NCBI GenBank assembly: GCA_963575745.1
Contig: CAUYUJ010000006.1
Location: forward strand, 1 to 64,000
DNA length: 64,000 bases
Direction of reading: 5' to 3'
Source: Prorocentrum cordatum
Taxonomy: Eukaryota
Shown here: piece by piece, positions 1 to 64,000 of the stretch
How the letters are laid out: every line of letters starts with the position of its first letter
How positions within the stretch are numbered: position 1 is the first letter of the stretch
Made by a program: the position numbers and the translations under genes
The notes under the pieces: model-generated
Told to the model about the DNA's origin: nothing
The model's input: only the letters and a program-made list of their open reading frames with translations
The model's database searches: none

Positions 1-1002
1 AATTCCGGCGCGTCCCAGAGCTAGTTGGCAAGAAAAATCTCGACGGACCTTTTGGTGACTTTTGCTCGTTGAAAATTTTGTTCTCGAAATTTGACAATTC
101 GTTAGAGCTCTAGTATTTTTTCCCGTGATATTCGATCTTATTCCCGCTCGCCATCTTGATCTCAGCTCGATCGGGTGGATATTACTATCGAAAAGCTCCC
201 TGGCGGGATCGGCCGTTTTGAGTTATCTTCATACGCGCCGACGGTTTTCGGAACATAACTCGAGCTCTAGGGCAGCTACAGAGCTGATAAGCACAGCTAA
301 TGCATGCAGAGTGATCAGGCGCGTTCGCCTGTTGAACCCAGAGGTCTGAACTCGGTCTGTCAGCCGAGCTAGGTCCGCAAACCTGTTGGTATTATTCGAG
401 TCAACTTTATACGCGTTGTCGGTATTTTCTACTTAACTCGAGATTTACGGCAGCTACAGTGCTGGTAAGCACTCCTATCGCACTCAGAATGATCAGATGC
501 GTTCGCCTGTTGAATCCATAGATCTGAACTCGGTTTGCTAGTCGAGCTAGGTCCGCAAACCTATTCGTATTATTCGAGTCAACTTGATGTTCTCTACTTA
601 ACTCGAGCTGTAGGGCAGCTACAGTGCTGGTAAGCACACCTACCGCACTCAGAATTATCAGGCGTGTTCGCCTGTTCAATCCAGAGCTCTGAACTCGGTC
701 TCTTGCGCGATCCAGAATCACGAAACTGTTCGTATTCTTCTAGTCATCTTGAGAGCTACTGTCGGCGTTCTGCACTTAACTCGGGCTGGAGGGAGGCTGC
801 AGGGCGGATAATCACAGGAATCGATTCGGAGACATCAGACGCGTCCGTCTGTCGCATTCAGAGGTCTGAACTCGGTCTGATACTTGTGTTGGGCTAAAAA
901 ACTATTCGTTCTCTACAATGTCTTTCGACAGTATATGTTCTCAGGAAGCTCTACGAGTCCCCCGGCGGTAAGAAAGGTTGACGGTTTACCGCCGGCGCCC
1001 AG
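1..1002 (+). mobile_element. Family A element, 5' end outside the window
   Basis: A body with 178-bp repeats and the canonical A 3' hairpin ending at 1002. Confidence 0.8.
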
Positions 1003-4000
1003 TCGAAAAAATCGAACTTTAAGATTTTTAAAAAATCTAGTTTTTTAACTCTGTGTCGATTCTCTGCACTCTTACCAGTGAGAGGAGCTCTACGAGGTTC
1101 CCGGCGGTGACCAGGTTGACGGTTCACCGCCGGCGCCAGTTCGCAAGAAAAATCTCGACGGACCTTTTGGTGACTTTTGGTCGGTTGAAAATACCTCGTA
1201 GAGCTCTTCGGCATCGATGAGCTAGAGGAATTCGGTCGCGGGATGGAGCTAGTTAGTACCTCGTAGAGCTCTTCGGCATCGATGAGCTAGAGGAATTCCG
1301 GCGCGGGGTGGAGCTAGTGGCCCGACCCGGCCAGAAAGGACAAAGTTATAACTTTTGGGTGGTTTTTGCGAAAAATTGTAGAATATTTGACAATTCATTT
1401 TGAGGAAGCAGATTTTTCGCACCTGTAAACAAGTATGAGGTCCTCTGTCTTAATATGAGCTCTGTAGGCGCACTTTTACGTAAAACACTTGGCGCAAACC
1501 AACTTTATGTCGACATGGAAAAATCATGGTGTTTTCTTTTTTTCGAGAAATGCTTCCAGAAGCCTTCTCTACTTCGTGCTGAAGCACTCTTCGGCGTGGC
1601 TAGGAGCTCTACGAGGTTTCCCGGCGGTGACCCCAGTGTGAGGTTTACCGCCTCGGCACAGTTGATCGACACGGCCAGAAAGGAAAATCCGGCCAGAAAG
1701 GACAAAGTGGTAACTTTTGGGTGGTTTTGCAATTTTTTGAAAGATATTTGACAATTCATTTTGAGAAAGCAGATTTTTACTCCGAGCATTAAGATATAAA
1801 CTTCGTTCCCTGAGCAGCTCAGCTCTCTAGAGTGATTTTCAGTACCAGTTCACTTGGAGCAACCGACTTCATGTTGACTCCGAAAATTATCAACTTAATT
1901 TTTTCTGTAGAAAAGCTCCAGAAGCTCCCGCTTTGATGCTGAGCTTTCTCACGGATTCAAGGAGCTCTACGAGGTTCCCGGCGGTGACCAGGTTGACGGT
2001 TCACCGCCGGCGCCAGTTAGCCGACCCGACGAAAAGAGACAATGTGATAACTTTGAGTCGGTTTTCTGAACTTTTTGCAGAGTTTTGAAAGTCATTTTAA
2101 GAAAAAAGATTTTTGAGCGGTGAATAACAATATAAATTGAATTCTGAGAGCAGAAGGAGTCTGTAGCCCAGGTATTACTATCGGAAAATTTCCAGGAACA
2201 AACCATGTACCACCACTTTTGCAGATGACGGTGGTTTCGTCAACTTAACTTGAGCTGTAGGCAGGCTATGGATGTCTCTCGCACACGAGGCGACCCTGAA
2301 TGATCTGACGCATTCCAGTGGAAGCGCGAGGGTCTTCAAAAATAGTTGCCTCAGGAGATATGGGCGGAACACCGTCTCTACGTGTGTCGAAAAATCTCAA
2401 GTTTTCGATTCTGTGTCGATTCTCTGCACTCTTACCAGTGAGAGGAGCTCTACGAGGTTCCCGGCGGTGACTAGGTTGACGGTTCACCGCCGGCGCCAGT
2501 ATCGTAAACGGCGTCCCGCAAGCGTATACCTCGTAGAGCTCTTCGGCATCGATGAGCTAGAGGAATTCCGGCGCGGGGTGGAGCTAGTTCCTCGTAGAGC
2601 TCTTCGACGAGATGAGCTAAGAGGAATTCGGGCGCAGGGTGGAGCTAGTTGGCCGACCCGACCAAAAGAGACAATGTGGTAACCTGGGGTCGGTTTTTGA
2701 AACATTGTGCAAGATTTGACAATTCGTTTTCATAAGTTGGATTTTTCCTACCTACAATAAGCTATGGCGCATCTGCTGGTAAAATTTTCAGGGCTCTAGA
2801 AGCAATATTACTATCAAAAGACTTGCGGGAACCGACTTTGCCTGCAGTGCAGTTTGGCAGGTGACGGTGGTTGGCTTTACTTAACTCGAGCTGTCAGCAA
2901 GCTGCAGACCTCTCACGCACACCAGTCGATGCAGAATGATCTGGCGCGTCACACTGGAAGCTCGAGAGTTCCTAGAAATGGCAGAGTCAGGAGTTATGCT
3001 CGAAATACTGTCTCTATGTATGCGTGTTGCGAACGGTGTTTCGATGATAACTCGAGCTGAGTGCATGCTATGCATTCCAGGTACATTCCAATCGAAGTAG
3101 CGACATGCGAGACATCGAATGGGAGCCTCGAGAGTGCCCAAATTGATTAGAATTTTCAAAATTAATGAAAAATATCGATTTGTACAATTTTACATTTTTT
3201 GTGTCGGATGATTTTTTCTAATTTATATCGATCTATGGGTGACCTAGAGAGTTCTGGTGCATTTTTGTCGACGCAGAATGGTCTCGCGCTCTCACGGAGA
3301 GCGCGAGACTTCATATGAATAGCTTCGCTGGGAGTGAGAACTTTGGTCCAGCCGGCCGAGGCGGACAATGTGACAACTTTTGGTTGGTTTTGCAATTTTT
3401 TGAAAGATATTTGACAATTCATTTTGAAAAAGCAGATTTTTACTCCGAGCATTGAGATATAAACTTCGTTCCCTGATCAGCTCGGCCATCTAGAGTCATT
3501 TTCAGTACCAGTTCACTTGAAGGAATCGACTTCATGTTGACTCCGAAAAAATCTCAACTTGAAGTTTTTGTAGAAAAGCTCCCAGAAGCTCCCGCTTTGA
3601 TGCTGAGCTTTCTCACGAATTCAAGGAGCTCTACGAGGTTCCCGGCGGTGACCAGGTTGACGGTTCACCGCCGGCGCCAGTTGTTGTTCGTTTTCAAAAA
3701 ACGGATTTTTCTCACATACAGTAAGCTATGGCGCACCTGCTGGTAAAATTTTCAGGGCTCTAGGGGGCAATATTACTGTCAAAAGACTTGCAGGAACCGA
3801 CTTTGCCTGCAGTGCAGTTTGGCAGGTGACGGTAGTTGGCTTTACTTAACTCGAGCTGTCAGCAAGCTACAGACCTCTCACGCACACCAGTCGATGCAGA
3901 ATGATCTGGCGCGTCACACTGGAAGCTCGAGAGTTCCTAGAAATGGCTGAGTCAGGAGTTATGCTCGAAATACCGTCTCTATGTATGCGTGTTGCGAACG

Positions 4001-4596
4001 GTGTTTCGATTTTCGATGATGACTCGAGCTGAGTGCATGCTATGCATGCCAGGTACATTCCAATCGAAGTAGCGACATGCGAGACATCGAATGGGAGCCT
4101 CAAGAGTGCCCAAATTGATTAGAATTTTCAAAATCAATGAAAAATATCGATTTGTACAATTTTGTATTTTTTGTGTCGGATGATTTTTTTTCTAATTTAT
4201 ATCGATCTATGGGTGACCTAGGGAGTTCTGGTGCATGTTTGTCGACGCAGAATGGTCTCGCGCGTCGACCCGACCAGAAAGGACAATGTGACAACTTTTG
4301 GGTAGTTTTGCGAATATTTGAAAGATATTTGACAATTTATTTTGAGAAATCAGATTTTTACGCCGAGCATTGGCATATAAACGTTGTTCTCTGAGCAGCT
4401 CAGCTCTCTAGAGCCAGTTTTGGTATTAGTTGACTTCCGGGAACCGACTTTATCTTTACTCAAAAAATCTCAATTTGACGTTTTTTTTAGAAAAGCTGAC
4501 AGAAGCTCTCCGCTTCGATCCTAAGCTTTCTTACGGGTACAAGGAGCTCTACGAGGTTCCCGGCGGTGACCAGGTTGACGGTTCACCGCCGGCGCC
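1003..4596 (+). mobile_element. Run of nested and fragmented family B elements, including long variants
   Basis: B 5' motifs at 1192, 1257 and about 2526. B 3' ends at 1139, about 1661 (degenerate), 2016, 2499, 3680 and 4596. About 2740-3280 and 3700-4260 are near-duplicate long bodies. Confidence 0.7.
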
Positions 4597-5766
4597 ATTC
4601 CGGAGCGCTGGAGAGCTAGTTGGCAAGAAAAATCTCGACGGACCTTTTCCTGACTTTTGGTCGGTTGAAAATTTGGTTCTCAAAATTTAACCATTCGTTA
4701 GAGCTCTAGTATTTTTTCCCATGATATTCGATCTTATTCCCGCTCGCCATCTTGATCTCAGCTCGATTGGGTAACTTTGAAGGCCAAAAAGCACACGGGC
4801 GGGAACGGCCGTTTCGAGTCATCTTGATACGCGCTGTCGGTTTTCTCAAGATAACTCGAGCTTGAGGACACCTACAGAGCTGGTCAGCACAGCTAATGCG
4901 TTCAGAATGATCAGGCGCGTTCGCCTGTTGAATCCAGAGGTCTGAACTCGGTCTGCTAGCCGAGCTAGGGTCAGAAACCTATTCGTATTATTCGAGTCAT
5001 TGTAGCATACACTCTCGGTTTTTCGTACTTCGCTCTATCTGTAGGGCAGCCACAGGGCTGATAATCACAGAAATCGATTGAGAATGATCAGGCGCGTTCG
5101 TCTGTTGAACCAAGAGCTCTGAACTTGGCCTGCTCCTCGAGCTAGGTTCGCGAACCCATTGGTATTGTTCGAGTCATCTCGAGACATGCTCTCGGTTTTC
5201 TGTACTCAAATCGTGCTGGGGGAGGGCTACAGTGCTGCTGGTCACAGGAATCGATTCCGAGACATCAGGCGCGTCCGTTCGTCGAACCGAGAGCTCGGAA
5301 CTCGGTCTGCTGCTCGAACGAGATCCGCGAAACTGTTGTATTATTCGAGTCATCCTGAGACTCTCGGTTTTCTGCACTTAATAACTCAGGCTGTATGGGG
5401 GCTGCAGAGCTGGTAATCACAGGAATCGATCCGCAGACATCAGACGCGTCCGCCTGTCGCATTCAGAGGTCTGAACTCGGTTTCATACTCGAGCTCGATT
5501 CAAAAACTGTTTATTCGTTTTGTTAGAGTCATCTTTGAGATGTCTATGATCGCTTGGGATGAAAAACTAGTCGTTCGCTGAAATTCTTTTCCACATTATA
5601 TATTGTCAGGAAGCTCTACGAGTCCCCCGGCGGTAAGAAAGGTTGACGGTTTACCGCCGGCGCCCAGTAATTCCGGGGAGCTGGAGAGCTAGTTGGCAAG
5701 AAAAATACCTCGTAGAGCTCTTCGTCATCGATGAGCTAGAGGAATTCCGGCGCAGGGTGGAGCTAG

Positions 5767-7053
5767 TAACTCGTAGAGCTTCCCTTAGCAAGTTATTGCT
5801 GGAAGCTTAAGAGTAATTCCGGGGAGCTGGAGAGCTAGTTGGCAAGAAAAATCTCGACGGACCTTTTGGTGACTTTTGGTCGGTTGAAAATTTTGTTCTC
5901 GAAATTTGACAATTCGTTAGAGCTCTAGTATTTTTTCTCATGATATTCGAACTTATTCCCGCTCGCCATCTTGATCTGAGCTCGATCGGGTAACTTTGAA
6001 GGCCAAAAAGCACACGGGCGGGAACGGCCGTTTCGAGTCATCTTGATACGCGTTGTCGGTATTTTGTACTTAACTCGAGCTGTAGGGCAGCTACAGTGCT
6101 GGTAAGCACAGCCATCGCACTCAGAATCATCAGGCGCGTTCGCCTGTTGAATCCATAGGTCTGAACTCGGTCTGCTAGCCGAGCTAGGTCCGGAAACCTA
6201 TTCGTATTTTTCGAGTCAACTTGATACGTGTTGTTGGATTTCTCTACTCAACTCGAGCTGTAGGGCAGCTACAGTGCTGGTAAGCACACCTATCGCACTC
6301 AGAATCATCACGCGCGTTCGCCTGTTGAATCCAGAGGTCTGAACTCGGTCTGCTAGCCCAGCTAGGTCCGCAAACCTATTCGTATTATTCGAGTCATCTT
6401 GGCAGACGCTCTCGATTTTCTGTACTTAACTCGAGCTGTAGGGCAGCTACAGGGCTCATTGTCACAGACATCGATGGGGAACCATGAGTCGCGTTCGTCT
6501 ACTGAACCGAGAGCTCTGAACTCGGTCTGCTGCACGAGTTAGGTTCGCGAAACTATTCGTATTGTCCGAGTCATCTTGAGAAGTGCTCTCGGTTTTCTGT
6601 ACTTAACTCGTGTTTGGGGCCGGCTACAGTGCTGCGAGTCAGACATATCGATTTGAACACATGAGGCGCGTTTGTCGGTCGATTCCAGAGCTCGGAACTC
6701 GGTCTGCTGCTCGAACTAGGTCCGCAAAACTATTCTATTATTCGAGTCGGTTCTGTCGGTTTTCTGCACTTAACTCGAGCTGTAGGGGGGCTGCAGGGCT
6801 GGGAATCACATGAGTGGATTCGCAGACATCAGACGCGGCCGCCTGTCGCATTCAGAGGTCTGAACTCGGTTTGATACTCGAACTGGGTTGCGAAACCGGG
6901 TGGTTTTTGTTAGCGTTATCTTGAGAGGTCTATAATCGCTTGGGCTGAAAAACTAGTCGTTCTTTGGAGTTTTTTCCAACACTTTATATTTTCAGGAAGC
7001 TCTACGAGTCCCCCGGCGGTAAGAAAGGTTGACGGTTTACCGCCGGCGCCCAG
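5767..7053 (+). mobile_element. Intact family A element (1287 bp) nested in a family B element
   Basis: Begins TAACTCGTAGAGCTTCC and ends CGCCCAG. Flanks GGAGCTAG | TTGGCCGACC rejoin the B consensus with no duplication. Repeat units at about 6043, 6221, 6399 and 6576. Confidence 0.85.
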
Positions 7054-8476
7054 TTGGCCGACCCGGCCAGAACGGACAAAGTGATAACTTTTGGGTGGTT
7101 TTGCAATTTTTTCAAAGATATTTGACCATTTATTTTGAGAAAGCAGATTTTTACGCCGAGCATTGGAATATAAATTCCTCTCTGACCAAAGCTCAGCTCT
7201 CTCGATGCATTTTTGCACGAGCTGACTTCCGGGAACTGAGCGAATATGAACATCAAAAAAATCCAATTTGAAGATTTTCGAAAAATATTTATTTTTCCAC
7301 TCTGGGTCGATTCTCTTCACTCTTATCAGTGAAAAGAGCTCTACGAGGTTCCCGGCGGTGACTAGGTTGACGGTTCACCGCCGGCGCCAGTTGGCAAGAA
7401 AAATCTCGACGGACCTTTTGGTGACTTTTGGTCGGTTGATAATTTTGTTCTCGAAATTCAACAATTCGTTTGAGCTCTAGTATTTTTCTCTAGTATTTCT
7501 TTCCCATGATATTCGATTCTCATTCCCGCTCGCCATCTGATCCATCTCGGATCGGGTTAACTTTGAAGGCAAAAAGCAGGGGGGCAAAAGCAGGGGGACG
7601 GGAACGGCCGTTTGGCGGGAACGGCCGTTTCGAGTCATCTTGGTACGCGCTGTCGGTTTTCTCAAGATAACTCGAGCTTCAGGACACTACAGAGCTGGTC
7701 AGCACAGCTAATGCATTCAGAATGATCAGGCGCGTCCGCCTGTTGAATCCAGAGGTCTGAACTCGGTCTGCTAGCCGAGCTAGGGTCGCAAACCTATTCG
7801 TATTATTCGAGTCATTGTAGCAGACGCTCTCGGTTTTTTGTACTTAACTCGATCTATAGGGCAGCCACAGAGCTCATACTAACAGAAATCGATTGAGACT
7901 TATCAGGCGCGTTCGTCTGTTGCATCAAGAGCTCTGAAATCGGCCTTCTCTCCGAGCTAGGTTCGCGAAACCTATGGTAAATATAACTAATTTTTCGAGT
8001 ATCAATCTGGAGAAGTGCTCTTCGGTTCTTGCTGTAAACTGAATCGTCTGGGGGGGAGGGCCACAGTGGCTTGCTGGTCAAAGGAATCGATTTTCGAGAC
8101 ACCAGTGCGCGTCCGTTCGTTTCGGACCGAGAGCTCGGAACTCGGTCTGCTGCTCGAACGAGATTCCTGCGAAACTTGTTTGTATTTTATTTCGAGATCC
8201 CTAAAAGCTACCTCGGTTTCTGCAATTAACTCTCCCTTGGCTGTATGGGGGGCTGCAGAGCTGGTAATCACAGGAATCGATCCGCAGACATCAGACGCGT
8301 CCGCCTGTCGCATTCAGAGGTCTGAACTCGGTTTCATACTCGAGATCGATTGGAAAACTGTTCGTTTGTTTTGTTAGAGTCATCTTGAGAGGTCTATAAT
8401 CGCTTGGGCTGGAAAACTAGTCGTTCTCTGAAATTCTTTTCCACATTATATGTTGTCAGGAAGCTCTACGAGTCCC

Positions 8477-9712
8477 TCTGATAGGGCCTCTTCTTCTCGA
8501 GATGTTGAAGTTCCCTGTGAGCGGGGGGGGCCTAGGGATTCCCCCAGGCCCCCCCCGAAACGTCGGAGGGTGGCTGTTCCTGGACCTGGACAACAGACGG
8601 TGTATCCTCGTGCGCATCGTGACGCACGCCGGCTTCTGATGTGCTGTACCCCGAGGTGGGAGGAGAAAAGGACACTGGAGTCAAAATATTGGCGTTCACA
8701 GGGGAAGTGGAAGGAGGCCTCGAAACTGACACGATTAGGCAGTACTAAGGGGCAGGCGACGGGTGAACATCCTTGGTGTTTCATGTTCCAGACGATATTT
8801 CCCTCGTATGTGAATCTGGAGGATCGGTGGTGGAGGGCGTGCTCTTTCTCTTACTCTGACTTCGTTCAGTATTGCAGGCAGTTCCTGGAAGCTTGTACTT
8901 TGGGGTCTCTGTTTGACTTGTTTGTTGTCCGTGGAGGAACTGGAGGGAAAGGAGACTACATAAAGGAGAGGGGGGAGGAGATGTTGGCTCGTCCGTTGTC
9001 GGCGAAGGAGTCCGAGAAGCTGGCCCAGAGATTGGCCTCGAACAATGAACAGGAGCCGACTTGGGATCTGAGTGATGATGGGATCGGTCTCGAGCTGACG
9101 GGCGATTCGCTTCTTATCTTTAACTGGATCAATGGTCTCTGGAAGGTTGAGGGAGGAGAAGGAGGAGATGGGGCTTCTTATCGTAGGCGGGTGGCAAATA
9201 TTATTTCTCTTTTGGAAGAGTTGGAGGAGGACGGAATACGACCCCCCTCATGGGGCAACGACTTCATTCGACACATATATCGAGAGAGTAACACAGTAGC
9301 TGATGAACTTACCCACTTAGCACGGGAAGGCCAGATATTCAGAGAGCTGTTCCACCACCATATCTTTCGTTCTGATGTCCGAGACAACTTTCGAGTTATT
9401 GGCCTCCGCGGATCCTTCGACGGCGGAGTGTGCGCCCAAGGTGTGGGCGTTGGCTGGTTTCTGCAGATTGGATATATTCCTCGATTCCATGACCCTTACC
9501 CTGACCCTGAGCATAGAGATAAGAGAGCTCGTGTAGTCTCCCTCTTCCCCCAAGCCTCCTCTCCTTGTCCAATCATATGGGAAATAGTAGGGCGTTGTGC
9601 ACAGGCACTCCCCTCCCATAGCAGTATCACTGACGCTGAGCTTTCGGGTCTCGAGGGCCTCTTGCGGGCCGCAGCCCAGGTGGCCCAAGACCTCCAGCTG
9701 CAGAGAGACTAG
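8477..9712 (+). CDS. C-terminal fragment of a retrotransposon polyprotein with a circularly permuted RNase H-like domain
   Basis: Open frame with LELTGDSLLIFNW (9101), HIYRESNTVADELT (9272), GSFDGGV..GVGW (9416) and ITDAELSGL (9635). Collinear with the C-terminus of the 25466-27929 ORF. The listed start at 8450 lies in host sequence. Confidence 0.75.
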   Translation, partial: SDRASSSRDVEVPCERGGPRDSPRPPPKRRRVAVPGPGQQTVYPRAHRDARRLLMCCTPRWEEKRTLESKYWRSQGKWKEASKLTRLGSTKGQATGEHPWCFMFQTIFPSYVNLEDRWWRACSFSYSDFVQYCRQFLEACTLGSLFDLFVVRGGTGGKGDYIKERGEEMLARPLSAKESEKLAQRLASNNEQEPTWDLSDDGIGLELTGDSLLIFNWINGLWKVEGGEGGDGASYRRRVANIISLLEELEEDGIRPPSWGNDFIRHIYRESNTVADELTHLAREGQIFRELFHHHIFRSDVRDNFRVIGLRGSFDGGVCAQGVGVGWFLQIGYIPRFHDPYPDPEHRDKRARVVSLFPQASSPCPIIWEIVGRCAQALPSHSSITDAELSGLEGLLRAAAQVAQDLQLQRD

Positions 9713-9769
9713 GTAGGCACTTAACGGGCGCTGGGGCGCTCGGTGCCTGGTCAGCCTCCCCAAAAAAAA
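8477..9769 (+). mobile_element. 5'-truncated non-LTR retrotransposon inserted in the 3' hairpin of a family A element
   Basis: Interrupts GAGTCCC[CCGGCGGT]AACAAAGGTTGAC. Ends in a short stem-loop UTR and an A8 tract (9762-9769). The left hairpin arm is lost at the 5' junction, so there is no TSD. Confidence 0.8.
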
Positions 9770-9799
9770 CAAAGGTTGACGGCTACCGCCGGCGCCCAG

Positions 9800-12700
9800 T
9801 TGGCAAGAAAAATCTCGACGGACCTTTTGGTGACTTTTGTCGGTTGAAAATTTTTGTTCTCGAAATTTGACCATTCGTTAGAGCTCTAGTATTTTTCCCA
9901 TGATATTCGATCTTATTCCCGCTCGCCATCGTGATCTTCAGCTCGATTCGGGTAACTTTGAAGGCCAAAAAGCGCACGGCGGGAACGGCCGTTTCGAGTC
10001 ATCTTGATACGCGCTATCGGTATTTCGTACTTAACTCGAGCTGTAGGGCAGCTACAGAGCTGGTGAGCACAGCTATCGCACTCAGAATTATCGCGCGCGT
10101 TCGCCTGTTGAAACCAGAGGTCTGAACTCGGTCTGCCAGCCGAGCTAGGTTCGCAAACCTATTTGTATTATTCGAGTCATCTTGATAGACACTCTCGGTT
10201 TTCTGTACTTAACTCGAGCTTTAGGGCAGCTACAGTGCTTGTAAGCACAGCTATCGCTCTCAGAATCATCACGCGCGTTCGTCTGTTGAATCCAGAGGTC
10301 TGAACTCGTCTGCTAGCCGAGCTAGGTCCGCAAACTCATCAGTATTATTGGAGTGATCTTGATAAACGCTCTCGGTTTTCTGTACTTAACTCGAGCTGTA
10401 GGGCAGCTACAGGGCTCATTGTGACAGACATCGCTGGGGAATTATCAGTCGCGTTCGTCTATCGTACCGAGAGCTCTGAACTCGGCCTGCTGCCCGAGCT
10501 AGGTTCGCGAAGCTGTTCGTATTGTCCGAATGATCTTGAGACATGCTCTCAATTTTCTGCACTCAACTCGTGCTGGGGAAGGGCTACAGTGCTGCAGGTC
10601 GCATGTATCGATTTGCACACATCAGGCACGTCTTTCGGTCGATTCCAGAGCTCGGAACTCGGTCTGCTGCTCGAACTAGGTTCGCAAAACTATTATATTA
10701 TTCGAATCGATACTGTCGGTTTTCTGCACTTAACTCGGGCTGTAGGGGGGCTTCAGTGCTGGGAATCACATGAGTGGATTCGCAGACATCAGACGCGCCC
10801 GCCTGTCGCATTCAGAGGTCTCAACTCGGTTGATACTCGAACTGGGTTGCGAAACTGTTCGTTTTTTGTTAGCGTCATCTTGAGAGGTCTGAAATCGCTT
10901 GGGGCTTAAAAAATAGTCGTTCTTTCGAGTTTTTTTCCACAGTATATATTGTCAGGAAGCTCTACGAGTCTCCCGGCGGTAAGAAAGGTTGACGGTTTAC
11001 CGCCGGCGCCCAGTTAGCCGACCTGACGAAAAGAGACAAGTGATAACTTAACTCGTAGAGAAGCTCTACTTAGCAAGTTACTGCGGTGTTGAAGCCCAGT
11101 TGGCAAGAAAAAGACGGTAATGAAAATAACTCGTAGAGGAGCTGGAGAGCTAAGAGTTCCGGCGCGCTGGAGAGCTATTGGCAAGAAAAATCTCGACGGA
11201 CCTTTTGCTGACTTTTGGTCGGTTGAAAATTTGTTCTCGAAATTTGACCATTCGTTAGAGCTCTAGTATTTTTTCCCATGATATTCGATCTTATTCCCGC
11301 TCGCCATCTTGATCTCAGCTCGATCGGGTAACTTTGAAGGCCAAAAAGCGCACGGGCGGGAACGGCCGGTTCGAGTCATCTTGATACGCGCTATCGGTAT
11401 TTTGTACTTAACTCGAGCTGTAGGGCAGCTACAGAGCTGGTGAGCACAGCTATCGCACTCAGAATCATCAGGCGCGTTCGCCTGTTGAATCCAGAGGTCT
11501 GAACTCGGTCTGCCAGCCGAGCTAGGTTCGCAAACCTATTTGTATTATTCGAGTCATCTTGATAGACACTCTCGGTTTTCTGTACTTAACTCGAGCTTTG
11601 GGGCAGCTACAGTGCTTGTAAGCACAGCTATCGCACTCAGAATCATCACGCGCGTTCGTCTGTTGAATCCAGAGGTCTGAACTCGGCCTGCTAGCCGAGC
11701 TAGGTCCGCAAACCTATCAGTATTATTGGAGTGATCTTGATAGACGCTCTCGGTTTTCTGTACTTAACTCGAGCTGTAGGGCAGCTACAGGGCTCATTGT
11801 GACAGACATCGCTGGGGAATTATCAGTCGCGTTCGTCTATCGTACCGAGAGCTCTGAACTCGGCCTGCTGCCCGAGCTAGGTTCGCGAAACTGTTCGTAT
11901 TGTCCGAATGATCTTGTGACATGCTCTCAATTTTCCTGCACTCAACTCGTGCTGGGGAAGGGCTACAGTGCTGCAGGTCACATATATCGATTTGCACACA
12001 TCAGGCGCGTCTTTCGGTCGATTCCAGAGCTCGGAACTCGGTCTGCTGCTCGAACTAGGTTCGCAAAACTATTATATTATTCGAATCGATACTGTCGGTT
12101 TTCTGCACTTAACTCGGGCTGTAGGGGGGCTTCAGTGCTGGGAATCACATGGATTCGCAGACATCAGACGCGCCCGCCTGTCGCATTCAGAGGTCTCAAC
12201 TCGGTTTGATACTCGAACTGGGTTGCGAAACTGTTCGTTTTTTGTTAGCGTCATCTTGAGAGGTCTGAAATCGCTTGGGCTTAAAAAATAGTCGTTCTTT
12301 CGAGTTTTTTTCCACAGTATATATTGTCAGGAAGCTCTACGAGTCCCCCGGCGGTAAGAAAGGTTGACGGTTTACCGCCGGCGCCCAGTTTCGTTCTCGA
12401 AATTTGACCATTCGTTAGAGCTCTAGTATTTTTTCCCGTGATATTCGATCTTATTTCCGCTCGCCATCTTGATCTCAGCTCGATCGGGTAACTTTGAAGG
12501 CCAAAAAGCGCACGGGCGGGAACGGCCGGTTCGAGTCATCTTGATACGCGCTATCGGTATTTCGTACTTAAACTCGAGCTGTAGGGCAGCTACAGAGCTG
12601 GTGAGCACAGCTATCGCACTCAGAATTATCACGCGCGTTCGCCTGTTGAATCCAGAGGTCTGAACTCGGTCTGCCAGCCGAGCTAGGTTCGCAAACCTAT

Positions 12701-13551
12701 TTGTATTATTCGAGTCATCTTGATAGACACTCTCGGTTTTCTGTACTTAACTCGAGCTTTGGGGCAGCTACAGTGCTTGTAAGCACAGCTATCGCACTGA
12801 GAATCATCATGCGCGTTCGTCTGTTGAATCCAGAGGTCTGAACTCGGCCTGCTAGCCGAGCTAGGTCCGCAAACCTATCAGTATTATTGGAGTGATCTTG
12901 ATAGACGCTCTCGGTTTTCTGTACTTAACTCGAGCTGTAGGGCAGCTACAGGGCTCATTGTGAGAGACATCGCTGGGAATTATCAGTCGCGTTCGTCTAT
13001 CGTACCGAGAGCTCTGAACTCGGCCTGCTGCCCGAGCTAGGTTCACGAAACTGTTCGTATTGTCCGAATGATCTTGAGACATGCTCTCAATTTTCTGCAC
13101 TCAACTCGTGCTGGGGAAGGGCTACAGTGCTGCAGGTCACATATATCGATTTGCACACATCAGGCGCGTCTTTCGGTCGATTCCAGAGCTCGGAACTCGG
13201 TCTGCTGCTCGAACTAGGTTCGCAAAACTATTATATTATTCGAATCGATACTGTCGGTTTTCTGCACTTAACTCGGGCTGTAGGGGGGCTTCAGTGCTGG
13301 GAATCACATGAGTGGATTCGCAGACATCAGACGCGCCCGCCTGTCGCATTCAGAGGTCTGAACTCGGTTTGATACTCGAACTGGGTTGCAAAACTGTTCG
13401 TTTTTTGTTAGCGTCATCTTGAGAGGTCTGAAATCGCTTGGGCTTAAAAAATAGTCGTTCTTTCGAGTTTTTTCCCACAGTATATATTGTCAGGAAGCTC
13501 TACGAGTCTCCCGGCGGTAAGAAAGGTTGACGGTTTACCGCCGGCGCCCAG
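9800..13551 (+). repeat. Three near-identical family A copies in quasi-tandem (9800-11013, 11049-12388, 12389-13551)
   Basis: Shared private variants such as GACATGCTCTCAATTTTCTGCACTCAAC, TTCGAATCGATACTGTC and GGGGCTTCAGTGCTGGGAATCAC. Confidence 0.8.
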
Positions 13552-13676
13552 TCGTGCTGGGGAAGGGCTATAGCTCTGCTGGTCACAGGAATCGATTTCG
13601 AGACATCAGGCGCGTCCGTTCGTCGAACCGATCGCTCGAAACTCGGTCTGCTGCTCGAACGAAATCTGCGAAACTG

Positions 13677-15911
13677 TAACTCGTAGAGCTTCCCTTAGCT
13701 AGTTATAGCTGGAAGCTAAGAGTAATAACTCGTAGCGCTTTCCTTAGCAAGTTATTGCTGGAAGCTTAAGAGTAATTCCGGGGAGCTGGAGAGCTAGTTG
13801 GCAAGAAAAATCTCGACGGACTTTTTGCTGACTTTTGGTCGGTTGAAAATTTTGTTCTCAAAATTTGACCATTCGTTAGAGCTCTAGTATTTTTTCCCAT
13901 GGTATTCGATCTTATTCCCGCTCGCTATCTTGATCTCAGCTCGATCGGGTAACTTTGAAGGCCAAAAAGCAGGCAGGCGGGAACGGCCGTTTCGAGTCAT
14001 CTTGATACGCGCTGTCGGTTTTCTCAAGATAACTCGAGCTGGCGGACAACTACAGAGCTGGTCAGCACAGCTAATGCATTCAGAATGATCAGGCGCGTTC
14101 GTCTGTTGAATCCAGAGGTCTGAACTCGGTCTGCTAGTCGAGCTAGGGTCGCAAACCTATTCGTAGTATTCGGGTAATTGTAGCAGACGCTCTCGATTTT
14201 TTGTACTTAACTTGATCTGTAGGGCAGCCAGAGAGCTGATAATCACAGAAATCGATTGAGAATTATCAGGCACGTTCGTCTGTTCAATCAAGAGCTCTGA
14301 ACTCGGCCTGCTGCCCGAGCTAGTTTCGCGAACTTATTGGTATTGTTCGAGTCATCTTGAGAAGTGCTCTCGGTTTTCTGCACTTAAATCGTGCTGGGGA
14401 GGGCTAGAGTGCTGCTAGTCACAGAAATCGATTTCGAGACATCAGAAGCGTCCGTTCGTCGAACGGAGAGCTCGGAACTCGGTCTGCTGCTCGAACGAGA
14501 TCCGCGAAACTGTTGTATTATTCGAGTCATCCTGAGAGGTACTCTCGGTGTTCTGCACTTAACTCAGACTGTATGGGGGCTGCAGAGCTGGTAATCACAG
14601 GAATCGATCCGCAGACATCAGACGCGCCCGCTTGTCGCATTCAGAGGTCTGAACTCGGTTTCATATTCGAGCTCGATTGGAAAACTGTTTGTTTGTTTTG
14701 TTAGAGTCATCTAGAGAGGTCTATAATCGCTTGGGCTGAAACACTAGTCGTTTTCTGTTTTCTTTTCCACATTATATATTGTCAGGAAGCTCTACGAGTC
14801 CCCCGGCGGTAAGAAAGGTTGACGGTTTACCGCCGGCGCCCAGTTCCGGCGCGCTGGAGAGCTAGTTGGCAAGAAAAATCTCGACGGACCTTTTGCTGAC
14901 TTTTGGTCGGTTGAAAATTTCGTTCTCGAAATTCAACAATTCGTTTGTGCTCTAGTATTTTTTCCCATGATATTCGATCTTATTACCGCTCGCCATCTTG
15001 ATCTCAGCTCGATCGGGTAACTTTGAAGGCCAAAAAGCAGGCAGGCGGGAACGGCCGTTTCGAGTCATCTTGATACGCGCTGTCAGTTTTCTTAAGATAA
15101 CTCGAGCTTCAGGACAACTACAGAGCTGTGCAGCACAGCTAATGCATTCAGAATGATTAGGCGCGTTCGTCTGTTGAATCGAGAGGTCTGAACTCGGTCT
15201 GCTAGCCGAGCTAGGGTCGCAAACCTATTCGTATTATTCGAGTCATTGTAGCAGACGCTCTCGGTTTTTCGTACTTAACTCGATCTGTAGGGCAGCCACA
15301 GAGCTGATAATCACAGAAATCGATTGAGAATTATCAGGCGCGTTCGTCTGTTGAAGAAGAGCTCTGAACTCGGCCTGCTCCCCGAGCTAGGTTCGCGAAC
15401 CTATTGGTATTGTTCGAGTCATCTTGAGAAGTGCTCTCGGTTTTCTGTACTTAAATCGTGCTGGGGGAGGGCTACAGTGCTGCTGGTCACAGGAATCGAT
15501 TTCGAGACATCAGACGCGTCCGTTCGTCGAACTGAGAGCTCGGAACTCGGTCTGCTGCTCGAACGAGATCCGCGAAACTGTTGTATTATTCGAGTCATCC
15601 TCAGAGGTACTCTCGGTTTTCTGCACTTAACCCAGGCTGTATGGGGGCTGCAGAGCTCGTAATCACAGGAATCGATTTGCAGACATCAGACACGTCCGCC
15701 TGTCGCATTCAGAGGTCTGAACTCGGTTCATACTCGAGCTCGATTGGAAAACTGTTCGTTTGTTTTGTTAGAGTCATCTTGAGAGGTCTACAATCGCTTG
15801 GGCTGAAAAACTAGTCATTCTCTGAAATTCTTTCCCACATTATATATTGTCAGGAAGCTCTACGAGTCCCCCGGCGGTAAGAAAGGTTGACGGTTTACCG
15901 CCGGCGCCCAG
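13677..15911 (+). mobile_element. Family A element inserted in another A copy and itself containing A element 13726-14843
   Basis: Outer flanks GCGAAACTG | TTGTATTATTCG and inner flanks CTAAGAGTAA | TTCCGGCGCG both restore the consensus exactly. Confidence 0.9.
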
Positions 15912-16244
15912 TTGTATTATTCGAGTCATCCTGAGAGGTACTCTCGGTTTTCTGTACTTAACTCATACTGTATGGGCTGCAGAGCTGGTAATCACAGAAA
16001 TCGATCCGCAGACAGACATGAGACACATCCGCCTGTCGCATTCAGAGGTCTGAACTCGGTTTCATACTCGAGCTCGATTGGAAAACTGTTTGTTTGTTTT
16101 GTTAGAGTCATCTTTGGAGGTCATCATCGCTTGGGCTGAAAAAACTGGTCGTTCTCTGAAATTCGTTTCCACATATATATTGTCAGGAAGCTCTACGAGT
16201 CCCCCGGCGGTAAGAAAGGTTGACGGTTTACCGCCGGCGCCCAG

Positions 16245-17362
16245 TAACTCGTAGAGCTTCCCTTAGCTAGTTATAGCTGGAAGCTAAGAGTAATTCCGGC
16301 GCGTTGGAGAGCTAGTTGGCAAGAAAAATCTCGACGGACCTTTTGGTGACTTTTGGTCGGTTGAAAATTTTGTTCTCGAAATTTGACAATTCGTTAGAGC
16401 TCTAGTATTTTTTCCCGTGATATTCGATCTTATTCCCGCTCGCCATCTTGATCTCAGCTCGATCGGGTAACTTTGAAGGCCAAAAAGCACACGGGCGGGA
16501 ACGGCCGTTTCGAGTCATCTTGATACGCGCTGTCGGTTTTCTCAAGATAACTCGAGCTTCAGGGCAGCTACAGGGCTCGTCAGCACAGGTAATGCATTCA
16601 GAATGATCAGGCGCGTTCGCCTGTTCAATCCAGTGGTCTGAACTCGGTCTGCTAGCCGAGCTAGGGTCGAAAACTTAATCGTATTATTCGAGTCATTGTA
16701 ACAGACGCTCTCGGTTTTTCGTACTTAACTCGATCTGTAGGGCATCTACAGAGCTGATAATCACAGAAATCGATTGGGAACTATCAAGCGCATTCGTCTG
16801 TTAAATTAAGAGCTCTGAACTCATCCTGTTTCCCGAGCTAGGTTCGCGACCCTATTGGTATTGTTCGAGTCATCTTGAGAAGTGCCTTGGTTTTCTGTGC
16901 TTAAATCGTGCTGGGGAGGGCTACAGTGCTGCTGGTCACAGGAATCGATTTCGAGACATCAGGCGCGTCCGTTCGTCGAACCGAGAGCTCGGAACTCGGT
17001 CTGCTGCTCGAACGAGATTCGCGAAACTGTTGTATTATTCGAGTCATCATGAGAGATACTCTCGGTTTTCTGCACTGAACTTAAGCTGTATGGGAGGCTG
17101 CAGAGCTGGTAATCACAGGAATCGATCCGCAGACATCAGACGCGTTCGCCTGTCGCATTCAGAGGTCTGAACTCGGTTTCATACTCGAGCTCGATTGGAA
17201 AACTGTTCGTTTGTTTTGTTGGAGTCATCTTGAGAGGTCTATAATCGCTTGGGATGAAAAACTAGTCGTTCTCGGAAATTCTATTCCACAGTATATATTG
17301 TCAGGAAGCTCTACGAGTCCTCCGGCGGTAAGAAAGATTGACGGTTTACCGCCGGCGCCCAG
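16245..17362 (+). mobile_element. Intact family A element (1118 bp)
   Basis: Complete 5' inverted-repeat motif, body and 3' hairpin; abuts the previous element's CCAG end. Confidence 0.85.
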
Positions 17363-20270
17363 TTGGTCGACCCGGCCAGAAAGGACAAAGTGATAACTTT
17401 TGGGTGGTTTCGCATCTTTTTGAAAGATATTTGACAATTCATTTTGAGGAAGCAGATTTGTCGCACCTGTAAATAATTATGAGGGCCCCTCTGTCTTAGT
17501 ATGAGCTCTGTAGGCGCACTTCTACTATGCAAACACTTGGAGGAACCATCTTCATGTCGAGACGAAAAAAGAATTTTCCTTTTTTTCCAGAAATGCTTCC
17601 AGAAGCTCTCTCTTTCGACTCCGGGCACTCTTATGCGTGAAATCAGCTCTACGACGTTCCCGGCGGTGACCAGGTTGACGGTTCACCGCCGGCGCCAGTT
17701 ATAGCTGGAAGCTAAGAGTAATTCCGGCGCGCCGGAGAGCTAGTTGGCTCGAAAAAAAAGAAATGAACTTTTCACAACTTTTGGTCGGTTGAAAATTATG
17801 TTCTCGAAATTCAACAATTCGTTTGAGCTCTAGTATTTTTTCCCGTGATATTCGATCTCATTCCCGCTCGCCATCTTGATCTCAGCTCGATCGGGTACCT
17901 TTTACTGTCAAAAAGCACACTGACGGGAACGGCCGTTTCGAGTCATCTTGATACGCGTTGTCGGTATTTTGTACTTAACTCCAGCTGCAGAACAGCTACA
18001 GAGCTGGTGAGCACAGCTATCGCACTCAGAATCATCAGGCGCGTTCGCCTGTTAAATCCAGAGGTCTGAACTCGCTCTGCTAGCCGAGCTAGGTCCGCAA
18101 ACCTATTCGTATTATTCGAGTCAACTTAATACGCGTTGTCGGTATTTTCTACTTAGCTCGAGCTGTGGGGCAGCTACACCTATTGCACTCAGAATCATTA
18201 GGCGCGTTTGCCTGTCCAATCCATAGGTCTGAATTCGGTCTGCTAGCCGAGCTAGGTCCGCACACCTATTCGTATTATTTGTTTCAACTTGATACGCGTG
18301 GTGGGTATTTCGTATTTAATCCGAGCTGCAGGGCAGCTACAGTGCTGGTATGCACAGCTATCGCACTCAGAATCATCAGACGCGTTCGCCTCTTGACTCC
18401 AGAGGTCTGAACTCGGTCTGCTAGCCGAGCTAGGTCCGCAAATCTATTCTTATTATTCGAGTCATCTTTAAAAACGCTCTCGGTACTTTCTGTACTTAAC
18501 TCGAGCTGTAGGCAGCTACAGAGCCTACAGCCACGTAAATCGATTGCGAATTATCGGGCGCGTTTGTCTGTTGTATCGAGAGCTCTGAACTCGGCCTGCT
18601 GTGCGAGCTCGGTTCGCGAAACTATTCGTCGAATCATCGTGAACGTTGCTCTCAATTTTCTGCACTCAACTCGTGCTGCGGGAGGGCTACAGTGCTGCAG
18701 GTCATAGAAATCGATTTGCACACATCAGGCGCGTTCGTTGGTGGATTCGCGAGCTCAGAACTTGGTCTACTGCTCGAAAGAGGTCTGTGAAACTATTATA
18801 TTATTCGAGTCATCCTGAGAGATGCTGTCGGTTTCCTGCACTTAACTCGGGCTGTAGGGGGGCTGCAGGCCTGGTAATCACATGAGTGGATTCGCAGATA
18901 TCAGACGCGCCCGCCTGTCGCATTCAGAGGTCTGAACTCGGTCTGATGAGCGTCCGCTTGTCGCATTCAGAGGTCAAACAATATTCACTATGAGTCAGAA
19001 TGCTGGTAGGTGCTCTCGGTTTTCTCAGCTTGGAAGCTCTACGAGTTCCCCGGCGGTAACCAAGGTTGACGGTTTACCGCCGGCGCCCAGTTTTGGTCGG
19101 TTGAAAATTTTGTTCTCGAAATTTGACAATTCGTTAGAGCTCTAGTATTATTTCCCGTGATATTCGATCTTATTCCCGCTCGCCATCTTGATCTCAGCTC
19201 GATCGGGTAACTTTGAAGGCCAAAAAGCGTCCCGGCGGGAACGACCGTTTCGAGTCATCTTCATACGCGCTGTCGGTATTTTGTACCCAACTCGAGCTGT
19301 AAGGCAGCTACAGAGCTGGTAAGCACAGCTATCGCACTCAGAATTATCAGGCGCGTTCGCCTGTTGAATCCAGAGGTCTGAACTCGGTCTGCCAGCCGAG
19401 CTAGGTCCGCAAACCTACTCGTATTATTTGAGTCATCTTGATAGACACTCTCGGTTTTCTGTACTTAACTCGAGCTTTAGGGCAGCTACAATGCTGGTAC
19501 GCACACCTATCGCACTCAGAATCATCACGCGCATTCGCCTGTTCAATCCAGAGGGCTGAACTCGGTCTGCTAGCCGAGCTAGGTCCGCAAACCTATTCGT
19601 ATTATTCGAGGCATCCTGATAGACGCTCTCGGTTTTCTGTACTTAACTCGAGCTGTAGGGCAGCTACAAGGCTCATTGTGACAGACATCGATCGGGAATC
19701 ATCAGTCGCGTTCGTCTATTGAATCGAGAGCTCTGAACTCGGCCTGCTGCCCGAGCTAGGTTCGCGAAACTGTTCGTATTGTCCGAATGATCTTGAGAAG
19801 TGCTCTCGGTTTTCTGCACTGAACTCGTGCTGGGGGAGGGCTACAGTGCTGCAGGTCACATGTATCGATTTGCACACATCAGGCGCGCCTTTCGGTCGAT
19901 TCCAGAGCTCGGAACTCGGTCTGCTGCTCGAACTAGGTTCGCAAAACTATTATATTATTCGAGTCGATACTGTCGGTTTTCTGCACTTAACTCGGGCTGT
20001 AGGGGAGCTACAGGCTGGAGGAATCACATAAGTGGATTCGCAGACATCAGACGCGCCCGCCTGTCGCATTCAGAGGTCTGAACTCGGTTTGATACTCGAA
20101 CTGGGTTGCGAAGCTGTTTGTTTTTTGTTAGCGTTATCTTGAGAGGTCTGAAATCGCTTGGGCTTAAAAAATAGTCGTTCTTTGGAGTTTTTTCCCACAG
20201 TATATATGTCAGGAAGCTCTACGAGTCCCCCGGCGGTAAGAAAGGTTGACGGTTTACCGCCAGCGCCCAG
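17363..20270 (+). mobile_element. B 3' part (to 17698) followed by two A 3' parts (17699-19090, 19091-20270)
   Basis: Family-diagnostic bodies and 3' ends. Confidence 0.75.
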
Positions 20271-20615
20271 TACCTCGTAGAGCTCTTCGGCATCGATGAG
20301 CTAGAGGAATTCCGGCGCGGGGTGGAGCTAGTTTGCCGACCCGATCAAAAGAGACAATATGATAACTTTTGGGTGGTTTGGCAATTTTTTTAAAGATATT
20401 CGACAATTCATTTTAAGAAAGCACATTTGTCGCACCTGTGAACGACTGTGAGGGCCTCTCTGTCTTAGTATGAGCTCTGTAGGCGCACTTTTACTATCAA
20501 AACACAGGAATGCTTCCAGAAGCTTTCTCTTTCGACTCTGAGCACTCTTACGCGTGAAAGGAGCTCTACGAGGTTCCCGGCGGTGAGCAGGTTGACGGTT
20601 CACCGCCGGCGCCAG
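20271..20615 (+). mobile_element. Intact short family B element (345 bp)
   Basis: TACCTCGTAGAGCTC...GAGCTCTACGAGGT, then hairpin CCGGCGGTGA/TCACCGCCGG and CGCCAG. Confidence 0.85.
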
Positions 20616-20726
20616 TAACTCGTAGAGCTTCCCTCAGCAAGTTATTGCTGGAAGCTTAAGAGTAATACCTCGTAGAGCTCTTCGGCATCGATGAGCTAGA
20701 GGAATTCGGGCGCGGGGTGCAGCTAG

Positions 20727-22099
20727 TGACTCGTAGAGCTTCCCGAAGCTAGTTGCTGGAAGCTTAAGAGAAATTCCGGCACGCTGGAGAGCTAGTTGGC
20801 TCGAAAAAAAAGAACTGAACTTTTCACAACTTTTGGTCGGTTGAACAATTTGTTCTCGAAATTTGAACATTCGTTAGAGATCTAGTATTTTTTCCCGTGA
20901 TATTCGATCATATTCCGGCTCGCCATCTTGATCTCAGCTCGATCGGGTACCTTTTACTGCCAAAAACCACACTGGCGGGATCGGCCGTTTCGAGTCATCT
21001 TGATACGCGTTGTCGGTATTTTCTACTTAACTCGAGCTGTAGGGCAGCTACAGTGCTGGTAAGCACACCTATCGCACTCAGAATCATCAGGCGCGTTCGC
21101 CTGTTGAATCCATAGGTCTGAACTCGGTCTGCTAGCCGAGCTAGGTCCGCAAACCTATTCGTATTATTCGAGTCAACTTGATACGCGTTGTCGGTATTTT
21201 CTACTTAACTCGAGCTGTAGGGCAGCTACAGTGCTGGTAAGCAACCTATCGCACTCAGAATCATCAGGCGCGTTCGCCTGTTGAATCCATAGGTCTGAAC
21301 TCGGTCTGCTAGCCGAGCTAGATCCGCACACCCATTCGTATTATTTGAGTCAACTTGATACGCGTGGTGGTATTTTGTACTTAATTTGAGCTGCAGCGGA
21401 GCTACAGAGCTGGTAAGCACATCCATCGCATTCAGAATCATCACTCGGTCTGCTAGCCGAGCTAGGTCCGCAAATCTATTCGTATTATTCGAGTGATCTC
21501 GACAAACGCTCTCGGTTCTCTGTACTAAATTCGAGCTGTAGGGCAGCTACAGAGCCTATAGTCACAGAAATCGATTGGGAATTATCGGGCGCGTTTGTCT
21601 GTTGTATCGAGAGCTCCGAACTCGGCCTGCTGCCCGAGTCCGAATCATCGTGCGCAAACCTATTGGTATTATTCGAATCATCTTGATAGGCGCCCTCGGT
21701 TTCCTGTACTTAACTCGGACAGCTACAGGGCTGATAGTTACAGAAACCGATTCAGAATCATCAGTTGCGTTTGTCTGTCGAATCCAGAGCTCTGAACTCG
21801 GTCTGCTGCGCGATCCAGAATCACGAAACTGTTCGTATTCTTCCAGTCATCTTGAGAGCTGTCGGCGTTCTGCACTTAACTCGGGCTGTAGGGGCTGCAG
21901 GGCGGGTAATCACAGGAATCGATTCGGAGACATTAGACGCGTTCGTCTGTCGCATGCAGAGGTCTGAACTCGGTCTGATACTCGAGTTGGGCTGAACAAC
22001 TATTCTTTCTCTGCAATTTCTTCGACATTATATGTTGTCAGGAAGCTCTACGAGTCCCCCGGCGGTAACAAAGGTCGACGGTTTACCGCCGGCGCCCAG
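20727..22099 (+). mobile_element. Intact family A element nested in B (5' at 20666), which is nested in A (5' at 20616)
   Basis: Starts TGACTCGTAGAGCTTCC. Flanks GCAGCTAG | TTGGCCGACC. Repeat period 178 bp (21001 vs 21179). Confidence 0.85.
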
Positions 22100-22135
22100 T
22101 TGGCCGACCCGGCCCCGACGAACAATGTGCGAATT

Positions 22136-23549
22136 TTCCCGGATAGCTCCTTGGAGAGCTGAGGGTTTCAGATAAGATGCCGGAGGAGGGTGGTGAGGGA
22201 GACACGCCCACCTCCGCCGGTCCACGATTCTCGCAGCAGGTTGCCGGAGCTTGCAGCGGGTCCGGGAGCGTGGCTTCCTAGCGTTTCCCAATGCGCGTGG
22301 CTCCAGGGTGCGCAAAGCGCTTCGGCAGAGCTTCGGAAGAGCTTCGGCAGTTTTTCCAGGCTCCTAGGCAGATCTTCCTTGTGCGCTTTGCAGTGCCCCA
22401 CGCATCGCAAATCGCAAACGGCGCCCCTGCAAGCGTCTCCTGCAAGGTTTCCAGCGTCCCGCGCATCGTTTCAAGCGGCACGGCAGAGGTCCCCGTGCGG
22501 CGTTTTGGAGGGCTTCGCGCTCCGCGCCTGGCTTCGCTATCCGGGTTTTTCCCGGATAGCTCCTTGGAGAGCTGAGGGTTTCAGATAAGAAGCCGAAGGT
22601 GGGTGGAGGGAGACACGCCCACCTCCGCCGGTCCACGATTCTTGCAGCAGGTACCTCGTAGAGCTCTTCGGCATCGATGAGCTAGAGGAATTCCGGCGCG
22701 GGGTGGAGCTAGTTGGTCGACCCGGCCGAGGCGGACAAAGTGATAACTTTTTCCCGGATAGCTCCTTGGAGAGCTGAGGGTTTCAGATAAGAAGCCGGCT
22801 GTGGGTGGTGAGGAGCACACGCCCACCTCCGCCGGTCCACGCTCGTCGCAGCAGCTTGCCGGAGCTTGCAGCGGGTCCGTGAGCGTGGCTTCCTAGCGTT
22901 TCCCAATACGCGTGGCTCAAGGGTGCGCGAAGCGCTTCGGCAGAGCTTCGGAAGAGCTTCGGCAGTTCTTCCAGGCTCCTAGGCAGATCTTCCTTGCGCG
23001 CTTTGCAGGGCCCCACGCATCGTAAACGACGCCCCTGCAAGCGTCTCCTGCGAGGTTTCCAGCGTCCCGCGCATCGTTTCAGGCGGCCTGGCAGAGGTCC
23101 CCGTGCGGCCTTCCGCGCTTGGCTTCGCTATTCCCGGATAGCTCTGTGAGAGCAGAGGGTTTCAGAGAAGAAGCCGGCGGTGGGTGGTGAGGAGGACACG
23201 CCCACCGGTCCACGATCGTCGCAGCAGCTTGCCGGAACCGGCAGCGGGTCCGGGAGCGTGGCTTCCTAGGGTTTCCCAATACGCGTGGCTCCAGGGTGCG
23301 CGAAGCGCTTCGGCAGAGCTTCGGAAGAGCTTCGGCAGTTCTTCCAGGCTCCTAGGCAGATCTTCCTTGCGCGCTTTGCAGGGCCCCACGCATCGTAAAC
23401 GGCGCCCCTGCAAGCGTCTCCTGCGAGGTTTCCAGCGTCCCGCGCATCGTTTCAAGCAGCCTGGCAAAGGTCCCCGTGCGGCGTTCCGCGCTTGGCTTCG
23501 CTATCCGGGTTTCGGACGCTTACAAAACCGAGTTTTGGACGCTTGCAAG
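22136..23549 (+). mobile_element. Family C elements (about 400 bp, GC-rich), nested in B and in one another
   Basis: 5' TTCCCGGATAGC at about 22136, 22549, 22752 and 23131. Inverted subterminal GCTATCCGGG at 22536 and 23500. 3' tail GGACGCTTACAA. Confidence 0.75.
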
Positions 23550-23846
23550 TCTGTGGTTTTGCGATTTTTTGAAAGATATTTGACCATTCATTTTGAGAAA
23601 GCAGATTTTTCGCATCTGTGAACGGCTATGAGGGTCTCTCTGTCTTTGTATGAGCTTTGTTGGCGGACCTTTACTATGAAAACACTTGGAGCAACCATCT
23701 TTATGTCGACACGAAAACATCAATTTTTCTCTTTTGTTAAGAAATGCTTCGAGAAGCTCTCCCTTTCGAGTCTGAGCACTCTTTCGCGTGGAAGGAGCTC
23801 GAGGTTCCCGGCGGTGACCAGGTTGACGGTTCACCGCCGGCGCCAG

Positions 23847-24894
23847 TAACTCGTAGAGCTTCCCTTAGCAAGTTATTGCTGGAAGATTTAGAGTAATTCC
23901 GGAGCGCTGGAGAGCTAGTTGGCAAGAAAAATCTCGACGGAACTTTTGCTGACTTTTGGTCGCTTGAAAATTTTGTTCTCGAAATTTGACAATTCGTTAG
24001 AGCTCCAGTTTTTTTTTCCTGTGATATTCGATCTTATTCCCGCTCGCCATCTTGATCTCAGCTCGATCGGGTAACGTTGAAGGCCAAAAAGCACTCTGGC
24101 GGGATCGGCCGTCTCGAGTCATCTTGATATGCGCTGACGGTTTTATGAACATAACGCGAGCTCTAGGACAGCTACAGAGCTGGTAAGCACACATATCGCA
24201 TCCAGAATCATCAGACGCGTTCGACTGTTGAATCGAGAGGTCTGAACTCGGTCTGCTAGCCGAGCTAGGTTTGCAAACCTATTGGTATTATTCAAGTCTT
24301 CTTGACAGGCACTCTCGGTTTTTTGTACTTAACTCGAGCTGTAGGACAGCTACAGAGCTGATATTCATAGAAACCGATCTAGAATCATCAGTTGCGTTTG
24401 TGTGTCGAATTTCGAGCTCTGAACTCGATCTGGTGCCCAATCTAGAATCGCGAAACTATCTGTATTGGTCGAACCATCTTGAGAAGTGCTCTCGATTTGC
24501 TGCATTTAACTGGCGCTGAGGGGAGCTACAGTGCTGGTGGTCACAGGAATCGATTTGAAGACATCAGACGCGTCCGCCTGTCGAATCCAGAGCTCGGAAC
24601 TCGGTCTGCTGCCCGAATTAGGTCTGCGAAACTAGTGTATTCTTGGAGTCATCCTGAGAGGTGCTGTCAGTTTTCTGCATTCAACTCGGACTGTAGGGGA
24701 GCTGCAGGGCTGGTAATGACAGGAGTCGACTCGCAGACATCAGACGCGTGCGCCTGTCGCATTGAGAGGTCACAACATATTCACTATGAGTCGGAATGTT
24801 GGTAGGTGCTCGGTGTTCTCAACTTCAGTCGAGCTGGAAGCTCTACGAGTCTCCCGGCGGTAACCAAGGTTGACGGTTTACCGCCGGCGTCCAG
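23847..24894 (+). mobile_element. Intact family A element (diverged subfamily)
   Basis: TAACTCGTAGAGCTTCC start; 3' end GGAAGCTCTACGAGT...ACCGCCGGCGTCCAG. Confidence 0.8.
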
Positions 24895-25143
24895 TTTGAA
24901 AGACATTCGATTATTTATTTTAAGAATGCAGATTTTTACGCCGAGCATTGGCACATAAACTCTTCTCTGACAGCAGGTCAGTTCTCTCGATGCAATTTTG
25001 CATCAGTTGACTTCCGGGAACTGCGCGAATATGAGCGTCAAAAAATCGAATTTGAAGATTTTCGAAAAATCACTCGTACCAGTGAGAGGAGCTCTACGAG
25101 GTTCCCGGCGGTGACCGGGTTGACGGTTCACCGCCGGCGCCAG

Positions 25144-25465
25144 TTGCCGGAGCTTGCAGCGGGTCCGGGGGCGTGGCTTCCTAGCGTTTCCCAATACGCG
25201 TGGCTCCAGGGTGCGCAAAGCGCTTCGGCAGAGCTTCGGAAGAGCTTCGGCAGTTCTTCCAGGCTCCTAGACAGATCTTCCTTGTGCGCTCTGCAGGGCC
25301 CACGCATCGTAAACGGCGCCCCTGCAAGCGTCTCCTGCGAGGTTTCCAGCGTCCCGCGCATCGTTTTAAGCGGCACGGCAGAGGTCCCCGTGCGGCGTTT
25401 TGGAGCGCTTCGCGCTCCGCGCCTGGCTTCGCTATCCGGGTTTTGGACGCTTACAATGGACGCTT
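25144..25465 (+). mobile_element. 3' part of the family C element split at 22651/25144
   Basis: GCAGCAGG (ending 22651) plus TTGCCGGAGC (25144) restores the C sequence seen at 22234-22250. Confidence 0.8.
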
Positions 25466-27929
25466 TCAGGAACTCAGACACAACGACCGTGGGGTGGAGG
25501 GAAGAGTCATCACGATGGGCATGCTCATGCAGGCTCGTGCGTCTTTGAAGCCTGGCACGGCACCCGGCAGCGATGGAGTCGTTGCGGAGGTCATTCGTGA
25601 GTTGCCGTGGAGGAGCCTCTTGTTTGTGCGGCGTGCTTTCCAGAGGATTTTCGAGCAGGGAGCCTCCAGCCCTGAGACGTGGAGGCAGCTCAGTATCCAA
25701 CTTGTGCCGAAGATGCGGGATGCTACACGACTCTCCAACACCAGAGGGATTTGCCTGATCAGTGTGATGAGTAAATGGTACATGGCATGTGTGTTGCAGT
25801 TTATTGATGTATTTCCTGTGAACCGACGGTTGTGCACATACGGATTTGAAAAGGATCAGAAGGTTACTAACGTCACGGCACCACTATCACATCTTACTAG
25901 ACATGCAAATGTGTGGGGGAAGGCGGAGTCTATGCACGTGGGAGTCTTGGACATACACAAAGCTTTCGATAATGTCACACTGCACACTATCATCAAGGCC
26001 ATGCTGTACCTTAAGTACCCTGTGTGCCTCATCAGAGCCATTGTGGAGCCCATGCTGGATAACATTGCTACCTTTGAGTTTCAGAACGTGTGCGGCGATG
26101 AGGTGAGATACAACAAATCGGTCCGAACGGGAGGTAAGGAGGGACCCATACTTTTCAATATTGTCTTGGAGGCCATCTGGGGATCTGTGATTCAGACTTG
26201 GGATACCTTAGGATACGGTGTCCGACTGGAAGGGGAGGGGACGGACGGTGCTCTTGTACACCACTTCTTGTGGGCGGACAATGTTGCGCTCTGTGCTGCA
26301 TCGCAGCTCCAGCTACAACAGATGATCGGTATGATGACGGTAACACTCAGACGGGCAGGGATGGACTGGAAGGAGGACTCTTTGGCGTATGTACTTTTTG
26401 GCCAGACGTACACAGGTGGCGATCCGCCGCTGCTCTGCCCGCTCTCGCCAGCCATCTGTGCGATTTCTGGAGATGAGGATCTCCCAGAGCACTTGCGCTC
26501 GACTGTCGTTATGCCGAGGAAGGAGGAGGTGGAGGTACTAGGAGTGAAGCTCAGCTCGGAAATCAAGGGATATCACGGCTTGTATCATCGACTGGAGAAA
26601 GGGAGGAAGGCCTATTTTGCCGACATCCAGTTTTATCGCTCCAGATCGGTCTCACTCAAAGAGAAGTTTCGCAGGTATGCCGCTCGTGTGCAGTCTGTGG
26701 TGTACCACGGATGTATAGGCTGGCCGTGCAATCTACGACTGCTGGAGAGGATTAAGGTCTGGGAGGGGAGGTGTCTCAACGGTATGCGAGGACTACACAA
26801 GAGGGAGGAGGAGACGTGGGAGGAGTTCAGGGACAGGACCACACCGAAGTCATACGAGCTATTCTTGCAGGCTGGCCAATGCAGTCTGCTAGAGAAGGTG
26901 GTCAGAGCCAATTTCGAGTTTGCGTTGGAGCTGGCCCAGTTTCATGATCGGGCCTTCGCCTCCACGGACTTGCGTGGGGCACGAGCCTGGCGTCAGACGC
27001 TGCAGGCCATGTTACACTGTGCGGGGGAATGGTCACTACGGAGGGACACACTTGTATCCATGTTCACGGGAGCCAGGAGGAGGGAAGGTACGAGGAGAGT
27101 GGGAGGGAGAGCGCATGCAAGCACTAACAGCTGGCATTGTCTTATGCTGGCGGCGAGTGGTAATTTACGCTGGTTCAGCATCAAGTGGAATGCGACGGAC
27201 TGGTGGAATGTAGTTGCGTGCATGACAAAAACACAGCCTCGATGGGAGCCCATCTTCAGGAAACCGCCCTGTGCTCCTTGCCCTGTGGATACGTGGGACT
27301 CCCCTGAGGACTCCGACAGGCTCGCTCGTAGGATTGCCCACGGATATAACAACGAAGCTGTCTGGCAGGAGGGCTCGGAGAGCTCATTGTTGGTTGAAAT
27401 GACTGGTGATAGTATGTGTGTGGTGAACTGGGCCCGAGGGATCTGGGAATGCCGTGATCGTTCGTACCGCAGGAGAGTGCACGGTCTACAAAACGATATG
27501 AATCAACTGGCGGAGGATTACGACATCAGGTGTGCCACTGTAGGGACGGATCCGTGGAAGCATATCTACAGAGAGTTCAATTGTGTTGCGGATGAGTTGA
27601 CTTGGGAGGCGAGGAGGGGAAGGACGGGAAGATGGATTGACTTCAGATATTTACGACAACAGAGACATTGTATCAAACGTATCCGTGGAGGATGGGACGG
27701 TGGCGTGAGTGTTGAAGGCTCTGCTCTAGGTTGCTATGTGGAGGTCTCATTTGGGGACAACCACTGGCGACGAGTTTTCCAGGAGGCTTCTTTACTCCCT
27801 CTGGGGGCCACTGTTACAGATAGCGAGCTCACAGCTTGTGAACGCCTGCTCCAAGGTGTTCGGCAGATTATCTCTGAGATCCTCGGGCCTCCAACCCCAA
27901 AGAGGTTGAGAGGGCGTGAGGGACCCTAG
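25464..27929 (+). CDS. Non-LTR reverse transcriptase plus circularly permuted RNase H-like domain (about 820 codons, N-terminus missing)
   Basis: RT motifs LKPGTAPGSDG, RGICLIS, YGF, LDIHKAFDNV, SVRTGGKEGPILF, LWADN (26271) and VLG. RNase H motifs GDS (27405), HIYREFNCVAD (27561), WDGG (27693) and SEL (27822). The first 88 aa of the listed 25200 ORF come from the host element. Confidence 0.9.
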   Translation, partial: FQELRHNDRGVEGRVITMGMLMQARASLKPGTAPGSDGVVAEVIRELPWRSLLFVRRAFQRIFEQGASSPETWRQLSIQLVPKMRDATRLSNTRGICLISVMSKWYMACVLQFIDVFPVNRRLCTYGFEKDQKVTNVTAPLSHLTRHANVWGKAESMHVGVLDIHKAFDNVTLHTIIKAMLYLKYPVCLIRAIVEPMLDNIATFEFQNVCGDEVRYNKSVRTGGKEGPILFNIVLEAIWGSVIQTWDTLGYGVRLEGEGTDGALVHHFLWADNVALCAASQLQLQQMIGMMTVTLRRAGMDWKEDSLAYVLFGQTYTGGDPPLLCPLSPAICAISGDEDLPEHLRSTVVMPRKEEVEVLGVKLSSEIKGYHGLYHRLEKGRKAYFADIQFYRSRSVSLKEKFRRYAARVQSVVYHGCIGWPCNLRLLERIKVWEGRCLNGMRGLHKREEETWEEFRDRTTPKSYELFLQAGQCSLLEKVVRANFEFALELAQFHDRAFASTDLRGARAWRQTLQAMLHCAGEWSLRRDTLVSMFTGARRREGTRRVGGRAHASTNSWHCLMLAASGNLRWFSIKWNATDWWNVVACMTKTQPRWEPIFRKPPCAPCPVDTWDSPEDSDRLARRIAHGYNNEAVWQEGSESSLLVEMTGDSMCVVNWARGIWECRDRSYRRRVHGLQNDMNQLAEDYDIRCATVGTDPWKHIYREFNCVADELTWEARRGRTGRWIDFRYLRQQRHCIKRIRGGWDGGVSVEGSALGCYVEVSFGDNHWRRVFQEASLLPLGATVTDSELTACERLLQGVRQIISEILGPPTPKRLRGREGP

Positions 27930-27982
27930 GGACTCTGCACGGCTAGGGCGCACGCGCCCTGTGTAGCCGACCCCAACACCCA
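25466..27982 (+). mobile_element. 5'-truncated non-LTR retrotransposon with 13-bp TSD, inserted in a family C 3' tail
   Basis: ACAATGGACGCTT at 25453-25465 and 27983-27995. 3' UTR stem-loop followed by a CCCCAACACCCA tail. Confidence 0.9.
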
Positions 27983-28121
27983 ACAATGGACGCTTACAAG
28001 TTGGGTCGGTTGGACGAACTTCGTGAGAGATTTGACCATTCGTTTTGAGATTTGGTATTTTTTGCACCTAAAGTGGATTATTTCGCGTTCGCCAGTGAAT
28101 TCTGAGGTCTATAGGTGCAGT

Positions 28122-31100
28122 ATTCCCGGATAGCTTCTTGGAGAGCTGAGGGTTTCAGATAAGAAGCCGGCGGTGGGTGGTGAGGAGCACACGCCCACCT
28201 CCGCCGGTCCACGATTCTCGCAGCGCCCTGCCGGAACCGGCAGCGGGTCCGGGAACGTGGCTTCCTAGCGTTTCCCAATACGCATGGCTCCAGGGTGCGC
28301 GAAGCGCTTCGGCAGAGCTTCGCAACCCTCGAGAGCTAGTTGGCAAGAAAAATCTCGACGCACCTTTTTCTGACGTTTGGTCAGTTGAAAAGTTTGTTCT
28401 CGAAATTCAACAATCCGTTTGAGCTCTAGTATTTTTTCCCGTCATATTTTACCTTATTCCCGCTCGTCATCTTGATCTCAGCTCGATCGGGTAATTTTTA
28501 CTGCCAAAAAGCGCCCCGGCGGGAGCGGCCGTTTCGAGTTATCTTGATACGCGTTGTCGGTATTCTGTAAGTAACTCGAGCTATAGGGCAGCTGCAGAGC
28601 TGGTAAGCACACCTATCGCATTCTGAATCCAGAGGTCTGAACTCGGTCTTAGCCGAGCTAGGTCCGCAAATCTATTCGTATTATTCGAGTCATCTTGACA
28701 GACGCTCTCGGTTTTCTGTTCTTAACTCGAGCTGTAGGGCAGCTACAGGGCTCATCCTCGCAGACATCGATGGGTAATCATCAGTCGCGTTCTATTGAAC
28801 CGAGAGCTCTGAACTCGACCTGCTGCCCGAGCTAGGTTCGCGAAACTATTCGTATTGTCCGAATGATCTTCAGAAACTTAACTCGGGCTGTAGGGGGGCT
28901 GCAGGGCTTGGAATCACATTAGTGGATTCGCAGACATCAGACGCGCCCGCCTGTCGCATTCAGAGGTCTGAACTCGGTTTGATACTCGAACTGGGTTGTG
29001 AAACTGATTGTTTTTTGTTAGCGTTCGCTTGGGCTGAAAAACTAGTCATTCTTTGGAGTTTTTTCCATACTATATATTGTCAGGAAGCCCTACGAGTCCC
29101 CCGGCGGTAAGACAGGAGACGGTTTACCGCCGGTGCCCAGTTGGCAAGAACTGAACTTTTGACAACTTTTGCTCGGTTAAAACTTTTGCTCTCGGAATTT
29201 GACGATTTGTTTGAGCTCTAGTATTTTTTCCCGTGATTTCCGATCTTATTTCCGCTCGCCATCTTGATCTCAGCTCGATCGGGTGAATATTACTATCGAA
29301 ACGCGTCATGGCGGGATCGGCTGTTTTGAGTCATTTGATACGTGCTGACGGTTTTCTGAACATCACTAGCTTTAGGACAGCTACAGAGCTCGTAAGCCCA
29401 GCTAATCGATGTAGAATGATTAGGCGCGTTCGGCCGTTCAATCGAGAGGTCTGAATTCGGTCTGTCAGCCGAGCTAGGTCTCGAAACCTGTTCGTATTAT
29501 TCGAGACATCTTGATAGGATCTCTCGGTTTTCTACACTTAACTCGAGCTGTAGGACAGCTACAGAGCTGATATTCACAGAAACCGATTCATAATCCCGAG
29601 TTGCGTTTTTCTGTCGAATCCAGAGCTCTGAACTCGGTCTGCTGCCTGGTCGAGTGATCTTGAGAAGTGCTCTCGATTTTCTTCACCCAACTCGCGCTGA
29701 GGGAGCTACAGTGCTGGTAATCACAGGGATCGATTTGAAGACATCAGGCGCGTCCGCCTGTTGAATCCAGAGCTCGGAACTCGGTCTGCTGCCCAAATTA
29801 GATCTGCAAAACTTCTATATTGTTCGAGTCGTTCTCAGAAGTGCTGTCGGTCTTTCTGCACCTAACTCGGGCCTGTAGGGGGGCTGCAGGGCTGGTAATG
29901 ACAGAAGTCGATTCGCAGACATCAGACGCGTCCGACTGTCGCATTCAGAGGTCAACAAATATTCACTATAAGTCGGAATGTTGGATGCTGTCGGTTTTCT
30001 CAACTCAAGTCGAGGTAGGAAGTTCTACGAGTTCTAACCAAGGTTGACGGTTTACCGCCGGCGCCCAGTAATCCCGGAGCGCCGGAGAGCTAGTTGGCAA
30101 GAAAAATCTCGACGAACCTTTTGGTGACTTTTGGTCAGATGAAATTTTTGTTCTCGGAATTCAACAAATCGTTCAAGCTCTAGTATTTTTTCCCATGATA
30201 TTTGATCTTATTCCCGCTCGCCATCTTAATCTCAGCTCGATCGGGTACCTTTTACTGCCAAAAAACACTCCGGCGGGATCGACCGTTTCGAGTCATCTTG
30301 ATTCGCGCTGTCGGTTTTCTCAAGATAACTCGAGCTTGAGGACAGCTACACAGCTGGTAAGCACAGCTAATCGATTCAGAATAATCAGACGCATTCGCCT
30401 GTTGAAACCAGAGGTCTGGTCCGCAAACCTATTCGTATTATTCGAGTCATCTTGAGAGAAGCTCTCGATTTTCTGTACTTAACTCGAGCTACAGGACAGC
30501 TACAGATCTCATACGTACAGAATCTGGGTCAGAATTATCAGTGGCCGTTGTCTGTTGAATCCAGAGCTCTGAGCTCGGTCTGCTGCCCGATCTAGAATCG
30601 CGAAACTATTCGTATTGTTCGAGTCATCTTGAGAGATGCTGTCGGTTCTCTGCACTTAACTCGGACTGTAGGGTGGCTACATGGCTGGACATCCCTGTAA
30701 TCGATTCCGAGACATCAGACGCTTTCGTTTTTCGAATCGAGAGCTCTGAACTCTGTCTGCTGCCCGAATTAGGTCGGCGAAACTATTCGTATTGTTCGAG
30801 ATATCTTGAGAGATGCTGTCGGTTTTCTGCATTTAACTCGGGCTAGGGGGGCTGCATGGCTGGTCATCACTGGAATCGATTCGGAGACATCAGGCGCGTC
30901 CGCTTTTCGAATCAAGAGCTCGGAACTCGGTCGGCTGCCCGAACTAGCTCGTCGAAACTTTTCGTATTGTTGGAGTCATCTGAGAGGTGATGTCGGTTTC
31001 TTGCACTTAACTCGGGCTGTAGGGGACGGCAGGGCTGGAAATCACAGGAATCGATTCAGAGACATCAGACGCGTCCGTCTGTCGCATGCAGAGATCTGAA

Positions 31101-33509
31101 CTCGGTCTGATACTCGAGCTAGGTCTGCCAAACTATTCGTATCGTTCGAGGCATCTTGAGAGGTGCTGTCTGTTTACGCACGTAACTCGGGCTGTAGGAG
31201 AACTACAGAGGGCGTTTGGCTGTTGCATCCGAGAGGTCTGAAATTGCTTGGGCTGAAAAGCAATTTTTTCTGTGTAATTTTCTTCGACATTATATGTTGT
31301 CAGGAAGCTCTACGAGTCCCCCGGCGGTAACAAAGGTTGACGGTTTACCGCCGGCGCCCAGTTTCAGTGCATGTCCTCTTTCCTCTTCGGGTTTTGGACG
31401 CTACCAAGTGGACGCTACCACGTTTGAACATAACTCGTAGAGCTTCCCTGAGCAACTTATGGCTGGAAGCTAAGAGTAATTCTGGCGCACCCCAGAGCTA
31501 GTACCTCGTAGAGCTCTTCGGCATCGATGAGCTAGAGGAATTCCGGCGCGGGGTGGAGCTAGTTGGACCACCCGGCCAGAAAGGACAAAGTGGTAACTTT
31601 TGGGTCGTTTTGTAATTTTTTGAAAGATATTTGACAATTCAGTTTGAGAAAGCAGATTTTTACTCCGAGCATTGACATATAAACTTTGTTCCCTGAGCAG
31701 CTCAGCTCTCTAGAGCCATTTTCAGTACCAGTTCACTTGGAGCAACTGACTTCATGTTGACTCCAAAAAATCTCAACTTGAAGTACCTCGTAGAGCTCTT
31801 CGACATGAATGAGCTAGAGGAATTCCGGCGCGGGGTGGAGCTAGTTGGCCGGCCCGGCCAGAAAGGACAAAGTGGTAACTTTTGGGTGGTTTTGCAAATA
31901 TTTGAAAGATATTTGACAATTCATTTTGAGAAAGCAGATTTTTCGCACCTGTAAACGACTATGAGGGTCTCTGCGTCTTAATATGAGCTCTGTAGGCGCA
32001 CATTTACTATCAAATCACTTGGAGGAACCAACTTCATGTCGACATGAAAAAAAAAAAGAAGGTTGATTTTTCGAGAAATGCCTCCAGAAGCTCTCTCTGC
32101 CGACTCCGAGCTCTCTCACGCGTGAAAAGAGCTCTACGAGGTTCCTGGCGGTGACCACGTTGACGGTTCACCGCCGGCGCCAGCGGTTTTTGTAGGAAAG
32201 CTCCTAGAAGCTCTGGCTTTGATCCTGAGCTTTCTCATGCATGTAAGTAGCTCTACGAGGTTCCCGGCGGTGACCAGGTTGACGGTTCACCGCCGGCGCC
32301 AGTTGGTCGACCCGGCCAGAAAGGACAAAGTGATAACTTTTGGGTGGTTTTGCAATTTTTCGAAAGATATTTGACAATTTATTTAGAAAGCAGATTTTTC
32401 GCACCTGTAAACGACTATGAGGGGGTCTCTCTCTTAGTATGAGCGCTGTAGGCGCACTTTTACTATCAAAACACTTGGGGGAACCATCTTCACGTCGACG
32501 CGAAAAAAAAACAATTTTTCCCTTTTTCGAGAAATGCTTCCAGAAGCTCTCTCTTTCGACTCTGAGCACTCTTACGTGTGGAATGAGCTCTACGAGGTTC
32601 CCGGCGGTGACCAGGTTGACGGTCCACCGCCGGTGCCAGTTGGCAAGAAAAATCTCGACGGAACTTTTGATGACTTTTGGTCGGTTGAAAATTTCGTTCT
32701 CGAAATTCAACAATTCGTTTGAGCTCTAGTATTTTTCCCGTGATATTCGATCTTATTCCCGCTCGTCATCTTGATCTCAGCTCGATCGGGTGAATAATAC
32801 TATCAAAAAGCACGGTGGCGGCATCGGCCGTTTTGAGTCATCTTGCGCGCTGACGGTTTTCTTAACATAACTCGAGCTTTAGAACAGCTACAGAGCTGGT
32901 AAGCCCAGATAATCGATGTAGAATGATTAGGCGTGTTCGTCTGTTGAACCCAGAGGTCTGAACTCGGTCTGCTAGCCGAGCTAGGTCCGCAAACCTATTT
33001 GTATTATTCGAGTCATCTTGGCAGGCGCTCTCGCTTTTCTGTACTTAACTTGAGCTGTAGGACAGCTACATAGCTGATATTTACAGAAACCGATTCAGAA
33101 TCATCCGTTGCGTTTGTCTGTCGAATCGAGAGCTCTGAACTCGGTCTGCTATCTTAAGAAGTGCTCTCGGTTTTCTTCACTCAACTCGCGCTGAGGGTGG
33201 CTACAGTGCTGGTGGTCACAGGAATCGATTTGAAGACATCAGGCGCGTCCGCCTGTCGCATCGAGAGCTCCGAACTCGGTCTGCTGTCTGAATTAGGTCT
33301 GCGAAACTACTGTATTGTTCGTCATCCTGAGAGGCTGTCGGTTTTTTGCACTTAACTCGGGCTGTAGGGGGGATTGTGAGGTCAGAAAATATTCACTATG
33401 AGTCCGAATGTTGGTAGGTGCTGTCGGTTTTCTCAACTTAAGTCGAGCTAGGAAGCTCTACGAGTCTGCCGGCGGAAACCAAGGTTGACGGTTTACCGCC
33501 GGCGCCCAG
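28122..33509 (+). mobile_element. Further C fragment, A copies (3' ends at 29140, 30068, 31361, 33509) and nested B copies (31784-32183 inside 31502-32302)
   Basis: Diagnostic termini and bodies; more diverged than copies to the left. Confidence 0.7.
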
Positions 33510-33969
33510 TTCGTTTTAGCTCTTCGTTATCGATGAGCTAGAGGAATTCCGGCGCGGGGTGGAGCTAGTTGGCCGACCCGGCCAGAAAGGACAAAGTGAT
33601 AACTTTTGGGTGGTTTTGCAAATATTTGAAAGATATTTGACAATTCATTTTGAGAAAGCAGATTTTTCGCACCTGTAAAAGGTTATAAGAGCCTCAGCGT
33701 CTTAATATGAGCTCTCTGGGCGCACTTTTACTCCGAAACACTTGGGGGAACCAACTTTGTTTCGACATCAAAAAAAATAATGTTGTTTTTTTTGAGAATT
33801 GCCTCCAGAAGCTCTCTCTTTCGACTCCCAGCTCTCTCACACGTGGAAAGAGCTCTACGAAGTTCCTGGCGGTGACTAGGTTGACGGTTCACCGCCGGCG
33901 CCAGTGGGCGCTACCAAGTTTGAACATTCGTTTTAAGAACCCGGTATTTTTCGCACCTGTAGTGGGTTG

Positions 33970-34260
33970 TTTCCGGAGAGCTCGCTGAGAGCTAAAGGGT
34001 TTAAGATTAGAAGCCAGACGGTGGTGGTGCCCCAGGAGCTTTCCACGGCGGTCGACGTTCCCCGCAGCGCCCCCGGCGGCCCGGCAACTGGTCCGGGGGA
34101 GCTTCCGGCAAGCTTCCACGCGTGCCTGCATGCGTGCAGGCACGCATGGAAGTGTTTCTGGCAGCGATTCCGCAGCGCGCCAGGGGGTCACCCCTAGGCT
34201 TTCCAGGAAAGATTTCCCGTCCCCGAGATTCTCTTCGCTCCAGGTTTTGGACGCTACCAA
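33970..34260 (+). mobile_element. Family D element (relative of C)
   Basis: 5' TTCCGGAGAGC and tail TTTTGGACGCTACCAA. Related 3' ends GCTCTCCGGGGTTTCGACGCTACCAAGAGGACGCTACCAAG at 37489-37529 and at 31385-31422. Confidence 0.6.
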
Positions 34261-34555
34261 TGTCGCGTCTGCCGATAAATTCCAAGATCCTTAGCTGCAG
34301 TATTACTATCAAAACGCTTGGCGGAACCGTCGCTGGTAAGAACTAAAAAAACTTACCGTTTGAAGTATCCAGCTCGCGTATCAGAAAAGCTTCTGCCACG
34401 TGTTCTAAGCAGCGCCGTGCGAGGGAAGAGCTCTTCGAGGATCGCGGCGGTTTTCTGGTTGGCGGTTTAGCGCCGGCTCCCAGTTGTTGCTGGAAGCTTA
34501 AGAGTAATTCCGGGGCGCTGGAGAGCTAGTTGGCAAGAAAAATCTCGACGGACCA

Positions 34556-35371
34556 CACCTCGTAGAGCTCTTCGGCATCGATGAGCTAGAGCAATTCCGG
34601 CGCGGGGTGGAGCTAGTTGGTCGACCCGGCCAGAAAGGATAAAGTGAAACTTTTGGGTGGTTTTGCAATTTTTTGAAAGATATTTGACAATTCATTTTGA
34701 GAAAGCGGATTTTTCGCACCTGTAAACGACTATGAGGGCCTCTCTGTCTTAGTATGAGCTCCGTAGGCGCTTTTTTACTATCAAAACACTTGGAGCAACC
34801 ATCTTCATGTCGACACGAAAAAATCAATTTTCCCCTTTTCGAGATGCTCCCAGAAGATCTCTCTTTCGACTCGGAGCCTCTTACGCGTGAAAGGAGCTCT
34901 ACGAGGTTCCCGGCGGCGACCAGGTTGACGGTTCACCGCCGGCGCCAGTTTGATGACTTTTGGTTGGTTGAAAATTTTGTTCTCGAAATACCTCGTAGAG
35001 CTCTTCGTCATCGATGAGCTAGAGGAATTCCGGCGCGGGGTGGAGCTAGTTAGCCGACCCGGCCAGAAAGGACAATGTGACAACTTTTGGGTGGTTTTGC
35101 AATTTTTTGAAAGATATTTGACAATTTATTTCGAGAAAGCAGATTTTTCGCACCTGTAAACGACTATGAGCCTCTCTCTGTTAGTATGAGCTCTGTAGGC
35201 GCACTTTTACTATCAAAACACTTGGAGGAACCATCTTCATGTCGACACGAAAGACATCAATTTTGTCTTTTCCGAGAAATGCTTCCAGGAGCTCTCTCCT
35301 ACGTTACGCGTGAAATGAGCTCTACGAGGTTCCCGGCGGTGAGCAGGTTGACGATTCACCGCCGCCGCCAG
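34556..35371 (+). mobile_element. Two intact B elements (34556-34948, 34989-35371) inserted 40 bp apart in one A element
   Basis: Flanks of the second, TTCTCGAAA | TTCAACAATTCG, rejoin the A consensus exactly. Confidence 0.8.
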
Positions 35372-37619
35372 TTCAACAATTCGTTTCAGCGAGCTGGTGA
35401 GCACAGCTAATCGATTCAGAATGAACAGGCGCGTTTGCCTGTTCGACGCAGAGGGAACTCAGTCTGCTAGCCGAGCTAGAGCCGCAAACCTATTCGTATT
35501 ATTCGAGTTATCTTGACAGACGCTCTCGGTTTTCTCAAGATAACTCGAGCTTCAGCGCAGCGCAGTTAATCGATCCAGAATGATCAGGCACGTTCGCCTG
35601 TTGAATCTAGAGCTCTGAACTCGGTTTGCTGCCTGATCTGGAATCGCAAAACTATTCGTATTGTTCGAGTCATCTTGAGGATTCTGTCGGTTCTCTGCCG
35701 TTCACTCGGGCTGTGGGGGGCTGCATGGCTGGTAATCACTGGAATCGATTCGAAGACATCAGGTGCGTCCACCTTTCGAATCCAGATTTCCGAACTCTAT
35801 CTGCTGCCCGACCTAGGTCCGCGAAACTATTCATATTGTTCGAGTCATCCTGAGAGATGCTGTCGGTTGCTTAGCTCGGGCTGTAGGGGGGATGCATGGC
35901 TAAATCACAGGAATCGATTCGGAGACATCAGACGCGTTCGCCTGTCGCATGCAGAGGTCTGAGCTTGGTCTGATACTCGAGCTAGGTTTGCCAAACTATT
36001 CGTATTGTTTGAGTCATCTTGAGAGGTGCTGTCGATTTACGCACGTAACTCGGGCTGTAGGAGAGCTAGAGAGCTCGTACAGAAGACAATCCAGAAGCAT
36101 CGGCGGCGTTCGGCTGTTACATCGGAGAGGTCTGAGAATTCTTGGGCTGAAGCAGTATTTTTTCAGTGTATTTTTTCCAACATTACATGTTGTCAGGAAG
36201 CTCTACGAGTCCCCCGGCGGTAACGAAGGTTGACGGTTTACCGCCGGCGCCCAGTTCCGGGGCGCTGGAGAGCTAGTTGGCAAGAAAAATCTCGACGGAC
36301 CTTTTGCAGACTTTTGGTCGGTTGAAAATTTTGTTCTCGAAATTCAACAATTCGTTTGAGCTCTAGTATTTTTTCTGACCATATTCGATCTTATTCCCGC
36401 TCGCCATCTTAATCTTAGCTCGATCGGGTAAATATTTCTGCAAAAAAGCATCGCGGCGGGATCGGTTGTTTCGAGTCATCTTGATACGCGTTGTCAGTAT
36501 TTTGTACTTTACTCGAGCTGTAGGGCAGCTACAGAGCTCATTATCACAGCAATCGATTGCGAACCATCAGACGCATTCGTCTCTTTTATCTAGAGTCTGA
36601 ACTCGGTCTGCTGCCCGAGCTAGGTTCGCGAAACTATTCGTATTGTTCGAATCATCTTGAGAGGTGCTGATAATTTTCTGCACTTACCTCGGGCTGTAGG
36701 GGGGCTAGAGGGCTCGTACTCACAGGAATCGATTCCGAGACATCAAGCGCCTCCGCCTGGCGAATCCAGAGCTCAGAACTCGGTGTGTTGCCCGAGCTAG
36801 GTTCGCAAACTATTCGTATTTGTCGAGTCATCTTGAGATGTGCTGTCCGTTTTCTGCACTTAACTCGAGCTGTAAGGGGGTTGCAGGGCTGGTACTCACT
36901 GGAATCGATTCGGAGACATCAGTCGCGTCTATATGTCGCATTTAGAGCCCTGCACTCAGCCTGCTGCCCGAGCTAGGTCCGCGAAACTATTCGTATTGTT
37001 CGAGTGATCTTCAGATGTGCTGCCGATTTCCTGCACTTAACTCGGGCTGTAAGGGGGCCGCAGGGCTGGTAATCACAGGGATTGATTCGGAGACATCAGA
37101 CGCGTCCGCCTGTCGCATGCAGAGGTCTGAACCATACTATTCGTTTCCTTCGAGTCATCTTGGGAGGTGCTGTCGATTTTCGCACGTAACTCGGGCTGTA
37201 GAGGAGCTACGGAGCTCGTGTGCACAGAAAACGATGAGAAGCATGAGGGGCGTTTGGCTGTTGCGTTGAGAGGCCTGAATCGTTTAGGCTGAAAAATATT
37301 CGTTCTCTGCATTTTTTTCGACATCATATATGCTCAGGAAGCTCTACGAGTCTCCCGGCGGTAACCAAGGTTGACGGTTTACCGCCGGCGTCCAGTCGGA
37401 GGCCCCGCCAGGAATGCTTTCTGGCGTGTGTTTCCTTTGCTCTCCGGACTTTGGACGCCAGGAAGGCTTTTCAGTGCGTGTCCTCTTTGCTCTCCGGGGT
37501 TTCGACGCTACCAAGAGGACGCTACCAAGTCATCTTGAGAGGTGCTTCGGTTTTGCACTTAACTCGGGCTGTAGCTCCGCGGAGCAGGGCTCCGCCGAGC
37601 TCGGCGCCGCAGACCCGCG

Positions 37620-39830
37620 AGGAACCCGACTCCCGTGGGGTTGTCGTGGAGCGCCCGAGCGGCACCGCCTCCACGGTGCTGCAGGCAGAGTGGGACCCCT
37701 GAAGCAATGCCCACCGCCTCGCGGAAGCACGTCACTTCTCGCCGTAGCGCAGGGCCATGTAGATCTGCCTGTGATGCTCGCAAATGCAGTCTGTCGCACT
37801 CCCTTCACTGGGAAGCGGAAGGTCCGAAGCCCGGCCATCCTCCACCAACGGCACGGTCGGATCGCCGCGCGCGGCGTCTCGACAGCCCTCGGACCCTAGT
37901 GGGCGCATCTTGCCCTTGATCATGAGCCCCACCTTCACCGCCTCGCAGGGGTTGTCCTCGGCGTCTACCTCGGACTCGGACTCCTGGTCAAGCAACCTTG
38001 CCACCGACCCCTGCACGCCCGGCTCCGCATCGCCAGTCCTGTGACGGCGGCGTCGCCGGCGGCAGAGGCACGCCCCGCAACGCGAGAGCCACGAGAGGAT
38101 GTACAGCGGCAGCTTGTAGGCGAGGCCCAACCACCTTCAGAGACAGACGAAAATCGGACAGGGCGTGAACCTCGAATAGTCGCCGAGATCCACGATGTCT
38201 TCGTTGTCAAGAGCGGCGTACTCCTGCAGTGCAGCTCGTTCTCGCGCCCCTTGCACCCGGTACAGCTGGTGGAACGGCACAGGTGAAGCCAGCGCGGATC
38301 TCGCTGCTCCAGCTCGCGCCTAAAGCCCTTTTCGCTCGCACCCTTCACAGAGTCATACTGAACCCACAATCCTTGGCGATTGATGCGCTCCGGGGACTTC
38401 ATGTTAAGCTTGAGCCGCGCGACCCGGTAGTCGACCCTAATGATGAGGTCATTCTGGCCGCGCTTGGAGCCCCTGTCCTCCTTGATGCTCTTGCGGTACC
38501 AGTCGGTCGTCGGATCGCCTGCAGCTGGGCCGTGCCGCACCACGTCGGTGAGGGGCGGTGCCGCCGACGGGGCCAGCTTATCAAGCTTAGCCTCGCCAGG
38601 CGTCTTGCGCCTCGGGCAAGGGGCAGCACGCCAGCACCAGGCCGCATGTCCAGGCTGCCCAGCTGCAGGGTGCGAAGAGTGTCCTCAGGCTGTGGGCCAG
38701 GAGTGCGACCGGGCCAGTGCCGGAGAGGATCGCCACGAGCCCGGCGATCAGCGGCCACGCGGAGCCGAACAGGTAGAGGCCCACCTGGTCGGCCATGTAC
38801 AGCACCCAGCCGCCATCGGAGCTCAGCCAACCTCCTGCCTCGCGAGTCGAGAAGGCTGACCTGGAACTCACCGCAGCCCGAATGGCACCTCCCCCCATCC
38901 CCTCGGCGAACCAATGCGTGCGGTTACCGATGTCCTTCCAGCGGATGCCGAAGAGACCCCAACCCCTGATCCGGGACGTCGGGTCCGAGTCGGGGGGGTC
39001 GGGGCAGTGCGGGTTGGACCTTGGGGAGGTGGGTCGGCCGGCGGCCCGGAGCGCTCGCGCGGCGGACCTCCTCCGGCACCTCCTGCGGGAGCTGCGTGCT
39101 CGCCTGCTGGGTGCGCTCCGATCGGCGGCGTGTCCACGGAGGTGGGGGCAAGGTGCCGTCGAGCCAGAACGCCCGCGTGTCCACGTCCTCGTCGTAGTAC
39201 GCGGACTCGGCGTCGTGATCGGCGTCGGCGGCCTTGGCCGCCACCACGAGGGTCAGCAGCAGGGCTGCCGCGCGCCCGCAGCGCCAGCCGGCTGGCGGCG
39301 GCGCCGGGGCCTTGGGGCAGCGCCTCCAGGTGGGCCCCGGCGCGCGCGCGCGCTCTGCCGCCCTTGCCTGGCACCGAGCCGGCGCCGGCGCGGGCTCGCG
39401 CGTGGCCGCTGGCTCGGCGGGGGGGGTCGGCGGCCTCGCCTCGGCGGATGCCGCCTCGCCTCCGGGTGCTCCGCGGCTGGCGTGAGCCGGCGCCGCTCGG
39501 CGCCCGGGCCCCCCGCCGCTGCGCAGCTGCGCGCCCGCGGGCGGCGTCGCCGCCGCCCCCCAGCCGCGCGGCGCCAGGCGCGGCATCATGCGGCCGCGGG
39601 CGCCCCTGCCAGCCCTGGACCCAGGACCTGGAGGTCTCCTGGCCCCTCCCGGGGCCCGGCCTCAGGCCAACTGAGGCCGTCCCCCAGCTTGGCCTTGAAA
39701 AGGCTTGAGCCGCCAAGCGGCGGTGAATAGAGAGGGAGAGAGAAAGGGCAAGCGAGAGGCAAGGGCAGGAGCAAGGGAACCGCAAGTGGAAGCCCGCGCC
39801 AGTTCTGGGAGCGGGGAGATCCATCAGTTT
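37620..39830 (-). pseudogene. GC-rich degenerate coding-like segment, probably a retroelement ORF1/gag-like remnant
   Basis: Frameshifted protein-like pieces on the minus strand: hydrophobic segment DQVGLYLFGSAWPLIAGLVAIL and Cys/His cluster WLHLCRSTSCTGC..ELHC. No catalytic motif recognised. Confidence 0.3.
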
Positions 39831-39844
39831 TACCAAACATCCTA

Positions 39845-42800
39845 AATACTTCAGAATGGCGCTCCTGATGATTTCCTTCCGGTTGCTGTGCCGAGGCGAA
39901 GAGCTCTTTAGCTCATATATGGCTCGAGTTAAGTTAAGAAAACCAGCACCTCTTCAAACATTAGCAGAGTATGAGTAGTTGTTCTGTCTCAGCTCTGGTA
40001 GCAGACCGATCTCAGCCATGTAGATGCTTCAGATTTAGCGCGCACTATGATTTCCGTCCGGTTACTGTGCCGAACAGCTGTAGGTCATCCACCGCTCGCG
40101 TTAAGTCAATAAAACCGACAGCACCTGCCAAGATAACACTTAGCGCCCGATCCCACCCACATGCTTTTTAATAGTAATATTCACCCGATCGACCTGAGAT
40201 TGAGATGTCGAGCGGAAATAAGATCGAATATGGGCAGAAAAACATTAGAAGTCTAACCAATGACTTGTAGAGCGCCCCTAAAAGCGAAGCGGCGAAGCTG
40301 GAAAGCGAAGCGGCGAAGCGGCAAAAGCTTGACGGAGGTTTGGTTTATTTTCATCAGTTTTTGAAACTCAGCAATTCGCTAGAGCTCTAATTTTTTCTAG
40401 CCATCTTCGGTCATTCTGGCTTTCCATCTTGATCTCAGGTCGATCTGGTAGATATTACTATAAAAGCACTCAGGCGGGATTGGCTGTTGAGTGTAATCCT
40501 GGCAGGTGCTGTCGGTTTTTCTCACTTAGCTGGAGCTGCAGATGAGCTGCAGAGCTCTTCGGCACAGCAATCGAAAGGGCATCATCAGGAACGTTATTTT
40601 TCATTATCTAGATGTCCGAATTCGGTCTGCTACCAGAGCTGGGGCCAATGACTCTTTGCGCACTCTGCTAATTTCTCGAAGAGATGATGATGATTGCCTA
40701 ACCCAACTCGAGCTGCAGATGAGCTACAGTGCTGCCCGGCACAGAAACCGCAAGATAATCCTTAGGAGCGCTAGTCTCACGTATCTAGATGCCCGAACTC
40801 GGTCTGCTGCCAGAGCTGGTCCTGCTAATTATTTCAGAGAAAATGCTAATTCTCTTAGCTTGAATCGAGCTGCGAATGAGCTACATAGCTGTTCGGCTCA
40901 GCAATGGGAAGAAAGTCATCAGGGGCGCTAGTATCAAGTATCCAGATGCCTGAACTCGGTCTGCTTTTAGAGCTGGAACCAAAAACTATTCGCTCTCTGC
41001 TTATTGTTGTAAAAGATCATCATCGTTTTCTTTTTTTTTATTCGGGCTCTTACTCCTCCACGCACTCTTCTCTTTCACGTCCTCTTCCATATAACCGCAC
41101 CTCGTGTGCACGAAATTCGAGACTGCTCTCGCATGCGATTCATGTATACCGCAAGAAAGCTGTGCGAGTTCCGGGCGGTAACCAAGGTTGATGGCGGTGC
41201 TTGACATTCTACTCAAGTGGTGCTCAACGGTTGATGGAACAACGCTTGCAGAGCCACATTCGGAACCTTTGTGTAACCTTTTGGCCTTAACTGTGGCCTT
41301 AACTGGCGCCTGGCGCTGTTCAAGACTTCAACTTTAACTTTCACTCTGCTTCGCCTGTGATATACAACGTAAACATGAACTAGTCGGCCTCCACGGTTTC
41401 TTCGTTGGATGGCGGTCTGTGGAAGCATATGCTGCTGATCGGCTGTTGCTTTGATCAATGCAGTAAAACGGCATTGTATGGCCGTGGAACACGTTTTGGG
41501 TAGCGTTTCAACCAGCTCTTACACCATTCTCTAACCTGTTCCAACACCTTTGCATTCTCACATGTTGTGTTGCATCCTTTTCCTTGTACCTGCATCCTAT
41601 TCCGATGCCTATGCCTCAGTGGCTCGGCAGTGTAATCATAAGAGGTGCCTTCTCTAGCTACCCTGTGCTCCGTTTGGGAGTCTTAGGGCTCAGCTGTCAC
41701 AGCTGTCCGCGCCCTGACTCAAACTCAAAAACCAAGGTTGACGGTTTACCGCCGGCTCCCAGTTGTTGTATTTCGAGAAATTGATTTTTTACCGACCGAA
41801 ATGATGCAAAACATCCGTCGGGATTTTTCGGTCCAACTAGCCCGCCAGCGCGCCAGAACTGGACAACGGCGGTAAACCGTCAACCTTGGTTACGGCCGGG
41901 AACTCGTTGAGCTTCCTTGCGATGCGAATGAATGGTATGCAAACGCGGCAATCTTGCATTCCGCTCGCGTGAGGGTGCAGTTTTATAGAAATGTGTTTCG
42001 CAGCTCCTTGCTTGTCCAGAGCTCGAGTTCGTCTCGATGCTGCAGACTAGCGCTGGTGATCATTCCCATTCGAACAGTCTGCTACCGAGCGCTGTAGCTT
42101 CCCTACAGCTCGAATGAAGTAGAGGAAACCGACACTGCATATCTAGAGTTTGAACAGCGCAAATAGTTTTTGAGTTGCAGTTCTGGTAGCAGACCGATCC
42201 GCCGTCTAAATGCTTGCAACTAGCGCTTTTTCAGCATTTCCTGTCGAGTGGTGTATACCTGAGCTCCGTGTCTAGCCTACAGCTCGAATCGAACACAGAA
42301 AACACATAATCTCTCGCCAAACAATTGCAGAGTGCAAGTAGCTGTTCAGTTGTAGCTTGGTAGCAGACCAATTCCAGACGTCTCGATACTGTAGGCGACT
42401 GTTTCTGATGATGTCCTGTTAAGCGGTGTGCTTCCCAGCTCCCTACCTTGCCTATAACTCGAACTGAATCAGAAGTATTACGCCGTCTCCAAACAAATGA
42501 AAGGTTGCAAAACATATTTGATTGAAGTTCCGGTGGCAGACCGATCTCAGGCGTCTAGATACTTTGCGCAGGTGCTTCTTGGCATTCTCTGTCGATTAGG
42601 TTGCATCTCAGCTTCGTGGCTGGCCTACATCTCGAATTCAATTGGGGCACATCATCTCTCGTAACATCTTTCCAGTGCGAACAGTTTTTCACTTGCAGCT
42701 GCGATTGCAGGCCGAATTCAGACGTCTCGATACCCCAGGCGAGTGTGCTTGATGATTTTCTGTTTCGACAAGTGCTTCTCAGCTCCATAGCCAGCCTACA

Positions 42801-44098
42801 GCTCGAATGAAGTAGAGAAAACCCACATCATTTCTTAAGTAATTAGCGGAGTACGAATAGTTGCTTGGTCCCGGCTCTGGTAGCAGACCGATCTCAGACA
42901 TCTAGACACTTGAGACTAGCGCTCCTGATGAGTCCCGTTCGATTGCTGTGCCGAGCAGCTCTGTACCTCATCTACAGCTCGAGTTCAGTTAAGAAAATTG
43001 ATATCACCTGCCAAGAGGACACAAAACAGTCGATCCCGCCTGATTGCTTTTTTTGATCGTAATATCCACCCGATCGACCTAGTATCAAGATTTCGAGCGA
43101 AAATGAGATTCAATCAAGATGGGGGAAAAGAGTAGAGCTCTGACGAATTGTTGAATTTCGAGAAGCTGATTTTGAATAGTCCACAACATGATTGGAAACC
43201 GGCGGTAAACTGTCAACCAGGTTGCCGCCGGGACCCTCGTAGAGCTCTTGAGACCGCCAAGTAGTGCTCATAATGCGACCAGAAAGCTTACTTCAATATC
43301 AGCTTACAAACTCGAAAAAGCTATTCATGTTATTCCTAGTGTTTTGATAATAATACTACAGATACGGGCCTGGGACTTGACGGGCCGACGCGCCATTACC
43401 TACTATAGGTGCAGACAATAGCTTGCGTTCTGCGAAAGTTAAACGCGTAAAACCATGATCATCTGGAATAGAGCATCCCTACGGCCGACGGTTTCTCCGC
43501 GTCTCTCGACAGTAATATTGCAGCTACGGACCAGAGAATTTCACAGACAGACGCCACTTAACGCTCCACTTTGCACAAATCCGGGTTTCCAAAACCAACT
43601 GTCAAATCTCTCATAATCTTCAAAATGCGACCCCAGGTTGACACGTTGTCCGCCGGGGCCGTGTGGGCGAACTAGCTCCACCCGCCGCCGGAATTCATTT
43701 AGCCTCATCGATGCCGAAAAGCTCTACGAGGCACCTACTAGTCATTAGCTTTGCCGCTTCGCTCTTAGGGGAGCTCTACGCGTCATTGCTCTCTAGCTTT
43801 GCGGCTTCGCTCGTAGGGGAGCTCTACGAGTAAATCTTTAAGAAATCAACCCCAGGTTGACGCATTGTCCGTCAAGGCTGGGTGGGCGAAATAGCTCCAC
43901 CCCGCGCCAGAATTCTTTTAGCTCATCGATGCCGAAGTGCTCTACAAGGTACTATCAAGTCACTTGGACCAACTTTGTATGAGACCGAGAAAGTCAATTT
44001 TCGAGTCTTCGAGCTGGTGTTGAAGTAAGCTTTCTCGTCGTATTCTCAGACTTAGCGTGTCAGGAGCTCGACGAGGGTCCCGGCGGTAACCTGGTTGA
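39845..44098. mobile_element. Older, diverged A/B-like elements in both orientations
   Basis: Reverse 3' ends at about 41860-41915 and 43200-43247. Reverse B 5' ends at about 43733 and 43951. Forward A-like body at 40261-41191. Variant 5' motif TGACTTGTAGAGC...GCGAAGCGGC at 40261, with reverse copies at 43750-43832. Confidence 0.65.
41192..41729 (+). mobile_element. 538-bp retro-insertion in the 3' hairpin loop of an A-like element, 12-bp TSD
   Basis: AACCAAGGTTGA at 41180-41191 and 41730-41741. 3' stem-loop followed by CTCAAACTCAAA. Confidence 0.8.
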
Positions 44099-45667
44099 GC
44101 AGAGTTTACCTCCTGCTCAGCCAGGCCTCACCGCTGGGGCCCCCCCTCGTCTCGAGCTGCATTGCGCAGTATGGTGTCTTTGGTTCCTCATGCTCTACAC
44201 GGTGCTCTCACTATGAGAGGCGACGGCGGCGCCGCGATGGCTGCTTCTCTCGTGGAGGCAGCGGTCCGCGCTGCTGTTCAGGCAGGTGCCCCGCGCAGGA
44301 CAGTCGCAGCCGCCGCGGCTGCCGTGGCCTCGGTCATGGTGGCGACGCGGTGTGGCGTTGGTCCGGCGCAGGGCGCCCCTGATTCCGCTTCCGCCGGATC
44401 GGCCGGATCCCGGCGGCAGCGGAGGAGGCTGAAGAAGAAAACTATGATGTGCAGATCGGGGCAGGATGCTGTCCTTGGGGAGCCTGTTGGGCAGACCCTA
44501 AGGCTCAGGATTTTGATCATGAGATATCTTGTTATCACAGGTCCAGTGTTCACCATGGGGCTTTTGATTTTCATGTTGGGAGCTCTTTATGTAGGCGAGT
44601 CCAGTTTGATGATCGGTCTTCAGTGGTTTCTTATGAGATACCCTTTCAAGCGAGGCTGAGTCCCATATCGAGGAGGCTGAAGAAGAAAACTATGAGCTGC
44701 AGGTCGGGGCAGGATGCTGTCCTTGGGGGGCCTGTAGGGCAGACCCTAAAGACTCAGGGTGTTGATCATGAGGTATCGCACGTGGGTTCGCGCGTTCTTG
44801 CTCCTGCCCAGACGGCAGCTGATGTGAATATGTCGGAGGTGGAGAAGGATAACGAGGATCACATGTCTGTTGTTTTTGCTCCTGTTAAGACGGCAGCTGA
44901 TGTCAAGATGTCGGAGGTGGAGAAAGATAACGAGGATGTGGTGAATCGCGGAGGAGGAAGCTCATTGGACTCAGTGGATATATTTGCGGAGTTGGGAAAG
45001 ATGCAGCAGATGGTGTCCACGAGCGTCTCTTCAGCGGCACGCGATGCGGCGTAGGGCGCTCGCAAAGATATTAAAGCAGACATTCAACATTGAGTTTTTC
45101 ATAACTGATAATTGATAATTCATTGCATGAGGTCTTACTTTTTTTGCCTCGAGTGGATTGCAGAACTCATTGTGTATCTTTGAATGCATGCAAGTTCGAG
45201 GATGACAAGATAACGTTTCAACATTGAGTCATTGATAACTGATAAGTGGTAATGCATTCCATGAGGTCTTACTTTTCTCCGGCTCGAGTGGAGTGCAGAA
45301 TTCATTTTGTATCCTGAGAAGACTCGTTTGGAGTGCCGTACTTCCTTTTTGTATCCGCATGTCTCAGCCACCCTGGCTCGGCAATCTCGGTACTACTGCT
45401 CACTTTTCGGCCTCGTTTGGAGTGCTTGACGTTGCGTGACTGCGTGGCGGGGCCCCTGTTAGTGGGGCCGCAGGCGTTCGAATCCGACGTGCCTAAGCCA
45501 CGCTGGCTCGGCACGTGTCATTCTACATGCCTCCAAGAAGGTCCTCGCCCGCGTCCTTGTTTTGTACTCTTGTACAGCTCAACGAGTGTCGCAGTTTTTC
45601 TTGGCTTCTTGTGAGCCCGCTCGCTGCCCGATGAGGACCTGATTAGCGAGGCCGCAAACCGCAAAAA
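44099..45667 (+). mobile_element. 1.57-kb non-autonomous retro-insertion in the 3' hairpin loop, 11-bp TSD
   Basis: AACCTGGTTGA at 44088-44098 and 45668-45678. Tail CGCAAACCGCAAAAA. Contains an Ala/Arg-rich ORF-like start (MAASLVEAAVRAAVQAGAPRRTVAAAAAAVAS) and no RT motifs. Confidence 0.75.
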
Positions 45668-46485
45668 AACCTGGTTGACGGTTGAGGTCGCGTCCAAACG
45701 ACCCTTCGAGAGAGTTGTTAGTTCGGTAGTTCGGACACGAACTGAATCCAGTATTGGGGCGCAGCCCAGAACTCTGGACTGAACAAATCTTCCGTGCGTT
45801 GTTAGTTCGAGATTTCGGGGCCGAACCCACATGCCTCGTGGAGCTCTTCCGCATCGATGAGCCAGAGGAATTCCGGCGCGGGGTGGAGCTAGTTGGCCCA
45901 CCCGGCCTGGGCGGACAATTTGTCAATCTGGGGTCGGTTTACCTCGTGGAGCTTTTCGGCGTCGATGAGTTAGAGGAATTCCGGCGCCGGGACGCGAGTA
46001 GCTCGTAGAGCTCTTCGGCATCGATGAGCTAGAGGAACTCTGGCGCAGGGTGGAGCTAGTTGGCCCACCCGGCTCGGACGGACAATGTGGGAACCTTGGA
46101 TTGTTTTTTTTTCGGGAGATCGTGAGAGATTTGACAATTCTTTTTGTGGGCCCCGATTTTATTCCCTATACGCGATCATGGCACGTTTCGTGGTAAATTC
46201 TTAGGGCTGTAGCTTCAGTGCAGCTCTCGACAATTCGGGGGGACCATCGGCCGTCATAATGTTTTTTGTAGATGATAGTTATTTCGTGAACATAACTGAA
46301 GAAGTTACCGCCGGGACCATCGTAGAGTTCTCAACGCGCAATACGTGTTCATTTTATGAGAAGTTCCTCGAAACTCAGCTTAATAACTCGCTTTTTTTCC
46401 CAACCATCCTGTGGTGTTGGGTCCTCGTTTTGAAGAAACGGTCCCCGCGTTCCTTCTTCCTCCTTCTCCTCGCCCTCCTCCCTCC

Positions 46486-48160
46486 TGCGTTCGCATGCCT
46501 CCCCACCACCCATTTCCGCACACCCCTCACACGTTTCGTGGCCCCATAGGCGGCTCCACCGAAGGCCCCAGTGGCTGCGTTCGCATGCCTCCCCACCACC
46601 CATTTCGGCACACCCCTCACACGTTTCGTGGCCCCATAGGGAGCTCCACCGAAGGCCCCAGTGGCTGCGTTCGCCCCACCACCCATTTCGGCACACCCCT
46701 CACACGTTTCGTGGCCCCATAGGGAGCTCCACCGAAGGCCCCAGTGGCTGCGTTCGCATGCCTCCCCACCCCATTTCGGCACACCCCTCACACGTTTCGT
46801 GGCCCCATAGGGAGCTCCACCGAAGGCCCCAGTGGCTGCGTTCGCATGCCTCCCCACCACCCATTTCGGCACACCCCTCACACGTTTCGTGGCCCCATAG
46901 GGAGCTCCACCGAAGGCCCCAGTGGCTGCGTTCGCATGCCTCCCCACCACCCTCGGCACACCCCTCACACGTTTCGTGGCCCCATAGGGAGCTCCACCGA
47001 AGGCCCCAGTGGCTGCGTTCGCATGCCTCCCCCACCCATTTCGGCACACCCCTCACACGTTTCGTGGCCCCATAGGGAGCTCCACCGAAGGCCCCAGTGG
47101 CTGCGTTCGCATGCCTCCCCACCACCCATTTCGGCACACCCCTCACACGTTTCGTGGCCCCATAGGGAGCTCCACCGAAGGCCCCAGTGGCTGCGTTCGC
47201 ATGCCTCCCCACCACCCATTTCGGCACACCCCTCACACGTTTCGTGGCCCCATAGGGAGCTCCACCGAAGGCCCCAGTGGCTGCGTTCGCATGCCTCCCC
47301 ACCACCCATTTCGGCACACCCCTCACACGTTTCGTGGCCCCATAGGGAGCTCCACCGAAGGCCCCAGTGGCTGCGTTCGCATGCCTCCCCACCACCCATT
47401 TCGGCACACCCCTCACACGTTTCGTGGCCCCATAGGGAGCTCCACCGAAGGCCCCAGTGGCTGCGTTCGCATGCCTCCCCACCACCCATTTCGGCACACC
47501 CCTCACACGTTTCGTGGCCCCATAGGGAGCTCCACCGAAGGCCCCAGTGGCTGCGTTCGCATGCCTCCCCACCACCCATTTCGGCACACCCCTCACACGT
47601 TTCGTGGCCCCATAGGGAGCTCCACCGAAGGCCCCAGTGGCTGCGTTCGCATGCCTCCCCACCACCCATTTCGGCACACCCCTCACACGTTTCGTGGCCC
47701 CATAGGGAGCTCCACCGAAGGCCCCAGTGGCTGCGTTCGCATGCCTCCCCACCACCCATTTCGGCACACCCCTCACACGTTTCGTGGCACATGGAGCTCC
47801 ACCGAAGGCCCCAGTGGCAGGGTTCGTATGCCTGGGCGTTTTGTGGCCCCATAGGGAGCTCCACCGAAGGCCCCAGTGGCAGGGTTCGCATGCCTCCCCA
47901 CCACCCATTTCGGCACACCCCTCACACGTTTCGTGGCCCCATAGGGAGCTCCACCGAAGGCCCCAGTGGCTGCGTTCGCATGCCTCCCCACCACCCATTT
48001 CGGCACACCCCTCACACGTTTCGTGGCCCCATAGGGAGCTCCACCGAAGGCCCCAGTGGCAGGGTTCGCATGCCTCCCCATCACCCATTTCGGCACTCCC
48101 CAACACCCATTTCGGCACACCCCTCACACGTTTCGTGGCCCCATAGGGATCTCCACAGAA
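46486..48160. repeat. 90-bp tandem repeat array, about 18 units
   Basis: Unit CATAGGGAGCTCCACCGAAGGCCCCAGTGGCTGCGTTCGCATGCCTCCCCACCACCCATTTCGGCACACCCCTCACACGTTTCGTGGCCC recurs at 47071, 47161, 47251 ... 47701. Confidence 0.97.
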
Positions 48161-48339
48161 GGTCGGGGGGAGCTTGGCACTGGTATCCTTGCGGTACTCG
48201 CAGCTGCATATGGTTGGGTCCTTCGCCAGGTTATTTTTTTTGGGCGGGGGGTTATACGAAATCGGTTCCCCTGACGGTTTACCGCCGGCTTCCAGTCGCA
48301 CAAAGCCCAAAACATACTTGTTGCAAGTTTCTAAGCTGA

Positions 48340-48910
48340 GTACCTCGTAGAGCTCTTCCGCATCGATGAGCTAGATGAATTCCGGCGCGGGGTGGAGCTA
48401 GTTGGCTTATCCGGCCCGGGCGGACAATGTGTGAGGTTTGGGTCGGTAGGGCGATCATGGTGAGAGATTTGACTACTCGTGTCGGGAACCAGTATTTTTC
48501 GCACCTGTGGTGGGTTATGCCGCGTCTGCCTGTGAAATTCTCAGGTCCGTAGCTGCAGCATTACTATCAAATCACTTGTCTGGACCGTCGGCCGTCGGGA
48601 TGCATTTTTCCAGATGATCATGACTTCGTGAACTGAACTCACGCAGCAAGCAAGCTACACAACTCTGATTCGCACTTTTCGGATTCAGCAGGTTATGCCG
48701 CGTCTGCCTGTGAAATCCTCAGGTCCGTAGCTGCAGTATCACTATCAAATTACTGGCAGAACCGTCGCCGTCGGGATGCAATTTTCAGAATAAAAATTGT
48801 TTCGTCAACTGGGAGCCGGCGGTAAACCGTCAACCTTGGTTACCGCCGGGAACTCGTAGAACTTCCTTACGATATACATGAATTGCATGCGGGCGCGGCA
48901 ATCTCGCGTT
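48340..48910. mobile_element. B-like element (+) interrupted by a reverse A-like 3' end (48808-48867)
   Basis: TACCTCGTAGAGCTC at 48340; ACTGGGAGCCGGCGGTAAACCGTCAACCTTGGTTACCGCCGGGAACTCGTAG at 48808. Confidence 0.7.
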
Positions 48911-49139
48911 CCCCGTCATGGGGCCCGCCCGCCCGACCGCCCGTCCGGGCCCGCAGAGATGTCCCGCCCGCCCGACCAGCCCGTCGTGGTCGCCACGCGC
49001 GCGCGCCTGGCGGCGGCGCGCCCCGGGCGGTCACCGTCTCCCTCGCGCCCGGTCGCGCCGCGGGGCCTCCGCTCCGCTCGGGAGTGTGTGTGCGCCGCGC
49101 CTCGCGCTCTCGCCTCCCCCTCGTCCTTGTGCCGCTGCT

Positions 49140-50945
49140 CCCTGCGCGCTCAGTTCGGCGGGGTCGTGCGCGTCTCGTGGCCCCGCGGGGGTGTTCGACT
49201 CGCGGCCCCAGCGAGGGCGCCCACGTGGCCCCGCCGCCACCGTTCCGACAGACCTTGCCCGCGTCGCGCCTCGCGGCCCCAGGGATGTCCCGCGTGCGGC
49301 CCCGATGAGGGCGCCCGCGTGGCGGCGCTGCGCCCATGTCGGGACGGCTCTCGCACGTTTCGTGGCCTCATAGGGAGCTCCGCCGGCGGCCCAGGTGAGG
49401 GCCCCCGCAGCGCGGCGGCGCGCCCATTCCATGTCGGCGCGCCCCTTTCACGTCTCGTGGCCGCGTGGCGAACCTCGCCCACGGTTCAAGTGAGGACACC
49501 CGTGCGCCGCCACCGCTCCCATGTCGGCACGGTCCTCGCGCGCTTCGTGGGGCCCGAGCGTGGGCGCCCGTATGGGGCCGCCGCCTCCCTTTTGGCGCGC
49601 CCTCACGTCTCGTGGCCCAAGAGAGGGCGCCCGTATGGCGCCACCGCCTCAGTTTCGGCACGCCCCTGCACGTTTGTGGCCACGTGGCTCCGCCCATGGT
49701 CCAAGTGAGGGCGCCCGTGTGGCGGCACCGCACCTGCTTCGGCACTCCCGTTGCACGTTTCGTGGCCTCATAGAGGGATCCACCTACGGTCCGAGTGATG
49801 GCGCCCGCGCTGCACCTCCGCTCTATCTTGGCACACCGCTCACGCGTTTCGTGGTCCCATGGGCTCCACCCATGGCCCCAGTGAGGGCGCCCGCATCCGC
49901 ATGGCACCAACTTTTTTTCGGACACCGGTCACGATGACCAGGGCCACATAAGGAGCTCCATCTACGGTCCCAGTGAGGGCGCCCGTATGGCGGCATTGCG
50001 TCCATATCGGCACACCACTCCCACGTTTCGTGAGGCAGCTACGTATGCGGCATCCGTCGGTTTCGACGCATGGCAGCACCGCGCCCATGTCGGCGCACCC
50101 CTCACACGATTCGAAACGCAGGCGCTGCGTCCATGTCGGCACGCCCCCGTATGTTTCGCGGCGCCATTGTGAGTCTCACGTGCGGTTTCAGTGGGCGCCG
50201 ACGCATGGCGGGACCACCCCCGCTTTGACGTGCCCCTCACATGTTTCGTGCCCCGTAGGGAGTTCCGCCTGCGGTCAGGGTGGCCCCCGACGCATGGCGC
50301 CACCGCCCCAGTTTCGGCTCACCCTCAGGATACATGCGCCCCATAGCAGGGAGGTCCACCTACCTGCGGTCTCGTTCGGCGCCGTCGCGTGGCGCCACCG
50401 CCCCAAGTTCGACGCGCTCCTGACAGGGATCGCGGCCCTACGGGGAACTCCGCATGCAGGCGCAGTGGTAGAGTCCGCGTGTCGGCGCCGTCCGTGTCGG
50501 CGCCCCCATCTTGAGGATCGTGGCCCCATATGGGGGTTCCACTAATGGCCCCAGTGGCAGGGTCCGCATGGCGGCGCCGCCCATTTCGGTGCACCCCTCA
50601 CGAGGATCGTTGCCCCATACAGGCCCCGCCTACGGCCCCAGTGGCAAGGTCCGCGCGGCGGCGCCGCCCACCTGAGCGCACCCCTCACGAGAACCGCGCC
50701 CTCATGGGGAGCTCCACTTGGGGCCTCGGTGGGACGATTTGCATGCGTACTGTTGTTCGTTTTGGCACGCCCCTTACGCGAGCCTCACCATCGCCCCAAA
50801 GTAACATTTTGCATGCGATTTCGCCGCGCCGCCCACATGTTTCGCGCCCTTTTGGGGGGTCACCTGCGACCTCAGTGGGAAAACTTGCATGCGTTCTCCC
50901 CACCCATTCCCCACCCATTTTGGTTCATCCCTCACACGGATCGTG
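49140..50945. repeat. Degenerate array related to the 90-bp repeat
   Basis: Recurrent CACGTTTCGTGGCC, AGGGAGCTCC, GGCCCCAGTG and TTTCGGCAC at roughly the same spacing. Confidence 0.75.
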
Positions 50946-53090
50946 CACATCGAGGTCCGACACTTACATTAAGCTGCTGTCTCCAGCCAGCTCGCCAGGC
51001 TAGTTTGTTTCGCAGATTTTCCATGCTTGCTCCTCTTCCTTCCCCCGGTCCCGATCATCCTCCGCCCCTCTCCCTTTTCCCCCGTCGGCCTCGTAGTCGT
51101 TCCCTTCCTTCGGACAAGTCCTCCTTATGTGCGGGCCCGTGCTCCTTGCCCTCCCCTTCGCCCTTCTCGCTCCTTTTCCGCCTGCTCCTTCTCAGTCCAT
51201 CTCTCATTCGTATGTTTCCTTTTATCATTATCTTTTCTAGTCCTCCTAAACCTCCTCGTCCTCCCTCTTCTTTGAGCCTCGTTCTGCTCATTATTCTGTT
51301 CTCTCATGCCCGTCTCTTGCACGGCACTGTTCGATTTGTGAAAGGTATTGGCGGTCGGGTTCAGATGTCAGGCTTGGCACGAGCGCAACTAGCTCTTCTG
51401 TCCTCTCGATCTACCCTGCGTTGATCCATGCGCCCGCTCTTTTTTTCAACAAGGAAGAGGACGATGAGGGGCTGGAGGGAGAAGGGCGACGACGGGATGA
51501 TGCAAAGATGCGGATGAGTCGGAAGGAGGAGCAGGATGAGGATGTGGATGATGAGGCGGAAAACCTGTCGGCGGCATCGTTGCCATGGTGGAGAAGCGTC
51601 GCCCTCCTTTTCTCGCGCTTTGCATGCATCGCCCTGTTGCATGCGTGTCCTCCTTTCTGTTTCCCTGAGTGCCAGTCTGATGCGGGCTGGTAGTGCTCCT
51701 CCCAAAGTGGGTGGCAGGTGTCCCCCTTGAGTCATACAGTCGCTTGGCTTGCGATCTTCGTTTTTCATCGACGCATTCATATTCGCCTGGCGCTCCGCAT
51801 CCGCGCACTCAGGTTTCACCTGGGGATGTGTTGGAGTGGCAGCGGATGTTGCTAGACTAGGGTAGATCTATGCATGCCATGTGTCTACCACTCGAGGGAG
51901 GAGGCCACGCGCTTGCTGTTTTGCTTCTTTGTTGTCCTCGCAATCGTACCCTCGAGAGTCGCAAGTCATTCCCGTACATGTATGCATGGGGAGGGGCAGG
52001 AGTAGGTTCAGGGAACCGATGGGGGAAGGGGGGATTAGGGGCAGAAGAAACGAAACATCCTCCTCGTCCGTTCAGTCTCCCTTGGTGTCCGCTCCTGGGT
52101 GTGGCGACGATCAATATCGGAGCCAAACGCACTGCAATCAGGTCACGTACTGGCTTCCGCATCCAAGCACGGGGTGGAGGGCGATGGGGAGGATGACGAC
52201 GAGGAGGATGAACATTGGAGGGGGGAAAACCGCATTAGGCGGACCACGTGGCTGACCGTGATGAGAAGGAACGGCAGTAGGTGCGGGAAGGGAAACCGTT
52301 GCCAGCAGCGGGGTGATGTGATCGCTTCTTCGAAGCGGGTGCTGTGGTGCTGCAGGCCACCCGGCGTGGCGCGAAGAGGGACTCGCGCCTCGCGCCTCGC
52401 GGCCTGGGCCTTTTTGTTTAGAGGCCGCGGGAGAGTGCGAGGGGAACCGCGTTTCGCGCTTCGCGCAGGGCGAGGCGCAGCATTTCGTTACCTTTGTGCT
52501 CGTTGGATACATCGCGAAAAGCAGTGCTGGTTGCATATTTGGTTTTCCGATCCCATAGGGCGGTTCCCACCAGCAGCTCCTGCCCGCGTGCATGAAGCAT
52601 AGGTGTGCCTTCGTGTGCGAAGCGGGAGTGAACCACCGTTGCTCTTACCCCTCTCCCTCCCTCCCTCCTCTCTTCAGCCTCCTCTTCTTCGCTTCCTCCA
52701 TCCTTTTGCAAGTGCGCATGTAGAGAAGCAGCGTCGAACTTGCAAGACCAGCGCGACGCGCAAGTCCGAGCTCATACCTGTGTGTGCGAGTGTCCACAGG
52801 ATGCAACAAGCTGTCATACATGATACTGGAGGAGGGTACGGGCGAGGATGTGTGTAGTAAGACAGGCGTGTTCTTAATTGGATTGGTGCGGAGTCTTCGA
52901 AACCGGTATGGGTGCCTCTTTCCATTTTGTCTGAGATGAGTGCGTGCTCCCTCTTTATCCTCGCTCAGCTCCCCGTCCTGCTGGGACTTTCCTGTTTGTA
53001 CTGAATAAGTGCGAGCACGAGGACGTGCCAGACAGGCGAACACGAGTGGGTGCGCATTCTGCTTCTAAAGTGACTTGAAATTACTTGGAA

Positions 53091-53312
53091 TGTCGTGCAT
53101 ACAGGCACGATCTTACGTCCCATGAAGTGGGACCTAGTATGCGGGACTGTCGTGCGTACGGGCACAATGTTAGTTCCCACTACGTGAGACCCAGCATGCG
53201 GGATCGTCGTGCATATGGGCGCAACCTTTCGGTCCCATGACGTGGGACCCAGCATGTGGGAACGTCGTGCATACCGGCAAGAGCGTATGTCCTCTTAAGT
53301 GGGACCCAGCAG
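53091..53312. repeat. 57-bp tandem repeat, about 4 units
   Basis: GTCGTGC at 53092, 53149, 53206 and 53263; GTGGGACC recurs. Confidence 0.8.
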
Positions 53313-55072
53313 GGCTGGCATTTCCCAGTGCCTAGACTGTTGAGCGGTCGCATGGCAGTGGTTGCATTGACAATGGAGTTAATCTTAAACTTTCACCATT
53401 GATGGGGCACGAAACGGGAACACCTTACCCGTACCTTATCCGACAGCCGAGACAATCCTCATCTTCCTCCTCTTTCTTCTCTCTCTCCTCCTCGTCCTGG
53501 GCCTCCTCCTGGGATCGGGGGCCGGGGCCCTGAAGGATTCTAAACTACTCCTGCTGGTCACAACTGCATGAGCCTTGGAAACCCCCGTTGCGTCCTTAGG
53601 GCACGGCTGCGGATGTATGGGGGTCTTCGTGTCGTGTCGACGCGGCGGCGACCCCAGCGCGGATTTTTAAGGTTGAACGCCGCCAGTGGCCCATAACCGG
53701 CCAATACGGAACGATCTGGCGATCGAGAAGTTGCCGACGTTTCAAAGTTGAACGGATCCACGCGGTGTCAGAAGCGAACGCCAGAGTCGTCACGACACGA
53801 ATATGTCCGCGTGTTCTCCAGCATGCGCATGCACGTTTATTGCGTGATTCATCCTACATAGCCCTGTCGAGATCTGAATCTCTTGCAGAGTCTCCCGTAG
53901 CATTCTCAGTCGACTGCGAGGTTGCGGCGCACTGGTTTCAGATGCTTCGCGACGGTGAGAAGGCGGGTTTGCGGTTCTTTTTGATTGCTTTGCAGCACTC
54001 CCGGTTCCTCCCTCTTTTCAGTCGCCCACCTGGTATTTTTCCAAACCCTCCTGTGTTCCTGGGTCCTTGTTTTTAATCCATTGAGCCGCTCTCCACGGTA
54101 CCTCCGCTTCTTCATCCTTCCTCCAACCCTCCTGTGTCGTGGTGTTCTCGTTTCGAATCCACATCGCCACTCGTCTCACCTCACTCTGCGGGCTCCTCCT
54201 CTTGCTGCTCTTCCTGCCTGTGCTCTCCGCACGTCCTTTTCCGCAGCCCCCTCATACAGATCAGCTCCACCCAATGCCCCACTGAGGGCGCCTACATGCG
54301 TTCCCCCGCCCCTTTTGGCACTTCCTCACACGATTCGTGTCTCCCACAGGGAGCTCCACCTACGGCTCACCTTCCCGTTATCCTCCCCGTCAAGTTCCTC
54401 AACTATGCTTGCCCAGACGGTCCTCATTGTTTATCCGAGAGCTTCTTCACGACTGGCGCCCCAGGCCAGTGCCCGTCCCGTGCACCTCCGTGAGCCTCGC
54501 GAGCGTGCCAGTCCGATCCTGGTGCACTTCGCGATGCCAGCGCTCTAGCCAGGAAGATTACTCCAAGCGTGGTGGCTCGCCTTCGAAACACACAGACTCG
54601 CCAGCGTCGTCGGCTGGAAGCTCACTGCGAGCGTGCCAGCTCGCATGTTTTCAGCGAACTTCGCGTCGCCAGCGCTGTCGAACATTCGTGGCTGACAAGC
54701 TCACTCCGAACGTCCCGTCTGTCTCCCGGCAGCCAGCGGGTTGAAAGTGAAGGCGGCGTTTAGTTCGAGCGTGCGGGCTGGCTTCTTGTGCACTTTGCGT
54801 TGCCAGCTTTCTGGCCGGGAAGCTCATCCCCCAAGCGTGATGCTGCACATCGTGTTGCCAGCGTTGAACATTCCTCCTCTTTCGGGTCTTCCTACTTACC
54901 TAACTTCCGCAGCCTTCGTCTCTCGTGCGTCTCTCTCCGTCCTCCCTCAGCCTCTTCCGTGCTCCGTGCTCTCTCCTGCCTCGCCCCCTCCCTGTTCCCT
55001 CCTGCTTTGCCCCTTCGTCCCTCTCGTGGTCGGGCGAGGGCTGCGAGCGGGAGAAGAAGGGGAGGAGCGAGA

Positions 55073-55156
55073 ATGATGATGAGGAGGAGGAGGAGGCCGG
55101 ACGAGGGGGATGTTCCAGGGAGGGAGGAAAGGGATAAGGGATGATGAGCGAGGGGG

Positions 55157-55190
<34 letters not shown>

Positions 55191-55242
55191 GGAGGAGGAG
55201 GAGGAGGAGGAGGAGGAGGAGGAGGAGGATCAGGAGGAGGGG
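55073..55242. repeat. (GAT)n(GAG)n microsatellite
   Basis: Seen directly in the sequence. Confidence 0.95.
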
Positions 55243-56886
55243 ACTAGCCGGGTGCGCTCGGGTCATATCTGACGTCTTACCCCTTCCTCCCATCCCTTAC
55301 AATTGCGCAGAGCCCCTCTCTACTCGCACGGGCTGATGTCGAAGAGGGAAACATCCCTCAAGGGTACGCGATGCGCAAGATGGTGTAGCCTTGCGTAGTC
55401 GAGCAGTTCATAGCATAGCATTGCATCGCAAGGCATGACATCGCATAGTGGTGTCTAACACAACATAGCATGGTATGCCACTGCATGGCATGACACTTCG
55501 TAACCCAGCGTTGAATATCACAGTTGCAGAGCAACGGCGTGCCATCTCATACGAGCGGCACATGACATATCATTGCATTGCATACCATTGCTGCGTGGAA
55601 AGGTGCAGCCAGAAACCATGGTGGAGGACTAACAATGTGGAGATGAGGTCTGTGTAGACTGGAATGGCCGAAATTGCGCAAACGAGGCCATCGCAGCAGC
55701 GGGAGCACCATTCGGAAGGACCGATTTCGCAGAAGCAAGACCATCGCAGCGGGAGTACCAGTCGGAAGGACCGAAACTATGGCAGTGAGACCAGCGCCGC
55801 AGCCGGAACACGATCTTGAAGGATCAGAGCCCCACACATGAGGCCACCGCTTCGACGGGAACATCATTCTGAATGGCCGAAAGCGATCGGATGGGAACAA
55901 CTGTTTAGTCTGTGCATCTTCGACTAGGTTAGGGGAGAGCTGGGAGCATCGTGCTCGCCAGCTTGGTCTCGCAGCCTTGGGAGGCCCCAGCGCGGTGCTT
56001 CGGTGGGCCCGCGCGGGCCTGAAGCGCGCGCCCCCGGCAGGGCGCGCGATGTGGGCCGGCCACGGTATCCTATGGCTGTGCGCCGGCCTGGCTGGCCGAA
56101 CCGCGGTGTGGCCTCCCGTGCTCCGGGAGGGTGGCCGAGCCTGGGGACTCCGCGACTTCCTCGGGGTCGCCCCTGGCCCCCCTGCCCGAAGCCACGTTTC
56201 TGGGAGGCGCGGCCCGGGCCCCAGCGGGGGGGGGTGGGTGGGTGGGCCGGCAGAGGGGCAGGGCCGTGTCTGTGGACCCCCTGCGTCCCCGAGCGCCAGC
56301 GGCAGGGGGCGGGGTGCGCGGCGAGCAGCCCCGCCCACCAAGCTGGCCCGAGCTCCGTGGGGCGCCTGGGGCGGGGCCGAGCCTGGCCGCCCGCCCTCTT
56401 AGCCGGCGGCGGGAGAGGCGCGGGTCCGGCCTGCGTCGCCGCTGCCCCCCACCTTGACCATTGACTCTGGGGCCGATGACGGCCGGGCCACACGGTGGGG
56501 CGCCTGGGCTCCGGAGTGGGCTGTCGGACGGGCCATGGGGAGAGCTTCGGCCCAAACGCCGACGGGACCGCCGTGCCCAAAGGTGCGCCCCACCACCCGG
56601 CAGAGGGGGCGCTGGAGCTACGTGCGCTGGGCCTGGCACTTGCATGGGCACCTGGGTTCCGGGGACGGTTCAGTGCACCGAGTCGTAGCTGTGCGCTCTC
56701 CACCGACGGGGGGATGGTTCGGGGAGACGGTCCACAAGCTGTCGTTCTCAGTTTCCAATTGGGCGCCCCTGGTGGAGCACCACGATGTGCTGCATCACGA
56801 TGGCCATCATCACCTTCCTGTACGCTACCCTGGCCTACTGCGTCAACACGGTGCCGGTTCCTCTCGCGTGGTGCGGGAGATCGGAG

Positions 56887-57043
56887 GGCACCAACTATAC
56901 ACCAACACCGATCCTGGCCCAGGATCACCCTGGGCCCAGGATCGGTGTATATACCTTCTTGCGCAAGGCAGGAGGGCGTATACACCGATCCTGGGCCCAG
57001 GGTGATCCTGGGCCAGGATCGGTGTTGGTGTATAGTTGGTGCC
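56887..57043. repeat. Perfect inverted repeat with 65-bp arms and 27-bp spacer (MITE/foldback-like)
   Basis: 56887-56951 is the reverse complement of 56979-57043. Confidence 0.9.
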
Positions 57044-57206
57044 TTTCTAGGAGAGGCCTCCGCTGGATCTGGGGCCAGCCTGCGCGGTGCTGCTGGCGGG
57101 CGCCCCCAGGCCCCGCCGCGCGCTCTCCCCCGCCTCCGCCTCCGCTTCGCGTTCGCTGGCGAGGGCCCGGCGTGGACGGGGATAAGGATGCGAACTGCCA
57201 CCAGAG

Positions 57207-57244
57207 GTGTGTATGTATGTGTATGTATGTGTATCTGTGTATCT

Positions 57245-57291
<47 letters not shown>

Positions 57292-57309
57292 GGTGCGTGC
57301 GTGCGTTCG

Positions 57310-57346
<37 letters not shown>

Positions 57347-57381
57347 GCGTGGTGTGTGTATATGTATGTGTCTGTGCGTGC
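57207..57381. repeat. (TG)n/(TGCG)n/(TGTA)n microsatellite
   Basis: Seen directly in the sequence. Confidence 0.95.
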
Positions 57382-57799
57382 AGAAGATCATGCACGTGGC
57401 CCAGGTGAAATGTGACTCCACCAGCTGTTGGCGCCCTGGACCAGCATGGGCTCAACGTCCGGGTGAGCGAGGTGCTCACTTGCACCTGTCGCCAGCGGTG
57501 TCAAAACCTGGTCGCCTTGCGCCTGCGCCCGCCCGGTGCGCGTGGATCAGTGCGCCGCGATCGACCGCTCGCAGATCGTCCATCTAGCGGAGCATGCCCA
57601 GAGTTTTTTACATGTATTGTTCGGGTCGGCTGGTGCAACACCCATGGGGGGGCTCTGGTGGACCCTGCATCGGCGGGCTGCTCGCCTGATGCTGCCGATC
57701 GAGGACGGAGCGCTTTATCAGCGAGACGGCGGGTCCGCGCACGCTGGCCCCCGAGCTTGAAAGCGAGCCGTAGGACGAGGATCGTCCCTGCTTCGCCGG

Positions 57800-59160
57800 C
57801 AAGGTGGCGGTGCAGCTGGCACGGGGCGCCCACCCCCGCCAGCCTGAAGGCTGTGGCGATCGGGGCCTGGCGGGGTCCGCTGCGCGACTCGACGAGAACG
57901 CGCTGGTGTCCGAGGCCGACGCCTTCATGCATCTGCCTTTGTGCGCATCGTGTTCAGATGTATCGGCCCGCCTGGGTCGGACAAACGTGCGGCCTAGTTG
58001 CCTGCCGCCGCGTGGCGCAGGGCTCCAGTGGAGGAGCCCCCACGTGCATCGCGCAGCTGCAGTGCAGTGCTGGCCGATGCCTGGTCCGCGCGGTGGCAGC
58101 TGGCGAGCCCGGCCTCCAGGCTGGACTTGGGCGGTGCCGACGGCGGGGGGCGGTCGATTGGACCGTGCGCGCGCGCGAGGGGGGTCGCCCCAGAGGAGGC
58201 TGACCCTGGGGCCGCTGGCATGACCGTGCCCCGCCCGCCGGTGGCGCGGGCGACTGATGGGGTGGCTTTTGCGGACGCGCCGGGTACGATGTGGCTCGTC
58301 CGCAGCGGGCAGGGGTTCCATCTCGCCCGGCTGAAGAGGCGGCCCCTCCCGCAGCGAGAGGAAAGCGAGCGTGCTCCGCCGACGTGGGCGAGGGCGCCCA
58401 CCTGGCGGGCCCCAACGCCCGGCGCTGGAATCGCCATTGGGTGCAGGAGCGTTTCTTCGTCAGGGAGCGCGCTGGCTTTATCGCGGGGGCGCCAGATCAT
58501 CGGACCTGGTTTGTCCTGCCTGTCGTTGGCGCGTGGAGCGACGCCAGCGGCCCCTGGCGGGGCCCCGCTCGGCCATCGAGCTCGCCTCCGCCGGGGCGGA
58601 GGTCCCAGGTCCCGTCGAGGAGGTCGTGCGCTGCCCCACCCCATGGGGGGCCGTTGACAGATAGACCCAGTGTGGAGCAACCGGCTGCTCTGCGAGGTAC
58701 ACGTAGAGCGACGCGAGGCGGGCGCGCGGGCGGGGGTCGCCTTCCGCATCTCCGCCAGCGCGCGGGCGCGCCTCGCAGAGAGGGGCAGCTCGGGCATCGC
58801 GGGCCACGGCGATCTCTCCGCGCGCCAGTGGGAGCAGCTGACGGTGTGCTGCGCTGTGCTCCTGGGTGGGCGCGCTCCTCGGCGCCCTGTTCACAGACCC
58901 TGCGAGGTGCGCCGGGGGTCGCGTGTGGGAGGTCGAGGGCGGATCCTTGCGGTGGTGGGGTCCCTCTGCCTGGTCGCGCAGGCAGCCGGGCGCGGGCTGG
59001 GTTGGCGCCGGCTGATATTGCCCAACGCGACCGACGGCCGCGCCGTCAGCCTCGGACTGCGGCGTCGACGGGATGCTGGAGCTGGGGATGCTGGAGCTTC
59101 GCTCCACGTCCCGTCTGATCGACGGCCTCTACCCGCGACCCTACCAGGACGAGCTGGCAG
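57800..59160 (+). pseudogene. Decayed RT-RNase H of a probable DIRS-like retrotransposon
   Basis: Across frames, in the expected order: EADAFMHLPL (motif A-like), PPGWTWAV (LPMGWxWA-like), VAFADA (decayed YxDD position), LILPNATDGRAVSLGL and LHVPSD (RNase H-like). Confidence 0.4.
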
Positions 59161-60959
59161 ACTACATCGCGAGGGCTCCACCAGAGGAGGCCCCTGATAA
59201 TTTGGCCGAGGAGGGGCGGGCCGAGCCAGCTCGTTCGCCATCTTGGGGGCAGCTCGTGGAAGAGACGGCTCCAGTGATGTGGGCCCCGTGATGGGCCCAG
59301 TGATGTGGACCCGATGATGTGGGCCCGTTACGGCGGCGGCTCTGCAGGTGAAGCGAACGCGCCGACCGCTGCCGCGCTGCGCTCCCATGGGCGGCGCGCG
59401 GCGAGGGTGCGGCAATCCTGGAGGTGGGCGTGGCTTGGGCGCCCTGTGCCCAGGCGCGGAGGCCGGCGACCTGGCGCCCGGCCCGAGGGCGCGTGGCGGC
59501 CGCGGGGCGGCGCCAGGTCCGACAGGGCCGTCGCCCGCGACCCTGGGGGGCCCTGCCGCGCCGTCCGCCACTCCGAGGATGCTTGCGCTCGCTCGTTTGC
59601 CCCTGTCTGATGGAGGGGGCGGCGCTCCGCCCGAGGGGCCGTGGTGCGCCCGCTCAGCGGGGCGAGCCTGGCTGTCGAGGGTGGGTGGAGGCCGAGCGTG
59701 TCCGTGTGGCCGCGAGGGCGCTGCCCAAGCGCAGGGCGCGCTGGGCCCCGCGGCGAGAGGGGCGCGAGCTGGCGCGCGGCTTCGAGCCGGCTGCCGACCC
59801 GGGCGGCCCCGCGCGAGCAGGCTTGGGGCCCGACCTGAGCCGCGACCGCGCTGTTGACATGGTGTGCGTATATGGTTGCAGGCCTGGCTTCAGCGCCCGG
59901 AGGCGCCGCGGCGAGGGGCGCCGTGCGCCGCCGGGGGGGGGGCGAATCTGGAGGGCCTGGTGGCCGACGAGCCTGGCGGTCGAGCAAGAGCCGCGATCTC
60001 TCTCTCCTTCCGGCTGGGGGCGACATTGTCCTGATCGCGATCCACTGTGGGGCCGAGCTCGCGCGGCTGAGCATCAGTGCTGCCGGCGAAAGTGGCCTGT
60101 GGGTCTAGTCGGTGATTGGCGCCATTCTTCGTGATTGCTCTCGTTCGCGGCGCCCGCTCACCGATGGCGCGCCCAAGGGTGTCACCCCCTGTCACCCGCG
60201 GGCCCGGCTCGCCAGGGTCTTCTCCTTAGCGTGCGGGCGTTGTCTCGTCCTGGCTGGTCGCCGCGTGACCTCGGGCTGGCCAGCGGGTGCCTGCCCCTCC
60301 GAGCCCGTGTCGCGGTCGGTGCATGGGCGAGGGCCCGCGCCATCCGCGGATTCGCGGCTGTCCCGGCATCCTCTTCTCCTGGGCGCGCCAGTGCCAGGCC
60401 TGTGTTTCTCAGGCGCCAGGCGCCCCCCCGCCCTCTCGGCGTGGGGTCGGTGGCGGAGGCGAGGCGGGCGGGGGGATGGGGCTCCGGCCCTGGTGCGGCG
60501 AGGCAGGGCAGTTGCCTCTCGTTGCGCTCAGTGCAGCCCGCCGCCTTTCTGCCTGGCCGCCAGCGGCGCGGGGCCCGTGCGCGGCCCCGCCGTCGCCCGC
60601 TGTCGGCCGGCCCGCCGCGGGGGCGGGCCCGCTCCCATTGTCTGCCGGGGGGGCGCTTGGGCTGCTTGCCGCTCCGCCTCTGCCCTTTCGGGGTGTGGGC
60701 GTTCTCATGGGGTGGCCCCGAGCCAGCGCGCCCGTTCCCGCCGCCAGGTGCCGTTGTTCCCGTTTGGTGGCTTGGGGGGTTCCTCGTTCCAGAGGGACCG
60801 CCCAGGATCTGCAGACTTGGGCGGGATCACCTACCCAGCCTGCGGAGCGCGTGGCCGCGTTACCAAAAGTACCCTCGTCCTTCTCCGTTCTCGTTTTTGC
60901 CTCCTCTCCTCCTCTTTTTTTCCCTTGAGTGCGTACGCGCTCACGTAACCAAAATATCC

Positions 60960-61305
60960 AGGCGAAGGACCCAACAATACGGAGTTGTGAGTACCGCGTT
61001 CTGGCTACCGCTTCTGGTGGAGCTCCTGTTGGGGCCATGAAGCGCGTGAGGGGTGGTTGGGCCGAGTTGGGTGCGGTGGTGCCATACGGGCCATGAAACG
61101 TGTAAGTAGTGTGCCAGAGCGGACGCGTCGGTGCCATGCGAACGCAGCCGTTGCGGCCTTCGGCGGGGCTCCCTATGGAGCCGCGAAACGTGTGAGGTGT
61201 GTGACGAAACGGGCGCGGCGATGGCATGCGAACGCAACCACACGGGTCTTCGGTGGAGCTCCCTATGCGGCCACCAAGAGTGTGAGGGGTGTGCCGACAC
61301 AAAAG
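60960..61305. repeat. Inverted, diverged copy of the 90-bp repeat element (about 3 units plus conserved flank)
   Basis: Translates as AFGGAPYGAAKRVR on +. Flank GGCGAAGGACCCAAC..GAGTACCGC matches the reverse complement of 48191-48227. Confidence 0.8.
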
Positions 61306-61309
61306 CATA

Positions 61310-62500
61310 CGGAGGAGTTAGGGATGACCTGGAGGAGGAGAGGAGAGATGAAGGAGTGAAGAGAGAGAGCAGGGAGGAATGAGGAGGATTAGGATGATGA
61401 TAATGAAGGTGATGATGAGGATGATGATAATTGTGATGGTGATGATGATGATATTGTTAATGATGATACTGATGCTGATGAGGATGCTGATTACGATGAT
61501 GCTGATGATGATGATGATGATGATGTTGATGATGAGGAGGAAGATGAGGAGGATGAGGAGGAGAGTAGTGATGGTGATGATGCTGCTGCTGATGATGATG
61601 GTGGTGGTGATGATGATGCTGCTGCTGACGATGAGGATGATGATAAAGCTGATGAGGATGGTGATGCTGATGATGATGGTGATGATGATTATGATGATGG
61701 TGATTTGTGATGTTGGTCTTGATGATGCTGCTGATGATGATGCTAATGATAATGCTGACGATGATGCTGTTGATGATGATTACTATGCTGATGCTGCTGC
61801 CGCTGATGCTGCTGATGATGCTGCTGCTGATGATGAGGCTGATGCTGATGATGCTGACGATGATGCTGATGATGAAGATTCTGATGACGATGATGCTGAT
61901 GATGCTGATGATTATGATTATCATGATGATGCCGATGGTGGTGATGATGATGACGATGATGATGACGATGATGATGATCATGCTGGCGATGATGAGGATG
62001 CTGATGATGATGATGCTGAATAGGATGATGATGATGCTGATGATGATGATGCTGACGATGGTGATTATGACGATGATTTTAATGATGCTGATGCTGATGA
62101 TTATGCTGATGCTGCTGATGATGATTAGGAGGAGGAGGAGGAGGAAGACGAGGATCATGCGAAGAATGAGGAGGCGTATCAATACTAATAAACATAGTAA
62201 GACTACGACTACTAATAATAAACATAATAATAATAGTAGTAATACTAATAGTAATAATAATAATAGTAATAATAATATTAATAATAATATTAATAATAAT
62301 AACAACAATAAGAACAATAACATTAATATCATTACTATCAATAGAGTACTGGCCAATACAATAATGCAATTGAACATACTGGCAACACTAACCATCATAG
62401 TAATAATAGTAATAATGTCAATACAAATAATACGATTAAGAATAATCTTACTACTTATTGTATTTCTATTAATTTTATTTCTATTAATAATGCTAATCGG
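61310..62500. repeat. Compound trinucleotide low-complexity tract (GAG > GAT/GCT > AAT)
   Basis: Seen directly; produces the poly-M/D/H/I/N pseudo-ORFs. Confidence 0.95.
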
Positions 62501-64000
62501 GGGTGGACAGAACCCCCAACAGTGACACGTAGATTAGTGCATTGTCCTTTTTCGGTACTCGAGAGGGCGCCGTTGCCGTTATTTTCCAGTCTTGCGCCCG
62601 CCAGGTTTGGGCCTCAGGTCGTTTTCACTAACCACGTTTTGCTAAAGGGGGGTCTGTCCATCCCCGAGTTAATCAGCAACACATGAATACTAACAATAAT
62701 CATAAGGAGGAGGAGGAGGAAGAGCAGGAGGAGTTGGAGCAGGAATGGTTGGGAATAGTACAGCTTAGCTTTTGCAATCCCGCGTGACACAAATGCTCGG
62801 AGACGGCGGTACATCTTCCAGACAGAGTCAGGGGATAGTATACTATTCATGCTGTGCAATTCTGGAATCAGGGGGGACGTGGGGGGGAAGGAGTTGGCGG
62901 CGAGAAGGGAGGGGAGGAATGAGGGCAATGAAACGCAGGCCGTCACGCGCTTCGGCTCCGCCAGTCGGTGATCCCTCCTCTGCAGCATAGGCGCCTGTCT
63001 TGGAGGAGGCGGCGCGGGCTGTGGAGGTAGGGAGGTCGCCGGCCGTGCGCGACCTGACCCAGGCCCACTGAGAGGGATATGGGGGGCAGGAGGACTCGGG
63101 CGAGGACGAGGGCATGGCCGTCTCGGTGCTGAAGGTGATCAGAGGGGGCGGCTGCGCGTTCCAGGACAAGGTGGAGGGCTCCACCCCGCGTCGCCGGCCT
63201 TGCCGTCGACGTGCGCGTACGGGCCGCGCCGTGGCTTTTCAGGACCTTGCCTGGAGCAGCCGTCCTCTGCGGCCCGCCTCTTGAGGTGGCAGTGGTGCTC
63301 TGCGCTCCACTTCCCTCGGAGGAGCGAGGAGACGTCGTCACAATGAGGTGCCCCAGCATGTTCGAGATTTCCAGCGTTTCCGCGATCTCCTGCTTGTTCC
63401 GCGCGGGCTGCGGAGACGAGGAACTCCAGAATCTCCGCCACGTGGCCTGAGCCAACCGTGCCTCGGGGGCCCCGAAACGGTTTGGTGACCACGCCGCGTG
63501 GTGAGGCAGTGGAGATTCGGGGTCTCCCGACGGTTTTGGGACTCGGCTCGGTCTCCGAGGACGTCTCGGGCGACTGTGGCCTCCAGGGTCCCAGAACCGT
63601 GCGGTGGCGGGCCGCGTGGTGAGGTCGCAGGGGATCCTGAGTTCACCATGCGGTCCGTCACCACACGGCTTTGGGGCACCGAAGTGTCGTGGCGTCCGTC
63701 TCGTTCGCCTCCACTCCCCGCAGCGGTGCCGCGCAGCCCCCCGCCTCTGCCTGCGGCGGGGCGGCGCCCCTGGCGTGCCTCGCCTGTGCCGCGCGCGAGC
63801 TCGGCACCCAAGCTGGGCCGAGAAGCTGGAGTCCGCCCCCCTCTACGCGCTCGTCTTGGCGCTCAGGCAGCGGGCTGGCCCTCCTCTTCCTCGTCCTCCT
63901 CGGTCTCTTCGTTTCTGGAGGATCTAGATGGGTACAGCAAGGGTGGTGACGAAGACCGACAGCAGTTCCTGTCCATTTTGGACGGGCCTTGCTGTCGATG

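What the first reader, a model, noticed from the sequence alone, without database searches (positions are those of the whole stretch)
8461..45678. Retroelements that home to the 3' terminal hairpin of Helitron2-like elements
Seen: three dissimilar inserts (8477-9769, 41192-41729, 44099-45667) all end, in the same orientation, immediately before AACAAAGGTTGA, AACCAAGGTTGA or AACCTGGTTGA at the start of the hairpin loop. Two have 11-12 bp TSDs covering exactly that motif. A fourth insert lies in the equivalent 3' tail of family C. These termini are a small fraction of the repeat DNA. Established precedent: Tx1L LINEs target DNA transposons. Inference: a site-specific LINE group parasitises the cis end of a rolling-circle transposon. 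A TSD regenerates the loop and right arm but displaces the left arm, which could disable the host. Priming from the host's HUH nick is a speculative alternative.
Basis: partly seen in the sequence, partly recalled or inferred. Interest (0 to 1): 0.88.

Follow-up and report, generated by a model that had tools for sequence, protein, structure and literature searches.

The report
Retroelements aimed at a transposon's hairpin
Three unrelated retroelement pieces sit at exactly the same nucleotide of the terminal hairpin of rolling-circle transposon relics, which points to a jumping gene that aims at another jumping gene's essential end.

Summary
The core observation holds. Three mutually unrelated inserts (8477-9767, 41192-41729, 44099-45667) end, in one orientation, with A-rich tails at the same bond (T|AAC) of the 3' palindrome of Helitron2/Helentron-like non-autonomous elements. 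Two have exact 12- and 11-bp target duplications with identical borders. The third has an 8-nt target deletion. Chance is about 1e-6 after correction, and one ancestral insertion is excluded.

Insert 1 is the 5'-truncated tail of a LINE. A full-length relative (P0173) has an AP-endonuclease-like domain, a reverse transcriptase and the same C-terminal domain. That domain looks like a circularly permuted RNase H.

The best reading is a target-specific APE-type LINE group with non-autonomous passengers that nicks the conserved palindrome.

Not verified:
- A fourth retroelement in the window (25457-27986) is not in a palindrome.
- 112 distinct related palindromes in marine metagenomes carry no such insert, and also no LINE.

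Corrections:
- The bond lies in the predicted stem, not the loop.
- Priming from an HUH nick is disfavoured.

The parts
1..37396 (+). Head-to-tail array of Helitron2/Helentron-like non-autonomous elements (about 1.2-kb units, many 5'-truncated), each with 176-178-bp central repeats
   Evidence: Self-blastn; TRF periods 176-178; 39 intact 3' palindromes in the window
36199..36256 (+). Example of an intact target: 3' subterminal inverted repeat AGCTCTACGAG, palindrome CCGGCGGTAA...TTACCGCCGG, loop holding AAC-GGTTGA, 3' end ...CCCAGT
   Evidence: ssDNA fold -12.4 kcal/mol
8462..8476 (+). Host 3' subterminal repeat left of insert 1; the left arm CCGGCGGT is deleted
8477..9767 (+). Insert 1: 5'-truncated LINE (3' 1.29 kb of ORF2 with RNase H-like C-terminal domain, 3' UTR stem-loop, A6 tail)
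   Evidence: P0001 is 31% identical to P0002 residues 701-894 and 45% identical over 95% of its length to the 1455-aa P0173
9768..9811 (+). Rest of the host palindrome after insert 1 (AACAAAGGTTGA, right arm, 3' end)
41158..41191 (+). Host subterminal repeat, left arm and first copy of the 12-bp target duplication (41180-41191)
41192..41729 (+). Insert 2: 538-bp non-coding retroposon, tail CAAACTCAAA, no terminal inverted repeats
41730..41765 (+). Second copy of the 12-bp duplication, right arm and host 3' end
44065..44098 (+). Host subterminal repeat, left arm and first copy of the 11-bp duplication (44088-44098)
44099..45667 (+). Insert 3: 1569-bp retroposon with a frameshifted ORF of a multicopy protein family, tail CCGCAAAAA
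45668..45683 (+). Second copy of the 11-bp duplication plus CGGTT; host sequence stops here
25457..27986 (+). Fourth retroelement (LINE2): 5'-truncated LINE with RT and RNase H-like domain, tail CCCAACAA, flanked by TGGACGCTTACAA (25444-25456, 27987-27999); not in a palindrome
   Evidence: RVT_1 4.4e-13; alignment to P0004 from residue 98 to 423; junctions
30021..30069 (+). Host 3' end that lost exactly the left arm, up to the same T|AAC bond, without any insert
45684..48271 (.). Composite 2.6-kb block flanked by TGACGGTT (45676, 48272) inside the same palindrome as insert 3; possible further insertion, unresolved

Best explanation
A group of APE-type LINEs, with non-autonomous retroposons that ride on them, integrates by target-primed reverse transcription at one defined site. 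That site is the conserved 3' terminal palindrome of Helitron2/Helentron-like rolling-circle elements.

Proposed steps:
1. The element-encoded endonuclease nicks the bottom strand at 5'-...CC(W)GGTT|ACCGCCGG-3', which is T|AAC on the top strand.
2. The exposed ...GGTT-3' end pairs with the A-rich RNA tail and primes cDNA synthesis.
3. The top strand is cut after GGTTGA, 11-12 bp downstream. This duplicates AAC..GGTTGA.

The insertion leaves the left arm 0.5-1.5 kb from the loop and right arm, so that copy can no longer form its terminal hairpin.

Shown: the junctions, duplications, orientation and independence of three events; the LINE nature of insert 1; and an AP-endonuclease fold and RT in relatives.

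Inferred: that the endonuclease reads this sequence; that inserts 2 and 3 are mobilised by such a LINE; that the host copy is disabled; and that the preference holds genome-wide.
For: - Three non-homologous inserts sit at the same bond in the same orientation. Corrected chance is 1.7e-6.
- Both cut positions are identical in the two events with duplications, although the loops differ in length (12 vs 11 bp).
- All tails are A-rich and no terminal inverted repeats are present.
- Insert 1 is 45% identical over 95% of its ORF to P0173 (1455 aa). P0173 has RVT_1 at 1.1e-7. Its N-terminus matches the clade's N-terminal profile at 97.3% probability, E 2e-11.
- That profile's model (mean pLDDT 66.6) hits AP endonucleases and the R1 and TRAS1 LINE endonucleases at E 7e-11 to 1e-8.
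- Motifs SWNxNR, LQEV, SDH are conserved.
- The clade is large: 151 cluster representatives at E<=1e-30.
- Only AAC-type loops are occupied: 3 of 13 against 0 of 29 (Fisher p 0.025).
- The target is the most conserved part of the host. 105 of 112 distinct metagenomic contexts keep the left arm, and 94 keep AACCA, AACCT or ACCAA.
Against: - Only three events in one window support the claim, and no genome-wide count was possible.
- A fourth retroelement of the same superfamily lies outside any palindrome.
- The three inserts belong to three different sequence families. Either three lineages share one specificity, or mobilisation happens in trans, which was not shown.
- No window copy keeps its endonuclease domain.
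- Pfam endonuclease hits in relatives are all below the curated cut-offs.
- None of the 112 distinct metagenomic palindrome contexts (136 sites) shows a tail junction at T|AAC. Those 168 kb also hold no LINE of this clade, so this says little either way.
- AAC-type copies may simply be older than the recently amplified AAG and GAC types. That would confound the loop-type contrast.
Confidence: 0.6

Rival explanations
1. Structural hot spot. LINEs of loose sequence preference (a T|A step) nick or prime preferentially where the palindrome distorts DNA or forms a hairpin during replication. Unrelated families therefore converge on it without a dedicated sequence-reading endonuclease.
For: Three different insert families share the site, yet another LINE of the superfamily does not. 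The site is a 10-bp-stem palindrome. Structure selectivity of the L1 endonuclease is in print (PMC1950540, seen only as title and abstract in the listing).
Against: The same bond, the same orientation and the same second cut recur in palindromes whose arms are nearly symmetric. 29 palindromes with AAG or GAC loops and equal stems are empty, although age may confound this.
Confidence: 0.2
2. Borrowed nick. The rolling-circle element's own enzymes (the HUH Rep, or the AP-like endonuclease that Helentrons carry) nick the palindrome, and LINE reverse transcriptases exploit that 3' OH.
For: Helentrons encode an endonuclease of unknown role (PMC4067079, passages). The palindrome is presumably bound by the transposase.
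Against: The primer nick is on the bottom strand about 30 nt inside the element, not at a terminus. Precise 11-12-bp staggered cuts are typical of LINE endonucleases. The LINE lineage keeps its own endonuclease domain with catalytic motifs. No Rep/helicase gene is in the window or in the fetched loci.
Confidence: 0.08
3. The inserts are not retroelement integrations. They would be DNA-transposon insertions, capture events of the rolling-circle element, or local rearrangements that happen to share a fragile point.
For: Inserts 2 and 3 have no RT and only short C/A-rich tails. A left-arm deletion without insert (30021) and a block flanked by TGACGGTT (45684-48271) show that the palindrome also breaks in other ways.
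Against: There are no terminal inverted repeats. Exact duplications lie on both sides of otherwise intact host ends. Orientation and tail position equal those of insert 1, which is unmistakably a LINE. Helitron capture adds sequence beyond the 3' end and makes no duplication (established knowledge, recalled).
Confidence: 0.07

Closest known systems
Tx1L and other Tx1-clade LINEs (Tx1L inside the DNA transposon Tx1D of Xenopus)
   Same: An APE-type LINE that integrates at one defined site of another, multicopy transposon. Kojima and Jurka 2015 list transposons among LINE targets and name the Tx1 and R1 clades as the APE-type target-specific groups (PMC4640811, passages). The Tx1L/Tx1D details are recalled.
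   Different: The target here is the cis-acting terminal palindrome of a rolling-circle (Helitron2/Helentron-like) element, not a cut-and-paste transposon. The LINE clade carries a C-terminal RNase H-like domain with permuted motif order. Clade membership by RT phylogeny was not tested.
R1, TRAS and SART (site-specific APE-type LINEs of insects)
   Same: Precise first and second cuts, fixed orientation, and a multicopy conserved target. The endonuclease model's structural matches include R1Bm EN (6a42, 2ei9) and TRAS1 EN (1wdu).
   Different: Those target rDNA or telomeric repeats. The structural matches are no better than matches to cellular AP endonucleases, so they show the fold and not kinship.
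R2, Utopia and other restriction-like-endonuclease LINEs
   Same: Target-specific integration into conserved multicopy sequence as a 'safe haven' strategy (PMC4640811, passages).
   Different: They use a different endonuclease type. No PD-(D/E)xK domain was seen here.
HINE / DINE-1 / Helitron2 non-autonomous elements (the host)
   Same: Subterminal inverted repeats, a 3' stem-loop a few nt from the end, palindromes at both ends, central tandem repeats, head-to-tail arrays (PMC4067079, passages).
   Different: No Rep/helicase partner was seen. The base after the 3' end is often but not always T, so TT targeting is not established.

Membership tests
Target-site-specific APE-type non-LTR retrotransposon | AP-endonuclease-like domain N-terminal to the reverse transcriptase | tested here: met
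   Met in relatives only. The P0011 model matches AP endonucleases at E 7e-11. The P0173 N-terminus matches the clade profile at 97.3%. Pfam hits are all below the cut-offs. The window copies are 5'-truncated and lack the domain.
Target-site-specific APE-type non-LTR retrotransposon | Reverse transcriptase of LINE type | tested here: met
   RVT_1 at 4.4e-13 in 25200-27929 and 1.1e-7 in P0173. The best PDB sequence matches are R2 and L1 ORF2p. Inserts 1-3 themselves hold no RT.
Target-site-specific APE-type non-LTR retrotransposon | Hallmarks of target-primed reverse transcription: A-rich 3' tail at the junction, target duplication, 5' truncation | tested here: met
   Tails in 3 of 3 inserts; exact duplications in 2 of 3, with an 8-nt target deletion in the third; insert 1 is truncated.
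Target-site-specific APE-type non-LTR retrotransposon | Most genomic copies lie at the same target sequence in one orientation | tested here: inconclusive
   3 of 4 retroelement insertions in the window, and 3 of 3 in the same orientation.
Tx1 clade | Placement within the clade by RT phylogeny | not tested
   No reference LINE sequences were available from the tools.
Helitron2 / Helentron-derived non-autonomous element (HINE) | Subterminal inverted repeats (5' near the end, 3' about 38-60 nt from the end) | tested here: met
   5' (A)CCTCGTAGAGCT is the exact complement of 3' AGCTCTACGAGGT, which lies 43-50 nt from the 3' end. The criterion comes from PMC4067079.
Helitron2 / Helentron-derived non-autonomous element (HINE) | Palindrome or stem-loop close to the 3' end (and at the 5' end in Helitron2) | tested here: met
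   The 3' stem of 10 bp ends 7-9 nt before the terminus. The 5' heads of two families fold alike with different sequence.
Helitron2 / Helentron-derived non-autonomous element (HINE) | Central tandem repeats | tested here: met
   Periods of 176-178 bp, 2-4.4 copies per unit.
Helitron2 / Helentron-derived non-autonomous element (HINE) | Insertion into TT without target duplication | tested here: inconclusive
   5' heads are nearly always preceded by T. The base after ...CAGT is T, A or C. No empty sites were available.
Helitron2 / Helentron-derived non-autonomous element (HINE) | Autonomous partner with Rep/helicase sharing the termini | tested here: inconclusive
   None among 53 window ORFs or 33 ORFs of the metagenome loci. 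The genome was not searchable.
RNase H type 1 domain (C-terminus of the LINE) | Catalytic D-E-D-D residues in an RNase H fold | tested here: inconclusive
   The motifs are present in the order DS, N..AD, DGG, E, and are invariant in 12 sequences. Pfam RVT_3 matches only profile positions 55-123, on the first half. The model has pLDDT 84.5, but sequential aligners give only Z 3.3-3.4 to RNase HI over the first half.

The most novel reading that the evidence does not exclude
A whole LINE clade of marine protists, marked by a circularly permuted RNase H, includes lineages that are dedicated hyperparasites of Helitron2/Helentron-type transposons. Their endonuclease reads the transposase-recognition palindrome, which is conserved across many host families and species. 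Each insertion severs the left arm and so inactivates that copy. The LINE thereby gains a renewable safe haven and acts as a brake on rolling-circle transposition.
Probability: 0.3. Interest if true: 0.8.

Novelty: new variant of a known kind. Interest (0 to 1): 0.62.

Why it matters
Target-specific LINEs are known for rDNA, telomeres, small RNA genes, microsatellites and one cut-and-paste transposon.

A lineage aimed at the terminal palindrome of rolling-circle transposons would be a new target class. It would also be a clear case of one mobile element exploiting, and probably disabling, the cis-acting end of another.

It would give a new sequence-specific AP-type endonuclease with defined cuts on both strands. 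Such enzymes are of interest for RNA-templated site-specific insertion.

It also marks which part of the little-studied Helitron2/Helentron terminus is most conserved.

Tried and rejected
- **Whole genome:** not held.
- **Earlier findings of the scan:** nothing for this genome, the host DNA, the LINE protein or the topic. Two notes on HINEs in other genomes did not bear on the question.
- **LINE relatives in viral contigs and genome contigs:** none.
- **The palindrome in genome contigs:** 3 loci from prokaryote MAG records, not examined further. In viral contigs: 0.
- **LINE proteins and the inserts against the 121 metagenome loci:** no LINE and no insert copy.
- **One ancestral insertion:** rejected, because the inserts are not homologous.
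- **Retrocopies of spliced-leader mRNAs:** no DinoSL relic with up to 3 mismatches anywhere in the window (the motif is from PMC6050394).
- **SINE heads:** no Rfam family and no tRNA.
- **N-terminus of P0004 against PDB sequences:** 0 hits. The profile A3 gave only E 0.019. The fold search settled it.
- **RNase H fold by Foldseek and VIA-align:** no clear match, as expected if the domain is permuted. Pfam found nothing on the second halves.
not found among 17 family C heads.
- **Literature:** no paper on a LINE aimed at Helitron or Helentron termini, and none on a permuted RNase H in non-LTR elements. These searches cover open-access full text only. No supplements were read.


Full report
**The sequence.** The window (64 kb, 54% G+C, no N) begins with a 37-kb head-to-tail array of about 1.2-kb repeat units. 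Older, nested copies follow up to about 49 kb.

Each unit ends with ...AGCTCTACGAG-N-CCGGCGGT-AAC/AAG/GAC..GGTTGACGGTT(T/C)-ACCGCCGG-N7-9(...CAGT). Full-length units begin with (A)CCTCGTAGAGCT, the exact complement of the 3' subterminal AGCTCTACGAGGT.

As single strands, the 3' end folds into a 10-bp stem, CCGGCGGTAA/TTACCGCCGG. The 5' heads of two families fold alike although their sequences differ. The bodies hold 176-178-bp tandem repeats.

These are the features that Thomas et al. give for Helentron-associated elements and for Helitron2: subterminal inverted repeats, a 3' stem-loop near the end, palindromes at both ends and central repeats (PMC4067079, passages). No Rep/helicase gene was found among the 53 window ORFs scanned. 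The assignment is therefore structural.

**The observation.** The window holds 39 intact 3' palindromes: 10 with an AAC-type loop, 12 AAG, 16 GAC-type and 1 other. Three are interrupted, one has lost exactly its left arm (30021), and one is an orphan right half (48273).

The three interrupted copies carry the following inserts:
- Insert 1 (8477-9767) has an A-rich tail abutting AACAAAGGTTGA. The 8 nt of the left arm are deleted.
- Insert 2 (41192-41729) is flanked by an exact 12-bp AACCAAGGTTGA.
- Insert 3 (44099-45667) is flanked by an exact 11-bp AACCTGGTTGA.

In all three the tail meets the same bond, T|AAC, and the insert has the same orientation relative to the host. In the two with duplications, the second border (after GGTTGA) is also the same.

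The inserts are single-copy in the window and unrelated to one another. The only link is one 48-nt box shared by inserts 2 and 3. Descent from one ancestral insertion is therefore excluded.

Three of four insertions hitting one bond of about 45 palindromes in 64 kb has a probability of 1.4e-9. Allowing any position of the unit gives 1.7e-6.

The right arm is missing after insert 3. There a 2.6-kb composite block (45684-48271) is flanked by TGACGGTT and ends at the orphan right half. It may be a further insertion into the same palindrome, but this is unresolved.

**What the inserts are.** The ORF of insert 1 (P0001) is 31% identical to the C-terminal 200 residues of the RT-bearing ORF at 25200-27929 (P0002). 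It is 45% identical over 95% of its length to P0173, a 1455-residue protein from a metagenome.

P0173 has an RT. Its N-terminal domain matches the N-terminal profile of the clade (hhalign 97.3%, E 2e-11).

That profile's predicted structure (mean pLDDT 66.6, best in residues 1-135) matches AP endonucleases, including the R1 and TRAS1 LINE endonucleases, at E 7e-11 to 1e-8. The motifs SWNxNR, LQEV and SDH are conserved. Pfam endonuclease hits exist in 4 of 12 relatives scanned, but all lie below the curated cut-offs.

The clade is sizeable: 151 cluster representatives at E<=1e-30, and 2548 at E<=0.001. Insert 1 is thus the 5'-truncated 3' end of an APE-type LINE.

Inserts 2 and 3 have no RT, no terminal inverted repeats, no Rfam or tRNA-like part and no spliced-leader relic. 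They end in C/A-rich tails, as both LINEs do. All four tails are preceded by a G+C-rich two-tier stem-loop. This is suggestive but not tested further.

Insert 3 carries a frameshifted ORF. Its 5 database homologues (up to 83% identity over 49% of the query) are unnamed proteins that their sources assign to two dinoflagellates and to a prasinophyte transcriptome. It therefore belongs to a multicopy family.

**A counter-example.** The RT-bearing LINE (25457-27986) is also 5'-truncated; it aligns to the full-length P0004 only from residue 423. It is flanked by TGGACGCTTACAA on both sides. It lies in another repeat, not in a palindrome. The superfamily as a whole is therefore not bound to this target.

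**Related sequences elsewhere.** The contig names I could read were marine assemblies.

Of 112 distinct contexts, 105 keep the left arm. Their loops read AACCA (72), AACCT (12) or ACCAA (10), although the search fixed only the right half. Flanking sequence is otherwise diverse and includes ordinary genes.

The palindrome with its AAC loop is thus the conserved core of many families. This is what one expects of a transposase-recognition site, and what a target-specific element would exploit.

None of these sites has a tail junction at T|AAC. The same 168 kb also contain no LINE of this clade. This result neither supports nor refutes the specificity.

**Mechanism.** The simplest account is target-primed reverse transcription by an element-encoded AP-type endonuclease with defined cuts on both strands. 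The bottom strand is cut at ...GGTT|ACCGCC. The top strand is cut after GGTTGA, 11-12 bp away.

The loop-type contrast (3 of 13 AAC against 0 of 29 others, p 0.025) fits sequence reading. The AAC copies may simply be older, however.

A structural hot spot remains possible. Priming from a nick made by the rolling-circle enzyme fits poorly, because that enzyme cuts the top strand at the termini, whereas the primer nick here is on the bottom strand about 30 nt inside.

That the insertion disables the host copy is an inference from the separation of the two arms.

**Comparison and novelty.** This works like the target-specific APE-type LINEs: the Tx1 and R1 clades, whose targets include transposons (PMC4640811, passages). 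Membership in either clade was not tested.

My searches found no report of a LINE aimed at Helitron-type termini.

I rate it a new variant of a known kind. The evidence is strong for a shared integration site. It is only moderate for a dedicated, genome-wide specificity, which needs the counts named under next steps.

Noticed in passing
window 27330-27926 and 9062-9709; proteins P0003, P0004, P0173: The C-terminal domain of this LINE clade carries the RNase H motifs in permuted order: GDS, then N..AD.LA, then FDGG, then AEL. D, D and E are invariant in 12 sequences. Pfam RVT_3 matches only its own positions 55-123, on the first half. A confident model (pLDDT 84.5) finds no sequential structural match. 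This looks like a circularly permuted RNase H, and I found no report of one in non-LTR elements.
   Followed up: partly
window 30021-30069: One host copy lacks exactly the left arm (CCCGGCGG) up to the T|AAC bond and has no insert. It may be a scar of an aborted or lost integration, or an independent deletion.
   Followed up: no
window 45684-48271: A composite block lies inside the palindrome that also holds insert 3. It is flanked by the 8-bp direct repeat TGACGGTT and ends at an orphan right arm. It contains three 5' heads, a 90-bp x 18 minisatellite and unique DNA.
   Followed up: partly
window 22133-23504, 28121-28322, about 33960-34250; locus L116: Another repeat ('A+B' unit, 373-bp period) starts TTCCCGGATAGC, ends GCTATCCGGGTTT and has its own long hairpin GCCGGCGGTGGGTGG...CCCACCTCCGCCGG. 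It sits inside family C elements. The same arrangement is 88-93% identical in a marine metagenome contig.
   Followed up: partly
loci L001-L121: The 3' palindrome with subterminal GCTCTACGAG is conserved in more than 100 metagenome contigs (those whose names I could read were marine) of otherwise unrelated sequence. It is often beside ordinary genes (pyruvate kinase, PAPS reductase, pantoate ligase) and sometimes head-to-tail with a next 5' head.
   Followed up: partly
loci L076 (about 1330-1400 on the reverse strand) and L113: An A-rich tail (AAAAAAAATAAAATAAAAAAAA) abuts GTCCACCCGGCGG directly and replaces the subterminal repeat. This may be a retroposon insertion 16 nt upstream of the site studied here, or a family-specific structure. 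Both loci are copies of one family.
   Followed up: no
window 46485-48114, 50463-50691, 61090-61297: A 90-bp minisatellite (15+3 copies, 96-97% matches) has diverged relatives at two further places. The long ORF across it gave a spurious mucin-like Pfam hit.
   Followed up: no
window 49000-64000: This G+C-rich stretch has many overlapping ORFs on both strands. None of the 37 ORFs scanned there matched a Pfam family above its curated cut-off. It includes a (GAT)n-like array of 245 units at 61393-62125.
   Followed up: no
window 44162-45054: The ORF of insert 3 has an internal 108-bp duplication and a frameshift. Intact relatives (P0174, P0175) are annotated as unnamed proteins in public dinoflagellate assemblies, several per contig.
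   Followed up: partly

Follow-up and report, generated by a model that had tools for sequence, protein, structure and literature searches.

The window, a 64,000-nt stretch of Prorocentrum cordatum DNA (GenBank assembly GCA_963575745.1, contig CAUYUJ010000006.1, positions 1 to 64,000, forward strand), holds at 1-37395 two related non-coding families, A and B/Bs, stacked in a common orientation. Family A is ~1.1 kb long and carries an internal 177-bp repeat in ~4.4 copies, and members of B/Bs measure 0.35 to 1.2 kb. The stacked elements are small, gene-less insertions lodged in one another, and LINE fragments outside the A/B families lie among them.

Layout of the stack

The features needed below are as follows.

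5706-7390, + strand: Bs element in two pieces (5706-5766 and 7054-7390), split at GAGCTAG^TTGG by the A element 5767-7053
8476-9767, + strand: second 5'-truncated LINE fragment (C-terminal domain, ending in A8) within the 3' hairpin of an A copy, whose hairpin arm lacks 12 bases
13552-13676, + strand: left piece of a host A copy (A662-785), beginning right after the 3' end of another element at 13551
13677-15911, + strand: outer inserted A, whose own pieces (13677-13725 and 14844-15911) total 1117 bp, with the inner element within
13726-14843, + strand: inner inserted A, 1118 bp, target GAGTAA^TTCCGG (A49/50), just past the 5' hairpin of the outer element
15912-16244, + strand: right piece of the host A copy (A786-1118)
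16245-17362, + strand: complete reference A element, 1118 bp, with the internal 177-bp tandem repeat at 16509-17177
20616-37395, + strand: A element in two pieces (20616-20665 and 36255-37395) around a 15.6-kb block, 20666-36254, at A49/50
20666-28123, + strand: B-type element ("C") with 373-bp units, in pieces 20666-20726, 22100-22651, 25144-25462 and 27985-28123
20727-22099, + strand: A-variant element, 1373 bp, target CAGCTAG^TTGG (B61/62)
22652-25143, + strand: composite insert in a 373-bp unit, comprising a complete B (22652-23846), a complete A' (23847-24894) and the right-hand part only of a B (24895-25143)
25463-27984, + strand: 5'-truncated LINE with a reverse transcriptase (RT) ORF, between copies of the 8-bp direct repeat AATGGACG at 25455-25462 and 27985-27992; outside the A/B families
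34556-34948, + strand: Bs element, 393 bp, an exact insert in an A leader (A97/98)
34989-35371, + strand: Bs element, 383 bp, target TCGAAA^TTCAAC (A137/138)

In the nest at 13552-16244, the outer A entered the host's 177-bp repeat at GAAACTG^TTGTATT. The right piece of the host copy bears the 3' inverted-repeat copy (16186-16200), both hairpin arms (16204-16213 and 16228-16237) and the tail CGCCCAG (16238-16244), and the reference A element abuts this preceding 3' end head to tail with zero bases between. Three inserts, 20727-22099, 22652-25143 and the LINE, break up element "C", which lacks a 3' end of its own. The right edge of the stack is the 3' end, at 37395, of the A element 20616-37395. 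Degenerate ends (e.g., 1661, 11049-11137, and 33510) and chimeric joints (28124-28330) also occur. Joints between repeat copies in reads over 12400-32399 were not distinguishable from paralogous copies.

Insertion sites and termini

For the excision test, 22 nt of left flank and 22 nt of right flank were joined and scanned against the window (Hamming scan), with cuts shifted by -3 to +3. Mismatches per 44 nt at the exact cut numbered 1 for 13726-14843 and 22652-25143, 2 for 13677-15911 and 5767-7053, 4 for 34989-35371, and 7 for 20727-22099. Shifted cuts in the same six inserts gave best matches with 10 to 18 mismatches per 44 (10 to 16 for 13726-14843, 11 to 16 for 13677-15911, 12 to 16 for 20727-22099, and 13 to 17 for 34989-35371). 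The initial annotation had proposed that removal of these six inserts (22652-25143 being its "C split" at 22651/25144) restores the interrupted copy with no base gained or lost and that each insert stands in front of TT. Both proposals held at all six sites, with 1 to 7 mismatches of 44.

Further exact inserts are 34556-34948, 2588-11013, 31502-32639, 20666-36254 (1 mismatch of 44 at the exact cut), and 1192-12388 (one-base ambiguity in a T run). Sixteen of the 22 recognisable 5' starts were evaluable, the other six abutting the end of another element or sitting in degenerate sequence. The host was exactly restored in 11 of the 16, extra bases were present in three, and two (starts 31431 and 2527) received no call. 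Among the three with extra bases, the host is recovered only once those bases are dropped: Bs 5706-7390 has an exact 13-bp direct repeat (TTGGCAAGAAAAA) on both flanks, and the junctions of 1257-1661 and 31784-32183 hold four (TTAG/TTGA) and three (CGG) extra bases, respectively.

The base after the 3' end is T at 37 of the 38 recognisable 3' ends within 1-38500 (P = 3.6e-20 at 27% T), and TT follows at 25 of them. A purine precedes the 5' T in 21 of 22 starts, and all 11 exact inserts lie at R-T-T. Because the elements start with T and a T follows, cuts before and after the first T (R^T or T^T) are not separable by sequence. The reference copies contain CTAGTT at three sites only (two in A_ref and one in B_ref/Bs), each an insertion hot spot; these sites take 14 of 39 right junctions, and TT dinucleotides number 99 in A_ref and 105 in B_ref. 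All 38 recognisable 3' ends within 1-38500 are on the + strand, and four head-to-tail junctions have zero bases between the elements. Over the same interval, 3' ends outnumber 5' starts (38 to 39 versus 20 to 22), and orphan right-hand parts start exactly at hot spots (A72, B62, A50/47, and A27) rather than at scattered positions.

An array of this kind might have formed without any transposition, as a complex satellite or higher-order repeat built by unequal crossing-over and segmental duplication. The copies are co-oriented with head-to-tail junctions, they contain internal 177-bp and 373-bp tandem repeats, neighbours (9800-11015, 11178-12390, and 12389-13552) are 97 to 98% identical, and k-mer depth in run X1 is very high over A/B parts (5,000 to 50,000, versus 500 to 900 over the LINE). 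Several observations make such an origin very unlikely. Complete units sharing one pair of ends break into hosts at no fewer than nine distinct places, and the host is base-exact again once they are taken out. Metagenome contigs also contain related elements with these ends as single copies in other flanking sequence, and minus-strand copies exist outside the stack (e.g., a 3' end at 48809).

Complete copies start with T-A-(A/C)-CTCGTAGAGC, within a 5' hairpin; 14 to 16 nt of this start recur inverted near the 3' end, after which come a 10-bp GC hairpin and the tail GCGCC(C)AG (the ends are named 5' and 3' by analogy). Perfect inverted-repeat runs of 14 to 16 nt were found in nine of 11 complete elements, the other two being shorter through mismatches, and the 3' copy stops 41 to 44 nt before the terminus in all 11. 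The inverted repeat covaries between families (ACTCGTAGAGCTTCC and ACCTCGTAGAGCTC, with GACTCGTAGAGCAC in metagenome locus L027). Across 28 distinct sequences of the 10-bp 3' stem, 95.7% of 280 cells are paired, versus 24 to 62% with the partner slid; compensatory change is seen at a single pair (A-T in 17 sequences, G-C in 10), and no other pair covaries. Predicted DNA folds of the termini are modest (z, -1.1 to -3.5; 3' stem, -1.8 to -3.5). A 5' hairpin closing at positions 3 to 6 is present at 10 of 11 5' ends, with stem sequences that differ. The cut site lies 2 nt ahead of the 5' hairpin and 7 nt past the 3' hairpin.

Coding capacity and nested LINE fragments

No RepHel, Rep, helicase, or transposase domain was found among the 172 of 181 stop-to-stop ORFs (≥105 amino acids) of the window that were scanned with Pfam. 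RVT_1 was the sole mobile-element family matched; the remaining matches were MUCL1 on a satellite ORF and three below the cutoff in 61352-62522. The RT frame is open for 914 codons (25185-27929), lies inside a B-type element, and leaves its 373-bp unit in frame.

An RT encoded by autonomous elements with these ends, in place of an HUH protein, had been named in the initial annotation as a finding that would speak against HUH mobilisation, and at first the frame looked like such an enzyme. Its homology to full-length relatives begins only at residue ~107, and the relatives have ~460 extra residues upstream. Contigs with other copies cover exactly 25463-27984 and then diverge from the window (one extends 1304 letters upstream), the fragment has its own 8-bp direct repeat, and the B copy 22652-23846 resembles its unfilled site. 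The RT ORF therefore belongs to a separate, nested, 5'-truncated LINE with its own target duplication and is not a product of the surrounding element. The homology start, the contig limits, and the 8-bp repeat led us to reject the RT as the autonomous enzyme of the A/B elements. An apparent 40-bp duplication around the RT module was a weak resemblance and was dropped given the 8-bp repeat and the contig limits.

The same observations bear on whether A and B moved by reverse transcription, the LINE-type RT of the window or a relative copying their RNA from the 3' hairpin to give SINE-like, often 5'-truncated copies. The position of the open frame, in frame out of the 373-bp unit, the surplus of 3' ends, and the short duplications or filler at three junctions would all suit this explanation. 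It is nonetheless highly improbable, given the late homology start, the exact contig limits, and the LINE's own direct repeat and apparent unfilled site. A SINE or other LINE-dependent retroposon would share its 3' end with a partner LINE and show target duplications, an A-rich or simple-repeat tail, and variable 5' truncation; here the LINE ends in ...CCCAAC, unlike the A/B end, and the A/B tail differs from both LINE ends. Moreover, complete copies have fixed 5' ends without A tails, 11 of 16 inserts lack a duplication, and the orphan right-hand parts begin at hot spots.

Relatives were sought in metagenomes with a 20-nt pattern of the 3' arm, which gave 32 loci, of which ~10 are real and the rest are chance matches in GC-rich DNA. 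None of the ~10 related loci (each 1 to 3.3 kb, assessed by ORF length) contains a long ORF. In viral contigs, the repeat-plus-hairpin pattern gave 75 matches, none with a second hairpin arm and none a real element, and Rfam and tRNA scans of the window gave no match. The terminal sequences matched only unrelated primers and similar sequences in the main text of the papers searched. The runs listed with sequence of the window's organism are plankton, estuary, and freshwater metagenomes, with no RNA run among them.

Mobilisation and relation to known elements

Autonomous elements of the Helitron2/Helentron type (HLE2) encode a RepHel transposase, an HUH Rep with two tyrosines and a fused helicase. 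According to PMC11417382, HLE2 elements have terminal inverted repeats of 12 to 16 nt, form a stem-loop beyond the right one, and enter the target between two Ts; HLE1 elements, in the same account, begin with TC, end with CTRR, lack terminal inverted repeats, and enter between A and T. For Helitron2, PMC5148889 describes asymmetric inverted repeats whose 3' copy is set in by ~20 to 40 bp, a hairpin at each terminus, end-bypass, and insertions both in tandem and into copies of the element itself. Short central arrays of 160- to 180-bp monomers are described for non-autonomous Helentrons in PMC8268682. In the window, the A/B elements have terminal inverted repeats in the HLE2 size range with a subterminal 3' copy, a stem-loop past the right repeat, T-T insertion without target duplication (11 of 16 exact, with 3, 4, or 13 extra bases in three of 16), and, as in the Helitron2 subgroup, a hairpin at the 5' terminus too.

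We conclude that 1-37395 is probably a nest of non-autonomous HLE2 rolling-circle transposons of two sister families, moved by a RepHel encoded elsewhere; HUH mobilisation of A and B is inferred from their ends. A/B is then a new family within the known HLE2 class. Asymmetric inverted repeats, a 3' hairpin, T targets, and no target site duplication, the features on which the initial annotation had based its assignment, were recovered, the duplication being mostly absent. Its description of the region as HUH-mobilised elements rather than a satellite stands as regards discrete insertions with HLE2 cis features; the region is more than a satellite, and it also shows satellite-like traits (177-bp tandem repeats, head-to-tail junctions, and 97 to 98% identical neighbours). 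Several observations count against the HLE2 reading. The window ORFs scanned gave no RepHel or other transposase domain, and the related metagenome loci showed no long ORFs. Three of 16 inserts have extra junction bases, and the exact 13-bp direct repeat at 5706-7390 is not predicted by pure HUH insertion. The folds of the termini are modest, a single hairpin pair covaries, and 5' truncation would be another way to account for the surplus of ends that bear a hairpin.

A and B may instead be DNA transposons of another strand-specific enzyme, for instance a tyrosine recombinase or, from a different lineage, an HUH nuclease with a single tyrosine, their HLE2 likeness being only a resemblance. The window ORFs scanned hold no RepHel, the terminal sequences are absent from the main text of the papers searched, and the cut positions, 2 nt ahead of the 5' hairpin and 7 nt past the 3' one, would fit other HUH systems guided by hairpins, such as IS200/IS605, as well. 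We consider this unlikely, as an asymmetric inverted repeat, hairpins at both ends, a T/TT target, central 160- to 180-bp repeats, and tandem and self-insertions are, in the literature consulted, described together only for HLE2. Replitrons, for their part, have short direct, not inverted, terminal repeats.

Under the preferred HLE2 assignment, a RepHel (HUH Y2 nuclease plus helicase) with its gene elsewhere in the genome would nick one strand at R^T at the 5' end. The strand would be peeled off and would halt at the 3' hairpin/CCAG^T signal, and the freed strand would join a like nick in the target, where CTAG^T resembles the CCAG^T end of the element. Such single-strand nicking, peeling, and joining would explain the absent target duplication and the precise head-to-tail junctions, and with orientation fixed relative to the target motif, self-insertion would give a co-oriented stack. 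If the terminator is bypassed, the inner element would be copied along with whatever of its hosts lies to its right. Such bypass best explains the surplus of 3' ends and the orphan parts beginning at hot spots, with recombinational loss of short left parts an equal alternative.

Among known elements, the non-autonomous Helentrons called HINEs (among them DINE-1 of Drosophila and the Pacific oyster elements that carry Cg170) share with A/B short terminal inverted repeats, a right stem-loop, T-T insertion without duplication, non-coding sequence, very high copy number, and a central 160- to 180-bp array (~4.4 × 177 bp in A). A/B differ from HINEs by their terminal sequences, absent from the main texts searched, and by a strong preference for CTAG^TT within their own 5' leader. 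FoHeli1 and FoHeli2 of Fusarium oxysporum and other Helitron2 elements (PMC5148889) share a 3' repeat copy inset by tens of base pairs, hairpins at both ends, insertion before T, self-insertions, and tandem copies, but the FoHeli elements are autonomous, encode RepHel, have other terminal sequences, and target TNAT|T. Canonical Helitrons (HLE1) resemble A/B in making no target duplication, in having a 3' hairpin just short of the end by a few bases, and in picking up downstream sequence through end-bypass; the A/B ends, TA(A/C)C... and ...CCAG with inverted repeats, set them apart from HLE1. IS91/ISCR and IS200/IS605 elements insert strand-specifically by a short motif resembling their own end, without duplication, and undergo one-ended or read-through transposition. 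They are prokaryotic and use different enzymes; the analogy with A/B is mechanistic only.

The stack is a base-resolved record of Helitron2-type target choice (purine-T cut, CTAG^TT, fixed orientation, and precise head-to-tail junctions), and it shows a route by which such elements pile up into satellite-like DNA. As a tentative extension, which we think possible but doubtful, an HLE2 family may target the CTAG^TT that its 5' leader contains, a motif mimicking the family's CCAG^T terminus, and so insert into itself in one orientation; weak termination would copy right-hand "staircases," and together these might build a co-oriented array of very high k-mer depth with nucleosome-sized repeats by transposition alone. 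If true, self-targeting at CTAG^TT with weak termination would be a direct path by which a rolling-circle transposon gives rise, in a microbial eukaryote, to DNA of a satellite-like or centromere type. Should an autonomous partner be found, A/B would lend itself well to testing how an HLE2 transposase recognises termini and targets; failing that, it is an ordinary though tidy case within a known class.

The RT frame also calls for caution in annotation: where such a frame stands open between transposon ends, it can belong to a truncated LINE nested there instead of encoding the enzyme of the element.

Two element families and their termini

The window was tiled with three internal references, which resolved a stack of co-oriented, mutually nested elements at 1-37395 into two related non-coding families, A and B; unrelated GC-rich DNA follows from 37395 on.

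Reference elements of the stack (plus strand)
16245-17362: A reference, ~1118 bp; the family has an internal repeat of 177-178 bp, present in 3.8-4.4 copies
22652-23846: B proper, two 373-bp units
Bs, the other B-type form: 345-405 bp by alignment

The 41-nt 3' end at 16204-16244 occurs 19 times in the window at ≤3 mismatches (18 on the plus strand; none expected by chance). A looser scan of 1-38500 found 38 3' ends, all on the plus strand; the sole minus-strand pattern match (32174) lacks both inverted repeat and hairpin. Matching 5' starts numbered 20 by strict and 22 by loose scan.

Complete copies begin T-A-(A/C)-CTCGTAGAGC. The first 14-16 nt past the initial T are repeated in inverted orientation 41-44 nt ahead of the 3' end, perfectly in 9 of 11 elements and with mismatches in two, and the two repeat copies vary in concert between families (A, ACTCGTAGAGCTTCC; B, ACCTCGTAGAGCTC; the metagenome relative L027, GACTCGTAGAGCAC). 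A spacer of 3-5 nt separates the 3' copy from a 10-bp GC stem that encloses a loop of 13-14 nt; the element then closes with the tail (G)CGCC(C)AG. Among 28 distinct sequences of this stem, 95.7% of cells are paired, versus 24-62% with the partner slid. Seventeen sequences have A-T and 10 have G-C at one of the pairs; four pairs are invariant. At the 5' end, 10 of 11 families or copies fold into a hairpin that positions 3-6 close, its stem differing in sequence among them. Fold energies of the termini lie only moderately below those of shuffles (z, -1.1 to -3.5).

Beyond the stack, 40-49 kb holds further copies, which are more degenerate and in part on the minus strand. A 51-bp miniature remnant (11049-11099) opens with a 5' inverted repeat, closes with ...CCCAG, and has the look of an element that underwent internal deletion; a degenerate A start comes after it at 11127. 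At 28124-28330, a partial B-family 373-bp unit passes without a gap into an A leader at ~A63, a chimeric junction with no recognisable element start.

Exactness of insertion and choice of target

For excision, 22 nt of left flank and 22 nt of right flank were joined and scanned against the window for uninterrupted matches, with the cut moved by -3 to +3 as control. The six inserts that the initial annotation had reported as exact were confirmed at base level (1, 2, 2, 7, 4, and 1 mismatches/44; shifted cuts, 10-18). Excision was likewise exact for 34556-34948 and an 11.2-kb block (1192-12388; one-base ambiguity within a T run) in the same scan, and for 20666-36254, 2588-11013, and 31502-32639 in a further one. 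Sixteen of the 22 starts were evaluable, the other six adjoining another element's end or lying in degenerate sequence; 11 were exact, two gave no clear outcome, and three left extra bases.

Inserts with extra bases at the junction
5706-7390: Bs insert, 13 extra bp, an exact direct repeat TTGGCAAGAAAAA at 5693-5705 and 7391-7403
1257-1661: insert, 4 extra bp
31784-32183: insert, 3 extra bp

Because these three of 16 require extra bases to be dropped, the absence of target duplication that had been claimed holds as a rule (11/16) and fails as a law. The repeat around 5706-7390, the one clear target-duplication-like junction of the stack, is not explained by a pure HUH model.

The base after the 3' end is T in 37 of 38 cases (TT 25, TA 7, TC 4, TG 1) and C in one; a purine directly precedes the start in 21/22, and the position ahead of it is A in 16/22. 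CTAGTT occurs in the reference elements only at A26/27, A71/72, and B61/62 (numbered along the A or B reference), all recurrent insertion points, and these three sites take 14 of 39 right junctions, with 99 TT dinucleotides available in the A reference and 105 in the B reference. Another recurrent site, GAGTAA^TTCC (^, insertion point), lies directly past the 5' hairpin, and four head-to-tail junctions have zero intervening bases. The right junction of the element itself reads C-C-A-G^T, which the favoured target, C-T-A-G^T, resembles. Since the element both begins with T and has T as the next base past its end, TA...CCAG before T is the same string as A...CCAGT between T and T, and a cut on either side of the T would be equally compatible with the sequence.

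Published passages describe HLE2 (Helitron2/Helentron) as carrying an inverted repeat of 12-16 nt at either end, with a stem-loop past the right one, and as inserting between T and T, and HLE1 (canonical Helitron) as having TC...CTRR ends and inserting between A and T (PMC11417382). Those on Helitron2 report a 3' repeat placed asymmetrically, a hairpin at each terminus, insertion into itself and in tandem, joined ends, and end-bypass (PMC5148889), and those on non-autonomous Helentrons short central arrays of 160-180-bp monomers (PMC8268682). The HLE2/Helitron2/Helentron cis features in these passages are all present here, a likeness confined to that level. A stack of Helitron2/Helentron-type elements, as initially proposed, is the best-supported reading and, judged by this cis evidence, a probable one. 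The terminal sequences had no match in the main text of the literature searched. The elements are a new family within a known transposon class, of note for a clear self-targeting motif and for a nested LINE that makes an instructive false lead.

Nested LINE fragments and coding content

An element-encoded reverse transcriptase (RT) had been named as evidence against HUH mobilisation. The ORF at 25185-27929 (914 codons stop to stop) does match RVT_1 (Pfam), with R2 and LINE-1 ORF2 proteins as nearest solved structures, and lies inside a B-type element, reading in frame out of its 373-bp unit. As the element's own enzyme it was ruled out on three lines of evidence, which identify a separate nested LINE fragment.

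LINE fragments in the stack
25463-27984: 5'-truncated, RT plus C-terminal domain, RVT_1 the only Pfam match
8476-9767: truncated, related family (31% identity over the C-terminal domain, E = 8e-26), ending in A8

First, alignment with full-length relatives (e.g., 1306, 1455, and 1299 aa) begins at ORF residue ~107, and the relatives extend ~460 residues further upstream; RVT_1 was found in seven of eight relatives scanned, and one Exo_endo_phos match (23.6 bits) fell slightly below the 24.5 cut-off. Second, contigs of four public runs span exactly 25463-27984 and are unlike the window beyond it, one with 1304 more letters upstream. Third, the fragment is bordered by its own repeat, AATGGACG, at 25455-25462 and 27985-27992, and the B copy at 22652-23846 has the matching stretch without the insert. 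Being open in one frame, the B-family 373-bp unit supplies the RT ORF with a false N-terminal extension; its tandem copies lie at 22751-23504, 22100-22650, and 25144-25444.

The C-terminal domain of the 25463-27984 fragment has RNase-H-like-looking motifs in an unusual order, kept in a 50%-identical relative (P0002). The second fragment interrupts an A copy at its 3' hairpin, the arm of which has lost 12 bases.

Pfam was scanned with 172 of the 181 ORFs of ≥105 aa, and RVT_1 was the only mobile-element or enzyme domain found. The only other matches were three below cut-off in 61352-62522 and a spurious MUCL1 match on open frames across a 90-bp satellite (46485-48101; ~18 copies, 96-97% identity), which has diverged 87-90-bp relatives at 50463-50691 and 61090-61297. 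A long imperfect (GAT)n tract (~245 units) occupies 61393-62125. The intervals 38000-40000 and 56000-60000 (69-75% GC) hold many overlapping open frames, with no Pfam match among those of ≥105 aa scanned, and no recognisable host gene was seen in the whole 64-kb window.

Surplus 3' ends and metagenomic relatives

With a degenerate end at 1661 included, ends number 39 and starts 22. A window-edge effect was ruled out by block 20666-36254: the two halves of a single A element enclose it exactly, and it holds 16 ends, nine strict starts, and a degenerate start (33510). The unpaired pieces are right-hand element parts that begin exactly at the hot spots A72, B62, A50/47, and A27, directly adjoining another element's end, an arrangement that random 5' truncation would not produce. 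End-bypass, described for Helitrons in a passage of PMC5148889, could produce them: transposition would proceed from the inner element's 5' end past its terminator and halt at that of the host, with 23847-25143 (a full copy of the A variant A' plus B917-1195) as a candidate product. Loss of short, similar left-hand parts via recombination or slippage fits these pieces equally well.

Parts of 20271-29140 were found in marine, estuary, freshwater, salt-lake, and urban metagenome runs and in runs of organisms coded A-C; summed k-mer depth in four runs, which does not equal copy number, was ~10-90x that of the LINE for A/B parts. A viral-contig scan gave 75 matches and no genuine copies. The metagenome scan with the 3' arm returned 32 loci, ~10 of them genuine relatives on contigs of 1-3.3 kb, again with T after their ends; among these, L027 (3-1044) is complete, at 1042 bp.

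Follow-up and report, generated by a model that had tools for sequence, protein, structure and literature searches.

Type-1 RNase H motifs occupy the last ~200 aa of an open reading frame (ORF) in a 64,000-nucleotide stretch of Prorocentrum cordatum DNA (here, the window), where they run in the order D70, H124-N130-D134, D10, and E48 (Escherichia coli equivalents). Does this order reflect a natural circular permutation within a single nuclease domain, or does it have another origin? The analysis presented here argues for the former, and the C-terminal domain of this LINE polyprotein is very probably a naturally occurring, circularly permuted type-1 RNase H of the RVT_3/archaeal style.

The insertion and its C-terminal domain

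The stop-to-stop ORF (25185..27929, + strand) is open over 914 codons. Its initial ~90 codons are a read-through of satellite DNA, and the element proper begins near 25457, from where ~823 codons are open up to the stop at 27927-27929. Satellite homology to the left of the element breaks off at 25444/25456, and the 2.5-kb insert sits within a satellite unit with a 12-bp direct repeat, GGACGCTTACAA, on both sides. The repeat has three exact copies within the window, the third at 23514 in an unbroken satellite unit, and, as a near-repeat adjoins, the insertion junction can be placed only to within a few bases. The locus carries the hallmarks of LINE insertion, i.e., a putative target-site duplication, 5′ truncation, and no LTRs. 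Alignment by eye places the start of the element at approximately aa 500 of the 1,455-aa relative P0004, and this copy (25457..27987) is devoid of the putative endonuclease part of full-length relatives.

A sequence-only reading of the locus had proposed an RNase H fused to a non-LTR reverse transcriptase (RT). The fusion was borne out by a Pfam RVT_1 match above the cut-off at ORF aa 183-455 (49.8 bits versus 29.6; E = 4.5e-13) and by full-length relatives in which the RT precedes the RNase H. A word-indexed search with the RT region (E ≤ 1e-5) retrieved five relatives only, each without a protein name. As judged from its sequence, the RT of this LINE lineage is very diverged. The dinoflagellate spliced-leader motif is absent from the window.

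Inspection of the C-terminal region located the proposed motif order D70, D134, D10, and E48 at residues D742, D803, D838, and E881 of the ORF, with the four acids intact and the frame open, as claimed. The stop, described earlier as following soon after the E48 helix, lies 14 residues beyond the end of predicted helix A. A linker does join the old termini, but it spans ~21 residues (model residues 164-184) rather than the ~25 aa first estimated. The second LINE fragment of the window encodes a related domain (8999-9694; 31% identity to the 25185..27929 ORF; tblastn E = 7e-23) with all four acids in the same permuted order as in 27378..27890. Both window copies are 5′-truncated insertions in the satellite array, i.e., non-autonomous carriers of the domain. 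The coordinates of all these features are compiled in Table 1.

Table 1. Features of the two LINE copies and their RNase H domains (window coordinates)
Feature	Position	Strand	Basis or remark
5′-truncated LINE (non-LTR retrotransposon) in satellite DNA	25457..27987	+	Satellite break, flanking 12-bp repeat
Putative target-site duplication GGACGCTTACAA, left copy	25445..25456	+	Exact 12-bp repeat
Putative target-site duplication GGACGCTTACAA, right copy	27988..27999	+	Satellite picks up again beyond
Reverse transcriptase domain (ORF aa 183-455)	25731..26549	+	Pfam RVT_1
Confidently folded C-terminal domain: upstream helix and permuted RNase H	27291..27890	+	Model residues 56-255
RNase H C-half, placed first: strand 4, helices B and D, strand 5, helix E	27378..27626	+	Pfam, hhalign, VIA-align
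GDSMCVVNW, D742 (D70 equivalent)	codon 27408-27410	+	
HIYREFNCVADEL, H793, N799, D803 (D134 equivalent)	D codon 27591-27593	+	
Linker between old C- and N-termini	27627..27671	+	Short strand E168-171 and short helix H173-178 in model
RNase H N-half, placed last: strands 1-3 (WDGG), helix A (SEL)	27672..27890	+	hhalign, VIA-align
GWDGG, D838 (D10 equivalent)	codon 27696-27698	+	
VTDSELTAC, E881 (E48 equivalent)	codon 27825-27827	+	
Stop codon	27927-27929	+	14 residues past predicted helix A
Second LINE fragment, different subfamily, more deeply 5′-truncated	8477..9772	+	tblastn
ORF of second LINE fragment	8432..9712	+	
Permuted RNase H of second LINE fragment	8999-9694	+	Catalytic codons located
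Second-fragment catalytic codons	D 9104-9106, D 9302-9304, D 9419-9421, E 9638-9640	+	
Second-fragment stop	9710-9712	+	A-rich end beyond

Profile matches, swap test, and predicted structure

Pfam matches of the domain were with RVT_3, not RNase_H, consistently with the archaeal/plant-retroelement motif style noted from the sequence. The window copy scored 12.3 to 15.5 bits, below the 21.6 cut-off (E = 0.016 to 0.17), with its C-half at RVT_3 profile positions 64-119 and no Pfam match for the N-half alone. Among the relatives, 42 of 127 matched RVT_3 at E ≤ 0.01. P0099 reached 28.4 bits, above the curated cut-off of 21.6, with its halves swapped: profile positions 63-123 come first, followed by positions 2-56 at residues 488-544. 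Similarly, P0123 presents the C-half at 139-229 and then the N-half at 246-304 (profile 2-52).

The sequence-only reading anticipated that exchanging the two halves in silico would raise the score to a full-length hit. We used as template an alignment of 86 E. coli-type RNase HI sequences (PF00075), all at least 79% identical to the E. coli protein (Neff 1.9). In native order, hhalign aligned 76 columns to template positions 63-147 (score 19.7; E = 0.012). Swapping the halves yielded 128 columns over positions 4-142 (score 32.1; E = 6e-5; probability 65%, with this low-diversity template of Neff 1.9). At the profile level, the half alignment thus rises to an end-to-end match, as anticipated. 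The swapped alignment placed FDGG at D10, aEL at E48, GDS at D70, H at H124, N at N130, and AD at D134. Aligned individually, the C block matched template positions 62-142 (residues 61-147 of E. coli RNase HI) with D70, H124, N130, and D134 in register, and the N block matched positions 3-61 with D10 and E48 in register. Against the single E. coli RNase HI sequence, the signal was too faint to tell swapped from native order. A profile of the two window copies retrieved no RNase H among PDB sequences (one irrelevant methyltransferase, E = 0.18), and P0004 gave no matches in the same set.

AlphaFold2 modeled the window copy with a mean pLDDT of 85.0 and a pTM of 0.78, with pLDDT >90 over model residues 56-255 and low confidence for the ~55 residues upstream of the domain. 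The model of P0063, which is 26% identical to the window copy, had a mean pLDDT of 90.5 and a pTM of 0.84. Both predict one confident domain, at pLDDT >95, in which all RNase H elements are present but permuted, with strand 4 to helix E first and strand 1 to helix A after. In both window copies and in part of the family, strand 4 follows a conserved helix (S.E..LA.R.A; model H60-75). P0063 is devoid of a helix upstream of strand 4, yet is predicted to adopt the same fold.

Structural comparison with VIA-align returned weak matches of the C-half to 3u3g and 3aly and of the N-half (model 183-253) to 4e19_A; these are the RNases H1 of LC11, Sulfolobus, and Halobacterium, which further agrees with the archaeal style. 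VIA-align listed the halves separately and no full-domain RNase H match, as expected because this aligner is sequential. Foldseek against the PDB gave no match at E ≤ 1e-3, its top rows being unrelated structures with a TM score of at most 0.27 on the query. The nearest ESM Atlas clusters were RVT_3/RNase_H, with scores of 0.88 to 0.90.

Relatives of the domain and competing explanations

The family was collected by an exhaustive HMMER profile search, with representatives at 50% clustering. The search retrieved 240 proteins at E ≤ 1e-3, 77 of them at E ≤ 1e-10 and 13 at E ≤ 1e-30, whereas a word-indexed search with residues 640-914 found no homologue among 1,922 candidates. Members are plentiful in environmental assemblies, and among the 36 listed in a cluster look-up, a single one has a name, "hypothetical protein". 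The full-length relatives P0004 (1,455 aa), P0008 (1,306 aa), and P0061 (1,299 aa) consist of an N-terminal region, an RT, and the permuted domain in last place. RVT_1 also scored above the cut-off in P0004, P0008, and P0029. P0004 matched Exo_endo_phos weakly (E = 0.05; 13.8 bits, below the 24.5 cut-off), and P0301, a distant RT relative, is annotated with PF03372.

Half-domain HMMs run on 152 sequences revealed 109 with the C-half followed by the N-half, 34 with the C-half only, 7 with the N-half only, 1 with a split C-half, 1 without match, and none with the N-half first. The permuted order therefore holds for all 109 sequences in which both halves were detected. No canonical full-length RVT_3 was found in 16 family members with a C-half match only. 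In the alignment of the same 152 sequences, the catalytic acids are conserved in 110/116 (D70 equivalent), 135/138 (D134), 123/124 (D10), and 93/93 (E48) of the covering sequences, and the N130 equivalent is conserved in 137/138. Matches that reach the profile end (n = 24) lie within 16 residues of the protein end in 20 cases and within 62 residues in all 24. Each half thus occurs once, is homologous to the corresponding half of the parent, and stands in reversed order within a single domain, which is the definition of a circular permutant.

The permuted fold could be real without being an RNase acting on RNA:DNA hybrids, serving instead as a structural or tether module or as a nuclease with another substrate. 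The retroviral RT connection domain is such an inactive RNase H-like module, the window copy scores under the Pfam cut-off, and entry of the RT at strand 4 could change how the domain is positioned toward the polymerase site. Catalytic acids are usually lost from inactive RNase H-like modules, whereas here the four acids persist in 95 to 100% of the family, as do the equivalents of H124 and N130 that characterize RNase HI, and bona fide type-1 RNases H are the closest matches by profile and by fold. We consider this explanation unlikely.

Even less probable is that the region is what remains of a tandem RNase H pair, the first member with a decayed N-half and the second cut after helix A, so that the order would be accidental. 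Permutations classically arise when a duplicated domain loses sequence at both ends, and helix H60-75 could, speculatively, descend from a former helix A. Two tandem domains were the case that the sequence-only reading had named as contrary to its proposal, and we searched for them. Neither an N-half upstream of the C-half nor a second C-half downstream occurs in any of the 152 sequences, and N-C-N, C-N-C, and N-C arrangements are alike absent from them. ORFs end after the E48 helix, and diverged members share this end point. Furthermore, the stretch upstream of H60-75 is of low confidence and not conserved, P0063 folds alike without the upstream helix, and the acids of both halves are equally conserved. 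Together, the order counts, ORF ends, equal acid conservation, and P0063 fold fit one working domain, and a tandem remnant as the present state is already largely refuted. Finally, chance resemblance of short motifs, or an assembly or frameshift artefact, has a negligible probability: the window copy alone yields marginal Pfam E-values, but the family-wide conservation, the P0099 score, the register-exact profile alignment, and the two confident AlphaFold2 models all speak against it, as does near-identical DNA (at least half of sampled words) in sequencing runs of five studies, one of which is possibly the source sample. No RNA run is among those listed with such DNA.

In the favored circular permutant, the chain would run from strand 4 through helix B, helix D, strand 5, and helix E to the ~21-residue linker, and then through strands 1-3 and helix A to the stop. 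The linker would bridge the canonical N- and C-termini, with the new termini at the former helix A-strand 4 loop; the RT would therefore join strand 4, not strand 1. Both halves would pack as a normal five-stranded sheet, and D742, D803, D838, and E881 would make up one two-metal site. During target-primed reverse transcription, the permuted domain may degrade the RNA template of the RNA:DNA hybrid, the role presumed for canonical LINE RNase H domains.

Relation to known RNases H and significance

The domain shares with type-1 RNases H (PF13456; LC11-RNase H1, 3u3g; Sulfolobus tokodaii RNase HI, 3aly; Halobacterium RNase H1, 4e19) the DEDD acids and the H124/N130 equivalents. Specifically, it has in common with RVT_3/archaeal-style enzymes the GDS and H.YRE.N..AD motif style and, as predicted by the models, five strands, four helices, and no basic protrusion. 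Unlike type-1 RNases H, it has swapped halves, the ~21-residue linker, and termini between helix A and strand 4; most members of the LINE family fall below the Pfam cut-off, and Foldseek misses the domain.

C-terminal RNase H domains are known from APE-type non-LTR elements, namely, I, Tad1, LOA, ingi, and plant/oomycete L1 with archaeal-like RNH (related literature: PMC5348765, PMC4408406, PMC4640811). The permuted domain shares with them its place after the RT at the polyprotein end, the RVT_3-like style, and a presumed role in template-RNA removal. The APE-type domains are described with canonical order, whereas every member with both halves is permuted here. CIRPIN, which searches AlphaFold DB clusters for structural matches irrespective of permutation, reported a circular permutation in the RNase H-like fold class (PMC13552848, Fig. 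5D). "RNase H-like" is a CATH-level label in that case, and the passages on it name no protein, organism, or retroelement context. Our literature searches, which covered the text passages of the CIRPIN report, found no permuted RNase H described in any retroelement, in agreement with the sequence-only reading, which knew of none in LINEs. The term "permut" is absent from the main text of a survey of the RNase H-like superfamily (PMC3985635). PMC13524379 was rejected as a precedent; "permuted" refers to label shuffling there.

On balance, we cautiously favor a broader proposal: this may be the first recognized natural permutant of a catalytic type-1 RNase H, fixed and active throughout a widespread plankton LINE lineage, born when a tandemly duplicated domain shed its outer halves, with RT entry into strand 4 re-orienting the nuclease relative to the polymerase. 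RNase H is among the best-studied folds for folding, catalysis, and retroelement evolution, and a natural permutant in which every catalytic residue is retained amounts to a natural experiment on how chain connectivity relates to fold and function. It would also represent a new geometry for RT-RNase H coupling in target-primed reverse transcription. The permuted RNase H is largely invisible to routine annotation (sub-threshold Pfam scores, no Foldseek match, and unnamed family proteins), so that LINEs of this lineage would count as devoid of RNase H. Such mis-scoring skews surveys that track how retroelements gained and lost RNase H.

A truncated LINE copy within satellite DNA

The forward-strand frame 25185..27929 comprises 914 open codons, and all the motifs that the sequence-only reading had placed in its last ~200 residues were found at the codons expected. 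The fusion to a reverse transcriptase that it proposed was likewise borne out by an RVT_1 match above the Pfam cut-off in the same ORF. In this stop-to-stop frame the first ~90 codons are spurious: they belong to satellite DNA, recurring at 22240-23525 and 28229-28325, and come from read-through of a ~373-bp GC-rich repeat that borders the LINE insert.

The window copy is a 5′-truncated LINE insertion with its remaining frame intact, as deduced from the flanking 12-bp direct repeat, the resumption of satellite sequence beyond its right-hand copy and an insert start corresponding to about residue 500 of P0004, a 1455-aa relative from the profile search. The 12-bp motif occurs once more, in an uninterrupted satellite unit. 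A near-duplicate of this target repeat at the insert 5′ junction places ACAATGGACGCTT at both ends (25453-25470 versus 27984-27999), so the exact breakpoint is ambiguous; it may reflect microhomology in the 5′ joining of the truncated cDNA.

A second, more truncated LINE fragment represents a different subfamily and ends in an A-rich stretch. It is 31% identical (72/234; E 7e-23) to ORF residues 706-899, with an identical motif order (LELTGDS, HIYRESNTVADEL, SFDGG, TDAELS) and a stop 8 codons past the end of the aligned region. Both fragments sit inside the complex satellite that makes up most of positions 1-37400, where a ~177-bp unit forms arrays (70-93% matches) interleaved with other or larger repeated blocks.

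Elsewhere, a GC-rich 90-bp tandem array (46485-48101; about 15 + 3 copies, 96-97% matches) yields long ORFs on both strands (46700-48370) that are probably not genes. It adjoins 48438-48562, which is 76% identical to a 125-bp, probably satellite-derived stretch just downstream of the insert (28001-28124). A long degenerate (GAT)n-like tract spans 61393-62125 (245 copies, 71% matches), and blocks of very high G+C (38000-40000 and 56000-60000; 0.69-0.75 versus about 0.48 in the satellite part) contain numerous long ORFs that overlap, on both strands. The dinoflagellate spliced-leader motif is absent from the window.

Coordinates of the LINE copies, their flanks and the elements of the AlphaFold2 model
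Feature	Position	Strand	Details
Second LINE fragment	about 8477-9772		ORF 8432..9712
~373-bp GC-rich repeat	22136-23545, 25143-25456, 28121-28325		2 tandem copies, 93% matches, plus partial copies
LINE insert proper	about 25457 to 27987	+
12-bp direct repeat GGACGCTTACAA	25445-25456 and 27988-27999		flanks insert
RVT_1 (reverse transcriptase)	ORF aa 183-455	+	Pfam, 49.8 bits versus cut-off 29.6
GDS, D742	27408-27410	+	C-terminal ~200 aa
HIYREFNCVADEL, H793, N799, D803	27591-27593 (D codon)	+	C-terminal ~200 aa
GWDGG, D838	27696-27698	+	C-terminal ~200 aa
TDSELTAC, E881	27825-27827	+	C-terminal ~200 aa
Stop codon	27927-27929	+
Helix	model 60-75
Strand	model 88-94		GDS at its end
Helices	model 97-104 and 112-132
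Short strands	model 134-136 and 144-146
Helix	model 153-163		AD
Short strand and helix	model 168-178
Three long strands	model 185-195, 198-208, 214-223		DGG in the first
Helix	model 230-253		E881

Order and conservation of the two halves across the family

A profile of the two window copies, searched with HMMER over 1.84 billion representative proteins, retrieved 240 relatives at E<=1e-3 (77 at <=1e-10, 13 at <=1e-30); those looked up all came from environmental assemblies. Separate HMMs for the C-half (strand 4 to helix E) and the N-half (strands 1-3 and helix A) were applied to the best 150 of the 240 relatives plus the two window ORFs. The C-half preceded the N-half in 109 of these 152 sequences, 34 showed the C-half only and 7 the N-half only (many of these single-half sequences being fragments), one had a single C-half broken into two matches and one had no match. 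An N-half ahead of a C-half was found in none of the 152.

When these 152 sequences were aligned by HMM, the equivalents of the E. coli RNase HI acids were D in 110/116 covering sequences (D70), 135/138 (D134) and 123/124 (D10), and E in 93/93 (E48); N130 was matched in 137/138 and H124 in 119/137. Among the matches listed, 24 of the 27 covering >180 profile positions reached the profile end, with <=16 residues left to the protein end in 20 of these 24 and <=62 in all. Three full-length proteins, P0004, P0008 (1306 aa) and P0061 (1299 aa), have the domain behind the RT at the extreme C-terminus; a weak match to Exo_endo_phos lies N-terminally in P0004, whose 90% cluster contains five members of 1455 aa. 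The RT is far removed from all named proteins. Runs labelled as metagenomes of marine, freshwater, estuary or plankton origin contain DNA near-identical to the window element, as do some coded organisms; half or more of the sampled words were present in eight runs from five studies, and one of these runs may be the source itself.

Profile swapping and predicted structure

Scanned singly against Pfam, 42/127 family members matched RVT_3 at E<=0.01; every other family was matched by one of the 127 at most. The relative P0099, at 28.4 bits, exceeded the RVT_3 curated cut-off, its strongest stretch (488-544) corresponding to profile positions 2-56 (N-half) and the 94 residues directly ahead to positions 63-123; Pfam's own model therefore gives C-half then N-half. 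Likewise, P0123 carries its N-half (246-304; profile 2-52) behind the C-half (139-229). None of 16 members with a C-half match only had a canonical full-length RVT_3. In the window copy the C-half alone was recognised, sub-threshold (profile 63/64-119 of 123; E 0.17 with the 259-aa tail, 0.016 with the C-half as sole query), and the N-half as sole query gave zero Pfam matches.

Similarly, hhalign of the family alignment with E. coli RNase HI aligned the C-half alone (template 61-144). The sequence-only reading had predicted that exchanging the halves would improve the match, and both score and aligned length rose accordingly at profile level, against a template of Neff 1.9 built from E. coli RNase HI and the 85 homologues, of 120 listed, that measured 150-165 aa (all of enterobacterial type). 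Two alternative cut points gave partial, collinear pieces, in line with circular shifts. The swapped alignment set FDGG on TDGS (D10), aEL on MEL (E48), GDS on TDS (D70) and rH..RE.N..AD on GH..PEN..CD (H124, N130, D134).

Profile-level swap test against the E. coli RNase HI template
Arrangement	Score	Columns	Template	E	Probability
Native order	19.7	76	63-147	0.012	3.5%
N block before C block	32.1	128	4-142	6e-5	65%
C block alone	19.4	72	62-142	0.0055	6.6%
N block alone	18.8	57	3-61	0.0058	6.4%

AlphaFold2 on 27126-27926, with the 127-sequence family alignment, returned a model (mean pLDDT 85.0, pTM 0.78; ten-residue block means 91-99 over residues 61-250, low over 1-50) in which the complete RNase H element set is predicted in permuted order. 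The four acids would presumably meet in space. Modelled independently, P0063 had the same element order (pLDDT 90.5, pTM 0.84) at 26% identity to the window copy. Foldseek against the PDB recovered no RNase H, and no match reached E<=1e-3; VIA-align matches are tabulated.

VIA-align matches of the AlphaFold2 models (first range, model residues)
Model	Chain
Window	3u3g_D	3.8	78	22%	79-167	27-139
Window	3aly_B	3.7	75	17%	79-168	26-137
Window	4e19_A	3.6	66	17%	183-253	67-174
P0063	3u3g_D	3.8	84	26%	28-122	24-140
P0063	4e19_A	3.7	76	32%	29-120	91-199
P0063	3aly_B	3.4	79	25%	30-124	25-141

A conserved helix, S/T-E-K-L-A-K-R-L/I-A, lies ahead of strand 4 at 27303-27350 and 8999-9040 and in relatives P0003-P0010. 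Confidently modelled, it belongs to part of the family only (P0063 is without it), and may either be left over from an ancestral helix A or merely connect to the RT.

A probable permuted RNase H in a LINE lineage

The domain is most probably an RVT_3-style type-1 RNase H that has undergone natural circular permutation and become fixed in a LINE lineage. The old termini would be joined via a ~21-residue linker, and the new ones would fall within what had been the loop between helix A and strand 4. Across both halves the four acids are equally, and almost totally, conserved, which speaks for a functional two-metal site. That the module is permuted and yet not an RNase seems unlikely. For the domain as it now stands, a decayed tandem pair is more improbable still: the two complete tandem domains named as the alternative by the sequence-only reading would bring further halves, and no third half occurs in the 152 sequences, nor a hidden N-half upstream of the domain in the window model. 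Duplication and trimming are nevertheless a plausible origin of the permutation. Chance or artefact has a negligible probability for an order shared across the family.

No permuted RNase H of a retroelement came up in full-text literature searches, and 'permut' is absent from the main text of a 2014 survey of the RNase H-like superfamily (PMC3985635). The RNase H-like permutant of the CIRPIN permutation report (PMC13552848), whose text passages name no protein, may be the LINE family described here. Judged from its place in the polyprotein, the permuted domain would do what such domains usually do and clear the RNA template once the first strand is synthesised.
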